Made by a program: the position numbers and the translations under genes. Below the pieces are notes generated by a model. That model searched no databases and was not told the origin of the DNA. It saw nothing but the letters and a program-made list of their open reading frames with translations. A stretch of DNA of 64,000 nt, taken from the IMG/VR virus record IMGVR_UViG_3300021960_009431, one strand, 5' to 3'. Source of the DNA: a virus. Below are positions 1 through 64,000 of the stretch, in pieces (within the stretch, counting starts at the first letter, position 1; every line of letters starts with the position of its first letter).

Positions 1-1
1 A

Positions 2-619
2 TCTCATACTAAACCTAATGATGGTAAGATTCGACTTATCTATCACACTACACCTCATCGCGGTTTAGAGATTCTAGTACCTGTAGTTGAGCATCTAGTT
101 AAATTCTTTCCTGAGATTCATCTAGACGTTTACTCTAGTTTTAAAGCTTATGGCTGGCCTCAGAGAGATGAGCCATACGAAGCTTTATTTGATAAAATTA
201 GAGAGCATCCTAATATGACTTATCATGGATATCAATCTAATGATAAAGTACGTGAGGCATTAAAACGAGCTGATATTTTTGCTTACCCTAATATCTGGCA
301 AGAGACATCATGTATTGCTGCTATTGAAGCAATGAGTGCTGCTTGTGCTGTTGTATGTCCTAATTATGCTGCTTTACCCGAAACGACTGGCAATTTTGCA
401 TTTAGTTATCAATATCATGAAGATATTCAACAACATGCAAATATCTTTGCTAATGTTCTTGGTAAGGTAATTGAACTATATAAAAATGATGAAGAGAAGA
501 CAAGAGCGAGATTACAGTTTCAAAAAATGTGGACTGATAATTTTTATTCTTGGCAAAACCGTGTAGGTGAATGGGAAGGACTGATTAATGGAATCATCGC
601 AAGTAAAGAAGCCTCGTAA
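2..619 (+). CDS. Glycosyltransferase, GT-B fold (GT4-like); 5' end lies outside the window
   Basis: Frame is open from base 2 (SHTKPNDGKIRLIYHTTPHRGL...). Contains ADIFAYP..ETSCIAAIEAMSA, the GT4 E-x7-E motif. Confidence 0.85.
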   Translation, partial: SHTKPNDGKIRLIYHTTPHRGLEILVPVVEHLVKFFPEIHLDVYSSFKAYGWPQRDEPYEALFDKIREHPNMTYHGYQSNDKVREALKRADIFAYPNIWQETSCIAAIEAMSAACAVVCPNYAALPETTGNFAFSYQYHEDIQQHANIFANVLGKVIELYKNDEEKTRARLQFQKMWTDNFYSWQNRVGEWEGLINGIIASKEAS

Positions 620-1091
620 AAAAAGAAAACCAATGACTCCGGAGCAGCGTCAAGCAGCTGCGGAGCGTCTCGCATTAGCGCGTGAAAAAAAACTGAAAGA
701 CAATCCTCCTAAAAATCTTTCTCTGCACTCCTCTATTAGAGATTTGCCTGAAAGTGATCCTTTACATCCTAAAAAAGTAAGACAATGGATTAAGACTCAA
801 AAAGATTTACGTGCATCATATAGACGAGAAGTGAGAGCAAATACTAAAGGAGCTCAATCAAGACTTTCTAGTTGTGATGGATATATAAAAAATATGGAAC
901 GTTATCTTCGAAATGGTGAATGGGTAGATATGTTTTTTGGTGAGCATCAAACTAATAAAATTAAATATAAAGTATCTAAAAAAGGTATGGCATATTATTC
1001 TGATGGTACTGCTAAAAGAACTATAGGTTATTTCTATGAAGACATAGGGTGTGAATGGACAAAAGAGATGGCTGATGAGTTTCCTAAATAG
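588..1091 (+). CDS. Conserved hypothetical protein of marine T4-like phages (basic N-terminus)
   Basis: 167-aa ORF with RBS GAAGGA; KKPRKKRKPMTPEQR..AAERLALAR pattern. Confidence 0.6.
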   Translation: MESSQVKKPRKKRKPMTPEQRQAAAERLALAREKKLKDNPPKNLSLHSSIRDLPESDPLHPKKVRQWIKTQKDLRASYRREVRANTKGAQSRLSSCDGYIKNMERYLRNGEWVDMFFGEHQTNKIKYKVSKKGMAYYSDGTAKRTIGYFYEDIGCEWTKEMADEFPK

Positions 1092-1095
1092 TCAT

Positions 1096-1434
1096 ATGAC
1101 TAATAATATACTCAAATTTCCAGGTAGGCTTAAACGTACATTACCTGCAAATACTGATAACACAGTAGAGGATAAAAGACGAATAAAAGAAAATAAAACT
1201 TTATTCGTTGACCGCCTTACAGATCACTATGGTTTGCAATTAATTAATAAGTTAGCAATGCATGGTTTTGATGTTGATAACGATAAATTTATGTATGATT
1301 ATATATTTACTATGGAAACATTAAGAGCTTGCTTACTACGTAGTGTAGGAGTAATGCACCCGTTACAGAAATTAAGTGATAAATCAGAAGATCTGATAGG
1401 TGATAGCGATTTTAATATAGAAGAAGATGAATAA
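1096..1434 (+). CDS. Hypothetical protein
   Basis: ORF 1051..1434; likely start at 1096 (MTNNILKFP, a common phage N-terminus). Confidence 0.55.
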   Translation: MTNNILKFPGRLKRTLPANTDNTVEDKRRIKENKTLFVDRLTDHYGLQLINKLAMHGFDVDNDKFMYDYIFTMETLRACLLRSVGVMHPLQKLSDKSEDLIGDSDFNIEEDE

Positions 1435-1438
1435 ACAG

Positions 1439-1467
1439 TTGCATTTTACTGCGATATAGGATACAAT
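1439..1467 (+). promoter_or_regulatory. Early sigma70-type promoter
   Basis: AAACAG-TTGCAT-N17-TACAAT upstream of rnh; member of an 11-copy family. Confidence 0.8.
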
Positions 1468-1503
1468 AATATATTATGAAAAAAATGAAACTGGAGAATA
1501 ACT

Positions 1504-2361
1504 GTGCTACTTGTAGACTTCAACCAAGTCGTCATAAGCAATTTTATGGCGCAAGTTGGAAATCATACTAATATTCCTTTAGATGAAGGTTTACTTAGAC
1601 ATATGATTCTAAATACGATTCGCGTGAATCGTAATAAATTTACTAAACAAAATAGTAATATGATTATCTGCTGCGACAGTAAAAAATACTGGCGTAGAGA
1701 TATCTTTCCTTATTATAAAGCTAGTCGTAAAAAAGATAGAGAAAAATCTGGTGTAGATTGGTCTACTATGTTTAATACTTTATCTCTTGTCCGGCAAGAG
1801 CTTATAGATCACTTTCCATATAAAACCCTTATGGTAGAAGGCGCTGAAGCTGATGATATCATAGGTACGATAGTGCATAAGTATAATCAGTATGAGAAAG
1901 AAATAGTAATCCTTTCAAGTGATAAAGACTTCATGCAACTTCAGATTTACCCTAATGTAAAGCAATACAGTCCTGTACATAAAAAGTATATTCGTACTGC
2001 CGATCCTGAATTATATCTCAGAGAGCATATTATTAAAGGAGATAGAGGTGATGGAGTACCTAATATTGCCTCTGCTGATGCTACCTTTGTTAATGGTGGG
2101 CGTCAAAAACCAATGAGAAAAAAGTTAGTAGATCAAATAGCAAATACTAATGTGCTTACTACTAATGAAGTAAATGAAGAGATAAAACGAAATTATGCTC
2201 GTAACCAGCAGTTAGTAGATCTATCTTATACCCCTCAAGAACTACAAGATGAAATAGTTAGTGCTTATACTAATTATGAAGTAAAAGATCGAAGCGGATT
2301 ATTTAACTACTTTGTAAATAATAAGCTAAAAAACCTTATGGAAAATTTAGGTGAGTTTTAA
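1504..2361 (+). CDS. rnh: T4-type RNase H (5'-3' exonuclease, FEN family)
   Basis: LLVDFNQ, YWRRDIFPYYKASRK, EADDIIG, SSDKDFMQL, GDRGDGVPNI motifs. Confidence 0.95.
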   Translation: MLLVDFNQVVISNFMAQVGNHTNIPLDEGLLRHMILNTIRVNRNKFTKQNSNMIICCDSKKYWRRDIFPYYKASRKKDREKSGVDWSTMFNTLSLVRQELIDHFPYKTLMVEGAEADDIIGTIVHKYNQYEKEIVILSSDKDFMQLQIYPNVKQYSPVHKKYIRTADPELYLREHIIKGDRGDGVPNIASADATFVNGGRQKPMRKKLVDQIANTNVLTTNEVNEEIKRNYARNQQLVDLSYTPQELQDEIVSAYTNYEVKDRSGLFNYFVNNKLKNLMENLGEF

Positions 2362-2789
2362 TGAATTTAAGCGTACATGAACAATTAAAAGATGTTGAAA
2401 AGCAAAAGTCTAAAAAAGAAAAAATAGCTAAACTGAACGAGTATATTAACTCAACAAAAGCTTTAGCTATTATTTTAGACTTAACATTTAATCCTAAAAT
2501 TAAATGGTTACTTCCTCCAGGAGCACCTCCATATAATCCTTCTGATCATTTAGACAATCAGAATGTTCTTAAGAATGATGCTCGTAAATTGCAATACTTT
2601 ATAAATACTCGTGAAGGCAATAATATGAAGCCTTTACGACGCGAAACAATGTTTATTGAACTATTAGAATCTGTTAATAAACATGACGCTAAGTTGCTTA
2701 TTTCTATCAAGGATGGGAAGTTACCCTACAATGGTATCACAAAGAAACTGGTCCAAGAAGCACTCCCAGAACAAACAAAGAACTGGTAA
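2361..2789 (+). CDS. Conserved T4-like phage protein (DUF6433-like)
   Basis: WLLPPGAPPY and RRETMFIELLES pattern; typically follows rnh. Confidence 0.6.
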   Translation: MNLSVHEQLKDVEKQKSKKEKIAKLNEYINSTKALAIILDLTFNPKIKWLLPPGAPPYNPSDHLDNQNVLKNDARKLQYFINTREGNNMKPLRRETMFIELLESVNKHDAKLLISIKDGKLPYNGITKKLVQEALPEQTKNW

Positions 2790-2914
2790 GACATATCGTC
2801 GTAAATCTTGGAACGACGATTACGGTGAACATACAATTGAAAGTGTTAGCAAGAAGCAGGTGCTTTCAGAGCGAAAGCGGCGCTTTAAGCAAAACATAAA
2901 GCGAGCAATACAAA

Positions 2915-3526
2915 ATGAAGAATACGACGAAATCGAAGACTTCTACGAGTAGAGCTTTTATCATTGGTAATGGTAAATCTCGCGAAGGTTTCGACTTAGA
3001 GCAATTACGACCGTATGGAGACATTTACGGGTGTAATGCTCTTTATCGCGATTTTGAACCTGACTGGCTTATTGCAATAGATGATGCAATAACTAAAGAG
3101 ATTCAAGATAGCGACTTTCCTCAAAATAAATTTATACATCCAATATATGAAGAGCAATTTGAGCATCCTGAATTCAATCCTTTTACAAGATTGCGCTCTA
3201 ATGCTGGAATGAACGCTATGATGGAAGCACTTAAGCATGGAAAGCGGGAGCTTATATGTTTAGGTTTTGACTTTGTTATTAATAATGAATTATCTGTCAG
3301 TAATTTATATGATGGTACAAACGCTTACGGACCTGAAACTCGTACAGCAGTTCAAGATAATTTAAGAAGAGTAAAGTATCTAGATTGGTTTGCTACAAAA
3401 AATAATGTGGCAACTATTCGAATGATCTTACCTAAAGTAGATAATCTAAAAGTACATAAAATGAATTCTAAAAATATACGAGGTATGTTTATAGACAATT
3501 TAATTGAGTATTTAAATGAAAATTGA
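2915..3526 (+). CDS. Putative CMP-sugar-dependent glycosyltransferase (GT29/GT42/GT73-like fold)
   Basis: AFIIGNGKS..YGCNALY..SNAGMNAMMEALKHGKRELICLGFDF parallels Cst-II VIIAGNGPS..FRCNQFY..SGVYMCAVAIALGYKEIYLSGIDF (recalled, not aligned). Confidence 0.55.
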   Translation: MKNTTKSKTSTSRAFIIGNGKSREGFDLEQLRPYGDIYGCNALYRDFEPDWLIAIDDAITKEIQDSDFPQNKFIHPIYEEQFEHPEFNPFTRLRSNAGMNAMMEALKHGKRELICLGFDFVINNELSVSNLYDGTNAYGPETRTAVQDNLRRVKYLDWFATKNNVATIRMILPKVDNLKVHKMNSKNIRGMFIDNLIEYLNEN

Positions 3527-4097
3527 TCTTTTTAGTACACCTATAACTGTTAATGAATTAAATGAGCAAGTTTTAATTAGTACTAGACGTGCATTAGAAG
3601 AATATCTAAAAGATATAAATTATACTACTTTTGATTCTACTACAAAAACAACGTATCAATTAGATAATATTTTTTCAAGACCAGAGTATAATAAATTAAA
3701 AAAATCTGTTCTTATATATGTTAACGACTACATTACATCTAATAAAATAGATATAGATATTTCAAACTGTGAATTAGATGGTTGGGTTAATATATCAAAT
3801 AAATTTGATTATCAAGAATATCATAATCACAGTAATCCAAAAAATATATTAAGCGGTAATATCTTTATTAATAGTGATGAAAAACAGAAATATGGTAGAC
3901 TAGTTTTTTATAATCCTTTCTCTAATTTAATTCGTTATTCAAGATTAGATTGTAATAATTCTAGTTTTACGGAAAAATATTTTATTAAACCAGAAATAGG
4001 AAAAGTGGTTATTTTTCCTTCCTGGCTTAATCATTCTGTTGAACATAATGACTCAGAAGTAACAAGAATAACAATTTCCTTTAATATAAAATTATAA
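3516..4097 (+). CDS. 2OG-Fe(II) oxygenase (TIGR02466-like)
   Basis: LFSTPI, WVN, HNH, IFPSWLNHSV, RITISFN. Confidence 0.85.
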   Translation: MKIDLFSTPITVNELNEQVLISTRRALEEYLKDINYTTFDSTTKTTYQLDNIFSRPEYNKLKKSVLIYVNDYITSNKIDIDISNCELDGWVNISNKFDYQEYHNHSNPKNILSGNIFINSDEKQKYGRLVFYNPFSNLIRYSRLDCNNSSFTEKYFIKPEIGKVVIFPSWLNHSVEHNDSEVTRITISFNIKL

Positions 4098-4100
4098 ATA
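4093..4100 (+). promoter_or_regulatory. T4-type late promoter
   Basis: Exact TATAAATA upstream of the FmdB-like gene and phoH. Confidence 0.7.
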
Positions 4101-4123
4101 AAAATGTCTGATATGGAGAATTG

Positions 4124-4435
4124 ATGCCGACTTACACTTTTCAAGACAAAAAAACTGGCGATACCTGGGAAGAAATCTGTTCCTGGAATGATCGCTGCGC
4201 CTTCCTCGAAGAAAATCCTCACATTAAAACTATTATAGTGAAGGCTCCTGCCATGGTAGGAAGTCGATATATTAGTGGCATCAAAAATGATGGAGGATGG
4301 AGTGAAAATTTGTCTCGCATAGCTGAAGCACATCCTGGTAGTGCTTTAGCTGCTCAACATGGCCCAAAAGATTCAACGACAGTGAAAACGAGACAAGCTG
4401 TAGAAAAATGGAGGAAGCAGACTGGTAAAACATAA
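4124..4435 (+). CDS. FmdB-family (zinc-ribbon-like) protein
   Basis: MPTYTF..TG..E N-terminus; typical neighbour of phoH in T4-like phages. Confidence 0.65.
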   Translation: MPTYTFQDKKTGDTWEEICSWNDRCAFLEENPHIKTIIVKAPAMVGSRYISGIKNDGGWSENLSRIAEAHPGSALAAQHGPKDSTTVKTRQAVEKWRKQTGKT

Positions 4436-4453
4436 CTCACGAGAGGTACTAAT

Positions 4454-5245
4454 ATGGCCATTGCTGTTGAACTTATTGAACAAGAATTTGATAAAGATAT
4501 AGAAAAAGCAATTACAAGAGCACAAAGAAAAAGATTAAAAAAACAAAAGTACCAACAGAAAAAGCAATTGATAGATATAACGACTATTGATCCGCGCACC
4601 GAAAATCAAGCAAGAGTGTTTGATTCGTTCGATAGTGGAGATAATTTATTACTTCACGGTGTAGCAGGAACAGGAAAAACATTTGTATCTCTCTATCTCG
4701 CATTAGACGATGTGTTTAATGGAGATGATATGAAACGGTCTGTAACAATTATTAGATCAGTAGTTCCAACTCGAGATATGGGTTTCTTACCAGGTAAAGA
4801 GACAGAAAAGACAGCTGTATATGAACAACCTTACCAAGCTATTTGTAGAGAGTTAACCAATAGAGGTGATGGCTATGATGTTCTTAAACAGCGAGGTGTA
4901 ATTAAGTTTACTACTACCTCTTACATTAGGGGATTAACATTAGATAATACTACTCTAGTTGTAGATGAGTGTCAGAATATGACATTTCATGAGCTAGATA
5001 GTATCATTACAAGAGTTGGTGAAAATACTAGAATTATATTTTGTGGTGATTTTAGACAGACTGACTTAAATAAACCGCATGACCAATCTGGAATAAAAGA
5101 GTTTATGAATATTCTAGGGCGTATGAATGGGTTTAACTCCGTAGAATTTGATTACGATGATATTGTAAGATCAGGTTTGGTTAAAGAATATATTATGGCT
5201 AAGGATAAATATGACAATTTATTACCAACGAAACGAGCAGTTTGA
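4454..5245 (+). CDS. phoH: PhoH-family ATPase
   Basis: GVAGTGKT P-loop, GFLPG, YIRGLT, DECQN, GDFRQTD, DIVRSGLV. Confidence 0.95.
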   Translation: MAIAVELIEQEFDKDIEKAITRAQRKRLKKQKYQQKKQLIDITTIDPRTENQARVFDSFDSGDNLLLHGVAGTGKTFVSLYLALDDVFNGDDMKRSVTIIRSVVPTRDMGFLPGKETEKTAVYEQPYQAICRELTNRGDGYDVLKQRGVIKFTTTSYIRGLTLDNTTLVVDECQNMTFHELDSIITRVGENTRIIFCGDFRQTDLNKPHDQSGIKEFMNILGRMNGFNSVEFDYDDIVRSGLVKEYIMAKDKYDNLLPTKRAV

Positions 5246-5912
5246 AAAACATTATAGTGTTAATGAACTAATTGAATCAGCAACTCCGCAAAACTCAAAT
5301 TGGTTGAATAGTATTCCGCCAATTCGACGGGGATTTAAAACATTAAAAGAATGGTTTTTATCACCAGACTCATTAGAAGGTGATGGTATCCCTAGCACTA
5401 TTCGTATGTGCCCAGGTATAAAAGCGTATCTTGATAAATGTATACTTGTTAAATTTTCACACGAGTTACTACTTCAAACAACCTCGCGAGGTCAACTAAA
5501 ATATCAAATCCCGCAAAATAATAGATGCAATATTGTAGTAGAAATCCATAACCCAGATCAATACAGTTCATCTTCATCTAATTTGTTTAACGATAAAATT
5601 AATGTTAAATTCGTTTTACCGTTGAATATACATGTAGATAAAGATAATTATATGATGCCTCAAGTTCCTTATTATCATACAAGTGTGCCTTACGATGTAA
5701 TGCCAGGTATTATTACAAACCGTAATATAGTTAACGAAACAGCTGTAAATGTTATGTTTCCTAAAATAGATGCTGTATATCATTTCAAACAAGGTGACCC
5801 GTTTTGTTACATATATAATTTAAAAGATAATAGAATTAAGCTAAAAGCAAATAATAATAATCTTGCTCGTAAAACCTTCTTAAATAACTTTAATAGAAAT
5901 AAAAATGTTTAA
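5211..5912 (+). CDS. Hypothetical phage protein (possible dUTPase-like beta fold)
   Basis: TIRMCPGI..PGII..GDPFCYI pattern; start overlaps the phoH 3' end. Confidence 0.5.
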   Translation: MTIYYQRNEQFEKHYSVNELIESATPQNSNWLNSIPPIRRGFKTLKEWFLSPDSLEGDGIPSTIRMCPGIKAYLDKCILVKFSHELLLQTTSRGQLKYQIPQNNRCNIVVEIHNPDQYSSSSSNLFNDKINVKFVLPLNIHVDKDNYMMPQVPYYHTSVPYDVMPGIITNRNIVNETAVNVMFPKIDAVYHFKQGDPFCYIYNLKDNRIKLKANNNNLARKTFLNNFNRNKNV

Positions 5913-6570
5913 TCATATAAATCCTCCTGAGCTTCAAGAGCTTGAAACTGAAACTATTAATGGAAAAAGATACTACGTCACTCCTAGTGGTAAAAAATAT
6001 CCTTCTGTAACTACAGTCTCAGGTTTTGCTTCAGCAAAATCTATAGTAGAGTGGCGTAAAAGAGTAGGAGCAGAAAAAGCTAATAAAATATCTACTCAGG
6101 CAGCAGTTAGGGGAACAGCTGTACACAAACTATGTGAAGACTATATTAATAATATAGATAATTATAAAGAAAAACATATGCCTGTAAATATACAAGCATT
6201 TAATTCCATAAAACCATTACTAGATAAACATTTAAATAATGTAGTTATGCAAGAATGTCCGTTGTATTCTGATTATTTAGAAGTTGGAGGAAGAGTTGAT
6301 TGTATTGCTGAGTGGGACGGATTGATGTCTGTTATAGACTTTAAAACGTCACGAAAAATAAAAAAGAAAGAATGGATTAAAGGATATATGATGCAAGAAT
6401 CAGCATATTGTGTCATGTTTGAAGAGCGAACTAAAATACCAATTAGACAAATAGTTACTGTAATTACTGTAGATAATGAAGATCCACAGTTGTTTATAGA
6501 AGATAGAGATAATTATATTTGGGATTTTATTGATTTAAGAAAAAAATTTAGAGAAGTTTATGGTAATTAA
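5905..6570 (+). CDS. PD-(D/E)xK / Cas4-like exonuclease of T4-like phages
   Basis: YPSVTTV, RGTAVH, GRVDCIAE..IDFKTS, Q..AY motifs. Confidence 0.9.
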   Translation: MFNHINPPELQELETETINGKRYYVTPSGKKYPSVTTVSGFASAKSIVEWRKRVGAEKANKISTQAAVRGTAVHKLCEDYINNIDNYKEKHMPVNIQAFNSIKPLLDKHLNNVVMQECPLYSDYLEVGGRVDCIAEWDGLMSVIDFKTSRKIKKKEWIKGYMMQESAYCVMFEERTKIPIRQIVTVITVDNEDPQLFIEDRDNYIWDFIDLRKKFREVYGN

Positions 6571-7175
6571 TGTTACAAGATTTTAGTCCTTTACAAGTAG
6601 AAAATAAAGAAACATTTATATTATGTGGTCAAATTTGTGATAATATATGTGATAAATTAATAGAAGTATACAATAACAAAACCCCTGATCGAGGCAAAAT
6701 TGGTACTATGTTAGAGGGTGGAGGTTATGTAAATAGAGTAGATACAACTGTTAAAGATAGTTATGATGTTGCTTTAGATCCAGATGATGTAAGCCCCTAT
6801 GTTATAGATGTATTTGAGTTAGTAAAGCAGTACATCAGAAAATATGATATTTTAGCTAGTAAATTTCAGAATTATAAAATAAATGAAACGATTAATATTC
6901 AAAAATATCCTCCAGACGGAGGGTTTCATCAGCCTCATTATGAAAGAAACTATGAAGGTGAAACTCAAAGACATTTTGTTTTTATGACTTATCTAAACAC
7001 TATTGAACAAGGTGGAGAAACACATTTTAAATATTATAACGGAGGAGTGCAGCCCAGAAAAGGTTTAACTCTTTTATGGCCTGCAGATTGGACTCATACA
7101 CATTATAGTATTCCTGCACCTAAAGAAGAAAAAATGATTATAACAGGATGGATTAATTATGAGTCCGGTAATTAA
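6570..7175 (+). CDS. 2OG-Fe(II) oxygenase (prolyl-4-hydroxylase-like)
   Basis: NIQKY..GGF..HYE, MTYLN, GGETHF, WPADWTHTH, K.IITGW. Confidence 0.9.
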   Translation: MLQDFSPLQVENKETFILCGQICDNICDKLIEVYNNKTPDRGKIGTMLEGGGYVNRVDTTVKDSYDVALDPDDVSPYVIDVFELVKQYIRKYDILASKFQNYKINETINIQKYPPDGGFHQPHYERNYEGETQRHFVFMTYLNTIEQGGETHFKYYNGGVQPRKGLTLLWPADWTHTHYSIPAPKEEKMIITGWINYESGN

Positions 7176-7749
7176 TATATTTTCTACACCTATTTTTCAC
7201 ACTAAATTAAATACAATGTGTGACGATAGGATAAAAATGACTCTTGATTTAGTTTCTAATTATGATTATTCGGGAAGAGAGCCTGCGACTCATTCGAGTA
7301 TATTTCACCACCCCCATCTTCTTGATGTAAAAAGAGAGATACAAGATTTAGTATTAGGATTTGGAAAAAACGTTTTTAATCATTTAATAGACGGGATTGA
7401 AATAACAAACTCTTGGTCAAATAATATGTTTAATGGTAAATCAATCGATACACATTTTCATGCTAACAGTTACATTAGCGGGTCTGTTTATCTCTCTCAC
7501 GGCACACCTATCACATTTTATGATTCTAATGAATTATTTTGTATACAACCAAAATCAATAGAAAATGAATATAAAATTTCACCTTCACCTGGGGACCTAG
7601 TATTATTTCCTTCTAAGTTAAAACATGGAGTTCATCAGGAAGAAAATGCTCCTACAAGATATTCTATAGCCTTTAATACTTTTCCAACTAGAAATATCGA
7701 CGGGGTTAACAGTATAGATTCTTTTGTTAAAGATCCTTATTTTTTGTAG
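7159..7749 (+). CDS. 2OG-Fe(II) oxygenase (TIGR02466-like)
   Basis: SWSN, HFHANSYISG, LFPSKLKHGV, RYSIAFN. Confidence 0.88.
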   Translation: MSPVINIFSTPIFHTKLNTMCDDRIKMTLDLVSNYDYSGREPATHSSIFHHPHLLDVKREIQDLVLGFGKNVFNHLIDGIEITNSWSNNMFNGKSIDTHFHANSYISGSVYLSHGTPITFYDSNELFCIQPKSIENEYKISPSPGDLVLFPSKLKHGVHQEENAPTRYSIAFNTFPTRNIDGVNSIDSFVKDPYFL

Positions 7750-8293
7750 CTCTTACATATTCAATGTAATTATGTAAGCGACCTCTTCTCCATCCGGTAG
7801 GAATTTCTCCGTAACATCTTTTCTCTTCTTTTGTGAAAGCATTACAAATCCATATCCACCCACCTTTGTTATTATTATTTACTGATTTAAGAAGTTTAGT
7901 CTCTTCAGAATCAGTAACTCCTTCGCGATGGTGTTTATGGTATTTGTAATGCTCTTTTAATTTTTTAGAGACAGTTTCTTTGACATGATCCGGTCTAGGT
8001 TTTCCATATTGACTATTGCCTTCTCCAGATGTAGCTTCAGACATTTTACGACGAGTTTCCTCAGATCTGCGAACAGGACCTTTACGCTCAATACGCTTAG
8101 TTACCCAGTGATTAGGTTTAGCCTCAGATCTATTATATAACTCACATTTATATTGTTTTTTATACATTTCTGCACGAATCAGTAGCTTCTCAAGCACAGA
8201 ATTTGATTCAAGAAGCTCAAGATTTCGAGTATTTTGCATAGATTCTTCGAGAATTAGCTGATTTTCATTGGAATTATAATACAAATAAAACAT
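7727..8293 (-). CDS. NUMOD3 DNA-binding-repeat protein (homing-endonuclease-related, no recognisable nuclease domain)
   Basis: RSEETRRKMSEA..GEGNSQYGK, DSEETK, and C-terminal WICN..GWRRGR. Confidence 0.7.
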   Translation of the reverse strand: MFYLYYNSNENQLILEESMQNTRNLELLESNSVLEKLLIRAEMYKKQYKCELYNRSEAKPNHWVTKRIERKGPVRRSEETRRKMSEATSGEGNSQYGKPRPDHVKETVSKKLKEHYKYHKHHREGVTDSEETKLLKSVNNNNKGGWIWICNAFTKEEKRCYGEIPTGWRRGRLHNYIEYVRATKNKDL

Positions 8294-8333
8294 AACTTAT
8301 TGATATCTAATGAAACCTTTTTTCATAAAACAG

Positions 8334-8362
8334 TTGCTATTAAAGTATTTAGTTCATATAAT
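8334..8362 (+). promoter_or_regulatory. Early promoter with upstream TAAC-TTG element
   Basis: TTGCTA-N17-TATAAT, followed by RBS GAGGAG. Confidence 0.85.
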
Positions 8363-8389
8363 ATATGTATGTTAAGAGGAGATATAAAA

Positions 8390-8800
8390 ATGGAATTTAC
8401 TTATTGCGATGATACTTTCAGCGATCTTTTTAAAGATGTAAATGGCTTTCGTCCTAGAGGTTCTTTAATGCAAGAATGGGAAGATCGTACTCCCCGTCAG
8501 AAGCAAGAGCTTTGGAATGCTCTTTGTGATGAGCTTGCAGATAACGAGAAAGCTGATCGTAAAGCTGAGGTAGAAGCTATTGAACGCTTCGAAGCTCGTA
8601 TTCAAGATGTAATTGGTCTTGGTGCTGGTGATCATAAGACAGCTCTTCGTTGGATTTCTTCTCAAGAAACTTTCTATCACGAACAATGTGTAGAGCATTT
8701 TGTTTGGGAACAAGGTGTCTTGTTTACAGACTATGGTCGTAAGCTTATTAAAGAGCTTGCTGAAGTAGTAACTTATAAAGAAATGGACTGGGCTGCATAG
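8390..8800 (+). CDS. Hypothetical early protein
   Basis: Strong RBS; SDLFKDVNGFRPR motif common in large phages. Confidence 0.7.
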   Translation: MEFTYCDDTFSDLFKDVNGFRPRGSLMQEWEDRTPRQKQELWNALCDELADNEKADRKAEVEAIERFEARIQDVIGLGAGDHKTALRWISSQETFYHEQCVEHFVWEQGVLFTDYGRKLIKELAEVVTYKEMDWAA

Positions 8801-8967
8801 TGGAGCAAATATATGAATGGGCGTATAATAAATACAATTATACGCCTTTAGAATTTAGAAAAGCGTGTTGTGAGGGGAGATTGTCCGCACATGAATATTA
8901 CATTGACAAAGGGTACTTCGATGACGATGAACTCAGACAAATGGGAATACCGACTAAAGCATCTTGA
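8800..8967 (+). CDS. Small hypothetical protein (55 aa, not in ORF track)
   Basis: GTG start overlaps the upstream TAG; MEQIYEWAYNKYNYTPLEFRKACCEG... Confidence 0.45.
   Translation: MEQIYEWAYNKYNYTPLEFRKACCEGRLSAHEYYIDKGYFDDDELRQMGIPTKAS
8820..8849 (+). terminator. Hairpin (possible terminator) overlapping a late-promoter-like ATAAATA
   Basis: Perfect 10-bp stem GGCGTATAAT/ATTATACGCC, 7-nt loop, then TTT. Confidence 0.45.
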
Positions 8968-9109
8968 ATTAACTCATCTTGAGCTTGACTCGCGAATCAA
9001 AAAAATGGAACAATTGCATGAAAATGATTTGCTTATTAGACAAATGAAAAAGCAAAAGCTAAAATTAAAAGAGCAGATTGAAAATATCCGAAAAGATTTA
9101 GATTTTTAG
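8921..9109 (+). CDS. DUF465/YdcH-family coiled-coil protein
   Basis: L..LE..H.ELD..I....MKKQKLKLKEQI. Confidence 0.75.
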   Translation: MTMNSDKWEYRLKHLELTHLELDSRIKKMEQLHENDLLIRQMKKQKLKLKEQIENIRKDLDF

Positions 9110-9119
9110 TAAAAAACAG

Positions 9120-9148
9120 TTGCACTTTAATTCTATTGAGACTAGTAT
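9120..9148 (+). promoter_or_regulatory. Early promoter
   Basis: AAAAACAG-TTGCAC-N17-TAGTAT, RBS GAGGAG. Confidence 0.8.
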
Positions 9149-9173
9149 AAGTTATCAATAGAGGAGATATATT

Positions 9174-9380
9174 ATGGTTGATTTGTACGAAGATATCGAT
9201 AAGTTAGGTGAAATACTTCAACTTCTAGGTAAGCGCAATGAAGCTGATACCTTCATGGCTTATCATTCTATTTCTGAGCTTCTTAAAAAGAAAGCTAAAA
9301 TGGTAAATAAATTTGAGCGAGAGCTCGATGCTGAATATGCGATCATTGAAGCTGGTCTTGGAGAAGGGCAGGTAGTATAA
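9174..9380 (+). CDS. Hypothetical early protein
   Basis: ORF with strong RBS after the promoter. Confidence 0.65.
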   Translation: MVDLYEDIDKLGEILQLLGKRNEADTFMAYHSISELLKKKAKMVNKFERELDAEYAIIEAGLGEGQVV

Positions 9381-9547
9381 TGTGGTGGGTTGAAGTAAGG
9401 TTCGATATGAAAGGCAGAGAACGTTGGGAGGGCTTGACCTATGATCAAGCTCACTCAGTTTATGGTAAATACTCAGGACGTAAAGCTAATGCTTGGTATG
9501 TACGAATGGGTCAAATGGAGGAAACTAATGTTAGCTTATTGCGATAA
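9380..9547 (+). CDS. Small hypothetical protein (55 aa, not in ORF track)
   Basis: TAATG coupling; MWWVEVRFDMKGRERWEGLT... Confidence 0.5.
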   Translation: MWWVEVRFDMKGRERWEGLTYDQAHSVYGKYSGRKANAWYVRMGQMEETNVSLLR

Positions 9548-9737
9548 AATTGCTGACTTAATTCATAAATCTCTATTAAAGTTCGACCCTGATGGTATTG
9601 TTGGCTTTGTGAATGGTGTTAGTATGGATCTTCATCCTTCTGATGGATATCTTGTTTCTACTAAAAAAACTATCAAGGTTTCTGATATGAATGGCAAATG
9701 GTATAAAATTTCTGTAGAAGAAATAGATGCTAACTAA
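9528..9737 (+). CDS. Hypothetical protein
   Basis: RBS GGAGG before ATG 9528 within track ORF 9441..9737. Confidence 0.6.
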   Translation: MLAYCDKIADLIHKSLLKFDPDGIVGFVNGVSMDLHPSDGYLVSTKKTIKVSDMNGKWYKISVEEIDAN

Positions 9738-10146
9738 TATAGATAACATATTAGATGCTGATATTGCTCACCCAGTTATTAAGAAGGCAGCTAGAAAACT
9801 GAAAAAAGATCAGTACTTCATGCCTTCTGAATTCTTTTTAAAATTAACTCGTCATGACTCAGAAGTTCTTGGTGAAATGGCAGCTATTTTAACTGATGAA
9901 GAGATTCCTGATGCACAAAAAGGAGACGAGTATAATAATATTATTTTATTAGCATCTATTCTCTCTATGGCTGAAGGAGTTTATCTTGAAACAGAAGACG
10001 ATGCTTTTGAAGCTACGAGAATGGCAGCAATAATGTGTATTGCAAATCATTTACATCGTAGAGGACATGTAGCTTGTTATTTTGATAACTTTACATTTGG
10101 TCCTGAAGGTTTAGAAAAAGTTATTATGGAGAGAATTAATGAGTAA
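9727..10146 (+). CDS. Hypothetical protein
   Basis: 139-aa ORF in an operon with overlapping ends. Confidence 0.6.
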   Translation: MLTNIDNILDADIAHPVIKKAARKLKKDQYFMPSEFFLKLTRHDSEVLGEMAAILTDEEIPDAQKGDEYNNIILLASILSMAEGVYLETEDDAFEATRMAAIMCIANHLHRRGHVACYFDNFTFGPEGLEKVIMERINE

Positions 10147-10519
10147 GCTTGATAAGGTTGTGATAGGTGGAATATATCAATATGTTCATGAGTCAGGTGA
10201 TATAGTTTACAGAGGAAGTACAACTCATAAAGAAAATCGTTACGGTACTATTTTAGAAAATGTAGATAGTTGGCATCGTCAAGGTGAACGATTTAAAAGT
10301 AATTGGAAATATTCTTGGACAGTTTTTAGAAGTAACCTTCGAAGACCGTTTGGTGATAAAGTAACTATTGAATGGTGTGTAGAACCAAAAGAAATGATGT
10401 ATGGTGAATTACTAGAATTAGAAGGTAACAAAATAAGAGAAGGTCATGATATAGGTCAATGTTATCTTAATCATGATCCTGACCCACTAGCAACTTGGAA
10501 AAAATATAACAAAGGATAA
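10139..10519 (+). CDS. Stand-alone GIY-YIG-like nuclease domain protein
   Basis: GIYQY-x8-YRGS, later LE and YLN, matching the GIY-YIG core order. Confidence 0.55.
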   Translation: MSKLDKVVIGGIYQYVHESGDIVYRGSTTHKENRYGTILENVDSWHRQGERFKSNWKYSWTVFRSNLRRPFGDKVTIEWCVEPKEMMYGELLELEGNKIREGHDIGQCYLNHDPDPLATWKKYNKG

Positions 10520-10537
10520 AAATGATCCAGGAGACTT

Positions 10538-10759
10538 ATGAATCTGACTTTATTGAAATGGGCTGCAACATTGACTCTAATAGTAGGAGCAACAACCGCA
10601 GCACTAAACATATATCCAATGTACATAATTCTGAACACATTTGGCGGGATATTGTGGACTACTGCAGGAATTATTATGAAGGACAAGCCGCTGATAGCGA
10701 CAAATAGTTGTTTAACTTTAATTTATGGTTTAGGTGCATTATATGCGATTTATATTTGA
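10538..10759 (+). CDS. Small 3-TM membrane protein (DUF6552-like)
   Basis: LKWAAT..NIYP..LW..G...KDKPLI..N; hydrophobic. Confidence 0.6.
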   Translation: MNLTLLKWAATLTLIVGATTAALNIYPMYIILNTFGGILWTTAGIIMKDKPLIATNSCLTLIYGLGALYAIYI

Positions 10760-11462
10760 TGTTGACGGTACATTAACTCCTAGTAGACAGCGCATAGATT
10801 TAGGCTTCGAAAAATATTTCATGGACTTCTGCGAAGATAATGAAGTATATTTTGTTACTGGATCAGATAGACAAAAGACTTTGGATCAGCTCGGCGTTGA
10901 AATATACGACCGAGCTGTTCGTGTATATAATTGTTCAGGTAATAGTGTATGGGAAAAAGATGTCTGTGTGCACGGAAAAACCTGGGTTCCTGAACCTGAA
11001 GTCTATGATGAGTTAATCTATCTTATGATGGATACAAAATACCCTTATGAATTTACTGGACGTCATATTGAAGGAAGACCTGGCTGTCTTAACTTTTCTG
11101 TAGTTGGACGAAATGCTGATTGGCTTCATAGACAAAAGTATAAAGAGTTTGATAAAAAGAATAATGAACGTGCAATGATGGTAGAACGGTTTAACTCTAA
11201 GTTTCCTGACCTTCAAGCTACTATAGGAGGAGAAACTGGTCTTGATATTTTTCCTAAAGGATGGGATAAAAGTCAAATAGCTAAAATGCATTTTGAAGAT
11301 TGCTCAGATGTTTATTTCTTCGGTGATAAAATGGAAGAAGGAGGTAATGACCTTACTCTTGCTGAAGAAGTAATAAAAAGAGGGGGTCAAGTTTTTGCTG
11401 TAACCGATTATATGGATACTTGGGACACTCTCCTAACTCTCAATACTAATTTTGATAAATAA
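10743..11462 (+). CDS. HAD-IIB phosphomannomutase (eukaryotic PMM-type)
   Basis: FDVDGTLTPSR, VTGSD, IE.R..LNFS.VGR.A, GWDK, FFGDK..GGND. Confidence 0.9.
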   Translation: MRFIFDVDGTLTPSRQRIDLGFEKYFMDFCEDNEVYFVTGSDRQKTLDQLGVEIYDRAVRVYNCSGNSVWEKDVCVHGKTWVPEPEVYDELIYLMMDTKYPYEFTGRHIEGRPGCLNFSVVGRNADWLHRQKYKEFDKKNNERAMMVERFNSKFPDLQATIGGETGLDIFPKGWDKSQIAKMHFEDCSDVYFFGDKMEEGGNDLTLAEEVIKRGGQVFAVTDYMDTWDTLLTLNTNFDK

Positions 11463-11529
11463 CTAAAACTGATTGAAGTTCTAAGATATACTATGGATTT
11501 ACTAACTTTAATAGTAGAAAGTAGTATGA

Positions 11530-12012
11530 ATGATAGATCCAGTAACAGCAATAGCTGGTGCTACCGCAGCTTATAATGGTATTAAGAAAGCGATTGGCGT
11601 CGGCAAAGAATTACATGATATGGCAGGCACATTGAGTCAATGGGCTGGCGCAATGTCTGATTTAGATTTTTCTCATAGTCAGGCAGAAAATCCACCATTG
11701 TTCAAGAAAATATTTGGTGCAAGCCAAGTAGAACAATCCGCATTAGAAGCATGGGGACATAAGCAAAAAGCTAAGGAGATGCGTGAGGAGCTTCGTTCTC
11801 ACATTTCTCTGTTTTATGGACCCTCAGCCTGGGATGAAATAGTACGTATTGAAGGAGATATGCGTAAAAAGCGTAGAGAGCAAGTTTACGCTGCTGAAGA
11901 GAGAAAACAAAAAATAATTGAATGGACCGTTGGTTTATTGCTAGCCGTAGCTTTATCAGCAGTATTAGGTTTTATTATTTACATGATAGGATTAGGTAAC
12001 GGTTCTTGGTAG
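11530..12012 (+). CDS. Conserved hypothetical protein with C-terminal TM helix
   Basis: MIDPVTAIAGATAAY..IKK N-terminus common in alphaproteobacterial phages; preceded by GATAAATA at 11454. Confidence 0.65.
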   Translation: MIDPVTAIAGATAAYNGIKKAIGVGKELHDMAGTLSQWAGAMSDLDFSHSQAENPPLFKKIFGASQVEQSALEAWGHKQKAKEMREELRSHISLFYGPSAWDEIVRIEGDMRKKRREQVYAAEERKQKIIEWTVGLLLAVALSAVLGFIIYMIGLGNGSW

Positions 12013-12577
12013 AGTTAGCGCTATCAATAGTAGCAGCTACTCATATATGGATTAACGGTAGTAACGTTTTAGTTAAAGTGTGTAAATATTATGCCGAACG
12101 AGATATAAGTAGATTGTATTATCATTTTCCATACACAGTAACGATAGGTTATGATCAAAGATGTCCTCTAAAAATAAAAGTACCCAAAAAGTAGGGATTA
12201 TTAAAAGAATATTTAGTGATGAGTATGTGATTACAATATGGATAGAGGGAACAATAGGTAAAGAAAAAAATGTGTTTCACCTATCTGAGCTTAACAAGCT
12301 AACAAATACTCACTTAAAAGGTAAAGATATGCAAGGGCATGGCATTGAGTACAAATCAGTCAAGCCTTTTGATTACTTAGTTAAAAAGATTTATTAATGC
12401 GTTGGTATGATTATGCAGTATGTATTTGGTTTGCTTGGCAGATAGCCGGAGGGTTATTTTATCTTAATTTAGTGACGATAATTTTTGGAATGATTGGATA
12501 TAAATTATATGAGGATTACAGAGTCGGAAAGTTCTGAGGATCTAAATAATAGATCTTCAACAGCAATAACGGAAAAT

Positions 12578-12862
12578 TTGCTTAATACTTATTTCTTCAA
12601 ACAAGTTAAAATTAATATTAACTTGGCTGTTCCCCTCTATCTAATAGCTGCATATGCCTACTATATAGAAGATGATCCTTTAATTTCAGATGACTGTTTC
12701 GATTGGTTAGCTAAATTATTAAAAGAGCATTGGGAAGAGATTACTCATTATCATAAAAAATATCTTACTCTCGATGATCTTAATGCCGGGACATTCCTTG
12801 GCGAGTACCCTTCAATAGTGAAAGGTGCTGTAAGTGATTTGAGAATAAGTAATGTCTTATGA
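12578..12862 (+). CDS. Stand-alone LigA domain-Ia-like protein
   Basis: YYIEDDPLISDDCFDWL resembles the NAD-ligase domain Ia motif YY..D.P.ISD..YD.L. Start uncertain (track ORF begins at 12494). Confidence 0.6.
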   Translation: MLNTYFFKQVKININLAVPLYLIAAYAYYIEDDPLISDDCFDWLAKLLKEHWEEITHYHKKYLTLDDLNAGTFLGEYPSIVKGAVSDLRISNVL

Positions 12863-13076
12863 AGATGATAGTTTAAAAGAATCAGCTAGATTGTTCTGGT
12901 TGATAAAGGGTCATTTAAAAACTACGGATGATACTTTAAGAAGTAGTCATAACAGTTATTTTAAACGCCTCTGGGTAGCTGGGTCTAACGGAGCTCCTTT
13001 ATATGAGTATGAAGATGGTTTTGAAGAAGCTTGGATAGAGTATCAAAACAATGTATCTCACAAAGAAAAGAAATAA
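12852..13076 (+). CDS. Hypothetical protein
   Basis: 74-aa ORF overlapping the upstream stop. Confidence 0.55.
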   Translation: MSYEDDSLKESARLFWLIKGHLKTTDDTLRSSHNSYFKRLWVAGSNGAPLYEYEDGFEEAWIEYQNNVSHKEKK

Positions 13077-13159
13077 ATATATTTTATATGATCTTAATGA
13101 AAAGATACTAATAATTACATCTCATAAAGGTGTAGTGAAAGAAATAATGGAAGCACAGC

Positions 13160-13861
13160 GTGATGTTGAAAATAAACAATCAGTATTTAAATCCAGTGAT
13201 ATTGATTCCGGCGAGATATGATTCTTCGCGCTTTCCTGGTAAACCTTTAACTCTCTTAAATAATAAACCAATGGTGTCGATGGTATACGATAAATGTATA
13301 GCATCTGGTTTTGATGTGTTTGTAGTTACTGATAGCAGACAAGTATCTCATTGTATACCTTATAAACATGTAATATTTACTGATGATGCTTTTAATGGTA
13401 CAGAGAGATGTAAGTTAGCATTAGCAAATGAAAAATTAATGCAATATGATACTATTATTAACGTTCAAGGGGACATGCCAGACATTACTCCTGATATTAT
13501 TCATTCAGTTTATAATTGTTTAAAACAAGGTTGGGATATTGCAACTGCTTATACAGAGATGCCTGAGCATCTTCTCTCTGACCCTAATTCAGTTAAATTA
13601 ATTCATAATACCTCATTTGCAAACTGGTTTGGAAGAGGAACTAATTATGGTTCTCATCATCTAGGTGTATATGGCTATACTAGAGATATTCTCAAACATT
13701 ACCCTAAAGAAGAATCTAAGCATGAGAAAATAGAAAAACTCGAGCAACTCCGTTGGCTTGATTCAGGCACAACTATTGGAGTAACTCGAGTCGATTTTAA
13801 CGGTATTGAGATCAACTCTCCAGAAGATGTTGATCGATGGCATGCTAACCAATCTTCATAA
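13160..13861 (+). CDS. kdsB: CMP-KDO synthetase (3-deoxy-manno-octulosonate cytidylyltransferase)
   Basis: IPARYDSSRFPGKPL, GTERC, INVQGDMP, HLGVYGY, EKLEQLRWL. Confidence 0.93.
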   Translation: MMLKINNQYLNPVILIPARYDSSRFPGKPLTLLNNKPMVSMVYDKCIASGFDVFVVTDSRQVSHCIPYKHVIFTDDAFNGTERCKLALANEKLMQYDTIINVQGDMPDITPDIIHSVYNCLKQGWDIATAYTEMPEHLLSDPNSVKLIHNTSFANWFGRGTNYGSHHLGVYGYTRDILKHYPKEESKHEKIEKLEQLRWLDSGTTIGVTRVDFNGIEINSPEDVDRWHANQSS

Positions 13862-14327
13862 GAAACTGACCTATTCTACCTACAAACGGTAATAGAGCTA
13901 AAGCCATTATTAAATTCATTCCTGTATGTGCTACTGCTATTCGTAACGTATCCCCTTTAGGCATACCATCTGATACAAAGAATCCAGCAAGCCATATTGT
14001 TCCTGTAGTCCCTATGTTAGCTCCTAACACAGCAGCTACAGCAGCAGGTAAAGGAAGAGCTCCAGATGCTACTAATGCAATAATTGCTGTAGTTGATAAT
14101 GATGACGATTGCCATAATAAAGTCATGACTATTCCACCGATAAACATATAAATCGGATTACCTAAAAAGAATTGTAGGTGGTCCATATTACCCATTGACT
14201 TCATACCTCCTGAGAAAGTTTTGAGGCCAATATAAAAAATCACCAGTCCAACAAGAGCGGTGATTACGGGGTTTCCTAGATCCATTTTCTTTACCTTTTT
14301 CCATAGTTTATTTGCTTTATTACTCAT
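13845..14327 (-). CDS. Na/Pi cotransporter family protein, single repeat (half size)
   Basis: F..GL...S.GMK, LLWQSSSLST, LGANIGTT: the SLC34/NptA repeat signature, present once. Confidence 0.85.
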   Translation of the reverse strand: MSNKANKLWKKVKKMDLGNPVITALVGLVIFYIGLKTFSGGMKSMGNMDHLQFFLGNPIYMFIGGIVMTLLWQSSSLSTTAIIALVASGALPLPAAVAAVLGANIGTTGTIWLAGFFVSDGMPKGDTLRIAVAHTGMNLIMALALLPFVGRIGQFLMKIG

Positions 14328-14376
14328 TGATACCTCTTAAATAACCAATATAGTAATTTAGGCTGTCTAGTATATA

Positions 14377-14394
14377 AATTCATAAAACTTTCAT
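14377..14394 (+). promoter_or_regulatory. Pho-box-like direct repeat
   Basis: AATTCAT-AAAA-CTTTCAT versus consensus CTGTCAT-AWAW-CTGTCAY; 50 bp upstream of the Na/Pi gene but in the opposite orientation. Confidence 0.45.
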
Positions 14395-14443
14395 ATTTCT
14401 ACTAACTCCTTGTAAACAAATAAAACCTTTTTTCACAAAACAG

Positions 14444-14472
14444 TTGCATTACGCCTTAGAATATACTATATT
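14444..14472 (+). promoter_or_regulatory. Early promoter with upstream TAAC-TTG element
   Basis: TTGCAT-N17-TATATT, RBS AAGGAG. Confidence 0.82.
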
Positions 14473-14499
14473 ATATGTATAGAAAGAAGGAGATATCAA

Positions 14500-14766
14500 A
14501 TGATCAAGTCAATCTGGTGCGAAGATGTAACAATACCTGCAGAGATGAAAGCAGGCTCTCGCTTGACTTATAATTATATTTCAGGTGGAAGCTATCCTGA
14601 TTATAACTTCTCTGAAGTATCATCTTTTATTGCAATTGCTGAGCAATCAGATATTGAACGTGCTGTAGAGTCTCTTTTGACTCAAGCTGATGATCATAAC
14701 CATGTCTTTATCGAAGGTTTTGATCGTAAAGAAGATGGATCATTTGAAGTCGTATTAGGTTCTTAA
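14500..14766 (+). CDS. Hypothetical early protein
   Basis: Strong RBS; HVFIEGF..FEVVLGS C-terminus. Confidence 0.7.
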   Translation: MIKSIWCEDVTIPAEMKAGSRLTYNYISGGSYPDYNFSEVSSFIAIAEQSDIERAVESLLTQADDHNHVFIEGFDRKEDGSFEVVLGS

Positions 14767-14779
14767 GAGGAGATATAGA

Positions 14780-15169
14780 ATGACTGATAGTTTATATATG
14801 AATGTTAAAGATGGAATTACATATGAAGAAGCAATGAACTTTAAGTTTATTCCTGTAAGCGCTGAACAAGCTGAGTTAATTACTAGAGCTGATCGTTCAC
14901 ATTTTGATAAATCTGGAATCTATAGAGTGCTTTCAGGTTCTCGTGGAGTTATCGAAGAAGTTGTTCTTCAAGAAGGTAAGCTTGAAATCTTAACTAAAGA
15001 AGAAGCTACTCAATGTATGATTGACGATGATATGGATGAAGAAGAAATCCAAGGTGCAAAAGATTATATCGAGGAGTGGTATTATATAGATATTGATCCT
15101 GAATTTAGTGGAGCTCTTGTCTATGGTTATACCGAAGAAGATTATGATACTTTTGTACAAGTTATATAA
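14780..15169 (+). CDS. Acidic hypothetical early protein
   Basis: RBS GAGGAG; D/E-rich, 129 aa. Confidence 0.7.
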   Translation: MTDSLYMNVKDGITYEEAMNFKFIPVSAEQAELITRADRSHFDKSGIYRVLSGSRGVIEEVVLQEGKLEILTKEEATQCMIDDDMDEEEIQGAKDYIEEWYYIDIDPEFSGALVYGYTEEDYDTFVQVI

Positions 15170-15381
15170 TGTCAAAGTATGATAATCGTCATGGAGGTCC
15201 TTATGATCGAGGAGGAGCAGACAGCTATTATCGTCGTGGTTTGAGACCTCATTACTTTGTAGGTGATACATATCGATCTGAAGCTGTTATGGAAGATGGT
15301 ATGACATCTGAAGAAATAGAAGCTTACCTTGCCGGTTACGATGATAACGAAAAAATAGGAAATTATAAAGATTATGGTTAA
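15169..15381 (+). CDS. Conserved phage hypothetical protein
   Basis: RHGGPYDRGGADSYY.R..PHY..AY.AGY..NE motif. Confidence 0.75.
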   Translation: MSKYDNRHGGPYDRGGADSYYRRGLRPHYFVGDTYRSEAVMEDGMTSEEIEAYLAGYDDNEKIGNYKDYG

Positions 15382-15571
15382 AACTGTACACTATGTTGGA
15401 TTTAGAGGAGATGAGTACGTTCGTGCTCATCGCATCTTTGGTAGTCCTGCAATGATTCATAAAGTGTACGACACTCGAGTATTTACTGAAGTAGGTCATG
15501 ATGATGTAGTTATTTTCGGGCCTAAGTATAAGTATTCAGAATATGTATGGGACGCTAGTGGGGACTGCTAA
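15374..15571 (+). CDS. Conserved hypothetical protein
   Basis: VHYVGFRGDEY..A.RIFG.P..IH. Confidence 0.65.
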   Translation: MVKTVHYVGFRGDEYVRAHRIFGSPAMIHKVYDTRVFTEVGHDDVVIFGPKYKYSEYVWDASGDC

Positions 15572-15789
15572 TGGAAGTAGTTTTTTTCGTTTTAATATTT
15601 TTTATCGGCGCTGTTGTATTTTTTACCTGGAGTGAATTGCAAGGCGTCGATAAAGTTATGTGGCAAAAAGATACTGAGATGAAACAAAAAGTCCGTAAGC
15701 TTGAGTCTGATATTGTAGATTTAAATCGTACTATCAGTGAATTAAAACATGAACTAGCAGAAAGTGAGAAAGAAGATGAACAGCTTTGA
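15571..15789 (+). CDS. Membrane-anchored coiled-coil protein
   Basis: N-terminal TM helix followed by heptads. Confidence 0.55.
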   Translation: MEVVFFVLIFFIGAVVFFTWSELQGVDKVMWQKDTEMKQKVRKLESDIVDLNRTISELKHELAESEKEDEQL

Positions 15790-16035
15790 AAATTTGGTAA
15801 TGGAAGATATCTTAAAATGGAAATCACAAAAAGGAATCGATTTTGTTGCTGTTAAAGATTTAATTGAAGCTTATTGGAAGGATTATTTTAATGGACAGCG
15901 GCTTGTTGGAAATGAGAATTTTGAATGCATCGGATAAGGCTGCTGAAGCTCGATATCGCGTAGTAGAGTTAGAGAAAACTGTAAGTGAGCTTTGTAAAAA
16001 AGTTTCTGAACTAGAAAAAGCTTTGAAAGATAATA

Positions 16036-16674
16036 ATGCAGCTTAATCATTTACATGAACACCAGCATATGTATTTTTATTACTGGGGCCCTCTACTTTG
16101 TAGAATTGATATAGATGAGAATCTGTATAATTTTATATCATCTTGTGTAAATAAACCTCAACAAGAAAATAATAGGTTTAAACATAACGTAGATAAGTTA
16201 GAAAGAGAGTATGAACTGACCGGTAATGAGAAAATAACATTTAACGAATTATTTTCTCCTTATATCACAAAATATGTTGAAGCACATAATAAAACATGGC
16301 AACCTTATGCTAAACCGGTTAAAGATGAATTTGTATGTGCTAATGCATGGATAAACTTTCAAGGAAATAACGAAAGCAGATCTCTTCACACTCACGTAGA
16401 TAGCGATTTATCATTTGTAATATACTATGATATTCCTGATATTTTAATGAAAGAAGCCTCACTAGCTGAAACTGATGTTGTTCCTGGAGCTATCACTTTT
16501 TATAACGAATTACCTAAACCTCCTGAACCTCTATTTAAAAATATTAAATTAATTTCTCATATGCCTAAAATAAAAGAAGCATTTATATTCCCAAGTTCTC
16601 TTCCTCACATGGTTAACTCATTTAAATCTGAATGTACAAGAATATCAATTGCAGGTAATTATATAAGGAAATAG
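16036..16674 (+). CDS. 2OG-Fe(II) oxygenase
   Basis: WINFQ, HTH, LSFVIY, PGAITF, IFPSSLPHMV, RISIAGN. Confidence 0.85.
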   Translation: MQLNHLHEHQHMYFYYWGPLLCRIDIDENLYNFISSCVNKPQQENNRFKHNVDKLEREYELTGNEKITFNELFSPYITKYVEAHNKTWQPYAKPVKDEFVCANAWINFQGNNESRSLHTHVDSDLSFVIYYDIPDILMKEASLAETDVVPGAITFYNELPKPPEPLFKNIKLISHMPKIKEAFIFPSSLPHMVNSFKSECTRISIAGNYIRK

Positions 16675-16876
16675 AAATGTGGGTACTAATATGGTTAGCA
16701 ATGGGGAACAGTGCGAATATTGAATATTTTCATGTCGATAGTTATGATAATAAAGATAAATGTATATCAGCTATGAAAAATGCATCTGTTTTAGTTACTA
16801 ATAAAAATCAAACTATAGATTGTTTATGGGTTTCAGGTTTAAGGACCGCACCAATAGAAAAAGGAGTGCTTGATTA

Positions 16877-17110
16877 ATGAGTGATGATGATTATGAGACT
16901 GAAGAGTTATATGATAAAGTTATAGGTATCGCAGGAGAGCTTTGTGCTAAGCATCCTGGATTGGCTGTTGCTGCAGTGCTTAATACTGTATCTTTAACTC
17001 TATATAAAACTATTCTTACTCCTGAAGAGTATGAAAATATGATGGCTACTATTGATAGTAATACACATAGAATTAAACCATTGATTAAAACTGAACAGAG
17101 AGTGCATTAA
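16877..17110 (+). CDS. Hypothetical protein
   Basis: RBS AGGAG; translationally coupled ORF. Confidence 0.55.
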   Translation: MSDDDYETEELYDKVIGIAGELCAKHPGLAVAAVLNTVSLTLYKTILTPEEYENMMATIDSNTHRIKPLIKTEQRVH

Positions 17111-17127
17111 CTCTCTTGGAGTGACTT

Positions 17128-18321
17128 ATGCCAAATATTACGATAACGACTAGCCCGTCTGGTCGTAGTCCTGAGAATAAATATTTTTTCGGTAATCGAA
17201 CTCGAAAGTTAGACTTATCTCGTCCAAAATATAACAAGATTGGAAGTGAAGTAGACTTTTGGGAATTCTATGAAGATATGATTGATCAAGAGTACCACCA
17301 TTATCTTGTGTTCTATTCTGCTGGTAGATGTTTTAGCGTTGAGACTAATGATGACCGGCATGCGCAGTTTGTTCGTAATATGTTTAATGTGATAGATGAT
17401 GATCCTTTGCATGATTATGCAGATTGGAAGATCATTCATAATACATTACTTGATGTTGAACCAACCATATATGTTCACTTAGATGAAAAGATTATGTTAA
17501 TTAGTGGTACAACATTCTTAGGTGAAATCAAAAAGGGTGTGTTTGGTATTCTTGGATTTGAACTGCCAGAAGAAGACAAACTACCAATGCACTGTGCAGC
17601 ATTCACATATAAAGATACAACCAATCTAATGTTTGGTTTGAGCGGAACAGGAAAGACAACTCTGTCTAGTGATCCAGATTATAAACTAATTAGTGATGAT
17701 GAAGTCTACTGGCACAGCGATGGAATTGGTATGATCGAAACTGGTTGCTATGCTAAGTCAGAAGGTCTGTCACCAGAAACTCATAAGACTATTTTTGATG
17801 CTGTTGAATTAGCTAAGAGTAAAGATACTCTAGTAGTTGAGAATCCAGGTGCACCTAATGCTAGATTAAGCTATCCTATAAATTGTGTAGAGAATGCTTA
17901 TCATACTTCTCAGCAATTCAACCATCCAGATAATATATTCTTTCTTACTATGGATGCTAAAGGCGTCTTTCCTGCTGTTAGTAAGATAAGCGGTGAGACA
18001 GTCCGTAAGTTTTTTGAAACCGGATACACAAGTCAGATGCCAGGAACAGAAGCGGGAACTGATGTAATAAAGCCATTATTTAGTCCATGTTATGGATCTC
18101 CATTTATGCCCAGACAGGTAAAAGAATACAGTGATATGCTCATGCAGAAAGTAGAGCAAGTTGATTGTAATGTTTATCTAATCAATACAGGAATGGATAA
18201 GGATGGAAAAAGATATCCTCTAGAATATACCCGACAATGTATCAAAGACGCTATTCAAAAAACAAGTACAGATGAAAGCGAAACAGTTCTTGGTATATTA
18301 GAGGGTCTAATTAATGCGTGA
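17128..18321 (+). CDS. pckA: Phosphoenolpyruvate carboxykinase (ATP), compact 397-aa form
   Basis: GRSP, GEIKK, MHC, FGLSGTGKTTLS, DDE, GCYAK, N.R.SYP, GYTS..GTE, FSPCYGSPF, YLINTG. Confidence 0.92.
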   Translation: MPNITITTSPSGRSPENKYFFGNRTRKLDLSRPKYNKIGSEVDFWEFYEDMIDQEYHHYLVFYSAGRCFSVETNDDRHAQFVRNMFNVIDDDPLHDYADWKIIHNTLLDVEPTIYVHLDEKIMLISGTTFLGEIKKGVFGILGFELPEEDKLPMHCAAFTYKDTTNLMFGLSGTGKTTLSSDPDYKLISDDEVYWHSDGIGMIETGCYAKSEGLSPETHKTIFDAVELAKSKDTLVVENPGAPNARLSYPINCVENAYHTSQQFNHPDNIFFLTMDAKGVFPAVSKISGETVRKFFETGYTSQMPGTEAGTDVIKPLFSPCYGSPFMPRQVKEYSDMLMQKVEQVDCNVYLINTGMDKDGKRYPLEYTRQCIKDAIQKTSTDESETVLGILEGLINA

Positions 18322-18425
18322 GATGACTCTTGAACAACTTAGAAAAATTCTTACTGATAACAATATTGAGTACTATGTTACTAGTAGCGATAATGGAATT
18401 GTAAAAATTAACTTTTTGGTGAAAG

Positions 18426-18866
18426 ATGAAGTTTAAAAATAAAATATATCTTGATTATTCTGATGTCCTTTCAATGTGTCATAACCTTGAAGATATTGCA
18501 TCTAAATTAAAACCTGATCTAATTGTAGGAATTGTTAGAGGGGGACTGCTCCCTGCTCTTCATTTGTCTCATGCTTTAGAACGTCCTATGGAAACAGTAA
18601 CATGGCAAACTAGAGATGAATCTCGTCAGCAGTATTGTGACATTATTCAACAAGCAATTGATACAGGAAAGACAGTATTATTTGTAGATGATATTAACGA
18701 TACAGGACGAACGTTTAAAGATCTAGCAAAAGCATATAATACTAATACTAAACCCGATGTACATTTTATCTCATTAGTAGAGAAGACAGCTTCAAATTTC
18801 TTTGGTACAGCTGCACTAACTTTAGACGATCCAAGATGGATTGTATTTCCATGGGAAAAAGATTAA
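18426..18866 (+). CDS. Type I phosphoribosyltransferase (Gpt/Hpt-like)
   Basis: IVGIVRGGL, VLFVDDINDTGRT PRPP motif, WIVFPWE. Confidence 0.9.
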   Translation: MKFKNKIYLDYSDVLSMCHNLEDIASKLKPDLIVGIVRGGLLPALHLSHALERPMETVTWQTRDESRQQYCDIIQQAIDTGKTVLFVDDINDTGRTFKDLAKAYNTNTKPDVHFISLVEKTASNFFGTAALTLDDPRWIVFPWEKD

Positions 18867-18899
18867 TGAATAAGAAAATTATAAAGAAAGATAAGGAAG

Positions 18900-19244
18900 A
18901 TGAATAAATGGATTTTAACACTATTCTTAGCTTTAGCACCTCTATCGGTTAACGCTCAAGACCAAACAAAATGGTACCCGTTTTCTTTTCCATGCGGACC
19001 ATATGAACCTCTACTAAAATTACTAGCAAAGCAACAAGAGTTTCTTTTATTTACCTCTGTGGGACAAGTCTTTGGAGTTGATGGGAAAGTTTATCGTGGT
19101 GTAACGATGTTATTTACTAATCAAGACACTGGTAACTGGACATATATTATAAGATGGAATGAAGGGTCTGCATGCATGCTTTCAACAGGTTCAAACTTCA
19201 GACCTTATGATGGAGTTATTCCAGATATTAAGAAAGATCTGTAA
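18900..19244 (+). CDS. Secreted/periplasmic hypothetical protein
   Basis: Signal peptide ending VNA|Q; two Cys; N..TG.WT. Confidence 0.65.
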   Translation: MNKWILTLFLALAPLSVNAQDQTKWYPFSFPCGPYEPLLKLLAKQQEFLLFTSVGQVFGVDGKVYRGVTMLFTNQDTGNWTYIIRWNEGSACMLSTGSNFRPYDGVIPDIKKDL

Positions 19245-19576
19245 TGAAATATGTAATTGATATTGATGGAACCATATGCGAAGAAATTATCTTAGCAGAT
19301 GGGAAGAAAGATTATGCTAATCATATTCCTGATATGAAGCGAATAAGAAAAGTAAATCGATTATTTGATCTAGGTCATACGATTAAGTATATGACTGCTA
19401 GAGGGTGTGTAAGTGGTATTGACTATTATGATTTAACTAAGAAGCAATTAGATGATTGGGGATGTAAGTATCATGAGCTTAGCGTAGGAGAAAAAGAGAA
19501 CTACGATGTATGGATAGATGATAAAGCATTCTGGTCAGAGAACTTCTTTAGAGAGACAGGAGCATCATATGAGTGA
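19244..19576 (+). CDS. Cap-less HAD phosphatase (capsule biosynthesis phosphatase-like)
   Basis: DIDGTIC, TARG, K, IDDKA. Confidence 0.85.
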   Translation: MKYVIDIDGTICEEIILADGKKDYANHIPDMKRIRKVNRLFDLGHTIKYMTARGCVSGIDYYDLTKKQLDDWGCKYHELSVGEKENYDVWIDDKAFWSENFFRETGASYE

Positions 19577-19720
19577 AAACTATTGCACGACAAAAGGTCT
19601 AGGTTGGGCCTTCTTAATTATTATTATTGGAATGGCAGGCCTGCCTATTCTTGGGTCAGCAATCGCTTATCCGGATAACTGTAAACAATCAATTCTCATT
19701 CCTTGTCTGGGATTAGAATA

Positions 19721-20509
19721 ATGAATAAGTTTATTGCTGCAATGGATCATAGCGGAGGTTCTACTGGAGGAGTCCTAGAGAGATACGGGCAACAGTATAC
19801 AGAAGATAATAAGATGGACTTGGTCCATGAGATGCGTCTTCGTATGGTTAACTCTCCTGATTTTACTAGAGATAATATCTGGGCTGCGATACTATACAAA
19901 GATACTATCGATAAAGGTATGGTTCCTGTTCTAAAGAATAAAGGAATAGAAGCTATCTGTAAGATTGACTCAGGTTGTGAAGAGGATGGTACTCTAAAAG
20001 ACTTTGATATTGATGCAATGATTCAGTATTCAGTAAGTAATGGCTGCTATGGTACTAAGATGAGAAGTATTGTAAAGACAGAAAATATTATGATTCCTCT
20101 ACTAAAACAACAATTCGAATTAGCAAAAGAAATAGCATCTATAGGTCTTGTTCCGATCATTGAACCAGAAGTTCCTATTGATCATCCTAATAAAGCAAAT
20201 ATCGAATCCTGGTTATTAGAATATCTTAAAATACTATTAAGAGATTTTAGTTCGCATTGCATACTTAAATTAACACTCCCTGAGGTGCCAAACTTATATA
20301 AAGAATTAGATAGTGAATGGGTAAAACTAGTTGGTCTCAGTGGAGGGTATACAACGAAAGAAGCATGCAGTCGTCTTGCTGTTAACGATAATATGACAGC
20401 AAGCTTTTCTAGGGCGCTTAGCGAAGGACTATATATTAGTCAGAGTGATAAAGAATTTAACCAAAAAATATCTGATAATATCAGAGAAATAAACAAAGCA
20501 GGGATGTAA
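19721..20509 (+). CDS. fda: Fructose-bisphosphate aldolase class I (bacterial Fda type)
   Basis: FIAAMDHSGGST, GTKMRS, PIIEPEV, LKLTLP (Schiff-base Lys), LSGGY, ASFSRAL. Confidence 0.92.
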   Translation: MNKFIAAMDHSGGSTGGVLERYGQQYTEDNKMDLVHEMRLRMVNSPDFTRDNIWAAILYKDTIDKGMVPVLKNKGIEAICKIDSGCEEDGTLKDFDIDAMIQYSVSNGCYGTKMRSIVKTENIMIPLLKQQFELAKEIASIGLVPIIEPEVPIDHPNKANIESWLLEYLKILLRDFSSHCILKLTLPEVPNLYKELDSEWVKLVGLSGGYTTKEACSRLAVNDNMTASFSRALSEGLYISQSDKEFNQKISDNIREINKAGM

Positions 20510-20865
20510 TGATACTAAGAACAGCATTTATTTTAAGTCTATTAGCCTCACCTTTATTTGCAAATGACAAAGCTTTTAAGAAATGTAAAGCTTGTCATAG
20601 TATAGAGGAAGGTGCGAAGAATGGTACTGGTCCGAACCTATGGAACATAATGAATCGCGGTACAGGTGTCAACGAAGACTACAAGTATAGCAAGAAGTTT
20701 CTAAAATGGGCTGAAGAGAATCCTGTGTGGACTGTAGAGTTGATGGATCAATGGCTTACAAATAGTAAGAAGACAGTGAAAGGCACTAAGATGAATTACA
20801 GAGAAAAGAAAGAGAATAAACGTGCAGAAATTATTGAATATCTTCAAAGCATGGGTGAAGAATAA
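20509..20865 (+). CDS. Cytochrome c2-family class I cytochrome c
   Basis: Signal peptide, CKACH heme motif, GPNL, GTKM distal Met. Confidence 0.93.
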   Translation: MILRTAFILSLLASPLFANDKAFKKCKACHSIEEGAKNGTGPNLWNIMNRGTGVNEDYKYSKKFLKWAEENPVWTVELMDQWLTNSKKTVKGTKMNYREKKENKRAEIIEYLQSMGEE

Positions 20866-21227
20866 TGAATTATAAAAATAAACCTATTGGGTGGGCAACT
20901 ACCCTTACAGGACTTGCAAGTCTTCCACGAGAGATGTGGGACAGTGTAATGACAATCGAGAACTCTCCGCTTCGGAAACTAGATCCTATGGTAGCACATA
21001 TGATCTTTCAATGCCTGTTCTTTATTTGGAGTGGCCTGTTTGCTGTAATGGTTGGCAGTTTTATAGCGTTTGGCATTAGCGCAGCAATTCATGTCCTATT
21101 GATCACTGGTATTACAATTACGGCTGTAACATTCCGTCAAGCTGAAAACAATCCAGACTCAATTAATAAATTACTACAGTCAGGATCTAAGTATAATGGC
21201 CGTTCAGCAGATGGAGAACATTACTGA
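20865..21227 (+). CDS. Conserved membrane protein (2 TM)
   Basis: W.SVM....PLR..D....HM.FQ.L..W; hydrophobic. Confidence 0.6.
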   Translation: MNYKNKPIGWATTLTGLASLPREMWDSVMTIENSPLRKLDPMVAHMIFQCLFFIWSGLFAVMVGSFIAFGISAAIHVLLITGITITAVTFRQAENNPDSINKLLQSGSKYNGRSADGEHY

Positions 21228-21427
21228 TGAAAGAACAATTAGTCAAAGCAGCACGGATGCATGCCGAAGGTGAACTAGAACGTGCGAAAACTAACATTAT
21301 GGTTTATATGAACCAGTCAGTTGGTATTGGAGAACATAGCGATATTGTAGAAGCCATTCAAGAAGAATTAGATAAGATGGCAGCAGCGACAGATCGTATT
21401 GAAATGCTAGAAAGACACTTCGAATGA
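21227..21427 (+). CDS. Conserved T4-like phage hypothetical protein
   Basis: HAEG...A..N..VY....VGIGEHSDI. Confidence 0.75.
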   Translation: MKEQLVKAARMHAEGELERAKTNIMVYMNQSVGIGEHSDIVEAIQEELDKMAAATDRIEMLERHFE

Positions 21428-21428
21428 A

Positions 21429-22037
21429 ATGAATATTATTGATGCATTCCCATCTCCGATTAGTTATAATAAGAATGTTCTAACGCTAGAACAATCGAAA
21501 TCTATTGTAAAATTTTGTGATGATCATTCAGAATTATTTCATGAGCATCCTAAACTTAACAGTTATTCACGTACAACATACAGCAATACATCTATAGATT
21601 CGAATGCATTGTTTGTTAAAATGTTTGTTGATCTAGTTGATGGTGGATTAGATATTATTGAGAATGTGAATGCATTAGCTAATGAGTACTCTGATAAGAT
21701 AGGTTCAGTACCTGTTAAATTAACAGATATGCTCATTACTATACAAGACAAAGGAGGTATGGTATTACCTCATCAACACGGAAAAGCTTTGCATTCAGTC
21801 GTCTTGTATGCGCATACTTCAGAAGATTCGAATAACATATATTTTTATAATCCTAACCCATATACAAGTCTTAACCATTATACAGAGAATAATAAGTACT
21901 CTCATTTATATTACAATTTTAATCCACAGATAGGTGATTGTATTATTTTTCCGGGATGGATGTCTCATGGCACTCATAATGAGATTAATAATATGAACGG
22001 TCGTATAGTTCTTAACTTTAACTATACAGATATGTAG
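21429..22037 (+). CDS. 2OG-Fe(II) oxygenase
   Basis: FPSPI, HQH, F.NPNP, IFPGWMSHG, RIVLNFN. Confidence 0.85.
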   Translation: MNIIDAFPSPISYNKNVLTLEQSKSIVKFCDDHSELFHEHPKLNSYSRTTYSNTSIDSNALFVKMFVDLVDGGLDIIENVNALANEYSDKIGSVPVKLTDMLITIQDKGGMVLPHQHGKALHSVVLYAHTSEDSNNIYFYNPNPYTSLNHYTENNKYSHLYYNFNPQIGDCIIFPGWMSHGTHNEINNMNGRIVLNFNYTDM

Positions 22038-22047
22038 AAAGAAGAAA

Positions 22048-22284
22048 ATGAGTGAAATAAGCTCTATTGTTAATATATCAATGTTAGAAGGCGTAAGTAG
22101 AAATATGCCTTTTAATACACCTAATGAACAACAATCATTAAAGGGTGCGAGTAATAAGATGCCTTTTAATAATGATTCAACTCAACAAGATTATAAGTCA
22201 GAAATCTATTATAATTACAATTCTAGAGGTGAGAGAGTAATGATTCAACAGGTAGGCCAGAAGGTTAATATAACAGTCATATGA
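22048..22284 (+). CDS. Hypothetical protein with internal duplication
   Basis: GVSRNMPFN / GASNKMPFN repeat; YNSRGE..GQKVNITV C-terminus. Confidence 0.55.
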   Translation: MSEISSIVNISMLEGVSRNMPFNTPNEQQSLKGASNKMPFNNDSTQQDYKSEIYYNYNSRGERVMIQQVGQKVNITVI

Positions 22285-22514
22285 TAGTAGTAACAGGCAT
22301 TATAGACGATAAACGTTACGAGAAGACATTCAACTGTGTATTAGATGCTATGGATTATAGAGATCATCTAGATGCACATTATGCCAGGAAAGTAAATATG
22401 CGAATCTTTTCGTAATCTAGCAAAGTATAGAGATTCATTGGGATTATCGGTCCCTCCCCAAGAGAATATAGCGTAGCCCCTCTCTCCTAAGTGCTCTCTA
22501 GTGGGAAATAGTAC

Positions 22515-22633
22515 TTGCACTACAATCAGTTAGAGTATATAATCATCGTGTAGATGTTAAAGAAAAAAAATACTAACCTATTGATAACTAACGAAACCTT
22601 TTAGTTGCACTATGTCTCATAAGATACGATAAT
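22515..22633 (+). promoter_or_regulatory. Two tandem early promoters
   Basis: TTGCAC-N17-TATAAT (22515-22543) and TTGCAC-N17-GATAAT (22605-22633). Confidence 0.8.
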
Positions 22634-22660
22634 AAGTTATCAAATGAGGAGATATACATT

Positions 22661-22996
22661 ATGAAAGTTACAGTATTCCATAAAGACTTCGAAGATAACA
22701 GCTTCACTCGCGTTGCAGTAGTTAATGTTCCAGAGACATATGCTGACGATGATTCAGCTGCTCTTGAGTATGCTTATCGTTATACTAATAATGTAGTAGG
22801 TAGCTGGTCTATGAAGATTGGTGGCGATGCTAACGATAATGTAGAAGTAACTGCTCCTCTTCATGTAACAGATGATGGCCGTACTATGGGTCTTCGTTCT
22901 TCTATGATGGGTGATCGCTTCTATGTTGAAGGTGGTGATGCTTATGAGTGTGCGATGCTTGGGTTCGAGGCTCTTCCAGTATTGGAGGATGTATAA
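22661..22996 (+). CDS. Hypothetical early protein
   Basis: RBS GAGGAG; LEYAYRYTNN..GSWS..RSSMMGD motif. Confidence 0.75.
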   Translation: MKVTVFHKDFEDNSFTRVAVVNVPETYADDDSAALEYAYRYTNNVVGSWSMKIGGDANDNVEVTAPLHVTDDGRTMGLRSSMMGDRFYVEGGDAYECAMLGFEALPVLEDV

Positions 22997-23206
22997 TGGG
23001 TGCGCTAGTAGGTTGTGCATTGTTCTTTATCGTATTAGTTGTAGTAACAGCAGTCGTTGAGGGCTTCTTTATAAAATGAAATGGTTCTTTCTTGGCATGC
23101 TGGTAATGGCTCTTATGGACCATACCGGCTTTATGTCTGGTACGTATCTAATAGAGCTCATACAGAGCATCATACTAGCAATAGCGAATTGGGTAACAAC
23201 ATTATA

Positions 23207-23359
23207 ATGGATGATAATATGACAGATGAGCAGTTGATTAAAGAGTGGCTTGAGAAGAACGAAGTGACAGAGTGTGAACCGTTCGAGCGTACTTGTCCTG
23301 AACAGCTGGTGTGGAAGCGTACTAAAGGTACTAAGAAGCAACAGAAGAAGAAGTCCTGA
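23207..23359 (+). CDS. Small hypothetical protein
   Basis: Likely true start of track ORF 23081..23359; two short hydrophobic ORFs (22996-23079, 23076-23207) fill the upstream space. Confidence 0.5.
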   Translation: MDDNMTDEQLIKEWLEKNEVTECEPFERTCPEQLVWKRTKGTKKQQKKKS

Positions 23360-23513
23360 AAGAGGCCGCGTATAAAAAAGTTTCTAGAGAGAGAACCATA
23401 TACGGGGGGCGATACGCAAAGCTGTCTCTAGTGAGTTTACTTCCCCTATATAAAACGAAACCAAAAGCCGCAGAGAAAATTTGCGCGCGGAAAAATAGGA
23501 GTTTACCATCCCC

Positions 23514-23720
23514 ATGTTTTTAGAGTTATACGTCGATTGGCCAATGGTACTATTTTATACTGTAGGTACTATATTTGGCCTCTGGGTAGGTCGTAAGATG
23601 AAGAGTGATGAAGTTGTAGAGAATACAATTGACTATCTCATAGAGAATAAACTGGTGCGCTGGAAACAAGATGAAAATGGTGAAATAGAGTTGTTGCAGA
23701 TAGATGATAAAAGTATTTGA
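23514..23720 (+). CDS. Small membrane protein
   Basis: RBS AGGAG, TM helix, ENTIDYLIEN. Confidence 0.6.
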   Translation: MFLELYVDWPMVLFYTVGTIFGLWVGRKMKSDEVVENTIDYLIENKLVRWKQDENGEIELLQIDDKSI

Positions 23721-24273
23721 AAACTTACTATCAGCTGAGCTTGCTGATGAGATTGAGAATGAGCTTCTTGGTGGCTCTCATGAATGGTATTTAATGGGTA
23801 ATGTGACATATGATGATGTACCAGGAGTAGATGATGTACAAGCTGGCTTCAATCATTCACATATTCAATATAGTCAAGTAACTTCCAAAAGAGTATTTCG
23901 CTATCTAACTATTCCTTATACAGTAATTGCTAAATTAGATATTAGTGTGTCTAATATAACTCATGGCAGAGCATGGTTGCATTATCCATCTCTTAAACCT
24001 GGTACATTTAATAGTATGCATAATGATCAGACCGAACCACATATATCAATTATATACTATGTAAATGATTCAGATGGTGATACTATATTCTTTGATAAAG
24101 AGGATAGAGAAACTATCATACACAGGCAGACACCTAAAAAGAATACTGCAGTAATATTCTCTGGTGATATACCGCATTGTTCTTCTACGCCGTCTAAATG
24201 GAGAAGTGTATTTAATTTTGTTATAGAGCCTGTAGATTGGCAAAAAGAAGTGCAGAAACTAGTTGCCTTATGA
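23704..24273 (+). CDS. 2OG-Fe(II) oxygenase
   Basis: HND, IIYYVNDSDGDT.FF, PKKN..IF.G...HCSSTP, R.V.N. Confidence 0.9.
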   Translation: MIKVFENLLSAELADEIENELLGGSHEWYLMGNVTYDDVPGVDDVQAGFNHSHIQYSQVTSKRVFRYLTIPYTVIAKLDISVSNITHGRAWLHYPSLKPGTFNSMHNDQTEPHISIIYYVNDSDGDTIFFDKEDRETIIHRQTPKKNTAVIFSGDIPHCSSTPSKWRSVFNFVIEPVDWQKEVQKLVAL

Positions 24274-24291
24274 TTGAAAAGTTCCGATAAT
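24263..24291 (+). promoter_or_regulatory. Early promoter
   Basis: AG-TTGCCT-N17-GATAAT, RBS GAGGAG. Confidence 0.75.
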
Positions 24292-24320
24292 ATTATTATA
24301 GTAAGTGAGGAGACTATATT

Positions 24321-24959
24321 ATGATATATGCAACTTCGGATAGACCTTATGTAGAGAAGTGTAGAGCTCTTGGTTGGGATGATGATACTACTCAGAAGTA
24401 TCTAAATTATCGTACTAAACGTTCTAGTACTATTCGTAGAGGTCGTACTGCATTTAAAGATTCTAACCAATCTAAGGTATATAAGTCTGAATACAAATAT
24501 CATAAGACTCACGGTTATGGTCAGAAGTATAAGACTATCGAAGAATGTGAGAAGTATGTAAAGCGTATTACTAAGTCCAAGCTGTGGGCCGAGCTTTGTG
24601 GTGGTGATCGTAAAGTCATTACAGTAGCTAGTTTTAGAGCGCGCCGCTGGGCTGGAATGGCTTACGGCAGTCATATTAACCTCTCTGTATCTGGTTATAA
24701 TCAATACGTAATACTTCATGAGCTTGCTCACTGTTGCGGTAACATGCATCATGATGTGTCTTTCCGCCGAGACTTAGTGAGACTAATCTCTCGCTTTCTA
24801 GGACGCGAACAAGCTAAGCATCTTAAGCAGTGTTTTCTTAGCGACGGTCTTAAGATGACTATTAAGTCTACTGTTAAGGAGCCTGAAGTATGGCTCGCTT
24901 CATTTAATAAAATGGCCGCTATGCGGCGCAAGTTGCCTTCGGCAAGTCAGGAGTCCTAA
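24321..24959 (+). CDS. HExxH zinc metallopeptidase-like protein (TIGR04338/SprT-like)
   Basis: DSNQSKVY.SE, VILHELAH-x5-HH..SF. Confidence 0.8.
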   Translation: MIYATSDRPYVEKCRALGWDDDTTQKYLNYRTKRSSTIRRGRTAFKDSNQSKVYKSEYKYHKTHGYGQKYKTIEECEKYVKRITKSKLWAELCGGDRKVITVASFRARRWAGMAYGSHINLSVSGYNQYVILHELAHCCGNMHHDVSFRRDLVRLISRFLGREQAKHLKQCFLSDGLKMTIKSTVKEPEVWLASFNKMAAMRRKLPSASQES

Positions 24960-24960
24960 T

Positions 24961-25152
24961 ATGAAGGTCTGGTCTTCTGATATTATTAAAACGAAAGGGC
25001 ATTGGGCTACCGGTACTGTATGGAATGTCTTATCGTCTAATAAGAAAGACTCTTATAGTATTGAGATGTCTGACCGAGGCTTTACGTGTGACTGTCCTGC
25101 GTTTCGAAAATGTAAGCATATAAAAGAAGTAGAAGAGAGATTTGCTATATGA
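24961..25152 (+). CDS. SWIM zinc-finger protein
   Basis: CDCP..CKHI. Confidence 0.8.
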   Translation: MKVWSSDIIKTKGHWATGTVWNVLSSNKKDSYSIEMSDRGFTCDCPAFRKCKHIKEVEERFAI

Positions 25153-25829
25153 GCATAGTTCCAATAAAAAATTTAGGTGCTAGTATTGGTCGCACTACTC
25201 TTGATGATAGTTTGATTGAAGATCTTATACAGCATTCGGAAAACTTACATAGAAGAGCTAATGGGTCTCTAGCTGGTAAAATTGAAGACGAAAAATTTTA
25301 TGAAGAAGAAAGTAGAGCATACTTCGAGAAACAATTATTAACTTATGCTGTTAACTTTTATGATGAGTGTGAAAAAGATAAAGGTTTTGTAGTTGATATA
25401 GAATTAAAAAAAATGGCTCAGTGGAGATTAGACGCTCTATGGGTTAATAGACAAGAACCTGGCGAGTATAATCCTATACATGAGCATTCTGGTAATATCT
25501 CATTTGTTATATACTTGCAAATACCTCACGGTATGTATGAAGAGGTAAATCCAACAAACGGTAGCCCTCCAGGATCTATTTCTTTTCGCTACGGCTCAGA
25601 TAATAGAATGTATCCAGCATGGCCTGGAACGGATGGGAAGCTTTCTGAAAGATATGTAATATCGGAATTAGAAACGCCGTTGCGACCATTAACTAATCTT
25701 GAGCTTAAACCAGAAGTAGGAGAAATGTTTATCTTTCCTTCTTTTTTAGCACACAGTGTAGAAGCTTTTTACAGTCCGGGAACAAGAATATCTGTTTCTG
25801 GTAATTTTAGTTTAGATTTTATAAAATGA
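25149..25829 (+). CDS. 2OG-Fe(II) oxygenase
   Basis: WVN.Q..GEYNPIHEH, SFVIYL, IFPS.L.H.V, RISVSGN. Confidence 0.88.
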   Translation: MSIVPIKNLGASIGRTTLDDSLIEDLIQHSENLHRRANGSLAGKIEDEKFYEEESRAYFEKQLLTYAVNFYDECEKDKGFVVDIELKKMAQWRLDALWVNRQEPGEYNPIHEHSGNISFVIYLQIPHGMYEEVNPTNGSPPGSISFRYGSDNRMYPAWPGTDGKLSERYVISELETPLRPLTNLELKPEVGEMFIFPSFLAHSVEAFYSPGTRISVSGNFSLDFIK

Positions 25830-26503
25830 ATGATTTAATATTATTTCCAAGCTTGCCAAGATCAGGCTCTACTCTTTTATCTAGTATACTGAATCAACAT
25901 CCACAAGTGTATGTTACCCAGACGTCAAATTTTGTTGATGTATTATGGAAAAATAATTCATGCTGGGAAAGTAATACACCTGAATCTAATGTAAGTTATT
26001 TTACAAATATAAAAGATGACTATTTAAAACAAATAACTAATTTATATTTTTCTCACTATACAGATAAAGATATAATTGTGGATAAAAGCCGTTATTGGTT
26101 TAATCTCAATAATTTACATATGTACTATACAGTGTATGGAAAATATCCTAAAATAATTTGCACTGTAAGAGATAGAGATGAAATAATTAACTCGTTTATT
26201 AATGTAGCACAAAAGAGTCTTATTACTTTTAATGGACATCATCAAAGAAATTTAATAGATAAATTTTATAATGAGTATCAACAAATTAAAAAAACTCATT
26301 TTAAAGACTGTTTTCACTATATTGAATATAATTCGATTGTAGATGATACTGATAGTGTAATGAAACAGCTTTGTAAATATTTAGAAATATCAGATTTTAA
26401 ATTTGATTATAATAATGTTGAATCTAATTTAGAAGCAGAGTTAGATAGTATGATAGGATTTAAAAATTTACATTATGTTCGTAATGAGATAAAAAGGAGA
26501 TAA
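25826..26503 (+). CDS. Sulfotransferase-family protein
   Basis: LPRSGSTLLSSILNQHP PAPS loop, DKSR.W, KII..VRD...I..S. Confidence 0.85.
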   Translation: MNDLILFPSLPRSGSTLLSSILNQHPQVYVTQTSNFVDVLWKNNSCWESNTPESNVSYFTNIKDDYLKQITNLYFSHYTDKDIIVDKSRYWFNLNNLHMYYTVYGKYPKIICTVRDRDEIINSFINVAQKSLITFNGHHQRNLIDKFYNEYQQIKKTHFKDCFHYIEYNSIVDDTDSVMKQLCKYLEISDFKFDYNNVESNLEAELDSMIGFKNLHYVRNEIKRR

Positions 26504-26505
26504 TA

Positions 26506-26799
26506 ATGGCTAAACGAGGAGAGCTAAAACCTGTAGATGCAGATGAGTACCGTATTCGCTCTAATGCGAAGTATTATACTGTAGTTGGATTTAGACCTGG
26601 AGAAGGTAGAAAGCTTTTTCAGACGTTTGAGAATTTATTATGGGCTAAAGAATATTGTAAGGAGCTGTTACGTGATGGTTCTTTACGTCTTCGTGCTACA
26701 ATGATATATGCTGTCGATGAATATGATCGTAATGCATTAGTTGGTACTATGAACTTAGATGAAATTTGGAAAGATGTGGAGGTTAAACGTTATGCGTGA
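26506..26799 (+). CDS. Hypothetical protein
   Basis: RBS AGGAG; 97 aa. Confidence 0.6.
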   Translation: MAKRGELKPVDADEYRIRSNAKYYTVVGFRPGEGRKLFQTFENLLWAKEYCKELLRDGSLRLRATMIYAVDEYDRNALVGTMNLDEIWKDVEVKRYA

Positions 26800-27052
26800 A
26801 GAGCTAATTACTAAATTAAAGGAAAATGTTTGTGTAGTTTCTTTCAAGAAGAAAGATGGAACTAATCGTAATATGAAATGCACTCTTAAAGAGAGTGTTG
26901 TTCCAAAAGCAACTAAAGAAGATCCTTTATCACAAAAAAAGATTCGTGCTTTAAATGAAGAAGTAGTCCCTGTATGGGATGTTGAGAAAGAAGGTTGGCG
27001 TTCTTTTAGAGTTGATTCAGTTATAACAATTGGTATTTGTACTGAAGCATGA
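26792..27052 (+). CDS. WYL-like Sm/SH3 beta-barrel protein (WYL_2/DUF2693)
   Basis: V.F.KKDGT.R.M.CTL..VWDVEKEGWRSFR. Confidence 0.8.
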   Translation: MREELITKLKENVCVVSFKKKDGTNRNMKCTLKESVVPKATKEDPLSQKKIRALNEEVVPVWDVEKEGWRSFRVDSVITIGICTEA

Positions 27053-27266
27053 CTCAGGAGCGTTATTATACGTATATGTTACGGAGGTATAAAGAGCATA
27101 TGAAAGAACTTAGAGAAGATCGTATGGATGAAAAAAAGCTTAACGTTGCTATCCATCATTATGCAGAAACTCATAGTATGACAAATGAACAAGTACATAA
27201 TATGATTCAAGAAAGTGCAGCAGCTAAGCAACTAGTAATTAATTACTATTGGGAAAAATTTACTTT

Positions 27267-28049
27267 ATGAGAATTATTGCTGGTCCATGTCAACATGAAT
27301 CACTTGAGCAGTCATTAGAGATTGCTCGAGTATGTAAATGGGTTTGTGATCAATACGGCTTTGAATATATTTTTAAAGCATCATTCGATAAAGCTAATCG
27401 TACTTCTATGAACGGTATTAGAGGTGCTGGACTTATTAATACACTAAACGACTTTAGAAGATTAAAAGATGCAATACCAAATCTTAAAATTCTTACAGAT
27501 GTACATGATGTAGACCAAATTGAAAAGTTAGAGATGGATGAATTCTGTGGCTTAGTAGATGTATTACAAATTCCAGCTTTCTTATGCCGGCAAACAGATC
27601 TTATTCGCAAAGCTTGCGAGACTGATTGTATTGTTAATATTAAGAAAGGCCAGTTTCTTGCACCATGGGACATAAAAGGTATATTATCTAAAACAGAAGG
27701 TGCTAAAGAAGTATGGATAACTGAAAGAGGAACTAGTTTTGGTTATAATAATCTTGTTGTCGATTTTAATGGTTTGCAGTACATGCTTGATAACTATAGC
27801 GTTCCGATTGTATTTGATGCAACACACTCGTGCCAGAAACCTGGTGGAAGCGGTGAAAGTTCAGGTGGCAATCGTGCTTGGGTCCCAGGGCTCACTCGTG
27901 CTGCTTCTGCTTTGGGCATATCTAACTTCTTCTTAGAAGTGCATCCAGATCCAGATAACGCACCCAGTGATGGTCCTAATATGATTAAGTTAGAAAATTT
28001 TCAATCAGTAATAGATAGTATAGATAGGTTTAAAAATGAAAGCAGGTAA
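27267..28049 (+). CDS. kdsA: KDO-8-phosphate synthase, metal-dependent type
   Basis: AGPC..ES, KASFDKANRTS, QIPAFLCRQTDL, KKGQFL, ERGTSFGY, DATHS, E.HPDP..A.SDG. Confidence 0.96.
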   Translation: MRIIAGPCQHESLEQSLEIARVCKWVCDQYGFEYIFKASFDKANRTSMNGIRGAGLINTLNDFRRLKDAIPNLKILTDVHDVDQIEKLEMDEFCGLVDVLQIPAFLCRQTDLIRKACETDCIVNIKKGQFLAPWDIKGILSKTEGAKEVWITERGTSFGYNNLVVDFNGLQYMLDNYSVPIVFDATHSCQKPGGSGESSGGNRAWVPGLTRAASALGISNFFLEVHPDPDNAPSDGPNMIKLENFQSVIDSIDRFKNESR

Positions 28050-28383
28050 AGTATGGGGGATGACAGAGCTCGTTGAAGCTAATGGTGCTCTTGAATTTCA
28101 TCGGATCGAGATGAATAAAGGTGGTGTATGTAGTAAACACTTGCACGAGTTTAAGTGGAATGGTTTTTATGTAGAGTCAGGTCGTATGCTTATTCGTGTA
28201 TGGCAGAAAGATTATGATTTAGTAGATGAAACTATTCTTGAACCTGGTGATTATACAAAAGTTAAACCTGGAGTCTATCATCAGTTTGAATGTCTTGAAG
28301 ATGGTGTAGCGTTTGAACTATATTGGGCTGAGTTTAACCATAGCGATATTAAACGTGAAACAGTAGGTTTTTCTCAAAAATAA
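28036..28383 (+). CDS. Cupin protein (sugar isomerase-like)
   Basis: K.WG, CSKHLH..K.NGFYV.SG, PGVYHQF; coupled to kdsA. Confidence 0.75.
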   Translation: MKAGKVWGMTELVEANGALEFHRIEMNKGGVCSKHLHEFKWNGFYVESGRMLIRVWQKDYDLVDETILEPGDYTKVKPGVYHQFECLEDGVAFELYWAEFNHSDIKRETVGFSQK

Positions 28384-28386
28384 TAG

Positions 28387-28416
28387 TTGCCTTTTAAGTA
28401 AAAGGTATTATATTAT
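28387..28416 (+). promoter_or_regulatory. Early promoter
   Basis: AG-TTGCCT-N16/18-TATATT/TATTAT, RBS GAGGAG. Confidence 0.72.
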
Positions 28417-28441
28417 ATATTATAGATAGAGGAGAATATCA

Positions 28442-28954
28442 ATGAAAAATATTTTAGCTAGTGCAGCATTAGTTGCTTTAACTTCTGGTTGCGTCAATGC
28501 GCAGAGTTATACTGAAGTTGTTAAAGGTAATGTCATTGCTGTAGAAAATTTAACTCGTGTAGTTAGCGTTCAAAAACCTCATAGGAGTTGTTATACTGTA
28601 GATGTTCCTGTATATGGAAATAGTGGTGGGGGATCTACTAACGATACTATTGTAGGGGCTCTTATAGGTGGAGCTATCGGTAATCAATTTGGTAACGGTA
28701 GTGGCAAAGATGCTGCTACAGTGCTAGGTGCTATTGTCGGTGCTGATGTAGCTAATAAGAATAATAGAAATTCTAATGTAGTTGGCTATCGTCAAGAGAA
28801 TAGATGTACTACTGAATATATTACTGAACTACAAGAGCGTACCGCTGGTTATAAAGTTACTATTGAAGTAGATGGTACTACGTTTACCACTATCTCAAAT
28901 AGAAAGCATCGTGTAGGTCAAAGAGTAGAAGTTCAAAAACGATACGATTACTAA
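28442..28954 (+). CDS. Glycine-zipper 2TM (YcfJ-like) envelope protein
   Basis: Signal peptide; GALIGGAIGNQFGNGSGKDAATVLGAIVG. Confidence 0.88.
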   Translation: MKNILASAALVALTSGCVNAQSYTEVVKGNVIAVENLTRVVSVQKPHRSCYTVDVPVYGNSGGGSTNDTIVGALIGGAIGNQFGNGSGKDAATVLGAIVGADVANKNNRNSNVVGYRQENRCTTEYITELQERTAGYKVTIEVDGTTFTTISNRKHRVGQRVEVQKRYDY

Positions 28955-28958
28955 TATT

Positions 28959-29504
28959 ATGAATATTTTTATTTTGGATCGCGACCCGTATAAAGCGGCT
29001 CGACAGATGTGTGATAAACATGTAGTAAAGATGGTAACTGAAACCGCTCAGTTACTATCTACATGTCATCGATTACTAGATGGTGATATGTATATTGCTC
29101 GAACTAAAATCGGTCGTCGAATAAAGCGCTGGCGCTTGTATGATGATAGAGAGCAATTACTGTACAAAGCCTCTCATATTAATCATCCATGTAATATTTG
29201 GTTAAGAGAGACTAAAGGTAACTACGAGTGGACGTTCAATCACTTTATAGGTTTATGTGATGAGTATAAACATAGATATGGACGTGATCATAAAGCAGAT
29301 ACTGATTTCAGATTCTTTCTACATAGATTTCCTGACAACTTAAAAGACGGTTTGAGGACTGAATTTGCTCAGGCAATGCCGGATGAATGTAAGCAAAAAG
29401 ATGTTGAACTTGCTTACAAAAGATACTATAATATGTATAAAGCAGATATCGCTAAATGGAAATCTGGCTTAGTACCTGAATGGTTTGTAGGAGAGTTAGT
29501 ATGA
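28959..29504 (+). CDS. Pyrimidine-dimer DNA glycosylase/DenV-family protein
   Basis: MNIF.LD..P..AA...CDKHVVKM..E.AQLLST, H.NHPC..W, QAMPD. Confidence 0.85.
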   Translation: MNIFILDRDPYKAARQMCDKHVVKMVTETAQLLSTCHRLLDGDMYIARTKIGRRIKRWRLYDDREQLLYKASHINHPCNIWLRETKGNYEWTFNHFIGLCDEYKHRYGRDHKADTDFRFFLHRFPDNLKDGLRTEFAQAMPDECKQKDVELAYKRYYNMYKADIAKWKSGLVPEWFVGELV

Positions 29505-29923
29505 GTATGCATATGATTAAAGGTGTTGCGGTTCATGGATCTAAGAAGCGTAAGTCTAAAAAGAAAATTGATATGAAAGAGATGGAAGTAAAAATGCGTC
29601 AGTATAATAAAGATATGCGACGTAAAGGACTTCATAGTTGTCAGTTTGAGACTGTAGAAGATTATGTTAATAACCTTACTGGTAAAGTTAAAAAAGTGAA
29701 ACAGGAGTTTAAGCCTTATGAACCGAAGACAACGGTCAGACGTACAACGCAGGTTATCCCTAGCAAATCGACGGACAGCATACCTGGCGCGGCAGCGCGA
29801 AAAGAGCGGCAAGTCTACTCCGGAGACTATGTCGTCGGTATCGCCTCAATGCATAAGTCGAACTTCGTCCCAGTAGGTCGTGGTGATGATCCTAAAGCTT
29901 ATGCTCAAATGAGACGAAATTAA
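29501..29923 (+). CDS. Conserved basic hypothetical protein
   Basis: YSG..V.GIA.MHKSN.VPV..A.MRR. Confidence 0.7.
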   Translation: MSMHMIKGVAVHGSKKRKSKKKIDMKEMEVKMRQYNKDMRRKGLHSCQFETVEDYVNNLTGKVKKVKQEFKPYEPKTTVRRTTQVIPSKSTDSIPGAAARKERQVYSGDYVVGIASMHKSNFVPVGRGDDPKAYAQMRRN

Positions 29924-29946
29924 TTTTAGTTTTGTGAAAAAAACAG

Positions 29947-29975
29947 TTGCACTTTATTCTGAAAGAGTCTATTAT
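29947..29975 (+). promoter_or_regulatory. Early promoter
   Basis: AAAAAAACAG-TTGCAC-N17-TATTAT, RBS AAGGAG. Confidence 0.85.
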
Positions 29976-30005
29976 ATATTATAAGTTGTTAATAAGGAGA
30001 TACTT

Positions 30006-30197
30006 ATGAATATAGATTTTGATAAAGTCAAAGTTTTAAACGTAGACGGAATTGATATGAAAGATTATCCTAAGTTCTGTGATGCGTATATTGATGAAGC
30101 TCTTATTGATGGTGTACGAGCATCAGATGAAGAGTTAGATGTTATTAATGAGAATAGCTACTTTCTAATGGATGCTATTCATAACCATATTAATTGA
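30006..30197 (+). CDS. Conserved small acidic phage protein
   Basis: DGID.KDYPKFCDAYI..A....ASDEELD. Confidence 0.7.
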   Translation: MNIDFDKVKVLNVDGIDMKDYPKFCDAYIDEALIDGVRASDEELDVINENSYFLMDAIHNHIN

Positions 30198-30209
30198 GGA
30201 GAATTAAAT

Positions 30210-31151
30210 ATGTCACATCAAGTTGAAACTATGGCTTATGCCGGTGAAGTTCCTTGGCATGGATTAGGTGTTAAAGTTAATGATGATCTCACTGTAGATG
30301 AGATGATCGCGGCTGCTGGTCTCGATTGGACCGTTAGTAAGCAGCCTACTTTTTATCGCATTGGCGATGAAGAAATAGCGACAGGTAAGTATGCTCTTAT
30401 CAGGGATACAGATAAGCAGTTCCTGTCGAATGTCTCCGACGGGTGGGAGCCGTGTCAGAATGTTGATGCGTTTTCTATCTTTGAGGAGTTTGTAGAGCGC
30501 AATGAACTAGAAATGCATACAGCAGGTTCATTGAAGGACGGCAGAGTAGTCTGGGGTCTTGCAAAAATGAAAGATCAGTTTGCTTTGTTTAACGATGATG
30601 TGACGGAACAGTATCTCCTCCTCGTCAATCCGCACACGTTCGGTAACGGCATTCACGTCCGCTCTACCCCTATTCGAGTTGTTTGTAATAACACTCTATC
30701 ATTTGCTCTTGGTTCAGCATCTGATGTTAAATCAACTCAGAATCATCGTAAGATGTTTGACGTAGATCAAATGAAGCAAGCTATCGGACTTACTCGTGAG
30801 AAGCTTGCTCAGTATGAGACTATGGCTTCATTTCTTGCTAGTAAGCAGTTTAGTGAAGAAAAGTTTAAAGAGTATCTTAACGTTGTATTTCCTAATTTCT
30901 CTAAGAAAGAAGGAGCTGAGTTAAATCTTTCTCGTAATGCTAATCGTGCATTAGAGATTGTAGACACTCAACCTGGTGCAGAATTTGGACGAGGCACTTG
31001 GTGGCAAGCTTTTAATTCAGTTACTTACTTGACTGATCATGAGCTTGGTCGTAGTCAAGATTCTCGGTTGAACTCTGCTTGGTTAGGAGTTAATAAAGAT
31101 CGTAAGAATATGGCTTTAGAAAAGGCTGTTGAGTTTGCAGAAGCAGCATAA
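30210..31151 (+). CDS. DUF932 / LGT_TIGR03299 phage-plasmid protein
   Basis: PWHGLG, AGLDW.V, QN, TAGSL..GR, TPIRVVCNNTL, GT.W.A.N.VT..DH. Confidence 0.9.
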   Translation: MSHQVETMAYAGEVPWHGLGVKVNDDLTVDEMIAAAGLDWTVSKQPTFYRIGDEEIATGKYALIRDTDKQFLSNVSDGWEPCQNVDAFSIFEEFVERNELEMHTAGSLKDGRVVWGLAKMKDQFALFNDDVTEQYLLLVNPHTFGNGIHVRSTPIRVVCNNTLSFALGSASDVKSTQNHRKMFDVDQMKQAIGLTREKLAQYETMASFLASKQFSEEKFKEYLNVVFPNFSKKEGAELNLSRNANRALEIVDTQPGAEFGRGTWWQAFNSVTYLTDHELGRSQDSRLNSAWLGVNKDRKNMALEKAVEFAEAA

Positions 31152-32643
31152 AATAAACAACATTGTTGTAGTAGGGGGCGGTAGTGCTGGTTGGCTTACC
31201 GCTCTTACTGTTCATGCATATCAACCTGATAAAAATATAGTATTAATCGAAAGCGATGATATTGGTATATTAGGTGCAGGTGAAGGAACTATTCCTCATT
31301 TCACAGAAGCAATGCTTAATATTTTAAATATTGATTTTACTGATTTAATTAATAACACAAACGGTACAGTAAAAAATTCTATTAAATTTACAGGTTGGAA
31401 TAAATCTAATATAGATTTTCACCACACGTTTAATGCATTTGGCCCTCTATCTTATAATTCTTATAATGATAAACAAGATCAAACTTCTTTATTAATATCT
31501 CATCTATATGCTAATAATGATAATATTATTAATAAAGAAGCCATATCTTCACTAAGTGAAGAAACTAAAGTTCCTATTCTCAAAGATAATCTAGAAAGAT
31601 TAGCACCATTTGCTGTTCATTTTGACGCTCAGTTGTTAGCAAAATATTTACGTACACTAGCTATAGAAAGAGGTGTAACTAGAGTAGAAGGAATTATTGC
31701 ATCGTATGATGAGGATAATTCTGGTGATATTACTAATGTAATATTAAAAGATGGTAAAAATATACCATGTGATTTTATATTTGATTGTTCTGGTTTGCAT
31801 AGACAAATAATTGGTAAGCATTATAACAGTGAATGGATTTCTTATAAGGACAGCTTACCAGTAAATAGAGCATTACCATTCTTTATTAAAACTGATAATG
31901 ATCATAATCTTCATCCATACACTGAAGCTATTGCAATGAAGTATGGTTGGGTTTGGAAAATTCCTGTACAAGGTAGATATGGTTGTGGTTATGTTTTTGA
32001 TTCAAATTATTTAACTGATGATCAAGCATTACAAGAAGTAAAAGAATTATTTGGAGAAGATATTACTTCGCCTAGACAATTTTCTTTTGAGGCAGGTAGA
32101 TATAAAGAGGTGTGGAAAAATAATTGTATAGCTATAGGACTATCACAAGGCTTTATTGAACCGTTAGAAGCCACATCAATATATGTTTCTTGTGTTTCGT
32201 TAATTACCGCACTATCAAACTTCTATAAATTAGAAAAGAGAGATCAACTTTTTATAGATGAATACAATAATATATTTGCAAAAAGAATGCAAGAAATATT
32301 AGATTTTATCTATTTTCATTACATAACAGATAGAACTGATACTGATTTTTGGAAACACTTTACTATTAGAAATAAAGTTCCTGACTCATTAAAAGAAAAA
32401 TTATCAACATGGCAAAAAAGATTACCAGTTGAATCTGATTTAAATCATAAAGCAATTTTTGGATTACATAGTTGGTTAATGATTGGTACGGGTAATAATT
32501 TTATAAACAAAGACCGTTACCAACAAGAAATATTTGACTATAATAACTTTAATATCAATATCGAAGAGTATAATAAAAGAAAAGAACGTGCTGTTAATGA
32601 TAGCATATTACACAAAGATTTTTTAAATATATTAAAAAAGTAG
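31129..32643 (+). CDS. Tryptophan-halogenase-family flavin-dependent enzyme
   Basis: GGGSAGW, GAGEGT, K, DCSG, GWVWKIP (WxWxIP), GFIEPLEATSI. Confidence 0.9.
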   Translation: MSLQKQHKINNIVVVGGGSAGWLTALTVHAYQPDKNIVLIESDDIGILGAGEGTIPHFTEAMLNILNIDFTDLINNTNGTVKNSIKFTGWNKSNIDFHHTFNAFGPLSYNSYNDKQDQTSLLISHLYANNDNIINKEAISSLSEETKVPILKDNLERLAPFAVHFDAQLLAKYLRTLAIERGVTRVEGIIASYDEDNSGDITNVILKDGKNIPCDFIFDCSGLHRQIIGKHYNSEWISYKDSLPVNRALPFFIKTDNDHNLHPYTEAIAMKYGWVWKIPVQGRYGCGYVFDSNYLTDDQALQEVKELFGEDITSPRQFSFEAGRYKEVWKNNCIAIGLSQGFIEPLEATSIYVSCVSLITALSNFYKLEKRDQLFIDEYNNIFAKRMQEILDFIYFHYITDRTDTDFWKHFTIRNKVPDSLKEKLSTWQKRLPVESDLNHKAIFGLHSWLMIGTGNNFINKDRYQQEIFDYNNFNINIEEYNKRKERAVNDSILHKDFLNILKK

Positions 32644-32672
32644 TTGCCTTTTATTTCATTTGTTCCTATAAT
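32644..32672 (+). promoter_or_regulatory. Early promoter
   Basis: AG-TTGCCT-N17-TATAAT. Confidence 0.82.
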
Positions 32673-32700
32673 ATGGTATAAAATGAAATAAGGATTTATT

Positions 32701-33270
32701 ATGAATAATGTGATATTAACAGATGCCGATGGCGTACTTCTTAACTGGGAGTACGCCTTCGATTGTTGGATGGAAGAGAAAGGTTATACACCTTTAACTC
32801 GAGACATCTATGATGTAAATTCTCGATATGGATTAGATAAAGAAGAAAAAGATTTACTAGTGAGGTCTTTTAACGAGTCAGCTGCAATTGGCTTTCTTCC
32901 TCCTCTACGTGATGCTATTCATTATGTGCGTAAGCTACATGAAGAGCATGGTTATATTTTTCGAGTAATTACATCGCTTAGTCTCAATAAGCATGCTGGA
33001 CGTCTTCGTCAGAAGAACTTATTTAAGTTGTTTGGTACTGCTATTGATGACGTTCTGTGCTTGGATACAGGTGCAGATAAAGACGAAGCTTTAGCACCTT
33101 ATAAAGATTCAGGTATGATTTGGATCGAAGATAAGCCTGAGAATGCTGATCTTGGTGCTGAGCTTGGTCTTACATCTTATTTGATTGAACATAAACATAA
33201 TATGAATCATGATAACAATGATGTTACTATCGTAAAGAACTGGAAAGAGCTTTATGAGTTGATCTCCTAG
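32701..33270 (+). CDS. HAD-family protein, T4 gp30.2-like (5'-nucleotidase-like)
   Basis: ILTDADGVLLNW, FN.S, ITS, R..NL..LFG, WIEDK. Confidence 0.8.
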   Translation: MNNVILTDADGVLLNWEYAFDCWMEEKGYTPLTRDIYDVNSRYGLDKEEKDLLVRSFNESAAIGFLPPLRDAIHYVRKLHEEHGYIFRVITSLSLNKHAGRLRQKNLFKLFGTAIDDVLCLDTGADKDEALAPYKDSGMIWIEDKPENADLGAELGLTSYLIEHKHNMNHDNNDVTIVKNWKELYELIS

Positions 33271-33300
33271 TATGGTAAAAATACCATACTTTTTATTTAT
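33269..33300 (+). terminator. Intrinsic terminator upstream of tmRNA
   Basis: 9-bp stem AGTATGGTA/TACCATACT followed by a T-rich run. Confidence 0.7.
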
Positions 33301-33334
33301 TTTTTAGTTTCAGGGAAAAAATAAACCTATACTA

Positions 33335-33341
33335 CTAAATA
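33335..33341 (+). promoter_or_regulatory. Late promoter-like CTAAATA driving tmRNA
   Basis: Matches the TAAATA core also seen before late structural genes in this window. Confidence 0.55.
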
Positions 33342-33347
33342 AAATTG

Positions 33348-33602
33348 TTAACGTTGAAGCAACGTAGACGTATTCTGGACCTGGGGGCGGTACCCAGCAG
33401 CTCCACCAAGTGTACATTTAATGAGTGTATAGTTGATGGGGCTGAAATAGGATCGACAGGTGCGAAAGTGAAGTGGAGTTAACCGGATGACTGCGTTATT
33501 GGTCAACAACTACAAATGCAAACGATAATTTTGCACCATCTGGTTATGCACTAGCTGCATAGGCACAGGGGGAGGCCACTGCCTAGCAACAGAAGTGTGG
33601 CG
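33348..33602 (+). ncRNA. ssrA: Circularly permuted two-piece tmRNA (alphaproteobacterial type)
   Basis: Acceptor piece: T-arm CTGGG-GGCGGTA-CCCAG plus CAGCTCC-A-CCA ending at 33408. Coding piece: 5' GGGGCTG at 33438 (G3.U70 pair); tag ANDNFAPSGYALAA* at 33518-33562. Outer ends approximate. Confidence 0.95.
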
Positions 33603-33625
33603 TTCAACTATAAGAGGAGATCATT

Positions 33626-33859
33626 ATGGAAGTTCTAAACAAAGTAAAATCATGGGCAGGTGCTCTAGCTGAGGTTGGTCTTAGCGTAGCAGCTCTTGCA
33701 ATCATACTAGAAGTCCTAGGTATGGGTAACATGCCATTCATGCCAGAAGGTATGAGCGTAGTAGATAATGTTTCAGCTATGATATCAGGTCTAGGTTCAC
33801 AAGGTGTGATGGGTTTGATCGCTGTTTGGGTTCTATATGAAATCTGGAATCGTAAATAA
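33626..33859 (+). CDS. Small membrane protein
   Basis: RBS GAGGAG; two hydrophobic helices. Confidence 0.7.
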   Translation: MEVLNKVKSWAGALAEVGLSVAALAIILEVLGMGNMPFMPEGMSVVDNVSAMISGLGSQGVMGLIAVWVLYEIWNRK

Positions 33860-33875
33860 TAAGAAAGAACGATAA

Positions 33876-34250
33876 ATGAAAGTTTTAACTACAGCTGCAG
33901 TTGCAGCTACTTTTTTAACTACTGCAGCTTATGCTGTAGACCTGGGTAACGGATTGACTGTAGGTGGTGAGCTGGATGCTCATTGGGCAGTTGATGCTGA
34001 AGCACTGTCAATGACATTAACACCTGAAATTGGTTATAATGCATGGGGTAATGATTTTACTGCGTCTACAGATTTGGATGTATACAAAAATGAAGATGTA
34101 GTTATTGGTGATGCATTTGACTCACTAGTAGTTGACTTCAAAGTGACACGTCCATGGATGTCAAATATTGAATTGTATGGGGAAACTTCTTGGGATTTCG
34201 ATGCTGAAGAGCGTGGAGAGATTTCAGTAGGTGCAACATTCTCATTTTAA
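33876..34250 (+). CDS. Small outer-membrane beta-barrel-like protein
   Basis: Signal peptide (AYA|V), alternating beta-strands, C-terminal beta-signal VGATFSF. Confidence 0.7.
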   Translation: MKVLTTAAVAATFLTTAAYAVDLGNGLTVGGELDAHWAVDAEALSMTLTPEIGYNAWGNDFTASTDLDVYKNEDVVIGDAFDSLVVDFKVTRPWMSNIELYGETSWDFDAEERGEISVGATFSF

Positions 34251-34269
34251 TTTATAGATAAACAAATGA

Positions 34270-34293
34270 AAAGGGGCTCAGGCCCCTTTTTTT
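34270..34293 (+). terminator. Intrinsic terminator
   Basis: AAAAGGGGC-TCAG-GCCCCTTTTTTT. Confidence 0.9.
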
Positions 34294-34304
34294 GTATAAA
34301 ACAG

Positions 34305-34333
34305 TTGCCTTCTGTTGTGAATTATATTATTAT
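34305..34333 (+). promoter_or_regulatory. Early promoter
   Basis: AAAACAG-TTGCCT-N17-TATTAT, RBS AGGAG. Confidence 0.82.
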
Positions 34334-34358
34334 AATATAACGAGCAGGAGAGAAAAAA

Positions 34359-34880
34359 ATGAAATACTTGGTAAAAGTACTTTCAGCTATTTTAATAGCT
34401 GTGTCATCTACTTTTTTATTTGCAACTACTAATATTGTATTAGCAGATGCTGAAAAAAGAGGGATGGATAAAAATGAAATAGAGTGTCTTGCACTTAATA
34501 TCTATTTCGAAACTAGCGCAGTATCTTTAGCAGACGCAATTGCAGTTTCAGATGTTGTAATGAATAGAATCAACTCAACACGTTACCCTGATACTGTTTG
34601 TGAAGTAGTGAAGCAAGGGCATAAACATCCTAACGGTGCAATGAAGAGACATCAATGTCAGTTTAGTTGGTATTGTGATGGTAAATCCGATACACCAAAT
34701 AATTATGAAGCTTGGGAAAGATCTAGAACAGTAGCTTATGATATGTATATAAACAAAACATATATTGGTATTACTGAAGGCTCTACCCATTATCATGCTA
34801 ACTATGTTTCACCAGCTTGGGCTAAGCAATTACAAAGAATTACTCGAGTAGGTTCTCATATCTTTTATAGGCAGAATTAA
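34359..34880 (+). CDS. Cell wall hydrolase, SleB/Hydrolase_2 family
   Basis: CLALNIYFE, V.NR, YPDTVCEVV, CQFSWYCDGK, THYHA.YV.P.W, HIFY. Confidence 0.92.
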   Translation: MKYLVKVLSAILIAVSSTFLFATTNIVLADAEKRGMDKNEIECLALNIYFETSAVSLADAIAVSDVVMNRINSTRYPDTVCEVVKQGHKHPNGAMKRHQCQFSWYCDGKSDTPNNYEAWERSRTVAYDMYINKTYIGITEGSTHYHANYVSPAWAKQLQRITRVGSHIFYRQN

Positions 34881-35659
34881 TGAAGTATGTTTTAGTGACT
34901 GGAGGATTTGATCCTCTGCATTCTGGTCATATTGAATATTTTAAAGCAGCGAAAAATCTAGGACATAAACTTATTGTAGGTTTAAACTCAGATGAATGGT
35001 TAACAAGAAAAAAAGGTAAACCTTTCTTGCCGTTTGAAGAAAGAGCAGCTATAATAAAAGAATTACAGATGGTTGATGAAGTCATCAAGTTCATTGATAA
35101 AGATGATACAGCTTGTAATGCTATCTATAAAGCTCTAACTATAGCAGGAAGTCATAATGATGTTATTTTTGCTAATGGTGGAGATAGAGAAAATAATAAT
35201 ACACCTGAATATAAATTATACAAAAATACATACGGTTTGAAATTTGCTTGGGGTGTTGGTGGTAACGATAAAATTAATTCGTCTAGCTGGATTTTAGATG
35301 AATGGAAAACTCAAAAGACTGAGCGTGATTGGGGTTACTGGAGAGTATTAGACGATAAGCAACCTGATGTAGGTATTAAAGTAAAAGAATTAGTTATTGA
35401 ACCAGGTTGTAACTTAAGTGATCAAAAGCATTACAGTCGTTCAGAGCACTGGTATATTCTTGAAGGCGATTTACAAATCGATTTAGAATATCCAAATGGG
35501 GAATGGCAAATACAGATGTTATCTCAACATACTACATTTGTAATACCTCAAGGCACATGGCATAAAACAACTAATATAGGTAAAACAAAAGCTCACATTC
35601 TCGAAGTTCAATATGGAGAGAAATGTGTAGAGGAGGATATAGAGCGTAGAAATGGTTGA
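34880..35659 (+). CDS. Cytidylyl/adenylyltransferase (HxGH) fused to a mannose-6-P-isomerase-like cupin
   Basis: GGFDPLHSGH, LNSD, FANGGDR, SSS; then ER.WG, S.Q.H..RSEHW, WH, EVQYG..EEDIER. Confidence 0.85.
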   Translation: MKYVLVTGGFDPLHSGHIEYFKAAKNLGHKLIVGLNSDEWLTRKKGKPFLPFEERAAIIKELQMVDEVIKFIDKDDTACNAIYKALTIAGSHNDVIFANGGDRENNNTPEYKLYKNTYGLKFAWGVGGNDKINSSSWILDEWKTQKTERDWGYWRVLDDKQPDVGIKVKELVIEPGCNLSDQKHYSRSEHWYILEGDLQIDLEYPNGEWQIQMLSQHTTFVIPQGTWHKTTNIGKTKAHILEVQYGEKCVEEDIERRNG

Positions 35660-35876
35660 AATAATGAACACACAAGCTTTTTCAATGAAAATTGAACAAG
35701 TTGTTAAAGATAAAAGAATAGGTTATTTCGATGCTGTATTATGGTATTGTGAGCAAAACGAAATAGAAATTGAAACAGGTGCTAAACTAATTAACACTAT
35801 TATAAAGAAAAAGATAGAAGCAGAAGCTTCTGATGCTAATCTACTAAAAGAAAAGTCAGCTAAGTTGCCTGTATAA
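35652..35876 (+). CDS. 33: Late transcription coactivator gp33
   Basis: FS.KIE, Y.DAV..YCE.N.IEIE, K.KIE.EA...NLL; position before gene 59. Confidence 0.88.
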   Translation: MVEIMNTQAFSMKIEQVVKDKRIGYFDAVLWYCEQNEIEIETGAKLINTIIKKKIEAEASDANLLKEKSAKLPV

Positions 35877-36490
35877 TGAATAATATATACGAAGGTCTGA
35901 ATGCTTATAAAACTTATCTAGCGATCAGAAACCACTTCAATACTGATTATGATTATTTTAAATATAAAGGAAAGTTGAAAGTATCAAATGACAGTTTCCT
36001 TAAAAGACGTGACAAATTTTTCTTCGCTAAGCTGGAGCGAAATTATCGCAATAACGAGCTCGTCTATTTCTTTGTCGCTAATTTTCTTGATAATGATAGT
36101 AGTTGGTCTGGTTCTTTGGTTGGATCAGAGAGCGAAAAAAAATATTTAGAATGGCGTAAACGTATTGAAAGTTTGAAGTACATCTTTAAGACGGAGTGTG
36201 AAAAAATACAAAATGAAATCGATTATAAAGATATTAACTTCGACGAGTTTTTTAGAGTTTTGGACTCCAATCATCCTCGTCTTCTTAATTGGCAACTTGG
36301 TAGCCATATTAGTCTTGAGACATTTACTATCATGGATGGGATATTAAATTTCACAAAACAGTGGAACTCTCACCTAAAAGATGATATAATGTATTATACA
36401 GTTAGAGATAAATCTAGCAAGTATAAACCTTTCTTACAAGTTGACCTACAAGCTTATAGAAAGATTATGAAGAATGTATTTACTAGCTAA
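35876..36490 (+). CDS. 59: Helicase loader gp59
   Basis: YLA...HF...YDYFKY.GK, F.KRRDK.FF.KL, FVANF, KYKPFL. Confidence 0.92.
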   Translation: MNNIYEGLNAYKTYLAIRNHFNTDYDYFKYKGKLKVSNDSFLKRRDKFFFAKLERNYRNNELVYFFVANFLDNDSSWSGSLVGSESEKKYLEWRKRIESLKYIFKTECEKIQNEIDYKDINFDEFFRVLDSNHPRLLNWQLGSHISLETFTIMDGILNFTKQWNSHLKDDIMYYTVRDKSSKYKPFLQVDLQAYRKIMKNVFTS

Positions 36491-36552
36491 ATACTATTAT
36501 ATTATGATTATTGTGGATAAGAAACTATACATCGCATATATGGAGAATACAT

Positions 36553-37452
36553 ATGACAAGTTCATTCGCAGAGCTTAAATCAGCTCGAAAGACTTCACTC
36601 GAAGCACTTATTTCAGAAACTAATAAACTAAACAGTAATGAAGGTACTGCACGTTCAGTAGATGATCGCTGGTGGAAACCTGAAGTAGATAAAGCAGGTA
36701 ATGGCTATGCTGTTATTCGTTTTCTACCTGCACCTGAAGGTGAAGATATGCCTTGGGTGCGTATCTTTAATCATGGTTTTCAAGGACCAGGTGGTTGGTA
36801 TATTGAAGACTCTTTAACCACTCTTAATAAAAAAGATCCTGTATCTGAACATAATTCTATGCTTTGGAATTCAGGTATTGAATCTAATAAAGATGTTGTA
36901 CGTAAACAGAAACGTCGATTGAATTATTATGCTAACATTTATGTTGTAAAAGATCCTTCTAATCCAGCTAATGAAGGTAAAGTGTTTCTTTACAAGTTCG
37001 GAAAGAAAATCTTTGACAAGCTTAATGAAGCAATGAACCCTGAGTTTGAAGATGAGTCACCAATGAATCCTTTTGATCTATGGGAAGGTGCTAACTTTAA
37101 GCTTAAAATTCGTCAGGTAGAAGGGTATCGTAATTATGATAAGTCAGAGTTTGACTCATCATCCGCATTACTTGATGATGACGATACTATGGAAAAAGTA
37201 TGGAAGTCAGAAAACTCTCTACAAGAGTTTCTAGATCCTAAAAACTTTAAGTCATATGATGAGCTTAAAGCTAAACTAAATCGCGTACTTGGTCTTGATG
37301 GATCATCTGGTAGTACAACTAAAGCAGATGAAATTGAAATCGAAAGTGCTCCAGCTCAAAAAGCTGCTCCTGCACCTTCATTCACATCTAAGACTGATGA
37401 CGATGATGACGACAGTATGTCTTTCTTTGAAAAGTTAGCTGCTGACGACTAA
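36553..37452 (+). CDS. 32: Single-stranded DNA-binding protein gp32
   Basis: DKAGNGYAVIRFLPAP, GWYIE, YK.GKKIFDK, GANFKLK, NYDKSEF; acidic tail. Confidence 0.97.
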   Translation: MTSSFAELKSARKTSLEALISETNKLNSNEGTARSVDDRWWKPEVDKAGNGYAVIRFLPAPEGEDMPWVRIFNHGFQGPGGWYIEDSLTTLNKKDPVSEHNSMLWNSGIESNKDVVRKQKRRLNYYANIYVVKDPSNPANEGKVFLYKFGKKIFDKLNEAMNPEFEDESPMNPFDLWEGANFKLKIRQVEGYRNYDKSEFDSSSALLDDDDTMEKVWKSENSLQEFLDPKNFKSYDELKAKLNRVLGLDGSSGSTTKADEIEIESAPAQKAAPAPSFTSKTDDDDDDSMSFFEKLAADD

Positions 37453-37457
37453 AAAAT

Positions 37458-37545
37458 CCTATGTATGGAAGTGGCCCTCTAACATAGGTCGGTAAAAGCA
37501 CTGGTACCGGATAACCCAGTCGGTTGCTGCATACGTGAAATGCAG
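37458..37545 (+). ncRNA. Candidate structured RNA (3 hairpins) downstream of gene 32
   Basis: Stems CCTATGT/ACATAGG, ACTGG/CCAGT and CTGCAT/ATGCAG in a GC-richer intergenic stretch. Confidence 0.4.
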
Positions 37546-37549
37546 ATAG

Positions 37550-37580
37550 AAAGAGGGGCACCTAGGAAGGCCCCTCTTTT
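37550..37580. terminator. Bidirectional intrinsic terminator
   Basis: AAAGAGGGGC-N10-GCCCCTCTTTT between convergent gene 32 and the tape measure gene. Confidence 0.8.
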
Positions 37581-37583
37581 GAT

Positions 37584-40400
37584 TTATGCAAAACGACTCA
37601 TAGCAGCTGAAGTATAACTTGTATCAACTCTTACATTTCTAGCAGCTGCTGTTCTTGCTGCACCGCTACCTCTACCTGCAATCATTTGACTATTATCAAT
37701 ATTATTAACTACAGTAGTAACTGGTACGTTAATTTGATTTGACATCGTTGCTAAACTCATTGCTGAAGGTGTAACTGTTGGTTTATCTATGGTATCTAAA
37801 GAAGCAATAGCAGGTGCACTAGGTAATGAACCTATCTCAAATTCTCCAGCAGGTAGCGGGGCAGTTCTAAATACAGTACCTCCAAGAGTTACTCCACCGC
37901 CTCTTATCATATCATCCCTATAACCTATATTAGTTCCAGCTCCATAAGCACCAGTAGCTGCAGCTGTAAAGTCTTTCTGATCCCTAGATACTTTTGGTAA
38001 AACATTGATTGCAGCTTCAGCAATATCTGCTTGAGACTCAACACCCGGTCCTTCCAAAAACATTGGACTGGGCTGCCGTCCATTTGCTGATGTTCCAGTG
38101 ACTGCTTGAAATTGATTTTTAGCTACTAAAGCTCCTATAATACTGCCATCTGGGTGATCTTGATATTGAGTACGAGCACGGTTTAATATTGACCCCATAA
38201 TCATACCTTTTTCTACTGTATAATCACCGCCGGTTTGAGCTGAAGATTCAGCATAAACTGCTCTAACCAGATAATTTAATTCAACATCAGATACAGGTCG
38301 TCCTAGATATTGTTCTATAGCTTCACGAGGTGTGAGCTCTGCAGAAGGTATTACATCATCTTGAGGCGTAGCTTGAAGATAATCAGAAATTTCTGATTGT
38401 GGAACAAATGTATCATTAAATGTACCTATAGGGTATTGATCATAATTACCAGTCACTGGTAGATCACCACCACCATATATATAATCTGTATCAGAAATAG
38501 CATCAAGAGCATTGTATTCCATACCAGGTGCTACATTACCTTGCATCCCCGGCAGTCTACCCGATGAAACTTTACCAATTGGGTTACTTCCTGGAGCAAA
38601 TCCTAACTCTCTATTAACAGTAGCATCAATAGCTGGTTGCATATCTATTTGATCTTCAGCATCAAGTGCCCATAATAATAAAGATCTAACTATATAATCT
38701 CCACTAATATATCCAGCAATACCAGCAATTGCACCTGTTAGTGGAGCAAATGGACCACCTATTAATGCTCCAGCAGCTGCAGCTAACACACTTACTGTTA
38801 GTCCGGCAAATTCTCCTGACACCATTGCCACTTTTTGAGTAGTACTAAGCGTATCATCTGTTAAAATATAATATGTAGAACCAGCAGCAAATGCAACACT
38901 CAATCCAGGCACTTTACCTAACAGTTTATTTAATTTTGGGTATTTCGAAAGAGCACTTCTCTTAGCATCATCTATTGAAGCAAACGTGCCAGGTTTTTGT
39001 CCACCTGCTCCTGTTGCACCGGGTGCTACTCTATATCTTTGCATTTTTTTATCAAAGACATATCCAGATTGCCTTAACGGTGTTTTTGCAGCGCTTAGAG
39101 CTAAAGCAGCTGCAGTACCCACAGCAGCACTATCCATCAATTTATTAAATTCACCTTCTATAGATTCATCTAAATTTTCATCAATATTAGTATCAGATTC
39201 ATCTTCATTAAATAAATCTGCTATACCTAATCTATTGAATGTATAAGCTGCTATTGCAGTTGCAGCGGTTGCAATAAGAAGACCTTTACTTCTACCTAAC
39301 AATCTAGGTTTTAAAGCTTTAGCTCCTTTTGGAGCTTTTTCTTTACCAGCATTTGCTGCTCCAGCTGCTAAAGCTAAAGGTGTTAAAGCAACTGTACCCA
39401 TTGCTAATGCACTTGCAATCAATGCTCCATATTCTGATAAGGTTTCACTTTCTAAGAAATCAAATAGTTCATCTTCATTGTCAGGTTCAAAGAAATCATC
39501 TAATCCAAAATAATTAAATGCAAAGTAAGCCATTGCACCTGCTAATGGTATTATTAATTTTCCCTTTACACCTTTTGCTCCAAATAAAGATGTAGCTAAT
39601 CTTGCTCCTAAGAAAAGGCTTGTTGCAGTACCTGCATTTACTAAACCTTCACCGGTTATTTCTACTCCAGTTTTTTCTTTAAATATTTTAAAAAATTCAG
39701 TTTCGAAATCAGTTTCTAAAGTTTTAATTCCTTCATCAATTGCATCCGCTACATCTTGATTAGCTTCAGGATTAAAGAATGCATTTAGTCCTAGATAGCC
39801 TAGCATAAAGGTTGCCATAGCGAGAGGAATTGTTTTAAACTTAGCCCCTCCCATTAAGAATGCAACTAAACCAGCTCCTGCAGCGGCGGATGCTACAGGA
39901 TTATTTTGTATAGCGCCTGCTAAACCACCATTACCATCTTCTCCAAAGATTAATGAATCGAATTTATCTCCGGCACTTTTCTTAAATTCATCATATGCCT
40001 CATCACCAGCTAACTCATCTTTAAAATCATCTAATCCAAAATATCTATAAGCTGCTGTCCCAAGTATACCTAATAAACCAGCAGTAATAAGACCTCTTAA
40101 TAGACCACCTCTTGCTGTTGTATCTAGAGAACCAATAGCAGCAGGTCCCGTTTCACTTTCCATTCTAGCTGAAGCTTGTTGTAAACGGTCTTCTTCTCTT
40201 TGTTGTTCAGTTAATCTTAATTCTTCGTCTTCTTTTGCTAAACTATCTACGCGCATTTGTTCAGCGAGAGTATCTGATTGAACAGTAAGAATATCTACGA
40301 CACTTTCTAAGCGCGTATTAGATTGTATAAGAGTACTTCTTATATCTTCGAGTAATGTGGAATTATTTTCCAAATACTCTCTTACTGCGACGTCAGCCAT
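37584..40400 (-). CDS. Tape measure/baseplate hub (gp29-like) protein with SleB-like muralytic domain
   Basis: 938 aa; N-terminal coiled coil, Ala/Gly-rich hydrophobic repeats; LVRAVYAES..ILNR..NQFQAV near the C-terminus; downstream of 26/51. Confidence 0.75.
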   Translation of the reverse strand: MADVAVREYLENNSTLLEDIRSTLIQSNTRLESVVDILTVQSDTLAEQMRVDSLAKEDEELRLTEQQREEDRLQQASARMESETGPAAIGSLDTTARGGLLRGLITAGLLGILGTAAYRYFGLDDFKDELAGDEAYDEFKKSAGDKFDSLIFGEDGNGGLAGAIQNNPVASAAAGAGLVAFLMGGAKFKTIPLAMATFMLGYLGLNAFFNPEANQDVADAIDEGIKTLETDFETEFFKIFKEKTGVEITGEGLVNAGTATSLFLGARLATSLFGAKGVKGKLIIPLAGAMAYFAFNYFGLDDFFEPDNEDELFDFLESETLSEYGALIASALAMGTVALTPLALAAGAANAGKEKAPKGAKALKPRLLGRSKGLLIATAATAIAAYTFNRLGIADLFNEDESDTNIDENLDESIEGEFNKLMDSAAVGTAAALALSAAKTPLRQSGYVFDKKMQRYRVAPGATGAGGQKPGTFASIDDAKRSALSKYPKLNKLLGKVPGLSVAFAAGSTYYILTDDTLSTTQKVAMVSGEFAGLTVSVLAAAAGALIGGPFAPLTGAIAGIAGYISGDYIVRSLLLWALDAEDQIDMQPAIDATVNRELGFAPGSNPIGKVSSGRLPGMQGNVAPGMEYNALDAISDTDYIYGGGDLPVTGNYDQYPIGTFNDTFVPQSEISDYLQATPQDDVIPSAELTPREAIEQYLGRPVSDVELNYLVRAVYAESSAQTGGDYTVEKGMIMGSILNRARTQYQDHPDGSIIGALVAKNQFQAVTGTSANGRQPSPMFLEGPGVESQADIAEAAINVLPKVSRDQKDFTAAATGAYGAGTNIGYRDDMIRGGGVTLGGTVFRTAPLPAGEFEIGSLPSAPAIASLDTIDKPTVTPSAMSLATMSNQINVPVTTVVNNIDNSQMIAGRGSGAARTAAARNVRVDTSYTSAAMSRFA

Positions 40401-40542
40401 TTTGCTCTCTCTGTTTCTCTATTTTTTCTAGATAGGTTTTTAACATATCAATATAAACATCACGCTCAAAAGGTATCATATTTTCTATTTCTTCTAACGA
40501 ATATTTATGATGTTGCATCAAATTAAAATTCGTATAGTACAT
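40393..40542 (-). CDS. 51: Baseplate hub assembly protein gp51-like (probably made as a -1 frameshift extension of gp26)
   Basis: YYTNFNLMQHHKYSLEEIENMIPFERDVY; no SD before its ATG. Confidence 0.8.
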   Translation of the reverse strand: MYYTNFNLMQHHKYSLEEIENMIPFERDVYIDMLKTYLEKIEKQREQNG

Positions 40543-40545
40543 GTT

Positions 40546-40581
40546 CGCTAAGCTGTTATGGCTTAGCGCTACATAAAAAAA
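40546..40581 (-). promoter_or_regulatory. Programmed -1 ribosomal frameshift signal
   Basis: mRNA U UUU UUU (40581-40575), 6-nt spacer, perfect 8-bp hairpin CGCUAAGC-CAUAACA-GCUUAGCG; the -1 frame is gp51. Confidence 0.7.
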
Positions 40582-41285
40582 CTGTTCAGACCACGTAAAG
40601 GTATGAACTCCTCCTTCCCACACTCTGCACATGTATAGGTAATGTTATGACCAATGTAAGGCATAGTTTTATAAAAGTCAGCTAATTTATTAAATTGTTT
40701 GCTATTTAACTGCTCAACAAATTCCATTAATTCTTCTTTAGTACTATTTTCATGTACATCATCATTGTCAAAAATTATTGAAATATTTTCAGCAAAAAAA
40801 CGTAAAATATTTTCAACGTTACTATCACTAAGTTTTTCCTGGGCTTTGTTTAAACCTGTAATAGTTGGGTATTTCATTACTACACCTACATCATCTGTAA
40901 GCATAATTTTATTATCGTGCTCTTCAGGAAATATAACTTCTACTTCTTCTAAATTTAATTCATATTCAGTAGTATGTTTACATTCACTTTCACCAGGATG
41001 GCGTAAAGAAAGCTTTACAAGATTATTTACTGATCTTGCTCTAATTTGTAAAAACAAATATTCAATATCAAAATTAGGAAGATTAACAATTCTTTTTTCA
41101 TCTAACTTAACACAGCTAGTTAAAATATTAACTACTGCGTTAGTTATTTCTTCTTGATCATTTCCTTCTAATGCCATTAAAAGAAGCTTTTCTTCTTTCA
41201 CAAGGAAAGGTCTAAAATACACTTCTTCTTTTGTAGACGGTATAATCGCTTTAAATTCAGGCACTGCGATTTTTGGTAAAGCCAT
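40569..41285 (-). CDS. 26: Baseplate hub assembly protein gp26
   Basis: MALPK, FRPFLVKEEK.LL.A, FDIEYLFLQIRARSV, KYP, CAEC..GLNSFF. Confidence 0.92.
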   Translation of the reverse strand: MALPKIAVPEFKAIIPSTKEEVYFRPFLVKEEKLLLMALEGNDQEEITNAVVNILTSCVKLDEKRIVNLPNFDIEYLFLQIRARSVNNLVKLSLRHPGESECKHTTEYELNLEEVEVIFPEEHDNKIMLTDDVGVVMKYPTITGLNKAQEKLSDSNVENILRFFAENISIIFDNDDVHENSTKEELMEFVEQLNSKQFNKLADFYKTMPYIGHNITYTCAECGKEEFIPLRGLNSFFM

Positions 41286-41302
41286 ATTCACTCCATATTA
41301 TA

Positions 41303-42040
41303 TTAAGTAATAGTAAAACCATTAGTATTAAAAGTTGAAATTCCAGTTAATGTTGTAAAGTCAGGAAGTCCTACATCTCCTAAAAAGTCATCAAATATAT
41401 CTGTAACACCAGATATACCTAAACCACTTCTTGCACCTCCACCCTGTGCACCTCTGCCAAGTGAAGGTTCATTCATATCAGTAAAGTACTTGTAAGAAAA
41501 TTGCACATTAAGTTTATGAAACTCTTCACTGTTCCAATTTAGTGGAAGCGAGTTAATAATGATAGGATATGCTTCTCTTAAAGTTATAGCATATGTAGGT
41601 GTACCTTCCTGATTGTATTGAATAATTAAAACATCAGAAATATAATCACTATAATATCCTATACTTTGATGTCTTCTAATATTTTGTTGTCTATTATGAT
41701 TTCCTACAACTATATTTTGCCAAGAAGTAAATAATTTTTTCTCATTTAAATTGGCATCACAAATCATTGAAATATTTACATCTGGGTAAACTACACCATA
41801 CCCTCTCTTTTCAGACAATCCATAACCAGTCGATTTATAATCTGATGACACAATTGATCTACCAGGAAACTCTGCTGAATCGATTCTAAACCTTAAAGGA
41901 TTCAAAGCTGATTTTGCATCATCAGAAAGTAAAGTTTTGCGCGGCAATGATAACCACATTTCAAAATGACTTTGCTTTGATACTTTATTACTATTTTCAC
42001 CTGTAATATTTGATCTGAATGTATTTACATTGAAAGGCAT
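41303..42040 (-). CDS. 54: Baseplate-tail tube initiator gp54 / tube-like protein
   Basis: AEFPGRS, F..WQ, YY.DY, L.EAYP, L.V.F.Y. Confidence 0.75.
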   Translation of the reverse strand: MPFNVNTFRSNITGENSNKVSKQSHFEMWLSLPRKTLLSDDAKSALNPLRFRIDSAEFPGRSIVSSDYKSTGYGLSEKRGYGVVYPDVNISMICDANLNEKKLFTSWQNIVVGNHNRQQNIRRHQSIGYYSDYISDVLIIQYNQEGTPTYAITLREAYPIIINSLPLNWNSEEFHKLNVQFSYKYFTDMNEPSLGRGAQGGGARSGLGISGVTDIFDDFLGDVGLPDFTTLTGISTFNTNGFTIT

Positions 42041-42630
42041 TATACAACCATCTCCATACTTCTGTTATAGACTTGAGAACTGCTTGCTTTTTGAAATCTC
42101 TGCAAGGGCATAAACAATGCCATATCCCATTCTACGGGATCTATTTTTATTCTTCTTGATTTAATATGAGAGTTTAAATAATGTTTTACACAAGGTTTAA
42201 ATAATTTATATCTAGCTGATCTTTTTAATAATTGATAGCTCAGTTTTAATGTTGTAGATTCATCATAACGTTTATCTGTAGTTAAAGAATATAAAGCATC
42301 CATTAACATTGCTCTTTGTCGTAACGGTAGATAATGTAGGTTGAGCCCTAAGAAGCCACGTTCTCTCGGTTCAATTGGGAAAACTAGAGGAAAGGTATCA
42401 TAGTATGGAAGTTTACGTTTAAACTTAGGGTCATATTGAAATAGCATCATAGATCCTATCTCGTAACCTCTAACTACCTTAGATTGATTTTCTCTCATAA
42501 GCTTAGAAGGTGTCACATCTACTTTTTCTGCCTCTTTACGAAACCAACGTCGTGCAGCTTGAGTACGTGCAGGTACATGTCCTGCTCGAACACCTTTAGT
42601 TATTATATTATCAAATACGTAAGATACCAC
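42040..42630 (-). CDS. 2: DNA end protector gp2
   Basis: YDPK.K.KLPYYD.FPLV, GLNLHYL, PCVKHYL..H, W..A.F.P...F.K; late promoter GATAAATA at 42662-42655. Confidence 0.93.
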   Translation of the reverse strand: MVSYVFDNIITKGVRAGHVPARTQAARRWFRKEAEKVDVTPSKLMRENQSKVVRGYEIGSMMLFQYDPKFKRKLPYYDTFPLVFPIEPRERGFLGLNLHYLPLRQRAMLMDALYSLTTDKRYDESTTLKLSYQLLKRSARYKLFKPCVKHYLNSHIKSRRIKIDPVEWDMALFMPLQRFQKASSSQVYNRSMEMVV

Positions 42631-42662
42631 TTTATATTCCTATAGTCTTTTAGTTATTTATC

Positions 42663-43103
42663 TTACTTTCGACCAAGTTCATTCTCAGTTATGATTTGAA
42701 ATTTCCATTTACGATCTTTACAAAACTCTTGAGCAGCTTTCCACTTTGCCTCATTAACTAAATAGGTAGTAACTTCATTAAGAAATCTTCTAGTTTTTCT
42801 TTTTGGAATTTTAGGTTCTTGAGTTTGTTTGAAAGGTTTGACTTCAATTAATGTAGTTTGTACACCGTTATTAGTTTTTGCTTTAATAACAAAGTCTACA
42901 AAATATCTATGTATGCGTCTATCAAGAGGTGATCTATATGGTATTACTATCTCTTCTGATCCCCACTCAAGTATATTAGGATTGTTGTCAAAGTAAACCA
43001 TACACTGTCTTTCCCAGGAACTGCGATAAACAATGTTGGTTGGATCGCCTAAATACTTACTAGGAAACTTAGGTTTATATTTACCTTTATAGGTTTTAGT
43101 CAT
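42663..43103 (-). CDS. 4: Head completion nuclease gp4
   Basis: KY.GDPTNIVYRSSWE, W.SEE, HRYFVDF, IEVKP, N.AKW.AA. Confidence 0.95.
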   Translation of the reverse strand: MTKTYKGKYKPKFPSKYLGDPTNIVYRSSWERQCMVYFDNNPNILEWGSEEIVIPYRSPLDRRIHRYFVDFVIKAKTNNGVQTTLIEVKPFKQTQEPKIPKRKTRRFLNEVTTYLVNEAKWKAAQEFCKDRKWKFQIITENELGRK

Positions 43104-43114
43104 AGGAATAACAA

Positions 43115-44128
43115 ATGATTGCAGGTATTGATTTATCGGGAATTACGTCTGGTGGTGGTCCACTTATCAAATTAGATTTAGGTGGCGGTGGTACTTACAA
43201 TGTCAGAAAGTTTCCTGATGACATTGCAGATACACCATACTTCATTGTATTTAGGGCTATTAGCACATCGTTTAGTCCAGCTTCTTTTCTTGGTAAAAAT
43301 GTTTTTAAAAAAGCAAAACCAATCGGTAACAGTTTAGGTTTTAATATTGGTAAAGTTGGTATAAATGTAGGTCTGCCTAGTGCATCTAAAGGCTGGGCTT
43401 TACCTATTCCATCTAACTTAGCAACAAGTTATAATGCAAGATATTCAAATGAGTCATTAGGTGCAGTAGGTAATCTAGGACAAAGATTAGGAAGATCAGG
43501 AAGTATGCCTGAGGACTTTAGTGCTGAATCAATTGAACAGTCAGTTAAAGATGCAATTGATGGCGCAGGTCTTTCTGCGGAAGATGCAAAAGGTGTAGCT
43601 GCTAGTACAGGAATACAAGCGGTACAAAGTGGCGCAGCTGCAGCTGGTATTGCAACTAAAATATTAGGTGGAGGTAACATTTCAGCTCTTGGTGCTGCAG
43701 GTGTTACAAGCGCTTTAACTGGTTTACTTCAAGGTGCAGGTATAGCAAGAAACCCTCATCTAGCAACAGTGTTTACTGGTGTTGATTTTAAAACTCATAC
43801 TTTTCAATACAAACTTATTGCAAAAAATAAGAAAGAAAGTGATACTTTAAGAGATATGATTTTCTCTTTTAAGAAAGCTATGGCACCTAAGTATACTTTA
43901 GGCGATCATGTATTTCAGTATCCAGATCAATTTGATATTTCTCTTGCTGCTGGTCAATACTTATTTAAATTTGGTAGATCAGTTTTAACTCAATTTGATG
44001 TAAACTACACCGGTGAAGGTACTCCAGCATTTTTTGAAGAGACAGGCGCACCTTATAGTATAACATTAAATATGTCATTTCAAGAAACAGAAATTGTTAC
44101 TAAACGAGAAATTAATCAGGGTCGATAA
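43115..44128 (+). CDS. 48: Baseplate tail-tube cap gp48
   Basis: LPIP, NP....F.GV.F.T..F.YKL..KN..ES, YP..F, L....VNY, L..SFQE; CTAAATA at 43049. Confidence 0.82.
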   Translation: MIAGIDLSGITSGGGPLIKLDLGGGGTYNVRKFPDDIADTPYFIVFRAISTSFSPASFLGKNVFKKAKPIGNSLGFNIGKVGINVGLPSASKGWALPIPSNLATSYNARYSNESLGAVGNLGQRLGRSGSMPEDFSAESIEQSVKDAIDGAGLSAEDAKGVAASTGIQAVQSGAAAAGIATKILGGGNISALGAAGVTSALTGLLQGAGIARNPHLATVFTGVDFKTHTFQYKLIAKNKKESDTLRDMIFSFKKAMAPKYTLGDHVFQYPDQFDISLAAGQYLFKFGRSVLTQFDVNYTGEGTPAFFEETGAPYSITLNMSFQETEIVTKREINQGR

Positions 44129-44698
44129 ATGCCATTCTATTTCGAAAATTTTCCAAAAGTATCTTATGATATAGATAAAACTGGTAATAAAATTGACGTA
44201 ACAAATTTATTTGTTAGGTATAAAATAGTAGATGCTTTTAAAAAGCAACCGGCTGTATATTATGACTATAACATAAAAGATGGAGAGCGTCCAGATGTAA
44301 TCGCTGCAAAATATTATGAAGATGCTTCACTAGACTGGATAATTTTACTAGCTAATAATATTATTGATCCACAATTTGAATGGCCATTAGATAGAAAATC
44401 ATTTGAAAATTATGTAAAAAAGAAATATGGAAGTATAGCTACTGCTAAAGAGCAAACACATCACTACGAGCAAATTACTCAACAACAATCAGTGTTATTT
44501 GATGGTACTATTGTGCCAGAAGAATTTCATGAAATAGATTTAACTACATATGACACTCTTGCTGCTGGAGATAAAAGAATTGTTACTTCGTATGAATATG
44601 AAGATAGAGTTAATGAAGCAAAAAGAAATATAAAATTATTAAGTGAAGACTATGTGTTAATGTTACTAACACAGATAAGAGAGAGTCTTGAAGAATGA
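44129..44698 (+). CDS. 53: Baseplate wedge gp53
   Basis: YF..FP, GERPD.IA..YY...WIILLAN.I.DP..EWP, YEYE...NE.KR.I. Confidence 0.92.
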   Translation: MPFYFENFPKVSYDIDKTGNKIDVTNLFVRYKIVDAFKKQPAVYYDYNIKDGERPDVIAAKYYEDASLDWIILLANNIIDPQFEWPLDRKSFENYVKKKYGSIATAKEQTHHYEQITQQQSVLFDGTIVPEEFHEIDLTTYDTLAAGDKRIVTSYEYEDRVNEAKRNIKLLSEDYVLMLLTQIRESLEE

Positions 44699-46293
44699 TT
44701 GGTAATGCAGGTACCCCGTATAGCGGTGGTATAGTACCTAATGTAACTATTATTGCGGACAACGGTAGCAAGACTGTTACTAAAGATATTACACCGTTAG
44801 TTTTAGAATTTAATATTAATCAAAGTATATTTGAAAATTCTATGACTTGTGATATTTCTTTACTTGACGCTGCTGGTACAATTTTTGAAGAACTACAAAT
44901 GTCTGGTCAAGAAATCGTTCGGATAAGCTTATCATCAGGGGGTGGTGGGAAAGCTTATGTATTTAGAATTTATAAAATAAATAAGCCGCAACCATTACAG
45001 GAAAGATCTTACGCTCTAACTTTATATGGTGTTAGTCCTTCGTTTGAAAAAAGTATTAACTCTGCTATATTTAATTACTATACTAATTTAACAGGTGATC
45101 AAATTGTAACTGAAGTAATGAATGAACACATTACTGCAGATTCTAAATTAATTGTAGAGCCAGGTGAAAATGTTCTAACTTATACTGCAGCTGGACACTC
45201 TCCGTTTGAATTCATTAATATGGTAGCAAGGGATACTCAATCAGCACAGTATCCAGATTCTTCTTCTTATCTATTTTTTGAAAATGCTGATGGATATAAT
45301 TTTGTTACAGTAAATTCTTTATTAGATAAAGACCCAGTAGCTGAATTTTACTTTGCTGACCCTGAGACTTCTCAAAGCAACGGTAAAAATTATATTGCTG
45401 GTATCACTTGGCATCATACTGCAGATGCTTTGAAAGGCTTACAAAACGGGTTATATGATAATACAGTAGCTGCTATTGATCCAATAACTAAAACATACAG
45501 AGAGTATACATTTAATTATGCTCAAGAAAATGATAAATTAACTCATATTAAAAGAAGTGGGCGACCATTAGTTAAACCCAAAGCTTTCGGTGGTGCATAT
45601 ATGGGTGACGCTCTTACAGGAGAATCTCATGTTAGGTTTATTGAAACTGATTTTAATACAGAAATTGAAAATCAATCCATTGATGATAGAATAAGTGAAA
45701 CAGTAGATCCTCATAAGTTTCATTCTAGAGTTATTCATAATTATTTACCAGCTCAAGTTGCGCAAATGGCCTCGCTACAACAACATCGCATGGATATAAC
45801 AGCTACCTATGTGCCTAGTATTACAGCTGGTGATCTTATTAATATATTCTTACCTAATAACACAGGTTCAGATAGTAGATATGCCCCCTATTTTTCAATG
45901 TATGGTCAACGCAGCCCTACATTTTTAGTTTTAGAAAATATAATAACTTTTGAAGCTCAGAATGGTAATATATATTCTACACTTAAAACAGCTAAGGAGT
46001 CGTTAGGTGAAAGACTTGCTGGTCCAGGGCCTGCAGGGCTAATAGAAAATTTATTAAGCTCATTGTTCGGTCAAGATAAAAACTCTACACCAAATGCATC
46101 TGGTGAAACTAGAACAGAAAATCAAACTCAAACATATGAAGAAGCAGGTGAGTCTGTTGAGGGGCAGTTATTGACTGATGAAGACGGTAATAAAGGATTA
46201 TCTTATTCTACATTAACGCCTTTAGAAAAACAATATGCATTAGAAAAAGAGTATGCTGATGCTGATACTTACCCAGATGATACATTCGAATAG
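44695..46293 (+). CDS. Baseplate hub protein (gp27-like)
   Basis: SIFE, G.E, PF..I, YLFFEN..G.NF; lies between genes 53 and 5. Confidence 0.65.
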   Translation: MIGNAGTPYSGGIVPNVTIIADNGSKTVTKDITPLVLEFNINQSIFENSMTCDISLLDAAGTIFEELQMSGQEIVRISLSSGGGGKAYVFRIYKINKPQPLQERSYALTLYGVSPSFEKSINSAIFNYYTNLTGDQIVTEVMNEHITADSKLIVEPGENVLTYTAAGHSPFEFINMVARDTQSAQYPDSSSYLFFENADGYNFVTVNSLLDKDPVAEFYFADPETSQSNGKNYIAGITWHHTADALKGLQNGLYDNTVAAIDPITKTYREYTFNYAQENDKLTHIKRSGRPLVKPKAFGGAYMGDALTGESHVRFIETDFNTEIENQSIDDRISETVDPHKFHSRVIHNYLPAQVAQMASLQQHRMDITATYVPSITAGDLINIFLPNNTGSDSRYAPYFSMYGQRSPTFLVLENIITFEAQNGNIYSTLKTAKESLGERLAGPGPAGLIENLLSSLFGQDKNSTPNASGETRTENQTQTYEEAGESVEGQLLTDEDGNKGLSYSTLTPLEKQYALEKEYADADTYPDDTFE

Positions 46294-46300
46294 GTGATAA

Positions 46301-47308
46301 ATGGATTTCTCAAAAGATTTTTTAGGTTATAATTTTATATGGTTTATCGGAGAAGTAGAGGACAGAAATGATCCACTTAGACTTGGTCGTGTAAAGGTAA
46401 GATGTTTTGGTTGGCATTCTACAGATAAAGAATTACAACCTACTAAAAACCTTCCGTGGGCAAGTACAATTCAACCTGTAACAACTCCAGCAAATAGTGC
46501 GTCTGGTTTAACTAAAGGAGTATGGGTATTTGGTTTCTTTTTAGATGGAGATCGAGCACAAAAACCTATGATTATGGGTCATATACCTGGTTATAGATTT
46601 GGATCACCTGGTGAATCAGAATTATCAAGAGCAGCTAGAAATGAAGCTGAATATCTCCCGCCCGGTGATGTATTAAGAGACGGTACTATACTAGAAGAAG
46701 TAATAGTTGACCCTAACGAAGAACAACCAGATGATCCAAAGACTGGTCAAGTAAATAAATGGTCAGAACCAGCTAGACCTACTGATGCTGTTTATCCTAC
46801 TGCTACTGTTAATGCACATGAATCAGGAACTTATACGCAAATTGCTGGGTCAGGTAGATATACTATTCAAACCAATAACGGTAGTTATATTGAAATTGAT
46901 GCAGGTGGTAACGGTAAATGGAAAGTTATTACAGATAATTATGAAATTGTAGGTGGTAGTAAATATGTAGATGTTAGCGGTACAGTTAATATGCATGTTA
47001 AAGGCAATGTGGTAAATAATATTGAAGGTAATTTAGTTGAAAATATTACTGGAAATGTTATTAGAAATATTACAGGTACTTTAACTGAAACTGTTACTGA
47101 AGATGTGACCTACATTAATGAAGCAAAAAGAACTGAACAAATAACAGGTGATGTTAGTATTATAAACGAAGCAAAAAGAACTGAGCAGGTGACTGGTGCA
47201 ATGAAAGAGACATTTGGTGCTGGATTATCTACTAATGTAACTGGTGCATCAACATCATCATCTAGTGGTGCTGTTAAGATCACTGGTTCAACTATTGATT
47301 TGAATTGA
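46301..47308 (+). CDS. 5: Tail spike gp5 (OB-fold plus beta-helix, no lysozyme domain)
   Basis: WFIGEVEDRNDPLRLGRVKVR..G.H, LPWA, GFFLDG; V.G repeats. Confidence 0.92.
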   Translation: MDFSKDFLGYNFIWFIGEVEDRNDPLRLGRVKVRCFGWHSTDKELQPTKNLPWASTIQPVTTPANSASGLTKGVWVFGFFLDGDRAQKPMIMGHIPGYRFGSPGESELSRAARNEAEYLPPGDVLRDGTILEEVIVDPNEEQPDDPKTGQVNKWSEPARPTDAVYPTATVNAHESGTYTQIAGSGRYTIQTNNGSYIEIDAGGNGKWKVITDNYEIVGGSKYVDVSGTVNMHVKGNVVNNIEGNLVENITGNVIRNITGTLTETVTEDVTYINEAKRTEQITGDVSIINEAKRTEQVTGAMKETFGAGLSTNVTGASTSSSSGAVKITGSTIDLN

Positions 47309-47316
47309 GGTAAAAC

Positions 47317-47607
47317 ATGCCAGCTATAACAAGAGTGGGTGATGCACACGTAGGCCATGCCAGTCCAACACCAAGCCCGTTTCATAAAGGGGCATACAGT
47401 GCAGGATCAGGTAACGTGAAAGTAAACGGTAAAGCAGTAGTACGTGTTGGTGACCCTGTATCCTGTGGAGATGCAGCAGCTGCAGGTAGTGGGACTGTTA
47501 AAGTAAATGGAATACCTGTTCATAGAGTCGGAGACGCTACTACAGGTCATGGAAGCTGGGTACCAAATGCATCTGCTGCTGGTTCCTCTAACGTAAACGC
47601 AGGATAA
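47317..47607 (+). CDS. 5.4: PAAR spike-tip protein gp5.4
   Basis: MPAITRVGD, GS..V.VNG...RVGD repeats. Confidence 0.92.
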   Translation: MPAITRVGDAHVGHASPTPSPFHKGAYSAGSGNVKVNGKAVVRVGDPVSCGDAAAAGSGTVKVNGIPVHRVGDATTGHGSWVPNASAAGSSNVNAG

Positions 47608-47611
47608 TTAT

Positions 47612-47785
47612 ATGACACATGAAATGATCGTCTCATTATTTGAGACTTATATAAAAGAAAATGAAAAATTTGAAGTTGGTAACAAAGCAGCGGGTACAAG
47701 AGCAAGAAAAGCTTTATCTGAAATAGGTAAACTAGCAAAAAGTAGACGTCAAGAGATCCAAGTTGTAAAAAATAATGATAAATAG
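47612..47785 (+). CDS. Histone H1-like Hc1-family protein (57 aa, not in ORF track)
   Basis: EKFEVGNKAAGTRARKALSEIGKLAKSRRQE. Confidence 0.75.
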   Translation: MTHEMIVSLFETYIKENEKFEVGNKAAGTRARKALSEIGKLAKSRRQEIQVVKNNDK

Positions 47786-47804
47786 ATAAAAGATAGAGGC
47801 TTAC

Positions 47805-48212
47805 ATGTCTGCAGCAAACCCGCTAACTAATGAAGTAAGATTCAGCGATTTAAGTATTGCGTTTACACCTCACCCGGTGACAGGTCGACCTGTGGTCAAA
47901 AAAAATGCTCAAGCAGTTATTAGCGCATTAAAGAATCTTATCTTAACTAATCAATTTGAACGGCCATACGAGCCAGGTTTTGGCTCTAATATTAGAAACA
48001 GATTATTTGAAAATTTTGATCCTGTAGAAGCGATTAACTTAGAAGAAGATATACGACTTGCAATAGAAAATTTTGAGCCTAGAGTTGAAATAAATGAAAT
48101 AAAAGTTATAAGCAGTCCTGATACTAATACTGTTTCTGTGAATATTAGTTTCTTTGTTGTTAATCAGGCTGATCCAGAAGAACTACAATTAGACATAGAG
48201 AGAGTCCGGTAA
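47805..48212 (+). CDS. 25: Baseplate wedge gp25
   Basis: DL...F..HPVT, NLILT...ERP..P.FGS, NFEPRV; GATAAATA at 47777. Confidence 0.93.
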   Translation: MSAANPLTNEVRFSDLSIAFTPHPVTGRPVVKKNAQAVISALKNLILTNQFERPYEPGFGSNIRNRLFENFDPVEAINLEEDIRLAIENFEPRVEINEIKVISSPDTNTVSVNISFFVVNQADPEELQLDIERVR

Positions 48213-50065
48213 TGCCTGCTAATAACGCGCTGTTACTTTCAGATATAAATTTTGATGATATTAAGAGCAATCTTAAAACATTTTTATCTAATCAAACTGA
48301 ACTAGGAGATTATGATTATGAATCTTCTACTATGCAGACACTTATAAATCTGCTATCATATAACACGTATATGAACTCATACTATCTTAATATGGTAGGC
48401 AATGAGATGTTTCTTGATTCTGCACAAATCCGCAGTAATATTGTATCGCGCGCAAAAATGTTGAACTATACACCGCGATCAGCTCAAGGTCCTACAGCTA
48501 CTGTACAAGTAGTAATAACACCTACCGATACACCAGATTTTATTACTTTAAGTAAAGATATTAAATTTAAAACAACTATAGATGGTTCTCAATACATTTT
48601 TGTTGCTACTGATACAAAAACTATAAATGCTGATTCAGGTGTATATTCAACTAATATTAATATAGTAGAGGGTCGGCCTTTTACATTTCGATATACTGTA
48701 AACAATGCTGAACTTACTCGTTATGTTATACCAGCGGATAATGTAGATACAAGAAGTATTGTTGTTAAAGTACAAACTTCTTCTGCAGATTCTACTGTTA
48801 CTACATTTAATAACGCAGACAGTTTAACAACAGTGTCTGGAACCACAGACGCATACTTTTTAAAAGAAAACGAAGACGGTCGTTATGAGCTAGAATTTGG
48901 TGATGGTGTTTTAGGTTCTGCATTAGATGACGGTAATGTAGTGATAATTGATTATAGAATATGTAATGGATCTGGTGCTCAAGGAGCAAATAATTTTACA
49001 TCAGTTGATAATATTGATGGATACAGTAATATTACTGTCAACCATGTATCGAGAGCACAAGGTGGTGGTGATAAAGAAACATTACAGTCTATCAAATTTA
49101 ATGCACCAAAAAATTATGAAGCTCAAAACAGAGCTGTGACTCGTAAAGACTATGAAACATTAGTAAAGAATCAATTTGCAGATATTCAAACTGTATCAGT
49201 ATGGGGAGGTGAAGACAATACTCCACCTATTTACGGTAGAGTCTATGTTTCTGTAAAGCCGCTTTTAGGTACACTATTAGCTGAAGACAGAAAATCAACT
49301 ATAGCAGATTATTTGAAAGAAAAAAATGTACTAACTATTGAGCCTATTATAGTAGATCCAACTTATCTTTATGTTAAACCTGCAATATTGGTAAAGTATA
49401 ATCCTGATTTAACTTCAGATAATGCAGGCGCAATTACTACCTTAATTCAAAATGCAGTAATTCATTATGAAACTAATAAATTAGGGTTATTTGGTCAAAA
49501 TTATATTAATTCTCAATTAGTAAAAGATATCTATGACACTAATACGTCAATAACATCAATTGAGATAGATGTAAAAATAGAGAAAAAATTTAAGCCTAAT
49601 ACAGCAGTAAGAACTACCTATCAAATACCTTTTAGCAACGCTCTTTATAATCCACACTCTGGTCACAAATACGCTATCAGTTCTACTAAATTTACATATG
49701 AAGGTAGTGCTAATAGTTATTTTGATGATGACGGTAATGGAAATTTAAGAATATACACTCTTACTGAGGCAGGAGCGCGCTCTTATTCTAATAATACTGC
49801 AGGTTCAATTAACTATTTGACAGGACTTGTAACCATTAATGATATAATAATTACAGCTTTTGATGGTGATGGTGTTATTATTACAGCTGATCCAGACAGA
49901 GATGATGTTGATGGAATAAGAAACCAACTATTATTAATAAAAGATGCAACAATTAGTTTATATGATGCTAAGCTGCAACAGACAGTATCAACCATATCTT
50001 CAATTAATACTGAGGGTACCACAACAACAATACCTGAAACTGGTGTTATAACAACGGTATACTAA
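48212..50065 (+). CDS. 6: Baseplate wedge gp6
   Basis: FDDIK.NLK.FL, LLSYNT, E.FLDSA..R..VS.AK, FGDG..G, QNRAVT..DY, WGGE. Confidence 0.95.
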   Translation: MPANNALLLSDINFDDIKSNLKTFLSNQTELGDYDYESSTMQTLINLLSYNTYMNSYYLNMVGNEMFLDSAQIRSNIVSRAKMLNYTPRSAQGPTATVQVVITPTDTPDFITLSKDIKFKTTIDGSQYIFVATDTKTINADSGVYSTNINIVEGRPFTFRYTVNNAELTRYVIPADNVDTRSIVVKVQTSSADSTVTTFNNADSLTTVSGTTDAYFLKENEDGRYELEFGDGVLGSALDDGNVVIIDYRICNGSGAQGANNFTSVDNIDGYSNITVNHVSRAQGGGDKETLQSIKFNAPKNYEAQNRAVTRKDYETLVKNQFADIQTVSVWGGEDNTPPIYGRVYVSVKPLLGTLLAEDRKSTIADYLKEKNVLTIEPIIVDPTYLYVKPAILVKYNPDLTSDNAGAITTLIQNAVIHYETNKLGLFGQNYINSQLVKDIYDTNTSITSIEIDVKIEKKFKPNTAVRTTYQIPFSNALYNPHSGHKYAISSTKFTYEGSANSYFDDDGNGNLRIYTLTEAGARSYSNNTAGSINYLTGLVTINDIIITAFDGDGVIITADPDRDDVDGIRNQLLLIKDATISLYDAKLQQTVSTISSINTEGTTTTIPETGVITTVY

Positions 50066-52560
50066 TGGCTACGGATAATAAAACATCAGTACTAGTAAAT
50101 TCTCTACTACCTGAGTTTTTAGATACAGAAGGACCTAAGTTTCAAGCGTTCGTAAAAGCGTATTACGAATGGATGGAAACAACCGGTCAAATGACTGATC
50201 ACTCTAAAAATATATTAAATAATCAAGATATAGATCAAGCCGCAGAAGAATTTTTAAAATATTTTAAAAGAGAAGTATTAACTGATTTTCCAGAAGAGAT
50301 ATTAGCAGATAAAAGGCTTGTATACAAAAAAATTAAAGACTTGTATAGATCTAAAGGTTCAGAAGAATCTTATAAGCTGTTATTTCGTATTCTATATGAT
50401 GAAGAGGTTGATTTTTATTACCCTGGTCAAGATTTATTAAGAGCATCAGATGGACGTTGGATTCAAGAAACTTCTATAAGACTAACAAAACCTTTTAGAG
50501 GTGATCCTGATTTACTAGCAGGTGAAATTAAAGGTAGGACATCTGGAGCGACTGCAAAAGTAGAACGAGTACAAAACATTTTTGTAGATAATATTGAAAC
50601 ATATGAAGTGTTTGTAACTAATATTGAAGGTACTTTTTTAGATGCCGAAGAAGTGGATAACACCGCTAATAATATATCTGGTACACTTATATCAAGATCG
50701 GGTACTTTACAGAATGTAATTATAACTGATGGCGGCTCAGGACATCAAAGAAATGATTTAGTAACTATTACTAGTGCATCAGGTACAGGTGGACGTGGTA
50801 CTATTACTATTACTACAGGTGGAGCAATTAACAAAGTTGCTGTAACTAATACAGGTTCTGGTTTTGTACGTACTGATCCTCTAATAATTAATAACACCAC
50901 TCGTTCTGCTGTTGATGCGACAGCAGCCGGTCTCTTATCAGCACCTATTGAATATACTGGTCGTTATAACGATGTAAAAGGTTTTCTATCATGGAGTAAT
51001 AAGCTTCAAGATAATAGATATTATCAAGAATATTCTTATGTGTTAAGATCATCACAGGTATTAAATACCTATAAAGAGATTGTAAAAGATGTAGTACATC
51101 CAGCTGGTAAAAGACTTTTTGGCGATGTTTTAATAGATGTAAATATTGATAATACAAGCACATTCGGTATTACTAATCAATTTATTAATTATCAGGAATT
51201 TAATTTAGAAGATGCTATATTTATTCCTCAAGTAGTGTCTGCATCTATTGAACAGTATGAGTCTTCTGGAGATGATGGTGCTATTGTACCACGTCCAGAG
51301 ATTGAAATTGAACAAATTGAAACATTCTTTGATATTGATATTCCTGATGCAGGAACTGGTTATCAGGTTGAAATCGAACTACAAGCTGCTCAACAGTCTG
51401 CATTATTAGCAGCAGATGCTATTATTTCTGCTCAAATTATTTTCATTATACAAGACGTTACTCTTAATACAAGAACTGCTAATTTAGCATTAATACAGTT
51501 AAATGAAGTTTGGTCACCAACTGATCCTGAGACAGATCCTCAATTTGCAAATACAGGTGCGCTTTGGTTAACACCTAACGGTGAGTATTTAACCCCTCAA
51601 ACAGCATCTAATATTCAATTGTTAAGTGATGTAGCAGTTGGATTACATACATTTGGTGTACCAGATGCTACACCTACACTCTCGTTAATTTCTGTAAATA
51701 ATGCTATAATGCCATACAGCTCTTTACCAATTTACGCTTTAGAAGATAAATTGCAAGACGGCTGGGGTCTCAATGAATACTCATCGCCAAGAACAAATAT
51801 AGGCACATATAGTGCAAACACATTAAATAATAGTGTTTCTGATTTTGAAACTAATTTCCCAGGTGTGCCTAGCGATTGGACAGTAGGTTATTCACCGCTT
51901 GAAGTTTCTTCTATAACCTCAACAACAAGTGTACCAACAGACAGTACATTTAATTTTGAGTTTAATGCATTTAGATTAATAGGTGATATACCTGTAGATG
52001 AACTAGACGATAATGTTATTGATCCATTCTATACTAATAAGGACTTTAATTTTGAATTAACTATACCTCTTATTAATTCATTTGGTGATTTCCATCACTT
52101 CCAACAAGCTACAGGTACAATTAATACTGTATTTGTAAATGATTTACTTCTAGCTAACAGCACAGCAATTGCTGATTATCAAGATTACCAACTTCAAGTA
52201 GCTGGTACTAATAGAGTAATTGAAGGTATTGGAACACGATTTGATCTAGAAGCAGAAGCTAATAGTCAAGTGATGCTACGTTATAATGCTAACCCAGCAA
52301 CATTTATTTACAACAAAATTGATACATTAATAGATTCTAATACACTTATACTTACATCTAATGTAGCTGTAAATGTAACTGGTGGAGATATTTTCTTTAC
52401 ACCATTTAAGGTGTATGAAGTACTTATAAATACAGGTATAAATAGTACAGATATTCCAAATGATGCACTTATCAGAATTACAAACACGTTCTCATTTGAT
52501 AGCGCAAATACAACGTTTGATAGTGCAAATACAACTTTTGATCAGATAGAGATAAATTGA
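50065..52560 (+). CDS. 7: Baseplate wedge initiator gp7-like
   Basis: F..F.KAYYE, Y.SKGS..S..LLFR.LY, LQDN.YYQ.YSYV, HPAG; C-terminal FDSANTTFD repeat. Confidence 0.8.
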   Translation: MATDNKTSVLVNSLLPEFLDTEGPKFQAFVKAYYEWMETTGQMTDHSKNILNNQDIDQAAEEFLKYFKREVLTDFPEEILADKRLVYKKIKDLYRSKGSEESYKLLFRILYDEEVDFYYPGQDLLRASDGRWIQETSIRLTKPFRGDPDLLAGEIKGRTSGATAKVERVQNIFVDNIETYEVFVTNIEGTFLDAEEVDNTANNISGTLISRSGTLQNVIITDGGSGHQRNDLVTITSASGTGGRGTITITTGGAINKVAVTNTGSGFVRTDPLIINNTTRSAVDATAAGLLSAPIEYTGRYNDVKGFLSWSNKLQDNRYYQEYSYVLRSSQVLNTYKEIVKDVVHPAGKRLFGDVLIDVNIDNTSTFGITNQFINYQEFNLEDAIFIPQVVSASIEQYESSGDDGAIVPRPEIEIEQIETFFDIDIPDAGTGYQVEIELQAAQQSALLAADAIISAQIIFIIQDVTLNTRTANLALIQLNEVWSPTDPETDPQFANTGALWLTPNGEYLTPQTASNIQLLSDVAVGLHTFGVPDATPTLSLISVNNAIMPYSSLPIYALEDKLQDGWGLNEYSSPRTNIGTYSANTLNNSVSDFETNFPGVPSDWTVGYSPLEVSSITSTTSVPTDSTFNFEFNAFRLIGDIPVDELDDNVIDPFYTNKDFNFELTIPLINSFGDFHHFQQATGTINTVFVNDLLLANSTAIADYQDYQLQVAGTNRVIEGIGTRFDLEAEANSQVMLRYNANPATFIYNKIDTLIDSNTLILTSNVAVNVTGGDIFFTPFKVYEVLINTGINSTDIPNDALIRITNTFSFDSANTTFDSANTTFDQIEIN
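52425..52444 (+). promoter_or_regulatory. Two tandem late promoters
   Basis: TATAAATA at 52425 and 52437, inside the gp7 3' end. Confidence 0.65.
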
Positions 52561-52567
52561 GGAGCTA

Positions 52568-53872
52568 ATGGCTAAGTCAACAATTTTAGTAGGAAGTTCA
52601 GCTGACGATGGTTCAGGTGACAGCTTACGTAACGGCGGTATTAAAATTAATAATAACTTCACTGAAGTGTATAATGCACTTGGTGACGGTACAAATATTG
52701 TTAATATAGCTTCTAATACCTATGTTAATACAACATTTGAAACTAAAGCTATAGCTCTTGCAGCTAATACTGCACAAAATAGTTTGATTAACGATAGATT
52801 GCAAGTTGCTAATGCAAGCGTATTGTATCAAACTAAAGCTGTAGCTCTTACAACTAACAACGCTGTAGTTAATTTAATTAATGATAGAATGCAAGTTGCT
52901 AATACTGTTAATTTAGTAAATGATAGATTGCAAGTTACTAATGCTAATATTACATTTGAAACAAAAGCAGTTGCGTTAGCAGCTAATACTACACAAAATA
53001 ATTTAATCAATGATAGATTACAAGTAGCTAATGCAGATGTTTTATATCAAACTAAAGCTATTGCATTAAGTACTAACACTACATTAGTTACATTAATTAA
53101 TAATCAAACAAAAACTAGATTACAAGTTGCAAACGCTGCAGTAATTTATGCAACTAAAGCTACTGCTCTTTCATCAAACAACTCATTAATTAATTTAATT
53201 AATGACAGAATGCAAGTTGCAAACGCTGAATCAATAGGTATTAGTTCTGCCACTTGGGTAGATGCAAATGATACTATTACATTTACAAGGCCTGATGGAA
53301 CATCACCCGATGCATTAGATATAAAAATTACAGGGTTTGGTGGAGCAGGAGCTACGCAAAACGTTTATGCTACTATAACAGGTGATTCAGGATCAACCAC
53401 CTCTAATGTTGCTAAAGATACACTAACTATTTCAGGAAATAATGGTATTGAAACTTTTGTATCTGGAGACACTTTAAAAGCCCATCTTCATAGATATGAA
53501 CCTTCTATAGCATCACTAGAAGTATCAGCTAATGGATCAGCAGGATATTTATTTGGAAGTCATTATCCTACAGCTCTTGGAAACAATCCAACAATATTTG
53601 CTATTAGTGGAACTACATTAGCGATTGATACAAGAGGGTTAAGTGCCCACCCGTTTGCTATACAGGATGCTGGTGGCAATAATTATAGTAATAATTTAAT
53701 TTATGTTGCTGGTAACGGTGCAGTTAGTGAAGGTGCAGCTGCTCAAGGTAAATACGGTGGAATTCTTTATTGGAGAATCCCGTACAATGTAACCGGTAAT
53801 TTTAAGTATGTGTGTACCGCTCACCCTGCTATGAACGGCGTAATAACAATAAAAAATATTGCTTCTATTTAA
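52568..53872 (+). CDS. gp9/gp10-like baseplate appendage with repeats and a cupredoxin-like C-terminus
   Basis: G...DDG.GD.LR.G..KIN.NF.E.Y N-terminus; NDRLQVAN repeats; AHPF...YVCTAHPAM. Confidence 0.75.
   Translation: MAKSTILVGSSADDGSGDSLRNGGIKINNNFTEVYNALGDGTNIVNIASNTYVNTTFETKAIALAANTAQNSLINDRLQVANASVLYQTKAVALTTNNAVVNLINDRMQVANTVNLVNDRLQVTNANITFETKAVALAANTTQNNLINDRLQVANADVLYQTKAIALSTNTTLVTLINNQTKTRLQVANAAVIYATKATALSSNNSLINLINDRMQVANAESIGISSATWVDANDTITFTRPDGTSPDALDIKITGFGGAGATQNVYATITGDSGSTTSNVAKDTLTISGNNGIETFVSGDTLKAHLHRYEPSIASLEVSANGSAGYLFGSHYPTALGNNPTIFAISGTTLAIDTRGLSAHPFAIQDAGGNNYSNNLIYVAGNGAVSEGAAAQGKYGGILYWRIPYNVTGNFKYVCTAHPAMNGVITIKNIASI
52790..53227 (+). repeat. Degenerate coding repeats (NDR(L/M)QV(A/T)N, about 30-aa unit)
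   Basis: Copies near 52790, 52880, 52919, 53009, about 53114 and 53201. Confidence 0.8.
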
Positions 53873-53880
53873 TATAAATA
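53873..53880 (+). promoter_or_regulatory. Late promoter
   Basis: Exact TATAAATA before gene 8. Confidence 0.75.
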
Positions 53881-53908
53881 GATAAAAATATATTCGGAGA
53901 ACAAACAG

Positions 53909-55444
53909 ATGCCAGGTATTGTAACCAAACGATTTAGAATTCATAATGCTGAACAGTTTCAGGAAGCATTTAGTGAAGCTGTAGATACAAAAATGTATCT
54001 TTTTATTGCTCGTGTTAATACATGGGATAATGGAGACACTGAACCCACACCAGTTGATACTATTAGAGAGTCAAGATTTGAGCCGTGGCGGCAGATGATT
54101 GCAGCAAAACGTGTTCAAGAATCTGATGTATCTTTTTGTGTGCCTCGTTATAACTGGACGTCCGGTACTGTATATTCCGAATATAGCGATACTGATAGTG
54201 GTATGTACGGTAATCAGTTTTATGTCATGACCACTGATTTTAATGTGTATAAATGTTTGTTTAATGATAGAGGTGCAGCATCTACAGTAAAGCCAACTGG
54301 TACTAGCACTTCTATATTCCGTACATCTGATGGTTACAAATGGAAATTTATGTATTCTGTGTCAGCAGCTGATGTTCTCAAGTTTGTTACAACATCATTT
54401 ATTCCTGTAAAAACATTGACAGCAGATGATGGTACTACACAATGGGATATTCAGCAAGCTGCTACTAATAATTCTATTGATATTATTGATGTTACTGCTA
54501 ATGGTTCAGGTTATGCATATAGAGCAAATACTTTTGGTAGTGTAACTAACTCGTCTGTAGTTGTTCTTGATTCAAGTGCTAGTGCAGTTGATGAAGCTTA
54601 CACTGGCTCAGCTATCTATATTTCAGCAGGTTTAGGATCAGGTCAGCTTGCTAATGTTTCAGCATATATTGGTTCATCTAAAACATTAACTTTATCACCA
54701 GCATTTACTACTACTCCAAACAGTACAAGCTCCTACCATATTGGTCCAAAAATTCTAATTACTGGAGATGGTGTACCGGATAGTGCAAAAGCTTATGCTA
54801 ATGCAAGTAGTGGTCAAATTTCTCATATCAATATGATAAGTGTAGGATCTGGTTTCTCTAAAGCTAACGTTCAAATTTCTGGCACAGGTGGTACCGGCGG
54901 TAAAGGTGTTGCAAGATTGTCTCCTCCAGGCGGTCATGGATCAGACCCAGTTGGTGAATTAGGTGGCTTTAATGTAATGTTAAATGTACGTTTAGAAGGT
55001 ACAGAGGGTGGTAATTTTCCGACAAATAATGACTTCCGCACAATCGGAATTCTAAAAGACCCGTTAACTGCTAATGATATTGCAGCTAATGCAGCTGCTT
55101 ATGATACTACAACTAAACTCACTGTAACAAGTATAGCAAGTGGGCCGTTCTTCCAAGATGAAATTGTAAGAGGTACTGCTAACGGTGCTATAGGAAGAGT
55201 AGTAGAGTTTGCTAATACTAACGCTGCTGGTACCGCAGGTGTACTTAAAATAACTGATGTGGCTGGTACATTTGAAACAGAAACTATTACTGGTAATACT
55301 ACATCAGCTACTGCTACTATAGCATCAATTACTAGCAGTGAATTAAAAGCTTACTCAGGGGACATAATCTACAGAGAAAATCGGTCAGTGACAAGTAGAT
55401 CATCTGATCAGGTTGAAGATATTAAGATTGTTGTCCGCTACTAA
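53909..55444 (+). CDS. 8: Baseplate wedge gp8
   Basis: W..MIA.K, PR.NW..G..Y, FYV....VYKCL.N, DGY.WK.MY, SG..IY.ENR..R...Q.E.IK. Confidence 0.92.
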   Translation: MPGIVTKRFRIHNAEQFQEAFSEAVDTKMYLFIARVNTWDNGDTEPTPVDTIRESRFEPWRQMIAAKRVQESDVSFCVPRYNWTSGTVYSEYSDTDSGMYGNQFYVMTTDFNVYKCLFNDRGAASTVKPTGTSTSIFRTSDGYKWKFMYSVSAADVLKFVTTSFIPVKTLTADDGTTQWDIQQAATNNSIDIIDVTANGSGYAYRANTFGSVTNSSVVVLDSSASAVDEAYTGSAIYISAGLGSGQLANVSAYIGSSKTLTLSPAFTTTPNSTSSYHIGPKILITGDGVPDSAKAYANASSGQISHINMISVGSGFSKANVQISGTGGTGGKGVARLSPPGGHGSDPVGELGGFNVMLNVRLEGTEGGNFPTNNDFRTIGILKDPLTANDIAANAAAYDTTTKLTVTSIASGPFFQDEIVRGTANGAIGRVVEFANTNAAGTAGVLKITDVAGTFETETITGNTTSATATIASITSSELKAYSGDIIYRENRSVTSRSSDQVEDIKIVVRY

Positions 55445-55462
55445 ACTAAAGGTTGAATAATA

Positions 55463-58400
55463 ATGGCACGAGCTAACACTGCCTCTCTAGATACGAATTT
55501 TAATGTAGATCCGTATTACGACGACTTTGATGAAACAAAAAACTTTCACAGAGTTTTATATCGTCCCGGGTTTGCTGTTCAAGCTAGAGAGCTTACACAA
55601 ATGCAAACTATTTTGCAAAATCAAATCGATAGATTTGGTGAGCATATATTTAGAGAAGGAAGTGTAGTATCCGGTTTAGAAGTTAATTATGATGATGAAT
55701 ATAACTTTGTTAAAGTAAGAGACGGTGATAATACAGGTAACACTTTAGTATTATCTGATGGTGTTGGAAAATATATTACTGGTGCTACTTCTAATGTTAC
55801 AGCTATTGTTATTGATACTATTGATGGTTCAGAAGCAGATAGTCCTAATACAAAAACTCTTTATGTAAAATATATTGATACTGGTACTCAAGGTACATCA
55901 GGTAATACTACTTTTTCTTCTGGTGAAAGATTAATTGCTAATAGTGGTAGTTTTACCGCTAATGTTATTAGTTCAGGTGTAACTACTGGTTCAGGTAGTC
56001 ATATTAAAATTGAAGAAGGTATTATCTTTGCAAAAGATCATTTCATAAAAATACCATCAGCTAATCTTTTATTAGGTAGATACTCTTCTAATGTAAGCTA
56101 TAAAATAGGATTTAATATAGCAGAAGAAATAGTAACTTCAGCAGGAGATACTTCTCTTTTAGATCCATCTCAAGGTTCATTTAACTATACAGCACCTGGT
56201 GCAAATAGATTAAAATTAAATCCATCAGTAGCAAAATATGAATTAACTGCTAATACTGGCGATGATTTTGTAGAAATTTACAGAGTACAAGAAGCGCACA
56301 CTGCTCTTAATAATGAAAAACCAAGATATTCAGAAATAAGAGATTATTTTGCACAAAGAACTCATGACATTAACGGTGATTTTATTGTAAAAGGTCTTGG
56401 TGTACGTTTAAGAGAGCATTTAGAGCAAGCTAATAATCAAGGTGTTTATTCTGTTGCAAATGGCGGAGATAGTACAAAATTAGTTGTAGATATTGATCCA
56501 GGTAAAGCTTACGTTGGTGGTTATGATATCGAAAACTTAATTACAGCTCATGTAAATACAACTAAATCAACTGATTTTAATTCTATTGAAGCTTCAACTG
56601 TATCTGCTAACTATGGTAATTATGTGGTAGTAAAAGAAGTTTCCGGTGCATGGGATGTTAACACTCATGACATAGTTAACTTACATAAAGGTTTTGCACG
56701 GTCAGTTTCTAACACACTTTACTCTACATCTGCACCAGCTGGTGATTTATTAGGTACTGCTCGAGTAAGAGCTTTAGAATATGTTTCTGGTACTAAAGGC
56801 GATTCTGAAGCAAAATATAATATGTATTTGTATGACGTCAAAACTACAGCTAATACATTTAGTGAAGTAAGATCAATAAGAATAGATAATTCAGCAGGAA
56901 GTCAAGCTAATGGTATTGCTGATGTTATAGTAAGCTCTGCTAATACTGCTTCGTTTAACGAAAACACTTTTAATAGAGCAGTTTTTAGATTGCCTGCAAA
57001 AGCAGTTAAAAGACTAAGAGATACTACAGGTAATATTGATACTAATTTTCAATTCTTAAAAAGCTTTGATGTTACTATTGCGGCGGATGGTACATTCAGT
57101 GTTGCTACTGGAGCAGCAGATGAGACATATCCATTTTCAGCAGGTGCATTAAATGCAACACAGAAAAACGCAGGTTTTTATGTAGTACTTAATGCTAATA
57201 CAGCTAGTACAAGCACTGTAGATACGGGTTCTATGGCTAATATGGCCAATACTGTAACCGGTCTTACCTCAGCGGCAACTAAATTTAATGTTGGTGATAG
57301 AATTCAACTAGCTGATTATGCTAATAATTTTACTGTATCATCTGTTTCTTCTACATCGTTAACTACTTTAGAACCTGCTCTTGCAGCAATTTCTTCTAAA
57401 GGTGTTGTCAAAAAGTTTAATAAAGGTCAAGTTATTGACATGTCGGGTGTTGGAGGAGATAATGGTTCAAGAACAGTGACGATTGCTTCAGCAACTTCTG
57501 CTACTTTTGATATACAAGAAACTTTGACAGGTACTGCTACTGCTACTGTTATAACGGAATTGACTAAAGTAGATGGTAGAGAGATCGCTAAAAACTTTAA
57601 CTCTAACCGTTTTGTAGAAGTTACAGTTAATGCGTCTGATGGAACAACCAATACAACCGGTCCTTGGAATCTCGGTCTTTCTGATATTCACGAAATAACT
57701 GAAGTAAGAAAACAAACAGGTAATACAGCATTTACTGCAGTAACTCAAGGTACAGATGTGACTGCTAACTTTTTACTCGATAACGGGCAAAAAGATAATA
57801 TGTATGATCATGGTAAATTAAAATTAAAACCAGGTTCGTCAGCATCAGCTGGTGATGTTTATCTAGTAAAATTAAATTACTTTACTCATGATACATCGCA
57901 AGGTGTTGGATACTTTTCTGTAGATTCTTATCCTATTGACGATGTATTAGTTTCTAATACAACTGCAATTACTACACAAGAAATACCTTTATTTGTATCA
58001 CCAGCAAGCGGCAATCTTCTTGATCTAAGAGACTGTATTGATATTAGACCAAGAATTACAGATACAGCTGCAGATGCAACATCTGTAGGTGCAGCAACTA
58101 CAAACCCTGCTACAAGTACTACTATTGTCTCACCTTCAGGTGGTTTGAGATTTATGGCTCCTAATGAAAATCTAACTGCAGATTTAGATTATTATCTAGG
58201 AAGAAATGATAAAATTTCACTATCACCGTCAGGAGATATTAGAGTTACTAAAGGTAAATCATCAATTAACCCAGTAACACCAGAAGAGCCAAGCGGACAT
58301 CTACCTCTTGCAACTGTATATGTGCAACCATTTCCATCTCTTGCACCTGATACAGCTAAAAACTTTAATAGATATGATCTTTCTGCATATATTGAACCGA

Positions 58401-61400
58401 TTAAATCTAGACGATTTACAATGCAAGATATTGGTAACATAAAAACTCGTTTAGATAAAGTAGAATATTATACTAGATTATCTTTAGCAGAGCAAGAAGC
58501 TAAAAATTTAAATTTTGCTGACGGTAATGGTATAGATAGATTTAAAAATGGAATGATAGTTGATACCTTCACTGGTCATAATATTGGTGATGTTGGTAAT
58601 CCAGATTATGCTGCTGCTATTGATAAATTAAAAGGTGAATTGAGACCTCAGTTTAAATTAAATAGTATACAACTTGATTCTCAAACAGCTAATAGTTCTA
58701 ATTTAGTATTAGGACCAAGTGATGCTACTTTAACAGTTAGTGGTACAGCTACTTTTACAGTTGGTGAAACTATTACCGCCGGCGCTGCATCAGGTAAGCT
58801 AGTCTATCAGGTAGGTCGTAAACTTTACTTAGAACAAGTATCTGGTACATTTTCTACATCTACAACAGCATCTGGTGGTTCAAGTTCTTCGAGTGGAGCA
58901 ATATCAGCAGTTTCAACCTCAGGTAATGGTTTACTAGCTACACTACCTTATACTCATTTATCAGTTATTGATCAACCTTCTGCTACAACAACACGAAATG
59001 CCGCTGGTTTATTCTGGTCATTTATTGGTAATATTTCACTTTCTCCAGATACTGATATGTGGGTTGATACTACAACAGCTCCAGATATTCAGCTTAATTT
59101 TGAGTCTAATTTAGATAACTGGCCTGGATTAGAAAACTCCTGGCAAACAGAATGGAATAACTGGCAAACTACAGGTACAGGTGTAAGTTCAAGTTCTTTT
59201 AATTCTACAAGAGAGACAAGAGTACGTAGTGCAACTGGGTTGCCAGCTGGAGGAAATAGAGTAGCTGATGTAGATACTATTTTTCGAGAAACTACAACCA
59301 ACCAAGTGCGTAGTGTAACTACAAGTCAATCTCGTACAGGTATATCAACTGGTATTGAAATTCAATCTCAAACAGAACGCACTGGTCCTAGAGTAATTGA
59401 TACTAATTTAATTCCGTTTATGAGATCTAGAATTGTTCAAGTAACAGGTAGAGGTTTTAAACCTAATACTAAATTATATTCTTTCTTTGATGGTACCGAT
59501 GTTTCAGCATTTGTTACACCAACAACATCTGCATTTGCAAATACTGCAGTTGAAGGAGGAAGCTTATTCTCTAATAGTGAAGGTGATGTTTATGCAGAGT
59601 TTAGAATACCTGCAAGTGGCAATTTAAGATTTAAAGTTGGTGATAGATTATTTCGTTTAACTGATAATGTTACAAATGCTTCTGGTGCCGGTTTAACTAC
59701 AACATCTGGTGAAGCTTTATATTCAGCTAGAGGTTTAAGTCAGACTGTACAAGATACAGTTATATCAACTAGATTGCCTCAGCTAGCAACTAGAACTGTT
59801 TCTGAATCAAGAAGCTTTACTTCAAGCGCTGTAGTTTCAAGTCAATTAACTGCTAGAGAACCTGTAAGAAACGAAGTTACTTGGAGACAAGTTCCTCGAC
59901 CTCGACCACGTGACCCAATTGCGCAAACATTTATTATAGATAATAGTGCAAGAGGTGTTTCATCAAGTGGAGCATTTCTATCTAAAATAGATCTATTCTT
60001 TGGTTCAAAAGATAGTTCCCGTCCAGTTTTTATTGAAATAAGAGAAGTAGATCCTACATCATCATTTATTACTAATAAAATTGTTCCATTTTCTGAAGTT
60101 ATAATAGAAGCAGCTGATATTAATACAAGCTCAGACGGCTCATCACCAACACCAGTTAATTTTAAAACACCTATTCACTTGAAAGATCAAACTGAATATG
60201 CTGTAGTAATTAAACCAGGTGCAGATAATCCTGATACTACTCTTTTTGTATCACGTTTAGGTGGTAATGATTTAATTACAGGGGAAAGAATAGTTAAACA
60301 GCCATATGTTGGTACAATGTATGCTTCTTCTAATAACAAAGCTTGGAATGCTATTCAAGAAGAAGATCTTAAATTTAAACTATATATTGCTCAATTTACT
60401 ACAGGCACAACTGCAGCTACTGTATTTAAAAACAAAGATATTGATTTTATGAAGATCAATAATGGTGCTAATACATTTAATACGATTGGAGAGAGTATTC
60501 ATGGCGAGACAACTCTTACATTAAGTAATGGTATAACAGTAAATTCAAATATGGTTCTTGTTGGTAATACATCTGGAGCAAATTGTGTGGTTACTTCTAA
60601 TAACTCAGGAACAACTTCAATAAGAGTGAAAGATGTATCATTAACTAAATTTACTACAGGTGAGCATATTAATGTAAAAATTAATAATGTAAAACAAGCA
60701 GATTTTGGTACTATTAGCGGACAGTCAACCGCTACAGGTAAGATAGCTTACTATGATAGAGTAAACGAATCTGGTAATACTATTATTCATGTTGATAATG
60801 TTTCTGGAACATTTACTAATGGACATCAAATAAAAGGTCAAACAAATAGTAAAACTGCTACTATTGAAAGTATAGATGTTCTTGAAGTAGATACTTTACA
60901 TCTTAATTCAAGTTATGTATCATTTGATAATACGACAGTATCACCTTTTATAAAATTAAATACTTCAAAAACAGCTAGAGATAGTGCTTTTAGAAGAATT
61001 GAAGATAATGAAAATGAGGAATTTACTACACCTAGATTTGTACTTTCTAAATCAATAGAAAATGCAAATATTAGTGGAGAAAAATCTGCAGAATTTAAAT
61101 ATGAATTTAGTACTACTGATCCTAATTTATCTCCAATGTTTGATATTGAAAGAGTTCAAGCTATTGTAGTAAATAATAAAATTAACAACGATTCTACAGG
61201 TGAAACCTCAGCCTCAGGTGGTAATGCTGAAGCTAGATATATGACAAGAATACTAGAATTAGCAGATGGCCAAGATGCTGAAGATATTAAAGTAAAACTT
61301 AATGCATATAAACCTTCAGGTACTGATGTAAAAGTTTATTATAAAATACTTCATAAGGATGACAGTGACTTTTTTGATGATCGAAGCTGGGTAGCTATGG

Positions 61401-61642
61401 GTCAAGATACTACTTCAACGGTTATATCAAGTAGTGAAAATAACGAAGACTTTAAAGTATATGATTTTAGTATACCTTCAGCTGAATTATCTGGTCCTTT
61501 AAGTCAAGTTCAATATACTAATAGTGACGGTATTATATATACTGGTTTTAAGTATATGTCAATTAAAATAGTTTTAACTTCTTCTAATCAAGGTTTAGTA
61601 CCTAGAGTTAAAGATTTAATGGCAATAGCACTACAAATTTAA
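55463..61642 (+). CDS. Large virion structural protein (DUF4815/VrlC-like)
   Basis: PYYDDF..KNFHRVL.RPG.AVQARELTQ.Q, APGA.R, RFKNG..VD.F, DPIAQTF, EDLKF.LY.A. Confidence 0.9.
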   Translation: MARANTASLDTNFNVDPYYDDFDETKNFHRVLYRPGFAVQARELTQMQTILQNQIDRFGEHIFREGSVVSGLEVNYDDEYNFVKVRDGDNTGNTLVLSDGVGKYITGATSNVTAIVIDTIDGSEADSPNTKTLYVKYIDTGTQGTSGNTTFSSGERLIANSGSFTANVISSGVTTGSGSHIKIEEGIIFAKDHFIKIPSANLLLGRYSSNVSYKIGFNIAEEIVTSAGDTSLLDPSQGSFNYTAPGANRLKLNPSVAKYELTANTGDDFVEIYRVQEAHTALNNEKPRYSEIRDYFAQRTHDINGDFIVKGLGVRLREHLEQANNQGVYSVANGGDSTKLVVDIDPGKAYVGGYDIENLITAHVNTTKSTDFNSIEASTVSANYGNYVVVKEVSGAWDVNTHDIVNLHKGFARSVSNTLYSTSAPAGDLLGTARVRALEYVSGTKGDSEAKYNMYLYDVKTTANTFSEVRSIRIDNSAGSQANGIADVIVSSANTASFNENTFNRAVFRLPAKAVKRLRDTTGNIDTNFQFLKSFDVTIAADGTFSVATGAADETYPFSAGALNATQKNAGFYVVLNANTASTSTVDTGSMANMANTVTGLTSAATKFNVGDRIQLADYANNFTVSSVSSTSLTTLEPALAAISSKGVVKKFNKGQVIDMSGVGGDNGSRTVTIASATSATFDIQETLTGTATATVITELTKVDGREIAKNFNSNRFVEVTVNASDGTTNTTGPWNLGLSDIHEITEVRKQTGNTAFTAVTQGTDVTANFLLDNGQKDNMYDHGKLKLKPGSSASAGDVYLVKLNYFTHDTSQGVGYFSVDSYPIDDVLVSNTTAITTQEIPLFVSPASGNLLDLRDCIDIRPRITDTAADATSVGAATTNPATSTTIVSPSGGLRFMAPNENLTADLDYYLGRNDKISLSPSGDIRVTKGKSSINPVTPEEPSGHLPLATVYVQPFPSLAPDTAKNFNRYDLSAYIEPIKSRRFTMQDIGNIKTRLDKVEYYTRLSLAEQEAKNLNFADGNGIDRFKNGMIVDTFTGHNIGDVGNPDYAAAIDKLKGELRPQFKLNSIQLDSQTANSSNLVLGPSDATLTVSGTATFTVGETITAGAASGKLVYQVGRKLYLEQVSGTFSTSTTASGGSSSSSGAISAVSTSGNGLLATLPYTHLSVIDQPSATTTRNAAGLFWSFIGNISLSPDTDMWVDTTTAPDIQLNFESNLDNWPGLENSWQTEWNNWQTTGTGVSSSSFNSTRETRVRSATGLPAGGNRVADVDTIFRETTTNQVRSVTTSQSRTGISTGIEIQSQTERTGPRVIDTNLIPFMRSRIVQVTGRGFKPNTKLYSFFDGTDVSAFVTPTTSAFANTAVEGGSLFSNSEGDVYAEFRIPASGNLRFKVGDRLFRLTDNVTNASGAGLTTTSGEALYSARGLSQTVQDTVISTRLPQLATRTVSESRSFTSSAVVSSQLTAREPVRNEVTWRQVPRPRPRDPIAQTFIIDNSARGVSSSGAFLSKIDLFFGSKDSSRPVFIEIREVDPTSSFITNKIVPFSEVIIEAADINTSSDGSSPTPVNFKTPIHLKDQTEYAVVIKPGADNPDTTLFVSRLGGNDLITGERIVKQPYVGTMYASSNNKAWNAIQEEDLKFKLYIAQFTTGTTAATVFKNKDIDFMKINNGANTFNTIGESIHGETTLTLSNGITVNSNMVLVGNTSGANCVVTSNNSGTTSIRVKDVSLTKFTTGEHINVKINNVKQADFGTISGQSTATGKIAYYDRVNESGNTIIHVDNVSGTFTNGHQIKGQTNSKTATIESIDVLEVDTLHLNSSYVSFDNTTVSPFIKLNTSKTARDSAFRRIEDNENEEFTTPRFVLSKSIENANISGEKSAEFKYEFSTTDPNLSPMFDIERVQAIVVNNKINNDSTGETSASGGNAEARYMTRILELADGQDAEDIKVKLNAYKPSGTDVKVYYKILHKDDSDFFDDRSWVAMGQDTTSTVISSSENNEDFKVYDFSIPSAELSGPLSQVQYTNSDGIIYTGFKYMSIKIVLTSSNQGLVPRVKDLMAIALQI

Positions 61643-61643
61643 T

Positions 61644-61865
61644 ATGAAATACACAAAAGTAGAAAATGAACCTAATTTTATTAGAGATAATAGTAGTAGA
61701 GGTATATTAAATACTGACAACAGTGGTTTAATTGCGTATAAAATGCAAAAAAAAACGAGGTTAAATCAAGACAGTAAAATAAATAAATTAACAGAAGATG
61801 TAGATGAGTTAAAAAGTAATATTTCAGAAATCAAAAATCTTTTAGTTTCTCTTTTAGATAAATAA
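61644..61865 (+). CDS. Conserved small protein following the DUF4815 gene
   Basis: KVE....RD..S..I.N; C-terminal coiled coil. Confidence 0.7.
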   Translation: MKYTKVENEPNFIRDNSSRGILNTDNSGLIAYKMQKKTRLNQDSKINKLTEDVDELKSNISEIKNLLVSLLDK

Positions 61866-61907
61866 ATAGGAATATAGCTCTTTAATTAAAAAGATAGGAA
61901 TAGACAT

Positions 61908-63230
61908 ATGCCATTATACAATTCAGGAACACTTATTGCCGACGTGCAATTAACAGACACGTTTAACACCTGGCGTACACGGTTTAACAACGCATTGGCT
62001 GATGCATCAGGTATTACAGCGAATAACACTTTTACTGGTCAATTAAATACATTTACAAAAAATGTAGATATAGACGGGCCATTGAATGCTCCTATTCTCA
62101 CATCTAATAACGCTGTTATTCAGAGCCTTAATGCTTCGTTTTTTGATCTCGATGGAGATATGACAGCTGATGTTATTACAGCAAACAGCGTAGCAGGCAC
62201 TCTCACAACAGCAGCTCAAGGAAATATTACTTCTCTTGGCACACTAACTACACTTACAGTAGACAACGTAATAGTAAATGGTACTACAATAGGTCATACT
62301 AGTGATACTGATCTAATGACTTTAGCTTCTGGTGTAGTAACAGTTGCAGGAGAATTATCTGCTACTACTTTAGATATTGGTGGTACAAATATTTCAGCTA
62401 CAGCAGCTGAAATTAACCAGATTGCAGGTATTACGGATGGTACAGCAGCTGCTAACAAAGCAATGATACCTGATGCTAATATTGATATTACAGCAATTAG
62501 AAATCTTACGACAACAGGTAATATTGTTGTAGGTGGTAACTTTACTGTTAATGGTACAACTTCAACAGTATCTTCAACCAATACAGTAGTTAGCGATAAC
62601 TTAATTGAATTAAATAACGGTGCATCGTCTAACGCAAATGATTCAGGTATTGTTATTGAACGTGGTTCAACTGGTGATAACGCATTTATTGGTTGGGATG
62701 AATCAGCTGATAGATTTATTGTAGGTACAACGACTGCTACTGGAGCTGATACTGGTAACCTTTCGATTACTAAAGGAACACTTAATGCAGATCTTGCTGG
62801 TGATGTAACTGGTACTATTCAAACTGCAGCTCAAGCTAACATTACATCTGTTGGTACATTAACAAGTTTGACTTTAGGTGGTACTTTGAACATGGGAGGC
62901 AATTCTCTTCAAAACGCCACATATACAGATTTACACCCTACTACTCATGTCCTTTCTAACAGTGATTTAGCAATTGACTTTTCTATTCCGCTTAACAAAA
63001 TGGTAATGGATTCTGCTAGAACATTTACAGAAGAAAATAAAGCAGCGGGTAGAATGATTACTATGTTGTTGGATACGTCAACATCAGATCATGACCCAAC
63101 GTTTTCATCTAATATAAAATGGCATGGTGCAGAAACACCGACATGGGATGACTATCGGTATTGGATTATCAGTATGGTTTGTCTAGATTCAACTACTGTA
63201 TTTGCTTCTGCAACAGGTCATGATACTTAA
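61908..63230 (+). CDS. Tail fibre / structural protein
   Basis: TDTFNTWR..N N-terminus, AAQ.NITS.GTLT repeats, V.GN.TVNGT..DN.IELN..GI.IERG. Confidence 0.8.
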   Translation: MPLYNSGTLIADVQLTDTFNTWRTRFNNALADASGITANNTFTGQLNTFTKNVDIDGPLNAPILTSNNAVIQSLNASFFDLDGDMTADVITANSVAGTLTTAAQGNITSLGTLTTLTVDNVIVNGTTIGHTSDTDLMTLASGVVTVAGELSATTLDIGGTNISATAAEINQIAGITDGTAAANKAMIPDANIDITAIRNLTTTGNIVVGGNFTVNGTTSTVSSTNTVVSDNLIELNNGASSNANDSGIVIERGSTGDNAFIGWDESADRFIVGTTTATGADTGNLSITKGTLNADLAGDVTGTIQTAAQANITSVGTLTSLTLGGTLNMGGNSLQNATYTDLHPTTHVLSNSDLAIDFSIPLNKMVMDSARTFTEENKAAGRMITMLLDTSTSDHDPTFSSNIKWHGAETPTWDDYRYWIISMVCLDSTTVFASATGHDT

Positions 63231-63245
63231 TAAGGAGAATTAACT

Positions 63246-64000
63246 ATGAGTTTACCGCACTCTTTTTTAGCTGGAAGAACTGGTCTAGGTGGTGTTGATG
63301 TAGTAACAACATCAAATTTTAGCACATATTGGTCCAAAACTCAAGGCGACACTGGCGCCAGTCATGGGCTTACCACATCTAATGGTATAGTTAATCAAAT
63401 CCAGCAGAACGGAGAATACAATGGTGTAGGTGGAACTTGGGATATGGATTCTTCGGTTGCCACGGGCGATAATTTCCGCGTATGGGTTCAAGGTGGAGGT
63501 GGTTCTACTGTTAGTGTTTGGGGTGGCGGCCCAGGTGGCGGCGGTGGCTATATGGATTTTACATATAATGGTGGACAAGCTACATGGAAAGCAGGTGGGG
63601 CTGAAGGTGGCTGGCCAAGTTACAGCGTACCGCAAATAACCGATTCTCAATTCAGTTTAGGTGGTAATTCCTTAACAGCTACCCGGGGTCGAGGCCAAAC
63701 AGGTGGCGCCGGTTCGGCAACAACATCTGGAACAGTTTCTGGTAGCCACGGTGGCGGCGCAACGGTTGGCAGCCAAAGCACTTGGGGTGGCGGAGGAGGG
63801 GGTGGTACCTCTCAGACTGGTGGTCAAGCATTTAATTGGGGCGGCGGTGGCGGCGGTGGCAACTATGGCGCCGGTGGCGGTCAATCTGGTTATGGAGCTG
63901 GCGGTACCGGCGGAGGTGCACCGCGCGGAGGCGGTTCTGGCGGCTATGGAGGTGGTGGCGCTGGTATGGATCTCGGTGGCGGTGGTCCTGGCCGTCTCAT
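63246..64000 (+). CDS. Glycine-rich tail-fibre-associated protein, 3' truncated (not in ORF track)
   Basis: RBS AAGGAG; MSLPHSFLAGR..VWVQGGGG..GGGGG; frame open to the window end. Confidence 0.8.
   Translation, partial: MSLPHSFLAGRTGLGGVDVVTTSNFSTYWSKTQGDTGASHGLTTSNGIVNQIQQNGEYNGVGGTWDMDSSVATGDNFRVWVQGGGGSTVSVWGGGPGGGGGYMDFTYNGGQATWKAGGAEGGWPSYSVPQITDSQFSLGGNSLTATRGRGQTGGAGSATTSGTVSGSHGGGATVGSQSTWGGGGGGGTSQTGGQAFNWGGGGGGGNYGAGGGQSGYGAGGTGGGAPRGGGSGGYGGGGAGMDLGGGGPGRL

Follow-up and report, generated by a model that had tools for sequence, protein, structure and literature searches.

The bacterial Kdo pathway comprises KdsD, KdsA, KdsC, and KdsB, followed by WaaA or KpsC/KpsS. Parts of this pathway have been reported in T4-like marine viruses. 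Synechococcus phage S-SCSM2R carries KdsA/KdsB (PMC12801897), and a T4-like viral genome from Tara contains LPS genes (PMC5332604). Both marine phages have kdsA, with or without kdsB; in the accessible portions of both reports, the genes are read as functioning in cell-surface modification. Those portions contain no mention of a cupin partner, of a linkage to PckA, or of the missing KdsD step (PMC12801897, PMC5332604).

Here, we describe a 64,000-nucleotide stretch of DNA (the window) from IMG/VR record IMGVR_UViG_3300021960_009431. The window is the accessory-gene region lying between rnh and gp59/gp32 in an uncultured, T4-like marine myovirus whose host is probably an alphaproteobacterium. 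As in the bacterial pathway, KdsA and KdsB-type homologues with intact motifs are present, and their expected product is CMP-Kdo. In contrast to that pathway, SIS/CBS-type KdsD, KdsC, and known Kdo transferases were not found in the window, the phage has a small cupin where KdsD would be needed, and the genes are phage borne and scattered across 25 kb of the window. The KdsA of the window is only about 41% identical to that of S-SCSM2R. The best explanation, to which we give a probability of about 0.6, is that these genes form a module for Kdo supply that was scattered by rearrangement and that would make CMP-Kdo with the cupin as a replacement for KdsD.

Table 1. Features of the window discussed in the text
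Feature	Coordinates	Strand	Evidence
GT4 glycosyltransferase, C-terminal part, cut by window edge	2..619	+	PF00534 E 1e-11
DUF6433 protein, constant 5' neighbor of the 2915 family	2361..2789	+	PF20025 E 1e-24
203-aa protein of GT42/Maf-like fold (2915 protein)	2915..3526	+	family profile, AF2 fold
Eukaryotic-type phosphomannomutase (PMM, HAD-IIB)	10743..11462	+	PF03332 E 6e-27; PDB 5ue7 E 5e-31
kdsB-like CMP-Kdo synthetase	13160..13861	+	PF02348 E 7e-22; KdsB models; PDB KdsB matches
pckA, compact ATP-type PEP carboxykinase, 397 aa	17128..18321	+	PF01293 E 2e-89
Minimal cap-less HAD phosphatase, 110 aa	19244..19576	+	DIDGT...DD motifs
Class I fructose-bisphosphate aldolase	19703..20509	+	NF003784 234 bits; PDB 2iqt E 4e-44
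Sulfotransferase	25826..26503	+	PF13469 E 6e-19
kdsA, Kdo-8-phosphate synthase (metal-type, GPCQ Cys)	27267..28049	+	NF003543, PF00793, PDB 3fs2
Small metal-site cupin, 115 aa	28036..28383	+	Cupin_2; 14-nt overlap with kdsA stop
Cytidylyl/adenylyltransferase-like domain fused to type II PMI cupin	34880..35659	+	PF01467 E 2e-14; PF01050 E 2e-18

A dispersed phage module for putative Kdo supply

The kdsA start codon (ATG) overlaps the stop of a 73-aa open reading frame (ORF) upstream. KdsA scored 325 bits against NF003543 (cut-off, 242), 313 bits against TIGR01362 (cut-off, 314), and E 5e-54 against PF00793. All 40 of its PDB matches at an E value of ≤1e-20 are Kdo8P synthases; the KANRTS, DATHS, and PSDGPN motifs align with the top match, 3fs2 (E 7e-74). 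The five top NCBIfam matches of the KdsB-like protein are KdsB models, every one scoring under its cut-off, and 13/13 PDB matches at an E value of ≤1e-10 are KdsB enzymes, with the motifs PARYxSxRxPGKPL, GTER, VQGD, and LEQLR recognizable in the alignment. PckA likewise scores under the NCBIfam cut-offs.

Relatives of KdsA were found 227 times in IMG/VR, and cassette counts were made on 80 IMG/VR loci around kdsA. The kdsB gene lies within 10 kb of kdsA in 57 of these and abuts it in most relatives. Related phage contigs carry a compact single operon of kdsA, (pckA), kdsB, cupin, and PMM, and therefore the scattered layout of the window represents a rearranged cassette. One locus (L013) has the gapless order kdsA-pckA-kdsB-cupin-PMM, and the closest relative of the window (L001) has kdsA-cupin-74aa-kdsB. 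Since pckA sits between kdsA and kdsB in two loci (L013 and L020), PckA is the probable PEP supply for the module.

These data agree with part of the initial annotation. Every gene named there (kdsA, cupin, kdsB, pckA, PMM, nucleotidyltransferase-cupin fusion, HAD, and the gene at 2915) is intact at the position in Table 1, the predicted KdsA and KdsB-type enzyme are both upheld by sequence, PckA is tied to the module as had been suggested, and the proposed co-occurrence across related phages was found for kdsA, kdsB, cupin, pckA, and PMM. The reported lack of canonical kdsD and kdsC also stands, as tblastn of the window and a Pfam scan of roughly 50 ORFs returned no KdsD or KdsC relatives; for waaA it stands only as no match among the scanned ORFs. 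No SIS domain was found in 10 phage contigs, two of which are a complete genome of 157 kb and a genome that is 91% complete.

A cupin probably in the place of KdsD

Type II PMI cupins and archaeal cupin-type isomerases catalyze aldose-ketose isomerization of sugar phosphates. Like the phage cupin, the type II PMI domain (PF01050) and the archaeal phosphoglucose/phosphomannose isomerases are small metal-binding cupins; however, the phage cupin has no match to PF01050, its partners are kdsA and kdsB, and its proposed substrate is a pentose phosphate. It occurs in 56/80 kdsA loci with a median identity of 77% and is better conserved than any other protein in the cassette. The AF2 model (pLDDT 89) has a generic cupin fold, and the fold search did not discriminate between functions. 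More distant matches to the cupin profile fall mostly within open frames of about 480 aa, which resemble bifunctional type II PMI enzymes in length.

Three bacterial genomes, representing two lineages, also carry the cupin inside their sole kdsA/kdsB operon. The gene orders are kdsA-kdsB-cupin in a 731-kb alphaproteobacterial contig (L252), kdsB-cupin-kdsA-kdsC with bacterial neighbors (L249), and kdsB-cupin-kdsA (L250). In each genome the copy beside the cupin is the only KdsA, and KdsD was not detected in any of the three. The presence of this cupin within bacterial kdsA/kdsB operons lacking detectable KdsD is new in this analysis. Among two sets of relatives, KdsD was found in 37/41 and 31/41 genomes, and a cupin orthologue was found in 2/41 and 1/41. 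Identity between phage and bacterial proteins is 64 to 69% for the cupin, falls to about 47% for KdsA, and is 30 to 34% for KdsB. Given that the cupin occupies the sole kdsA/kdsB operon of bacteria without detectable KdsD, it is probably a nonorthologous arabinose-5-phosphate isomerase. The earlier suggestion that the cupin belongs with the Kdo genes and may replace KdsD is thus strengthened by gene order in phages and by these three genomes. If this is true, Kdo synthesis in the phage, as in a few bacteria without the usual enzyme, would start with an enzyme of a type not described before.

Several observations temper this assignment. The cupin-bearing genomes are metagenome-assembled genomes of unstated completeness, in which a gap in the assembly could account for the missing KdsD. 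Another eight relatives likewise have no KdsD match, the cupin is limited to two independent bacterial lineages (2/88 genomes in one phylum), and the KdsD neighborhoods of relatives revealed no in-place replacement.

The cupin could instead act in the PMM branch, isomerizing mannose-6-phosphate or a heptose, or could be a Kdo-modifying enzyme, with the phage only boosting KdsA/KdsB and using host KdsD. Gram-negative hosts have a KdsD of their own, the nearest PDB sequence match is 7zvm (E 0.008), a small protein that its entry calls a mannose-6-phosphate isomerase, and JGI labels relatives "mannose-6-phosphate isomerase-like." The cupin also adjoins PMM in some phages (L013, L052, and L054), and such abutment (as in L052) makes a role in the mannose branch conceivable. 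However, the sole conserved partners of the cupin in the bacterial operons are kdsA, kdsB, and kdsC, with PMM not nearby, and those genomes are the ones missing KdsD. The phage, moreover, encodes another cupin, of PMI type, in the fusion with a nucleotidyltransferase, and high conservation within the cassette is not what this alternative favors. We consider it unlikely.

Under the preferred reading, in which the cupin replaces KdsD, PckA would provide PEP, as homology and the gene order of relatives suggest. The cupin, which is unrelated to KdsD, would convert ribulose-5-phosphate to arabinose-5-phosphate, a role proposed from comparative genomics only. KdsA, for which homology is strong, would form Kdo-8-phosphate from arabinose-5-phosphate and PEP. 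Kdo-8-phosphate would be dephosphorylated by host KdsC or an unspecific phosphatase, with no phage gene assigned, and by homology KdsB would yield CMP-Kdo. Activated sugars would then pass to some glycan, with the 2915 protein and the edge-truncated GT4 as candidate transferases, neither of them tied to the Kdo genes.

PMM and the nucleotidyltransferase-cupin fusion

PMM has full-length PDB matches to eukaryotic-type PMM and agrees with 5ue7 at DVDGT and at several Arg and Asn residues conserved in the cap region, presumably those that bind phosphate. Its gene is near kdsA in 27/80 loci and adjoins the cupin in several. The nucleotidyltransferase-cupin fusion scored 70 bits against RfaE domain II and lies <10 kb from kdsA in 23/80 loci. 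Together, these proteins probably form a second branch leading to NDP-mannose or NDP-heptose.

The HAD phosphatase and the 2915 protein

In the initial annotation, the phage was proposed to supply the remaining steps as well, with the HAD as KdsC and the 2915 protein moving Kdo from CMP-Kdo to LPS, capsule, or virion proteins. The HAD is cap-less and so of the same overall type as KdsC, but it does not match the KdsC model TIGR01670. It matches a PDB "capsule biosynthesis protein" (9iqw, E 4e-10) and, weakly, TIGR01689. A class I aldolase follows it in 75/80 HAD loci, whereas kdsA is nearby in only 4/80. The HAD was present in 1/5 contigs searched and was not found in either the complete or the 91%-complete genome bearing kdsA, kdsB, and cupin. 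The HAD was therefore rejected as a KdsC substitute and assigned to the aldolase pair instead of the Kdo module; it would act with the aldolase, probably by dephosphorylating a sugar bisphosphate in the gluconeogenic direction.

The 2915 protein itself has no Pfam match, and 9/22 members of its family match PF06002. In agreement with the Cst-II-like motifs noted earlier, the PDB sequences matched by the family profile (E 4e-5 to 6e-4) were all GT42 sialyltransferases, namely Cst-I, Cst-II, and 9c08. The AF2 model (pLDDT 89) aligned in VIA-align with Maf 5mu5 (Z 11.3) and Cst-I 2p56 (Z 9.1), compared with about 7.5 for kinases, so the predicted fold is like those of Cst-I and Maf rather than that of a kinase. 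With GT42 Cst-I/Cst-II and Maf (PF01973), the protein has this fold in common and also N-terminal GNGxS, CN, (S/T)xG, and GxDF motifs; it differs in being only 203 aa long and in lacking both a lid and a region for membrane association. Cst-II His188, which we take to be catalytic, and Tyr156 and Tyr162, which we take to bind phosphate, have no conserved counterpart in the profile alignment of the family; a nearly invariant Asp148 lies beside the His188 column. The 2915 protein is thus a candidate CMP-ulosonic-acid transferase as judged from its modeled fold.

The proposed link of this candidate transferase to Kdo is only tentative. The family adjoins DUF6433 in 80/80 loci and rnh in 73/80, GT4 lies about 3 kb 5' of it in 52/80, and it is absent from the complete and 91%-complete genomes mentioned above. 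KdsA is encoded on 3/3 long contigs bearing the family, and a divergent paralogue lies directly 5' of kdsA in 10/80 loci, but these 10 loci are closely related contigs. A single ESM Atlas lead pointed towards WaaZ-type Kdo transferases, but comparison with Escherichia coli WaaZ was not significant. Taken with the results for the HAD, these data make it improbable that the phage encodes every step.

Some T4-like phages carry arabinose on hydroxymethylcytosine. That the activated sugar of this phage goes onto its DNA or another nonenvelope target, rather than onto host LPS or capsule, would suit the position of the genes, which lie amid rnh, gp59, and gp32 and share a strand with these replication genes, but is very improbable, as neither gene 42 nor a DNA glycosyltransferase was seen among the window ORFs scanned.

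A sulfotransferase gene, possibly encoding a glycan-tailoring enzyme, lies three genes 5' of kdsA in the window. A Sulfotransfer_3 gene likewise adjoins the bacterial kdsA-kdsB-cupin operon in L252.

Identification of Kdo genes in the window

The initial annotation had named a set of genes as a dispersed phage pathway for making and transferring Kdo, and all of them were found again in the window: KdsA, the cupin, a KdsB-like protein, PckA, a PMM, a GT4 fragment, a nucleotidyltransferase-cupin fusion and a HAD protein. The interpretation placed on them held in part: the genes co-occur in related phages as proposed, but the HAD is not a member of the Kdo module.

KdsA aligned to the Brucella enzyme 3fs2 with an E value of 7e-74, and the GPCQ, FDKANRTS, FDATHS, FLEVH and PSDGPN motifs were all matched. 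In this alignment the window protein carries the Cys of the metal-dependent class; we take this Cys and the KANR(T/S), DATH, E-x-H and SDG motifs to be substrate and metal sites. The kdsA ATG overlaps the stop of the preceding open reading frame. The KdsB-like protein scored below all KdsB cut-offs (best, NF003952, 159 bits versus 193; TIGR00466, 106 versus 155). At E ≤ 1e-10 it matched 13 PDB sequences, every one a KdsB (best E 8e-25), and the PARYxSxRxPGKPL, GTER, VQGDxP and LEQLR motifs align with them. Judged by its sequence, this PF02348 protein is most probably KdsB.

The presence of kdsC and kdsD was assessed in the window and in related phage contigs. In tblastn searches of the window, bacterial KdsC gave no match and no relative of KdsD was found; KdsC also had no match in five related phage contigs, two of them complete or near-complete. 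Since KdsC is dispensable in E. coli, the phage need not encode the Kdo-8-phosphate phosphatase step.

Features of the window, in order of position
Feature	Coordinates	Strand	Evidence or remarks
rnh	1504-2361		
DUF6433 protein	2361-2789	+	
Protein at 2915	2915-3526		
KdsB-like	13160-13861		PF02348 match; five best NCBIfam matches all KdsB models
Na+/Pi cotransporter domain	13845-14327	-	PF02690, E 8e-16; 160 aa, fragment-sized; directly after kdsB
PckA	17128-18321		Short form, 397 aa
HAD	19244-19576	+	Cap-less, 110 aa; DIDGT and DD motifs
Class I fructose-bisphosphate aldolase	19703-20509	+	NF003784, 234 bits; PDB 2iqt, E 4e-44
Cytochrome c	20509-20865	+	
Sulfotransfer_3 gene	25826-26503	+	
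kdsA	27267-28049		NF003543, 325.4 bits, above cut-off of 242; TIGR01362, 313 versus 314, borderline
Cupin	28036-28383		Overlaps the last 14 nt of kdsA
Tryptophan-halogenase family protein	31129-32643	+	Flavin dependent, full-length; PF04820, E 3e-110
tmRNA	33301-33604	+	Permuted (two-piece), alpha-type; ARAGORN tag peptide ANDNFAPSGYALAA; Rfam RF01849, 117.9 bits, and RF04321, 123.5 bits
Nucleotidyltransferase-cupin fusion	34880-35659		
gp59/gp32	35876-37452		

The Kdo genes form one cassette in related phages

In IMG/VR, 227 stretches encode a relative of the window KdsA, and 80 of these loci, at 67-83% identity, were kept; many are cut by contig ends, and the counts that follow are lower bounds. 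In 57 loci kdsB is no more than 10 kb from kdsA, and it usually abuts it. The cupin was present in 56 (median identity, 77%; up to 94%), the PMM in 27 and the nucleotidyltransferase-cupin fusion in 23. Across the phage loci, the cupin is more conserved than KdsA. In one relative (L013) the genes run without gaps in the order kdsA-pckA-kdsB-cupin-PMM, so that the supply gene pckA stands within the same operon. In the closest relative (L001) the order is kdsA-cupin-74-aa protein-kdsB, and the genes found next to kdsB and next to kdsA in the window surround this single block; the window therefore differs by transposition of the kdsA block. These data demonstrate that the scattered genes of the window are one rearranged cassette, and the co-occurrence expected from the initial annotation is borne out for kdsA, kdsB, the cupin, pckA and the PMM.

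Most families neighboring kdsA in these relatives had no Pfam or NCBIfam match. In one sub-lineage (L024, L025, L034-L039, L049 and L071), a PTPS/QueD-like (6-pyruvoyl-tetrahydropterin synthase) gene is found ~450 bp upstream of kdsA, between it and a divergent paralogue of the protein at 2915, and an unannotated 271-aa protein takes the place of kdsB.

The system is an altered version of the known Kdo pathway. KdsA, with or without KdsB, is already known from a Tara viral genome (PMC5332604) and from cyanophage S-SCSM2R (PMC12801897); selected passages of a pelagimyophage survey mention LPS genes and not Kdo (PMC7029224). Added here are the recognition of the scattered genes as a rearranged cassette, the bacterial operons and KdsD absence that bear on the cupin, the reassignment of the HAD to a pair with aldolase, and, for the protein at 2915, its fold and distribution. 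An entire clade of phages abundant in the ocean is shown to invest in making an activated envelope sugar; this suggests a glycan, on a surface or on the virion, for which no search has yet been made. The sugar may serve in receptor masking, in a virion glycan or at another target.

The cupin as a candidate arabinose-5-phosphate isomerase

The initial annotation had proposed that the cupin may stand in for KdsD. The free-standing cupin matched only Cupin_2 and, weakly, WbuC, and it did not match PF01050 (type II PMI). Its fold is an all-beta cupin barrel, and it falls outside the KdsD/KpsF family (TIGR00393, SIS + CBS); it may work like KdsD without being a member of that family. The fold search returned a flat list of generic cupins (Z 11-13.7) with no functional signal. 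Scans of 10 related phage contigs detected no SIS domain. Among them are one complete genome (157 kb, with terminal repeats) and one that is 91% complete, and each has kdsA, kdsB and the cupin.

With each prokaryote species represented by one genome, a scan gave 16 loci encoding the cupin. Most are probably phage contigs binned into unrelated MAGs; in L243-L248, L251 and L253-L257 the phage cupin occurs at 64-84% identity in MAGs of Microbacteriaceae, Verrucomicrobiales, archaea, Rickettsiales and Neomarinimicrobiota. Three loci are bacterial. On a 731-kb, 62% G+C alphaproteobacterial contig (L252), an ELM1-like GT-B gene is followed by kdsA, kdsB and the cupin, the last two overlapping, with a Tad-pilus gene, an alcohol dehydrogenase and a sulfotransferase as neighbors. 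In two related SAR324-type genomes (L249 and L250), kdsB-cupin-kdsA is flanked by bacterial genes conserved in both, namely, an aldo-keto reductase, a Gig2-like gene and a DUF2225 gene; in L249 a canonical kdsC (TIGR01670, 141 bits) directly follows kdsA. Identity between phage and bacterial proteins is 64-69% for the cupin, ~47% for KdsA and 30-34% for KdsB.

In all three bacterial genomes, the only KdsA above cut-off is the copy beside the cupin. KdsD had no match in any of the three, where only CBS-domain fragments scored and the MAGs may be incomplete. Of 41 genomes around the SAR324-type pair, 37 have KdsD, and both cupin carriers belong to the remaining four; the association between KdsD absence and the cupin has a P value of ~0.007 (exact test on 41 genomes), with the two carriers being kin and representing one event. 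Around the alphaproteobacterium, KdsD was found in 31 of 41 genomes, and the only genome with the cupin is one of the other ten. Cupin orthologues are rare, occurring in 2 of 88 genomes in one phylum. In relatives of the cupin-bearing bacteria, distant matches to the cupin profile fall mostly within open frames of ~480 aa, a length shared with bifunctional type II phosphomannose isomerases, enzymes that interconvert aldose and ketose sugar phosphates. In these relatives the search for in-place replacement of KdsD was negative, and none of the genes around their KdsD recurs in the cupin operon.

On the simplest reading, arabinose-5-phosphate is supplied by the cupin, which would be a non-orthologous replacement of KdsD. 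A literature search for a cupin-type arabinose-5-phosphate isomerase returned nothing relevant. We assign a probability of roughly 45% to a joint reading with three parts: the 115-aa cupin is the first member of a new, non-SIS class of arabinose-5-phosphate isomerase and has taken the place of KdsD in at least two bacterial lineages and across a large clade of marine T4-like phages; with it, the phage runs its own supply route to CMP-Kdo, starting from oxaloacetate and pentose phosphate; and this product feeds a phage-directed glycan built by the GT42/Maf-like and GT4 enzymes. In LPS, Kdo is the sugar that joins lipid A to the remaining part of the molecule, and the pathway for its synthesis has long been studied as an antibacterial target. 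If the first committed step had a second enzyme, unrelated to the known one, recognition of the pathway in genomes would change, and genomes scored as lacking KdsD might be complete. The cupin would also be a small and easily assayed protein.

The HAD pairs with an aldolase

The HAD had been put forward as a substitute for KdsC, and this assignment was not upheld. It did not match the KdsC model TIGR01670; its sole NCBIfam match, TIGR01689, was weak (E 1.5e-3), and this model and a "capsule biosynthesis protein" (PDB 9iqw, E 4e-10) are its nearest characterized relatives. The aldolase gene directly follows the HAD in 75 of 80 HAD loci (78-85% identity), while kdsA is within 6 kb in only 4 and PckA is nearby in 9. 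The HAD is absent from the complete and near-complete genomes that carry kdsA, kdsB and the cupin, and it was present in only one of five contigs searched. The HAD is outside the Kdo module, and this corrects one of two tempting assignments; the other is the linking of the transferase-like protein at 2915 to the Kdo genes. Most likely, we infer, the HAD is a sugar-bisphosphate phosphatase working with the aldolase. Together with PckA, the two look like a phage gluconeogenesis set.

In Hib Bcs3 and C. jejuni Cj1432 (PMC12096443), PRPP-dependent ribosylation is paired with dephosphorylation, and a phosphoribosyltransferase lies upstream of the HAD in the window. Such a pairing was rejected here: only 6 of 80 loci have the phosphoribosyltransferase close to the HAD (28% identity), and it resembles a purine-salvage enzyme.

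The protein at 2915 resembles GT42 and Maf glycosyltransferases

The protein at 2915 had no Pfam match at E ≤ 1 and no NCBIfam match. When a profile of its 22-member family was compared with all PDB sequences, only GT42 sialyltransferases were matched (E 4e-5 to 6e-4), with the GNGxS, CN, (S/T)xG and GxDF motifs aligned. PF06002 (CST-I) was matched by 9 of the 22 members (best 1e-5), and PF01973 (MptE-like/Maf) was matched weakly by 7 (best 6.5e-4). In structural comparison (VIA-align), an AlphaFold model (pLDDT 89) was closest to the Maf flagellin glycosyltransferase 5mu5 (Z 11.3, 159 residues), and Cst-I 2p56 followed at Z 9.1 over 157 residues; the GT42 fold and nucleotide-binding motifs are thus present. 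Thiamin and pterin pyrophosphokinases (Z ~7.5; MptE kinase 8sd5, Z 7.6) and GT29 sialyltransferases (Z ~7) scored lower. An MptE-like kinase fold, which the initial annotation held would speak against a transferase, is therefore the weaker reading.

The family profile has no conserved counterpart to the putative catalytic His and phosphate-binding Tyr residues of Cst-II. At the column of His188, which we presume to be the catalytic His, the window protein has Gln147 and the family has no invariant His; a nearly invariant Asp148 stands beside this column. A possible relationship to WaaZ-type Kdo transferases (GT73, PF27901) was suggested by an ESM Atlas score of only 0.87 and was not confirmed; in hhalign, the family profile and E. 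coli WaaZ aligned over no more than the GxD(F/L) motif, without significance (E 0.049, probability 1%).

At least 595 matches to the family occur in IMG/VR. In 80 loci, it adjoins DUF6433 in all and is downstream of rnh in 73; the GT4 precedes it by ~3 kb in 52, and only 4 have kdsA within 8 kb. The DUF6433 protein itself lies immediately upstream of the family in all 80 loci and downstream of RNase H. KdsA is encoded elsewhere on all three long contigs with the family. Conversely, the family occurs on only 2 of 10 kdsA contigs and on neither the complete nor the near-complete genome. The divergent paralogue just upstream of kdsA was seen in 10 loci, all on closely related contigs. A distant homologue, gp002 of HTVC008M, adjoins a NodU-like carbamoyltransferase. 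Gene context does not tie the protein at 2915 to Kdo. We consider it fairly likely that the protein is a CMP-ulosonic-acid-type glycosyltransferase, and Kdo can be proposed as its donor only tentatively.

PMM and the nucleotidyltransferase-cupin fusion

The PMM, the GT4 fragment and the fusion are as first described. The PMM matched PF03332 with 95 bits (cut-off 22) and aligned over its full length with the eukaryotic-type PMM 5ue7, including the DVDGT nucleophile motif and the R..N..GRN..R cap residues; from what is known of PMM2, we take the latter to bind the (second) phosphate of the mutase. On the basis of the full-length alignment and the retained Arg/Asn cap residues, this HAD-IIB protein was rejected as the missing Kdo-8-phosphate phosphatase. 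The fusion combines an RfaE-domain-II/TagD-like nucleotidyltransferase with a PF01050 isomerase cupin (E 2e-18), and a homologous fusion in cyanophages lies beside heptose-pathway genes. The PMM and the fusion probably make NDP-mannose or NDP-heptose.

Phage background and accessory genes

The window has a G+C content of ~34% and encodes T4-type baseplate proteins gp5, 6, 7, 8 and 10 at 43-55 kb. Its gp6 homologue shares ~42% identity with the gp6 proteins of Pelagibacter phage HTVC008M and Methylophilales phage Melnitz; when 10 kb of the window was compared by megablast with the cultured-phage collection, no DNA-level match was found. The alpha-type tmRNA suggests that the host is alphaproteobacterial (SAR11-like).

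The accessory-gene region (1-37 kb) is flanked by rnh and gp59/gp32. Its genes are densely packed on one strand and include PhoH, at least five 2OG-Fe(II) oxygenases, the cytochrome c, a sulfotransferase and the tryptophan halogenase. The Na+/Pi cotransporter fragment is the only sizeable minus-strand open reading frame among the plus-strand frames listed for 1-36.5 kb. A Sulfotransfer_3 gene lies near the phage kdsA, and a TPR-sulfotransferase (8186-9787, minus strand, on L252) lies beside the bacterial kdsA-kdsB-cupin operon; these may hint at a sulfated glycan.

Follow-up and report, generated by a model that had tools for sequence, protein, structure and literature searches.

A predicted -1 frameshift joining gp26 to a gp51-like extension in an uncultured marine T4-like phage

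Introduction

Does translation of the gp26-like gene of this uncultured marine T4-like phage always end at the gp26 stop codon, or is it sometimes continued, by a -1 shift, into the short gp51-like frame behind it? A first-pass annotation of the 64,000-nt window (the whole stretch of DNA analysed here) had claimed a programmed -1 frameshift that fuses gp26 to gp51. The lambda gpG/gpGT arrangement, that is, a -1 frameshift of the tail assembly chaperone genes before the tape measure gene, is described as conserved (Levin 1993; Xu 2004; both cited in PMC5009743), and the review words the conservation of the G-T frameshift as "except T4" (PMC5009743). For T4 itself a review counts both gp26 and gp51 among the chaperones of hub assembly (Leiman et al. 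2010, PMC3004832, Table 2), and gives gp51 as absent from the particle.

We conclude that one gene very probably specifies proteins of 238 and 297 residues because some ribosomes slip back one base. Judged from sequence comparison, the probability of a programmed ribosomal -1 shift producing the gp26-extension fusion is roughly 0.8.

Results and Discussion

Geometry of the putative shift site

The heptamer, the 6-nt spacer and the perfect 8-bp hairpin claimed at first all lie on the minus strand where they had been placed, every coordinate being correct to the base (Table 1). The gp26-like gene ends in AGT TTT TTT ATG TAG, with the TAG of frame 0 one codon past the heptamer. Pairing of 40568–40561 with 40553–40546 gives the hairpin an energy of -14.5 kcal/mol (z = -3.17), and none of 200 dinucleotide shuffles folded equally well. 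The -1 frame begins at TAT (40575), base 40575 being read twice, and continues YVALSHNSLANMYYTNF...; the computed ORF lengths of 238 and 237 + 60 = 297 residues agree with the products of 238 and about 297 aa predicted earlier.

Table 1. Features at and around the gp26-like gene
Feature	Coordinates	Strand	Basis or remarks
Tail-tube-like protein (gp48/gp54/gp19 family), upstream neighbour	41303..42040	-	Phage_TTP_2, E 2.7e-10; phrog_45 "tail tube"
gp26-like CDS, short form, 238 aa	40569..41285	-	PF12322; ATG at 41285, 238 codons, TAG 40571-40569
gp26 N-terminal domain, tail-assembly-chaperone-like fold (borderline)	41001..41285	-	Residues 1-95; AlphaFold2 model, VIA-align
Proposed -1 shift site, T TTT TTT (a heptamer of X XXY YYZ type when read in the gp26 frame)	40575..40581	-	
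Downstream hairpin, putative stimulator	40546..40568	-	Perfect 8 bp, 7-nt loop; 6-nt spacer (ATGTAG) after the heptamer
-1 frame extension, 60 codons plus stop	40393..40575	-	Open frame, TGA 40395-40393; phrog_634, phrog_150
ATG of annotated-style "gp51" (separate 49 aa)	40540..40542	-	Codon 12 of the extension
938-aa ORF, putatively tape-measure-like	37584..40400	-	Position, size, composition

The possibility that the run of seven T is significant by itself was considered and rejected. The window is AT-rich (34.6% GC) and holds 35 T7 runs where 50 +/- 10 would be expected, which is not beyond chance, and a second in-frame T TTT TTT occurs within gp26 at 40800-40794. With 35 such runs in the window, the heptamer alone is uninformative. 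What goes beyond chance, on comparison of the sequences, is the conservation of the heptamer site together with the -1 reading frame across relatives.

Protein families

The gp26-like protein matches PF12322 [T4_baseplate, 6.3e-58] over residues 9–237; the match is full-length (profile positions 2–218 of 219) and scores 196.5 bits against a gathering cut-off of 24.5. It also matches phrog_150 ["baseplate hub", 1e-62], and its gene is the sole T4_baseplate copy in the window. Residues 2–58 of the extension match phrog_634 ["baseplate hub assembly catalyst", 1e-23], and the extension matches the C-terminal part of phrog_150 (positions 236–277) as well. A tblastn search with it found 493 phage records, nearly all of the alignments beginning at residue 2.

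Conservation of the heptamer and of the -1 frame

A survey of 26/51 junctions had been put forward as a check on the frameshift. We carried it out on 92 loci chosen by gp26 homology only, which contain 76 unique junctions, and found the -1 relation and the U-run kept throughout. T TTT TTN, read in phase with gp26, is present in all 92 loci; among the unique junctions it is TTTTTTT in 38 and TTTTTTC in 38, the run varying from 6 to 8 T. The codon before it is always NNT, with six codons for five amino acids (S, D, N, G, A) in use, against a background frequency of T-ending codons of 37–76%, and the first Phe codon is TTT in 76/76 as compared with 71% in the background. Frame 0 meets a stop 0–3 codons past the heptamer in 74 of the 76 junctions. 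In every one of them at least 20 codons of the -1 frame are free of stops, and the other two frames contain stops in 76/76 and 71/76. Over extension codons 3–18 pN/pS is 0.40; the other two frames give 0.92 and 1.53. By these measures the -1 frame evolves as protein-coding sequence, subject to purifying selection, all the way from the slip site.

It could be argued that a single gp51-like ORF has been split, either by a sequencing error in the homopolymer or by a frameshift mutation of recent date in a decaying gene, since homopolymer runs are error-prone and one locus (L083) has a disrupted upstream gp26. The same frame relation, however, recurs in 92 loci from isolates and metagenomes obtained by different sequencing methods, a metagenome contig is 100% identical, and the run varies between 6 and 8 T with the -1 relation kept. 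A sequencing artefact was rejected on these grounds, and we consider an artefact or a decaying gene extremely improbable.

The extension might also be made without recoding, as a free 49-aa gp51-like peptide started at ATG 40542 or by ribosomes that reinitiate behind the gp26 stop. In the window there is indeed an in-frame ATG at extension codon 12, in R10Z, Bhz51 and RHph_I1_9 an ATG overlaps the gp26 stop (TAATG/TGATG), and databases annotate a separate gp51. Moreover, in the Ackermannviridae-like SD25 and K355 a stop-start overlap takes the place of the heptamer, and therefore the extension can apparently function as a separate peptide. The ATG of the window, however, is poorly placed: it had been described as lacking an SD and abutting the hairpin, and it does lie 3 nt past a stable stem with no GGAG-like motif before it. 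Nor, in the aligned junctions, is this ATG conserved, column 12 being Y, H, M, L or F, with Met in 15/76 only. The first ATG of the extension comes at codon 19–20 in 41/76 junctions, ACG-2014e and Mosig having none before that point, and in 65/76 the stretch from the nearest upstream -1 stop to the slip site contains neither ATG nor GTG nor TTG. Coding upstream of the gp51 Met, another item of the proposed survey, is borne out by residues 2–11, which are conserved as protein (pN/pS 0.49 vs 0.82 and 1.75 in the other frames). A free peptide would leave unexplained both the invariant NNT TTT TTN and the gp26-like domain in front of T4 gp51, and we hold it to be very unlikely. If the fusion reading is right, the short "gp51" ORF annotated in cyanophages would therefore be the C-terminal extension of a long form and not a gene of its own.

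Putative stimulatory elements

In relatives with 82–84% identical gp26 the hairpin of the window is kept with one A-U to G-U change; closer relatives for hairpin covariation came from one metagenome scan, which yielded three loci. Other clades have hairpins at the same distance, with CG<->GC and GC<->AU compensatory pairs in two clades, and the mean z of the downstream hairpins of relatives is -2.07. In about a quarter of the relatives the hairpin is weak or no convincing one is present, which counts against recoding.

Most relatives also carry an SD-like GAGGG or GGAGGG upstream of the heptamer, with a duplex energy of -4 kcal/mol or lower in 69/76. Synonymous codon choice is biased in the same direction, GAG making up 41 of 51 Glu codons (31% in the background) and GGR 47 of 74 Gly codons (34%). 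This upstream element is absent in the window, which has CGT GGT instead of GAG GGR and a duplex of -2.2 kcal/mol; its absence, too, counts against recoding, although such a stimulator is optional.

The E. coli dnaX signal is composed of an A AAA AAG heptamer, an upstream SD-like element and a downstream hairpin, and its shifted product is the shorter one. Most of the relatives resemble it in being tripartite, with the SD-like motif 7–9 nt upstream and the hairpin 5–9 nt downstream of the heptamer. Unlike dnaX, the heptamer here is U UUU UUY, the window has the hairpin only, and the shifted product is the longer one. In bacteria other shift sites are more efficient than U UUU UUY, a point against the proposed shift.

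Homopolymer slippage by RNA polymerase is a known route to such fusions (PMC5009743). On the T run of this locus it would put an extra U into part of the mRNAs, yield the same 297-aa fusion, and explain the conservation of the run, seven T in the window and six to eight in relatives, equally well. Half of the relatives, however, have only six T and then C, and six T is short for efficient transcriptional slippage. Furthermore, a hairpin at the canonical 5–9 nt with compensatory changes acts on ribosomes and not on the polymerase, and the SD-like motif, the dnaX-like spacing and the codon bias likewise point to ribosomes. Polymerase slippage is in our opinion unlikely.

On the preferred reading, a programmed ribosomal shift, most ribosomes would reach the TAG and release the 238-aa protein. 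A minority, probably held up by the 8-bp hairpin 6 nt further on, would slip by -1 with two tRNA-Phe on the UUU UUU of U UUU UUU, and translate 60 more codons in the -1 frame to give the 297-aa protein. We infer the ribosomal nature of the shift, its efficiency and the chaperone mechanism considered below.

Relationship to T4 gp26 and gp51

T4 has two PF12322 genes, 26 (208 aa) and 51 (249 aa), which lie on opposite strands and whose products are 20% identical to each other. The window has one such gene, as have S-PM2, R10Z, Mosig, phiM12, AS-zj, LPCS28, Bhz51, BUDD and SD25. Residues 1–201 of T4 gp51 form a full PF12322 domain [3.9e-52], residues 204–244 align with the extension of the window, the junction being colinear in MAFFT, and residues 3–248 match phrog_150. 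Going by these alignments, T4 gp51 is a gp26 paralogue with the extension fused in frame, and the predicted fusion is colinear with it, a PF12322 domain being followed by the gp51 C-terminal segment. T4 gp26 stops at the conserved FF, as does the short form of the window, and T4 gp51 runs in frame into the segment homologous to the -1 extension. The difference is that T4 has two diverged genes without a slippery site, gene 26 reading G TTC TTT at this position, whereas the window has one gene with a heptamer.

Since the T4 gp51 paralogue already carries the extension in frame, the predicted frameshift belongs to one-gene T4-like lineages; from the genomes compared these are the Kyanoviridae, KVP40-like phages and several others, not T4 and its close kin. 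Sullivan et al. (2010, PMC3037559) reported that some ~200 aa are absent from the N-terminus of gp51 in cyanophages and marine vibriophages; the frameshift reading explains this gap, since gp26 would supply these residues via the shift. The claim that a -1 frameshift fuses gp26 to gp51 is strongly supported, then, by the heptamer in 92/92 loci, by the coding -1 frame, by the lack of a usable start there in most relatives and by the colinearity with T4 gp51.

Neighbouring genes

The tail-tube-like neighbour also precedes gp26 in Mosig, phiM12, R10Z and LPCS28. On the other side, the shift site had been placed upstream of a tape measure gene. A long helix-rich ORF is found there, its start (40400) overlapping the extension stop: ATGGCTGA; homology to tape measure proteins was not found. 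The 938-aa product begins with a long helix and is rich in hydrophobic segments of Gly and Ala; its AlphaFold2 model (pLDDT 36), mostly helical to about residue 600, is unusable. Neither BLASTP nor hhalign related it to T4 gp29 or another tape measure protein, Pfam, NCBIfam and PDB profile searches gave no match, nor did tblastn against the phage collection, and Atlas returned sub-threshold leads to tail lysozymes only. A SleB-type cell-wall hydrolase domain at residues ~700–770 was considered and dropped, Pfam giving no support for it even at E up to 10. In Cr30 and phiM12 the tape measure annotation stands on the large ORF found one or two genes further downstream. It is by position, size and composition, and not by homology, that the 938-aa ORF of the window is a candidate tape measure gene.

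Comparison with lambda G/GT

Several features recall lambda G/GT. There would be two products sharing an N-terminal chaperone domain (the chaperone fold being borderline here), the long form is predicted to arise by a -1 shift at a heptamer of the X XXY YYZ type lying a few codons short of the stop, and the gene stands directly before a very long helix-rich ORF and after a tail tube family gene. The best structure matches of the N-terminal 95 residues are tail assembly chaperones. Against the AlphaFold2 model of gp26 (pLDDT 92) the top three of 48,161 chains in VIA-align, all on residues 1–95, were 3fgx (Z 7.9), YqbN [3klu, Z 7.1] and the HK97 tail assembly chaperone [2ob9, Z 7.0], values in the range of 7–7.9 that the tool calls common for unrelated models; the fourth match had Z 5.6. 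The best Foldseek match was again 2ob9, with a probability of 0.90 but E 0.48. The modelled residues 1–95 thus resemble tail assembly chaperones with borderline scores. Run as a sequence profile against PDB, the gp26 alignment gave nothing relevant.

Unlike lambda G/GT, the family in the window is PF12322 [T4_baseplate] and no named TAC family. The short form, at 238 aa, has a second domain of ~140 aa with Cys motifs, the extension has just 60 aa, and the T4 homologues work, as far as known, in hub assembly and not in tube polymerisation.

The short form would correspond to T4 gp26 and the long form to T4 gp51. By analogy with lambda G/GT, both may be assembly chaperones for the complex of central hub and tape measure, with the N-terminal domain common to them and the extension serving as an extra binding module on the long form alone. 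Taken alone, such a G/GT-like role of the short and long pair has about an even chance of being correct. The earlier equation of 26/51 with G/GT is favoured by the chaperone-like fold matches and by the listing of the T4 pair as chaperones, but there is no frameshift in T4 and its close kin. The wider proposal, that gp26/gp51 are the G/GT of the T4 superfamily, with the one-gene frameshift state ancestral and exchanged for gene duplication in T4 and its close kin, could in our judgement equally well be right or wrong.

Significance

We found no published gp26/gp51 frameshift in the non-subscription literature searched, and none of 17 annotated records inspected marks a joined CDS. If the frameshift is real, the "truncated gp51" of cyanophages and marine vibriophages would be an annotation artefact, and hundreds of phage genomes would need re-annotation. 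It would also close a gap in the textbook generalisation that the chaperone frameshift is near-universal in long-tailed phages; should the pair be the equivalent of G/GT and the frameshift ancestral, T4 would be no true exception. The part that T4 gp26 and gp51 play in hub assembly is still described as unknown, and the reading offers a testable role for them. The locus would furthermore provide a natural case in which two proteins made by frameshifting in one lineage have as their counterparts the products of two paralogous genes in another.

The probable slip site in the window

The first-pass annotation had proposed that a -1 frameshift at the end of the gp26-like gene fuses gp26 to the counterpart of gp51, and had likened the pair to G and GT, the lambda tail assembly chaperones made in this way. 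Its description of the site was correct in every detail, that is, the gene end, T run, hairpin, -1 frame and predicted products of 238 aa (frame 0) and 297 aa (-1 fusion).

Features at and around the gp26 junction of the window
Feature	Position	Strand	Remarks
gp26-like gene, 238 codons	start 41285, TAG stop 40571-40569	minus	PF12322 and phrog_150 matches
T run (slippery heptamer)	40581-40575	minus	gene end reads AGT TTT TTT ATG TAG
Hairpin	40568-40546	minus	perfect 8-bp stem, 7-nt loop; six nt beyond T run
-1-frame extension, 60 codons	TAT at 40575 to TGA 40395-40393	minus	open reading frame
938-aa ORF	ATG at 40400	minus	start overlaps TGA of extension
C-terminal third of 938-aa ORF	37584-38400		holds conserved residues ~700-770
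Second heptamer within gp26	40800-40794	minus	CGT TTT TTT GCT, ~residue 163
79-aa ORF in -1 frame	ATG at 40632	minus	open through slip site
gp26 second domain	40600-40990	minus	residues ~100-225

The window contains one PF12322 copy, the gp26 gene, which matches this family (T4_baseplate) over its full length (E 6.3e-58) as well as phrog_150 (baseplate hub). Folded with its flanks, the hairpin has an energy of -14.5 kcal/mol (z = -3.17), equalled by none of 200 shuffles. The heptamer by itself is unremarkable since the window is AT-rich (34.6% GC), with 35 runs of seven T against approximately 50 expected. At the second in-frame T TTT TTT a -1 slip would reach TGA one codon on; because its FF is not kept in relatives this heptamer looks like a chance occurrence, and its presence means that a heptamer alone is not diagnostic in such a genome. 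The -1 frame is also open 5' of the slip site, and an ORF caller could list the resulting 79-aa ORF as an overlapping gene. In relatives this upstream stretch is mostly 2–13 codons long and lacks a start codon.

Conservation of the site and the -1 frame

From residue 2 onward the extension is matched by phrog_634 (baseplate hub assembly catalyst; E 1e-23), and a further match is to the C-terminal end of phrog_150, the gp26 family profile. Tblastn recovered it in 493 phage records, almost all alignments beginning at residue 2, ten codons 5' of the window's ATG.

A survey of relatives, also suggested in the first-pass annotation, supported the proposal. Its 92 loci, chosen by gp26 homology only, comprised the window, IMG/VR contigs, cyanophages S-WAM1, ACG-2014e and S-PM2, Pelagibacter phage Mosig, Methylophilales phage Melnitz, Sinorhizobium phage phiM12, Caulobacter phage Cr30 and Ochrobactrum phage ORM_20. 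T TTT TTN in register with gp26 is present in all 92, the last base being T or C in 89, A in one and G in one. In the remaining locus (IMG/VR contig 3300002040_000003) a pyrimidine-ending heptamer lies downstream of a disrupted gp26. Here the gene is broken 5' of the heptamer (the tblastn match ends at residue 219) while heptamer and extension are intact; the break is probably an assembly error or marks a broken copy.

The 92 loci gave 76 unique complete junctions, which are related by descent, so that naive probabilities overstate their independence. The codon preceding the Phe pair, which encodes S, D, N, G or A, ends in T in 76/76 (background 37–76%), and the first Phe codon is TTT in 76/76 (background 71%). 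A frame-0 stop follows 0–3 codons past the site in 74 of the 76. In every junction the -1 frame runs for 20 codons or more without a stop; the other two frames contain stops in 76 and 71, and pN/pS over extension codons 3–18 is 0.40 in the -1 frame versus 0.92 and 1.53 in the others. This pattern spans cyanophages to alphaproteobacterial phages.

The heptamer and -1 extension also occur in Vibrio phage R10Z (Schizotequatrovirus), Aeromonas phage AS-zj, Cronobacter phage LPCS28, Stenotrophomonas phage Bhz51, Xanthomonas phage BUDD and Rhizobium phage RHph_I1_9 (last codon TTG). Vibrio phages SD25 (Ackermannviridae) and K355 (unclassified), both distant relatives, have no heptamer; their gp26 stop overlaps an ATG (TAATG), and the extension is still in the -1 frame. 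SD25 and K355 may make the extension as a separate peptide through translational coupling, a third arrangement beside the frameshift and the two-gene state of T4. None of 17 annotated records inspected marks a joined CDS.

Putative stimulatory elements

In most relatives GAGGG or GGAGGG lies 7–9 nt 5' of the heptamer, and 69 of the 76 junctions reach -4 kcal/mol or lower against an anti-SD. This SD-like element is supported by synonymous codon choice: GAG accounts for 41 of 51 Glu codons (background 31%) and GGR for 47 of 74 Gly codons (background 34%). It is absent upstream of the heptamer in the window and its close relatives. Downstream hairpins are frequent, with a mean z of -2.07 and values lower than -1.5 in 48 of the 76. 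In one clade, with a 9-bp stem, pairing is kept by a CG to GC exchange in which Leu-to-Val is paired with a synonymous Gly change; in another it is kept by GC to AU exchange. The hairpin of the window is among the stronger (-13.2 kcal/mol in the 45-nt test segment versus a mean of -9.4), its sole change among relatives being A-U to G-U. The layout of these elements favours ribosomal rather than transcriptional slippage, though it does not prove it.

Might gp51 instead be initiated separately? In 65 of the 76 junctions the -1 frame holds no ATG, GTG or TTG from its last stop before the slip site up to that site, and in 41 no ATG appears in the extension until codon 19–20. The column of the window's Met12 is Y/H/M/L/F, with Met in 15 of 76. 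The extensions of ACG-2014e and Mosig have no ATG ahead of codon 20, and lack of an early ATG is why several records have no annotated gp51. Separate initiation does not explain the pattern.

The downstream ORF

Based upon its position, its length, an N-terminal helix of 64 residues and hydrophobic segments rich in Gly and Ala we infer that the 938-aa ORF encodes the tape measure protein; homology tests for this identity all failed. Residues ~700–770 are well conserved among nine homologues (LVRAVYAES, MGSILNRAR, NQFQAV). Their resemblance to SleB-type cell-wall hydrolases was not confirmed by Pfam. The Atlas neighbours are tail lysozyme clusters, all with scores below 0.9. The large ORF of the window adjoins the extension directly, while in phiM12, Cr30, Mosig, Melnitz and ORM_20 one or two small ORFs (82–139 aa) precede the large tape-measure-like ORF; they match phrog_27150 in phiM12, with a weak match in Melnitz.

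Structure of gp26

The AlphaFold2 model of the window's gp26 is confident (pLDDT 92). The best three of 48,161 PDB chains all fall on residues 1–95, with scores borderline by the tool's own caution: 3fgx (Z 7.9), 3klu (YqbN; Z 7.1) and 2ob9 (HK97 tail assembly chaperone; Z 7.0). YqbN we take to be a member of the XkdN-like chaperone family. Foldseek also placed 2ob9 first (probability 0.90, E 0.48; borderline). PMC3004832 places both T4 proteins, gp26 and gp51, among the hub assembly chaperones and gives gp51 as absent from particles.

The second domain possesses Cys/His motifs (C-x-H near residue 103, CxxC at 220–223) suggestive of a small, putative metal-binding element. T4 gp26 has an equivalent CPEC; in T4 gp51 a CPKC lies elsewhere in the protein.

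Comparison with T4

T4 cannot fuse gp26 to gp51, since the two genes are divergent and gene 26 has G TTC TTT where it encodes the conserved FF. Residues 1–201 of T4 gp51 constitute a complete PF12322 domain (E 3.9e-52; compare residues 1–206 of T4 gp26), and the extension of the window aligns with residues 204–244. In a MAFFT alignment the predicted fusions are colinear with T4 gp51 through the junction, where T4 gp26 ends. T4 gp51, with domain and extension in one frame, serves as an in-frame control.

Six-frame HMM searches of whole records revealed two PF12322 genes in T4 and exactly one each in S-PM2, R10Z (KVP40-like), Mosig, phiM12, AS-zj, LPCS28, Bhz51, BUDD and SD25. Gene number tracks the site, two genes without it and one with it; SD25 has one gene and lacks the heptamer.

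The G-T frameshift has been described as conserved in long-tailed phages "except T4" (Atkins et al. 2016, PMC5009743). The literature searched, including searches aimed directly at one, yielded no description of a gp26/gp51 frameshift. The proposed mechanism is canonical and the gene class probably the known one. The gp51 of cyanophages and marine vibriophages lacks the first ~200 residues of T4 gp51 (Sullivan et al. 2010, PMC3037559); the frameshift would supply these missing N-terminal residues, and is of real interest for specialists in phage assembly and recoding.
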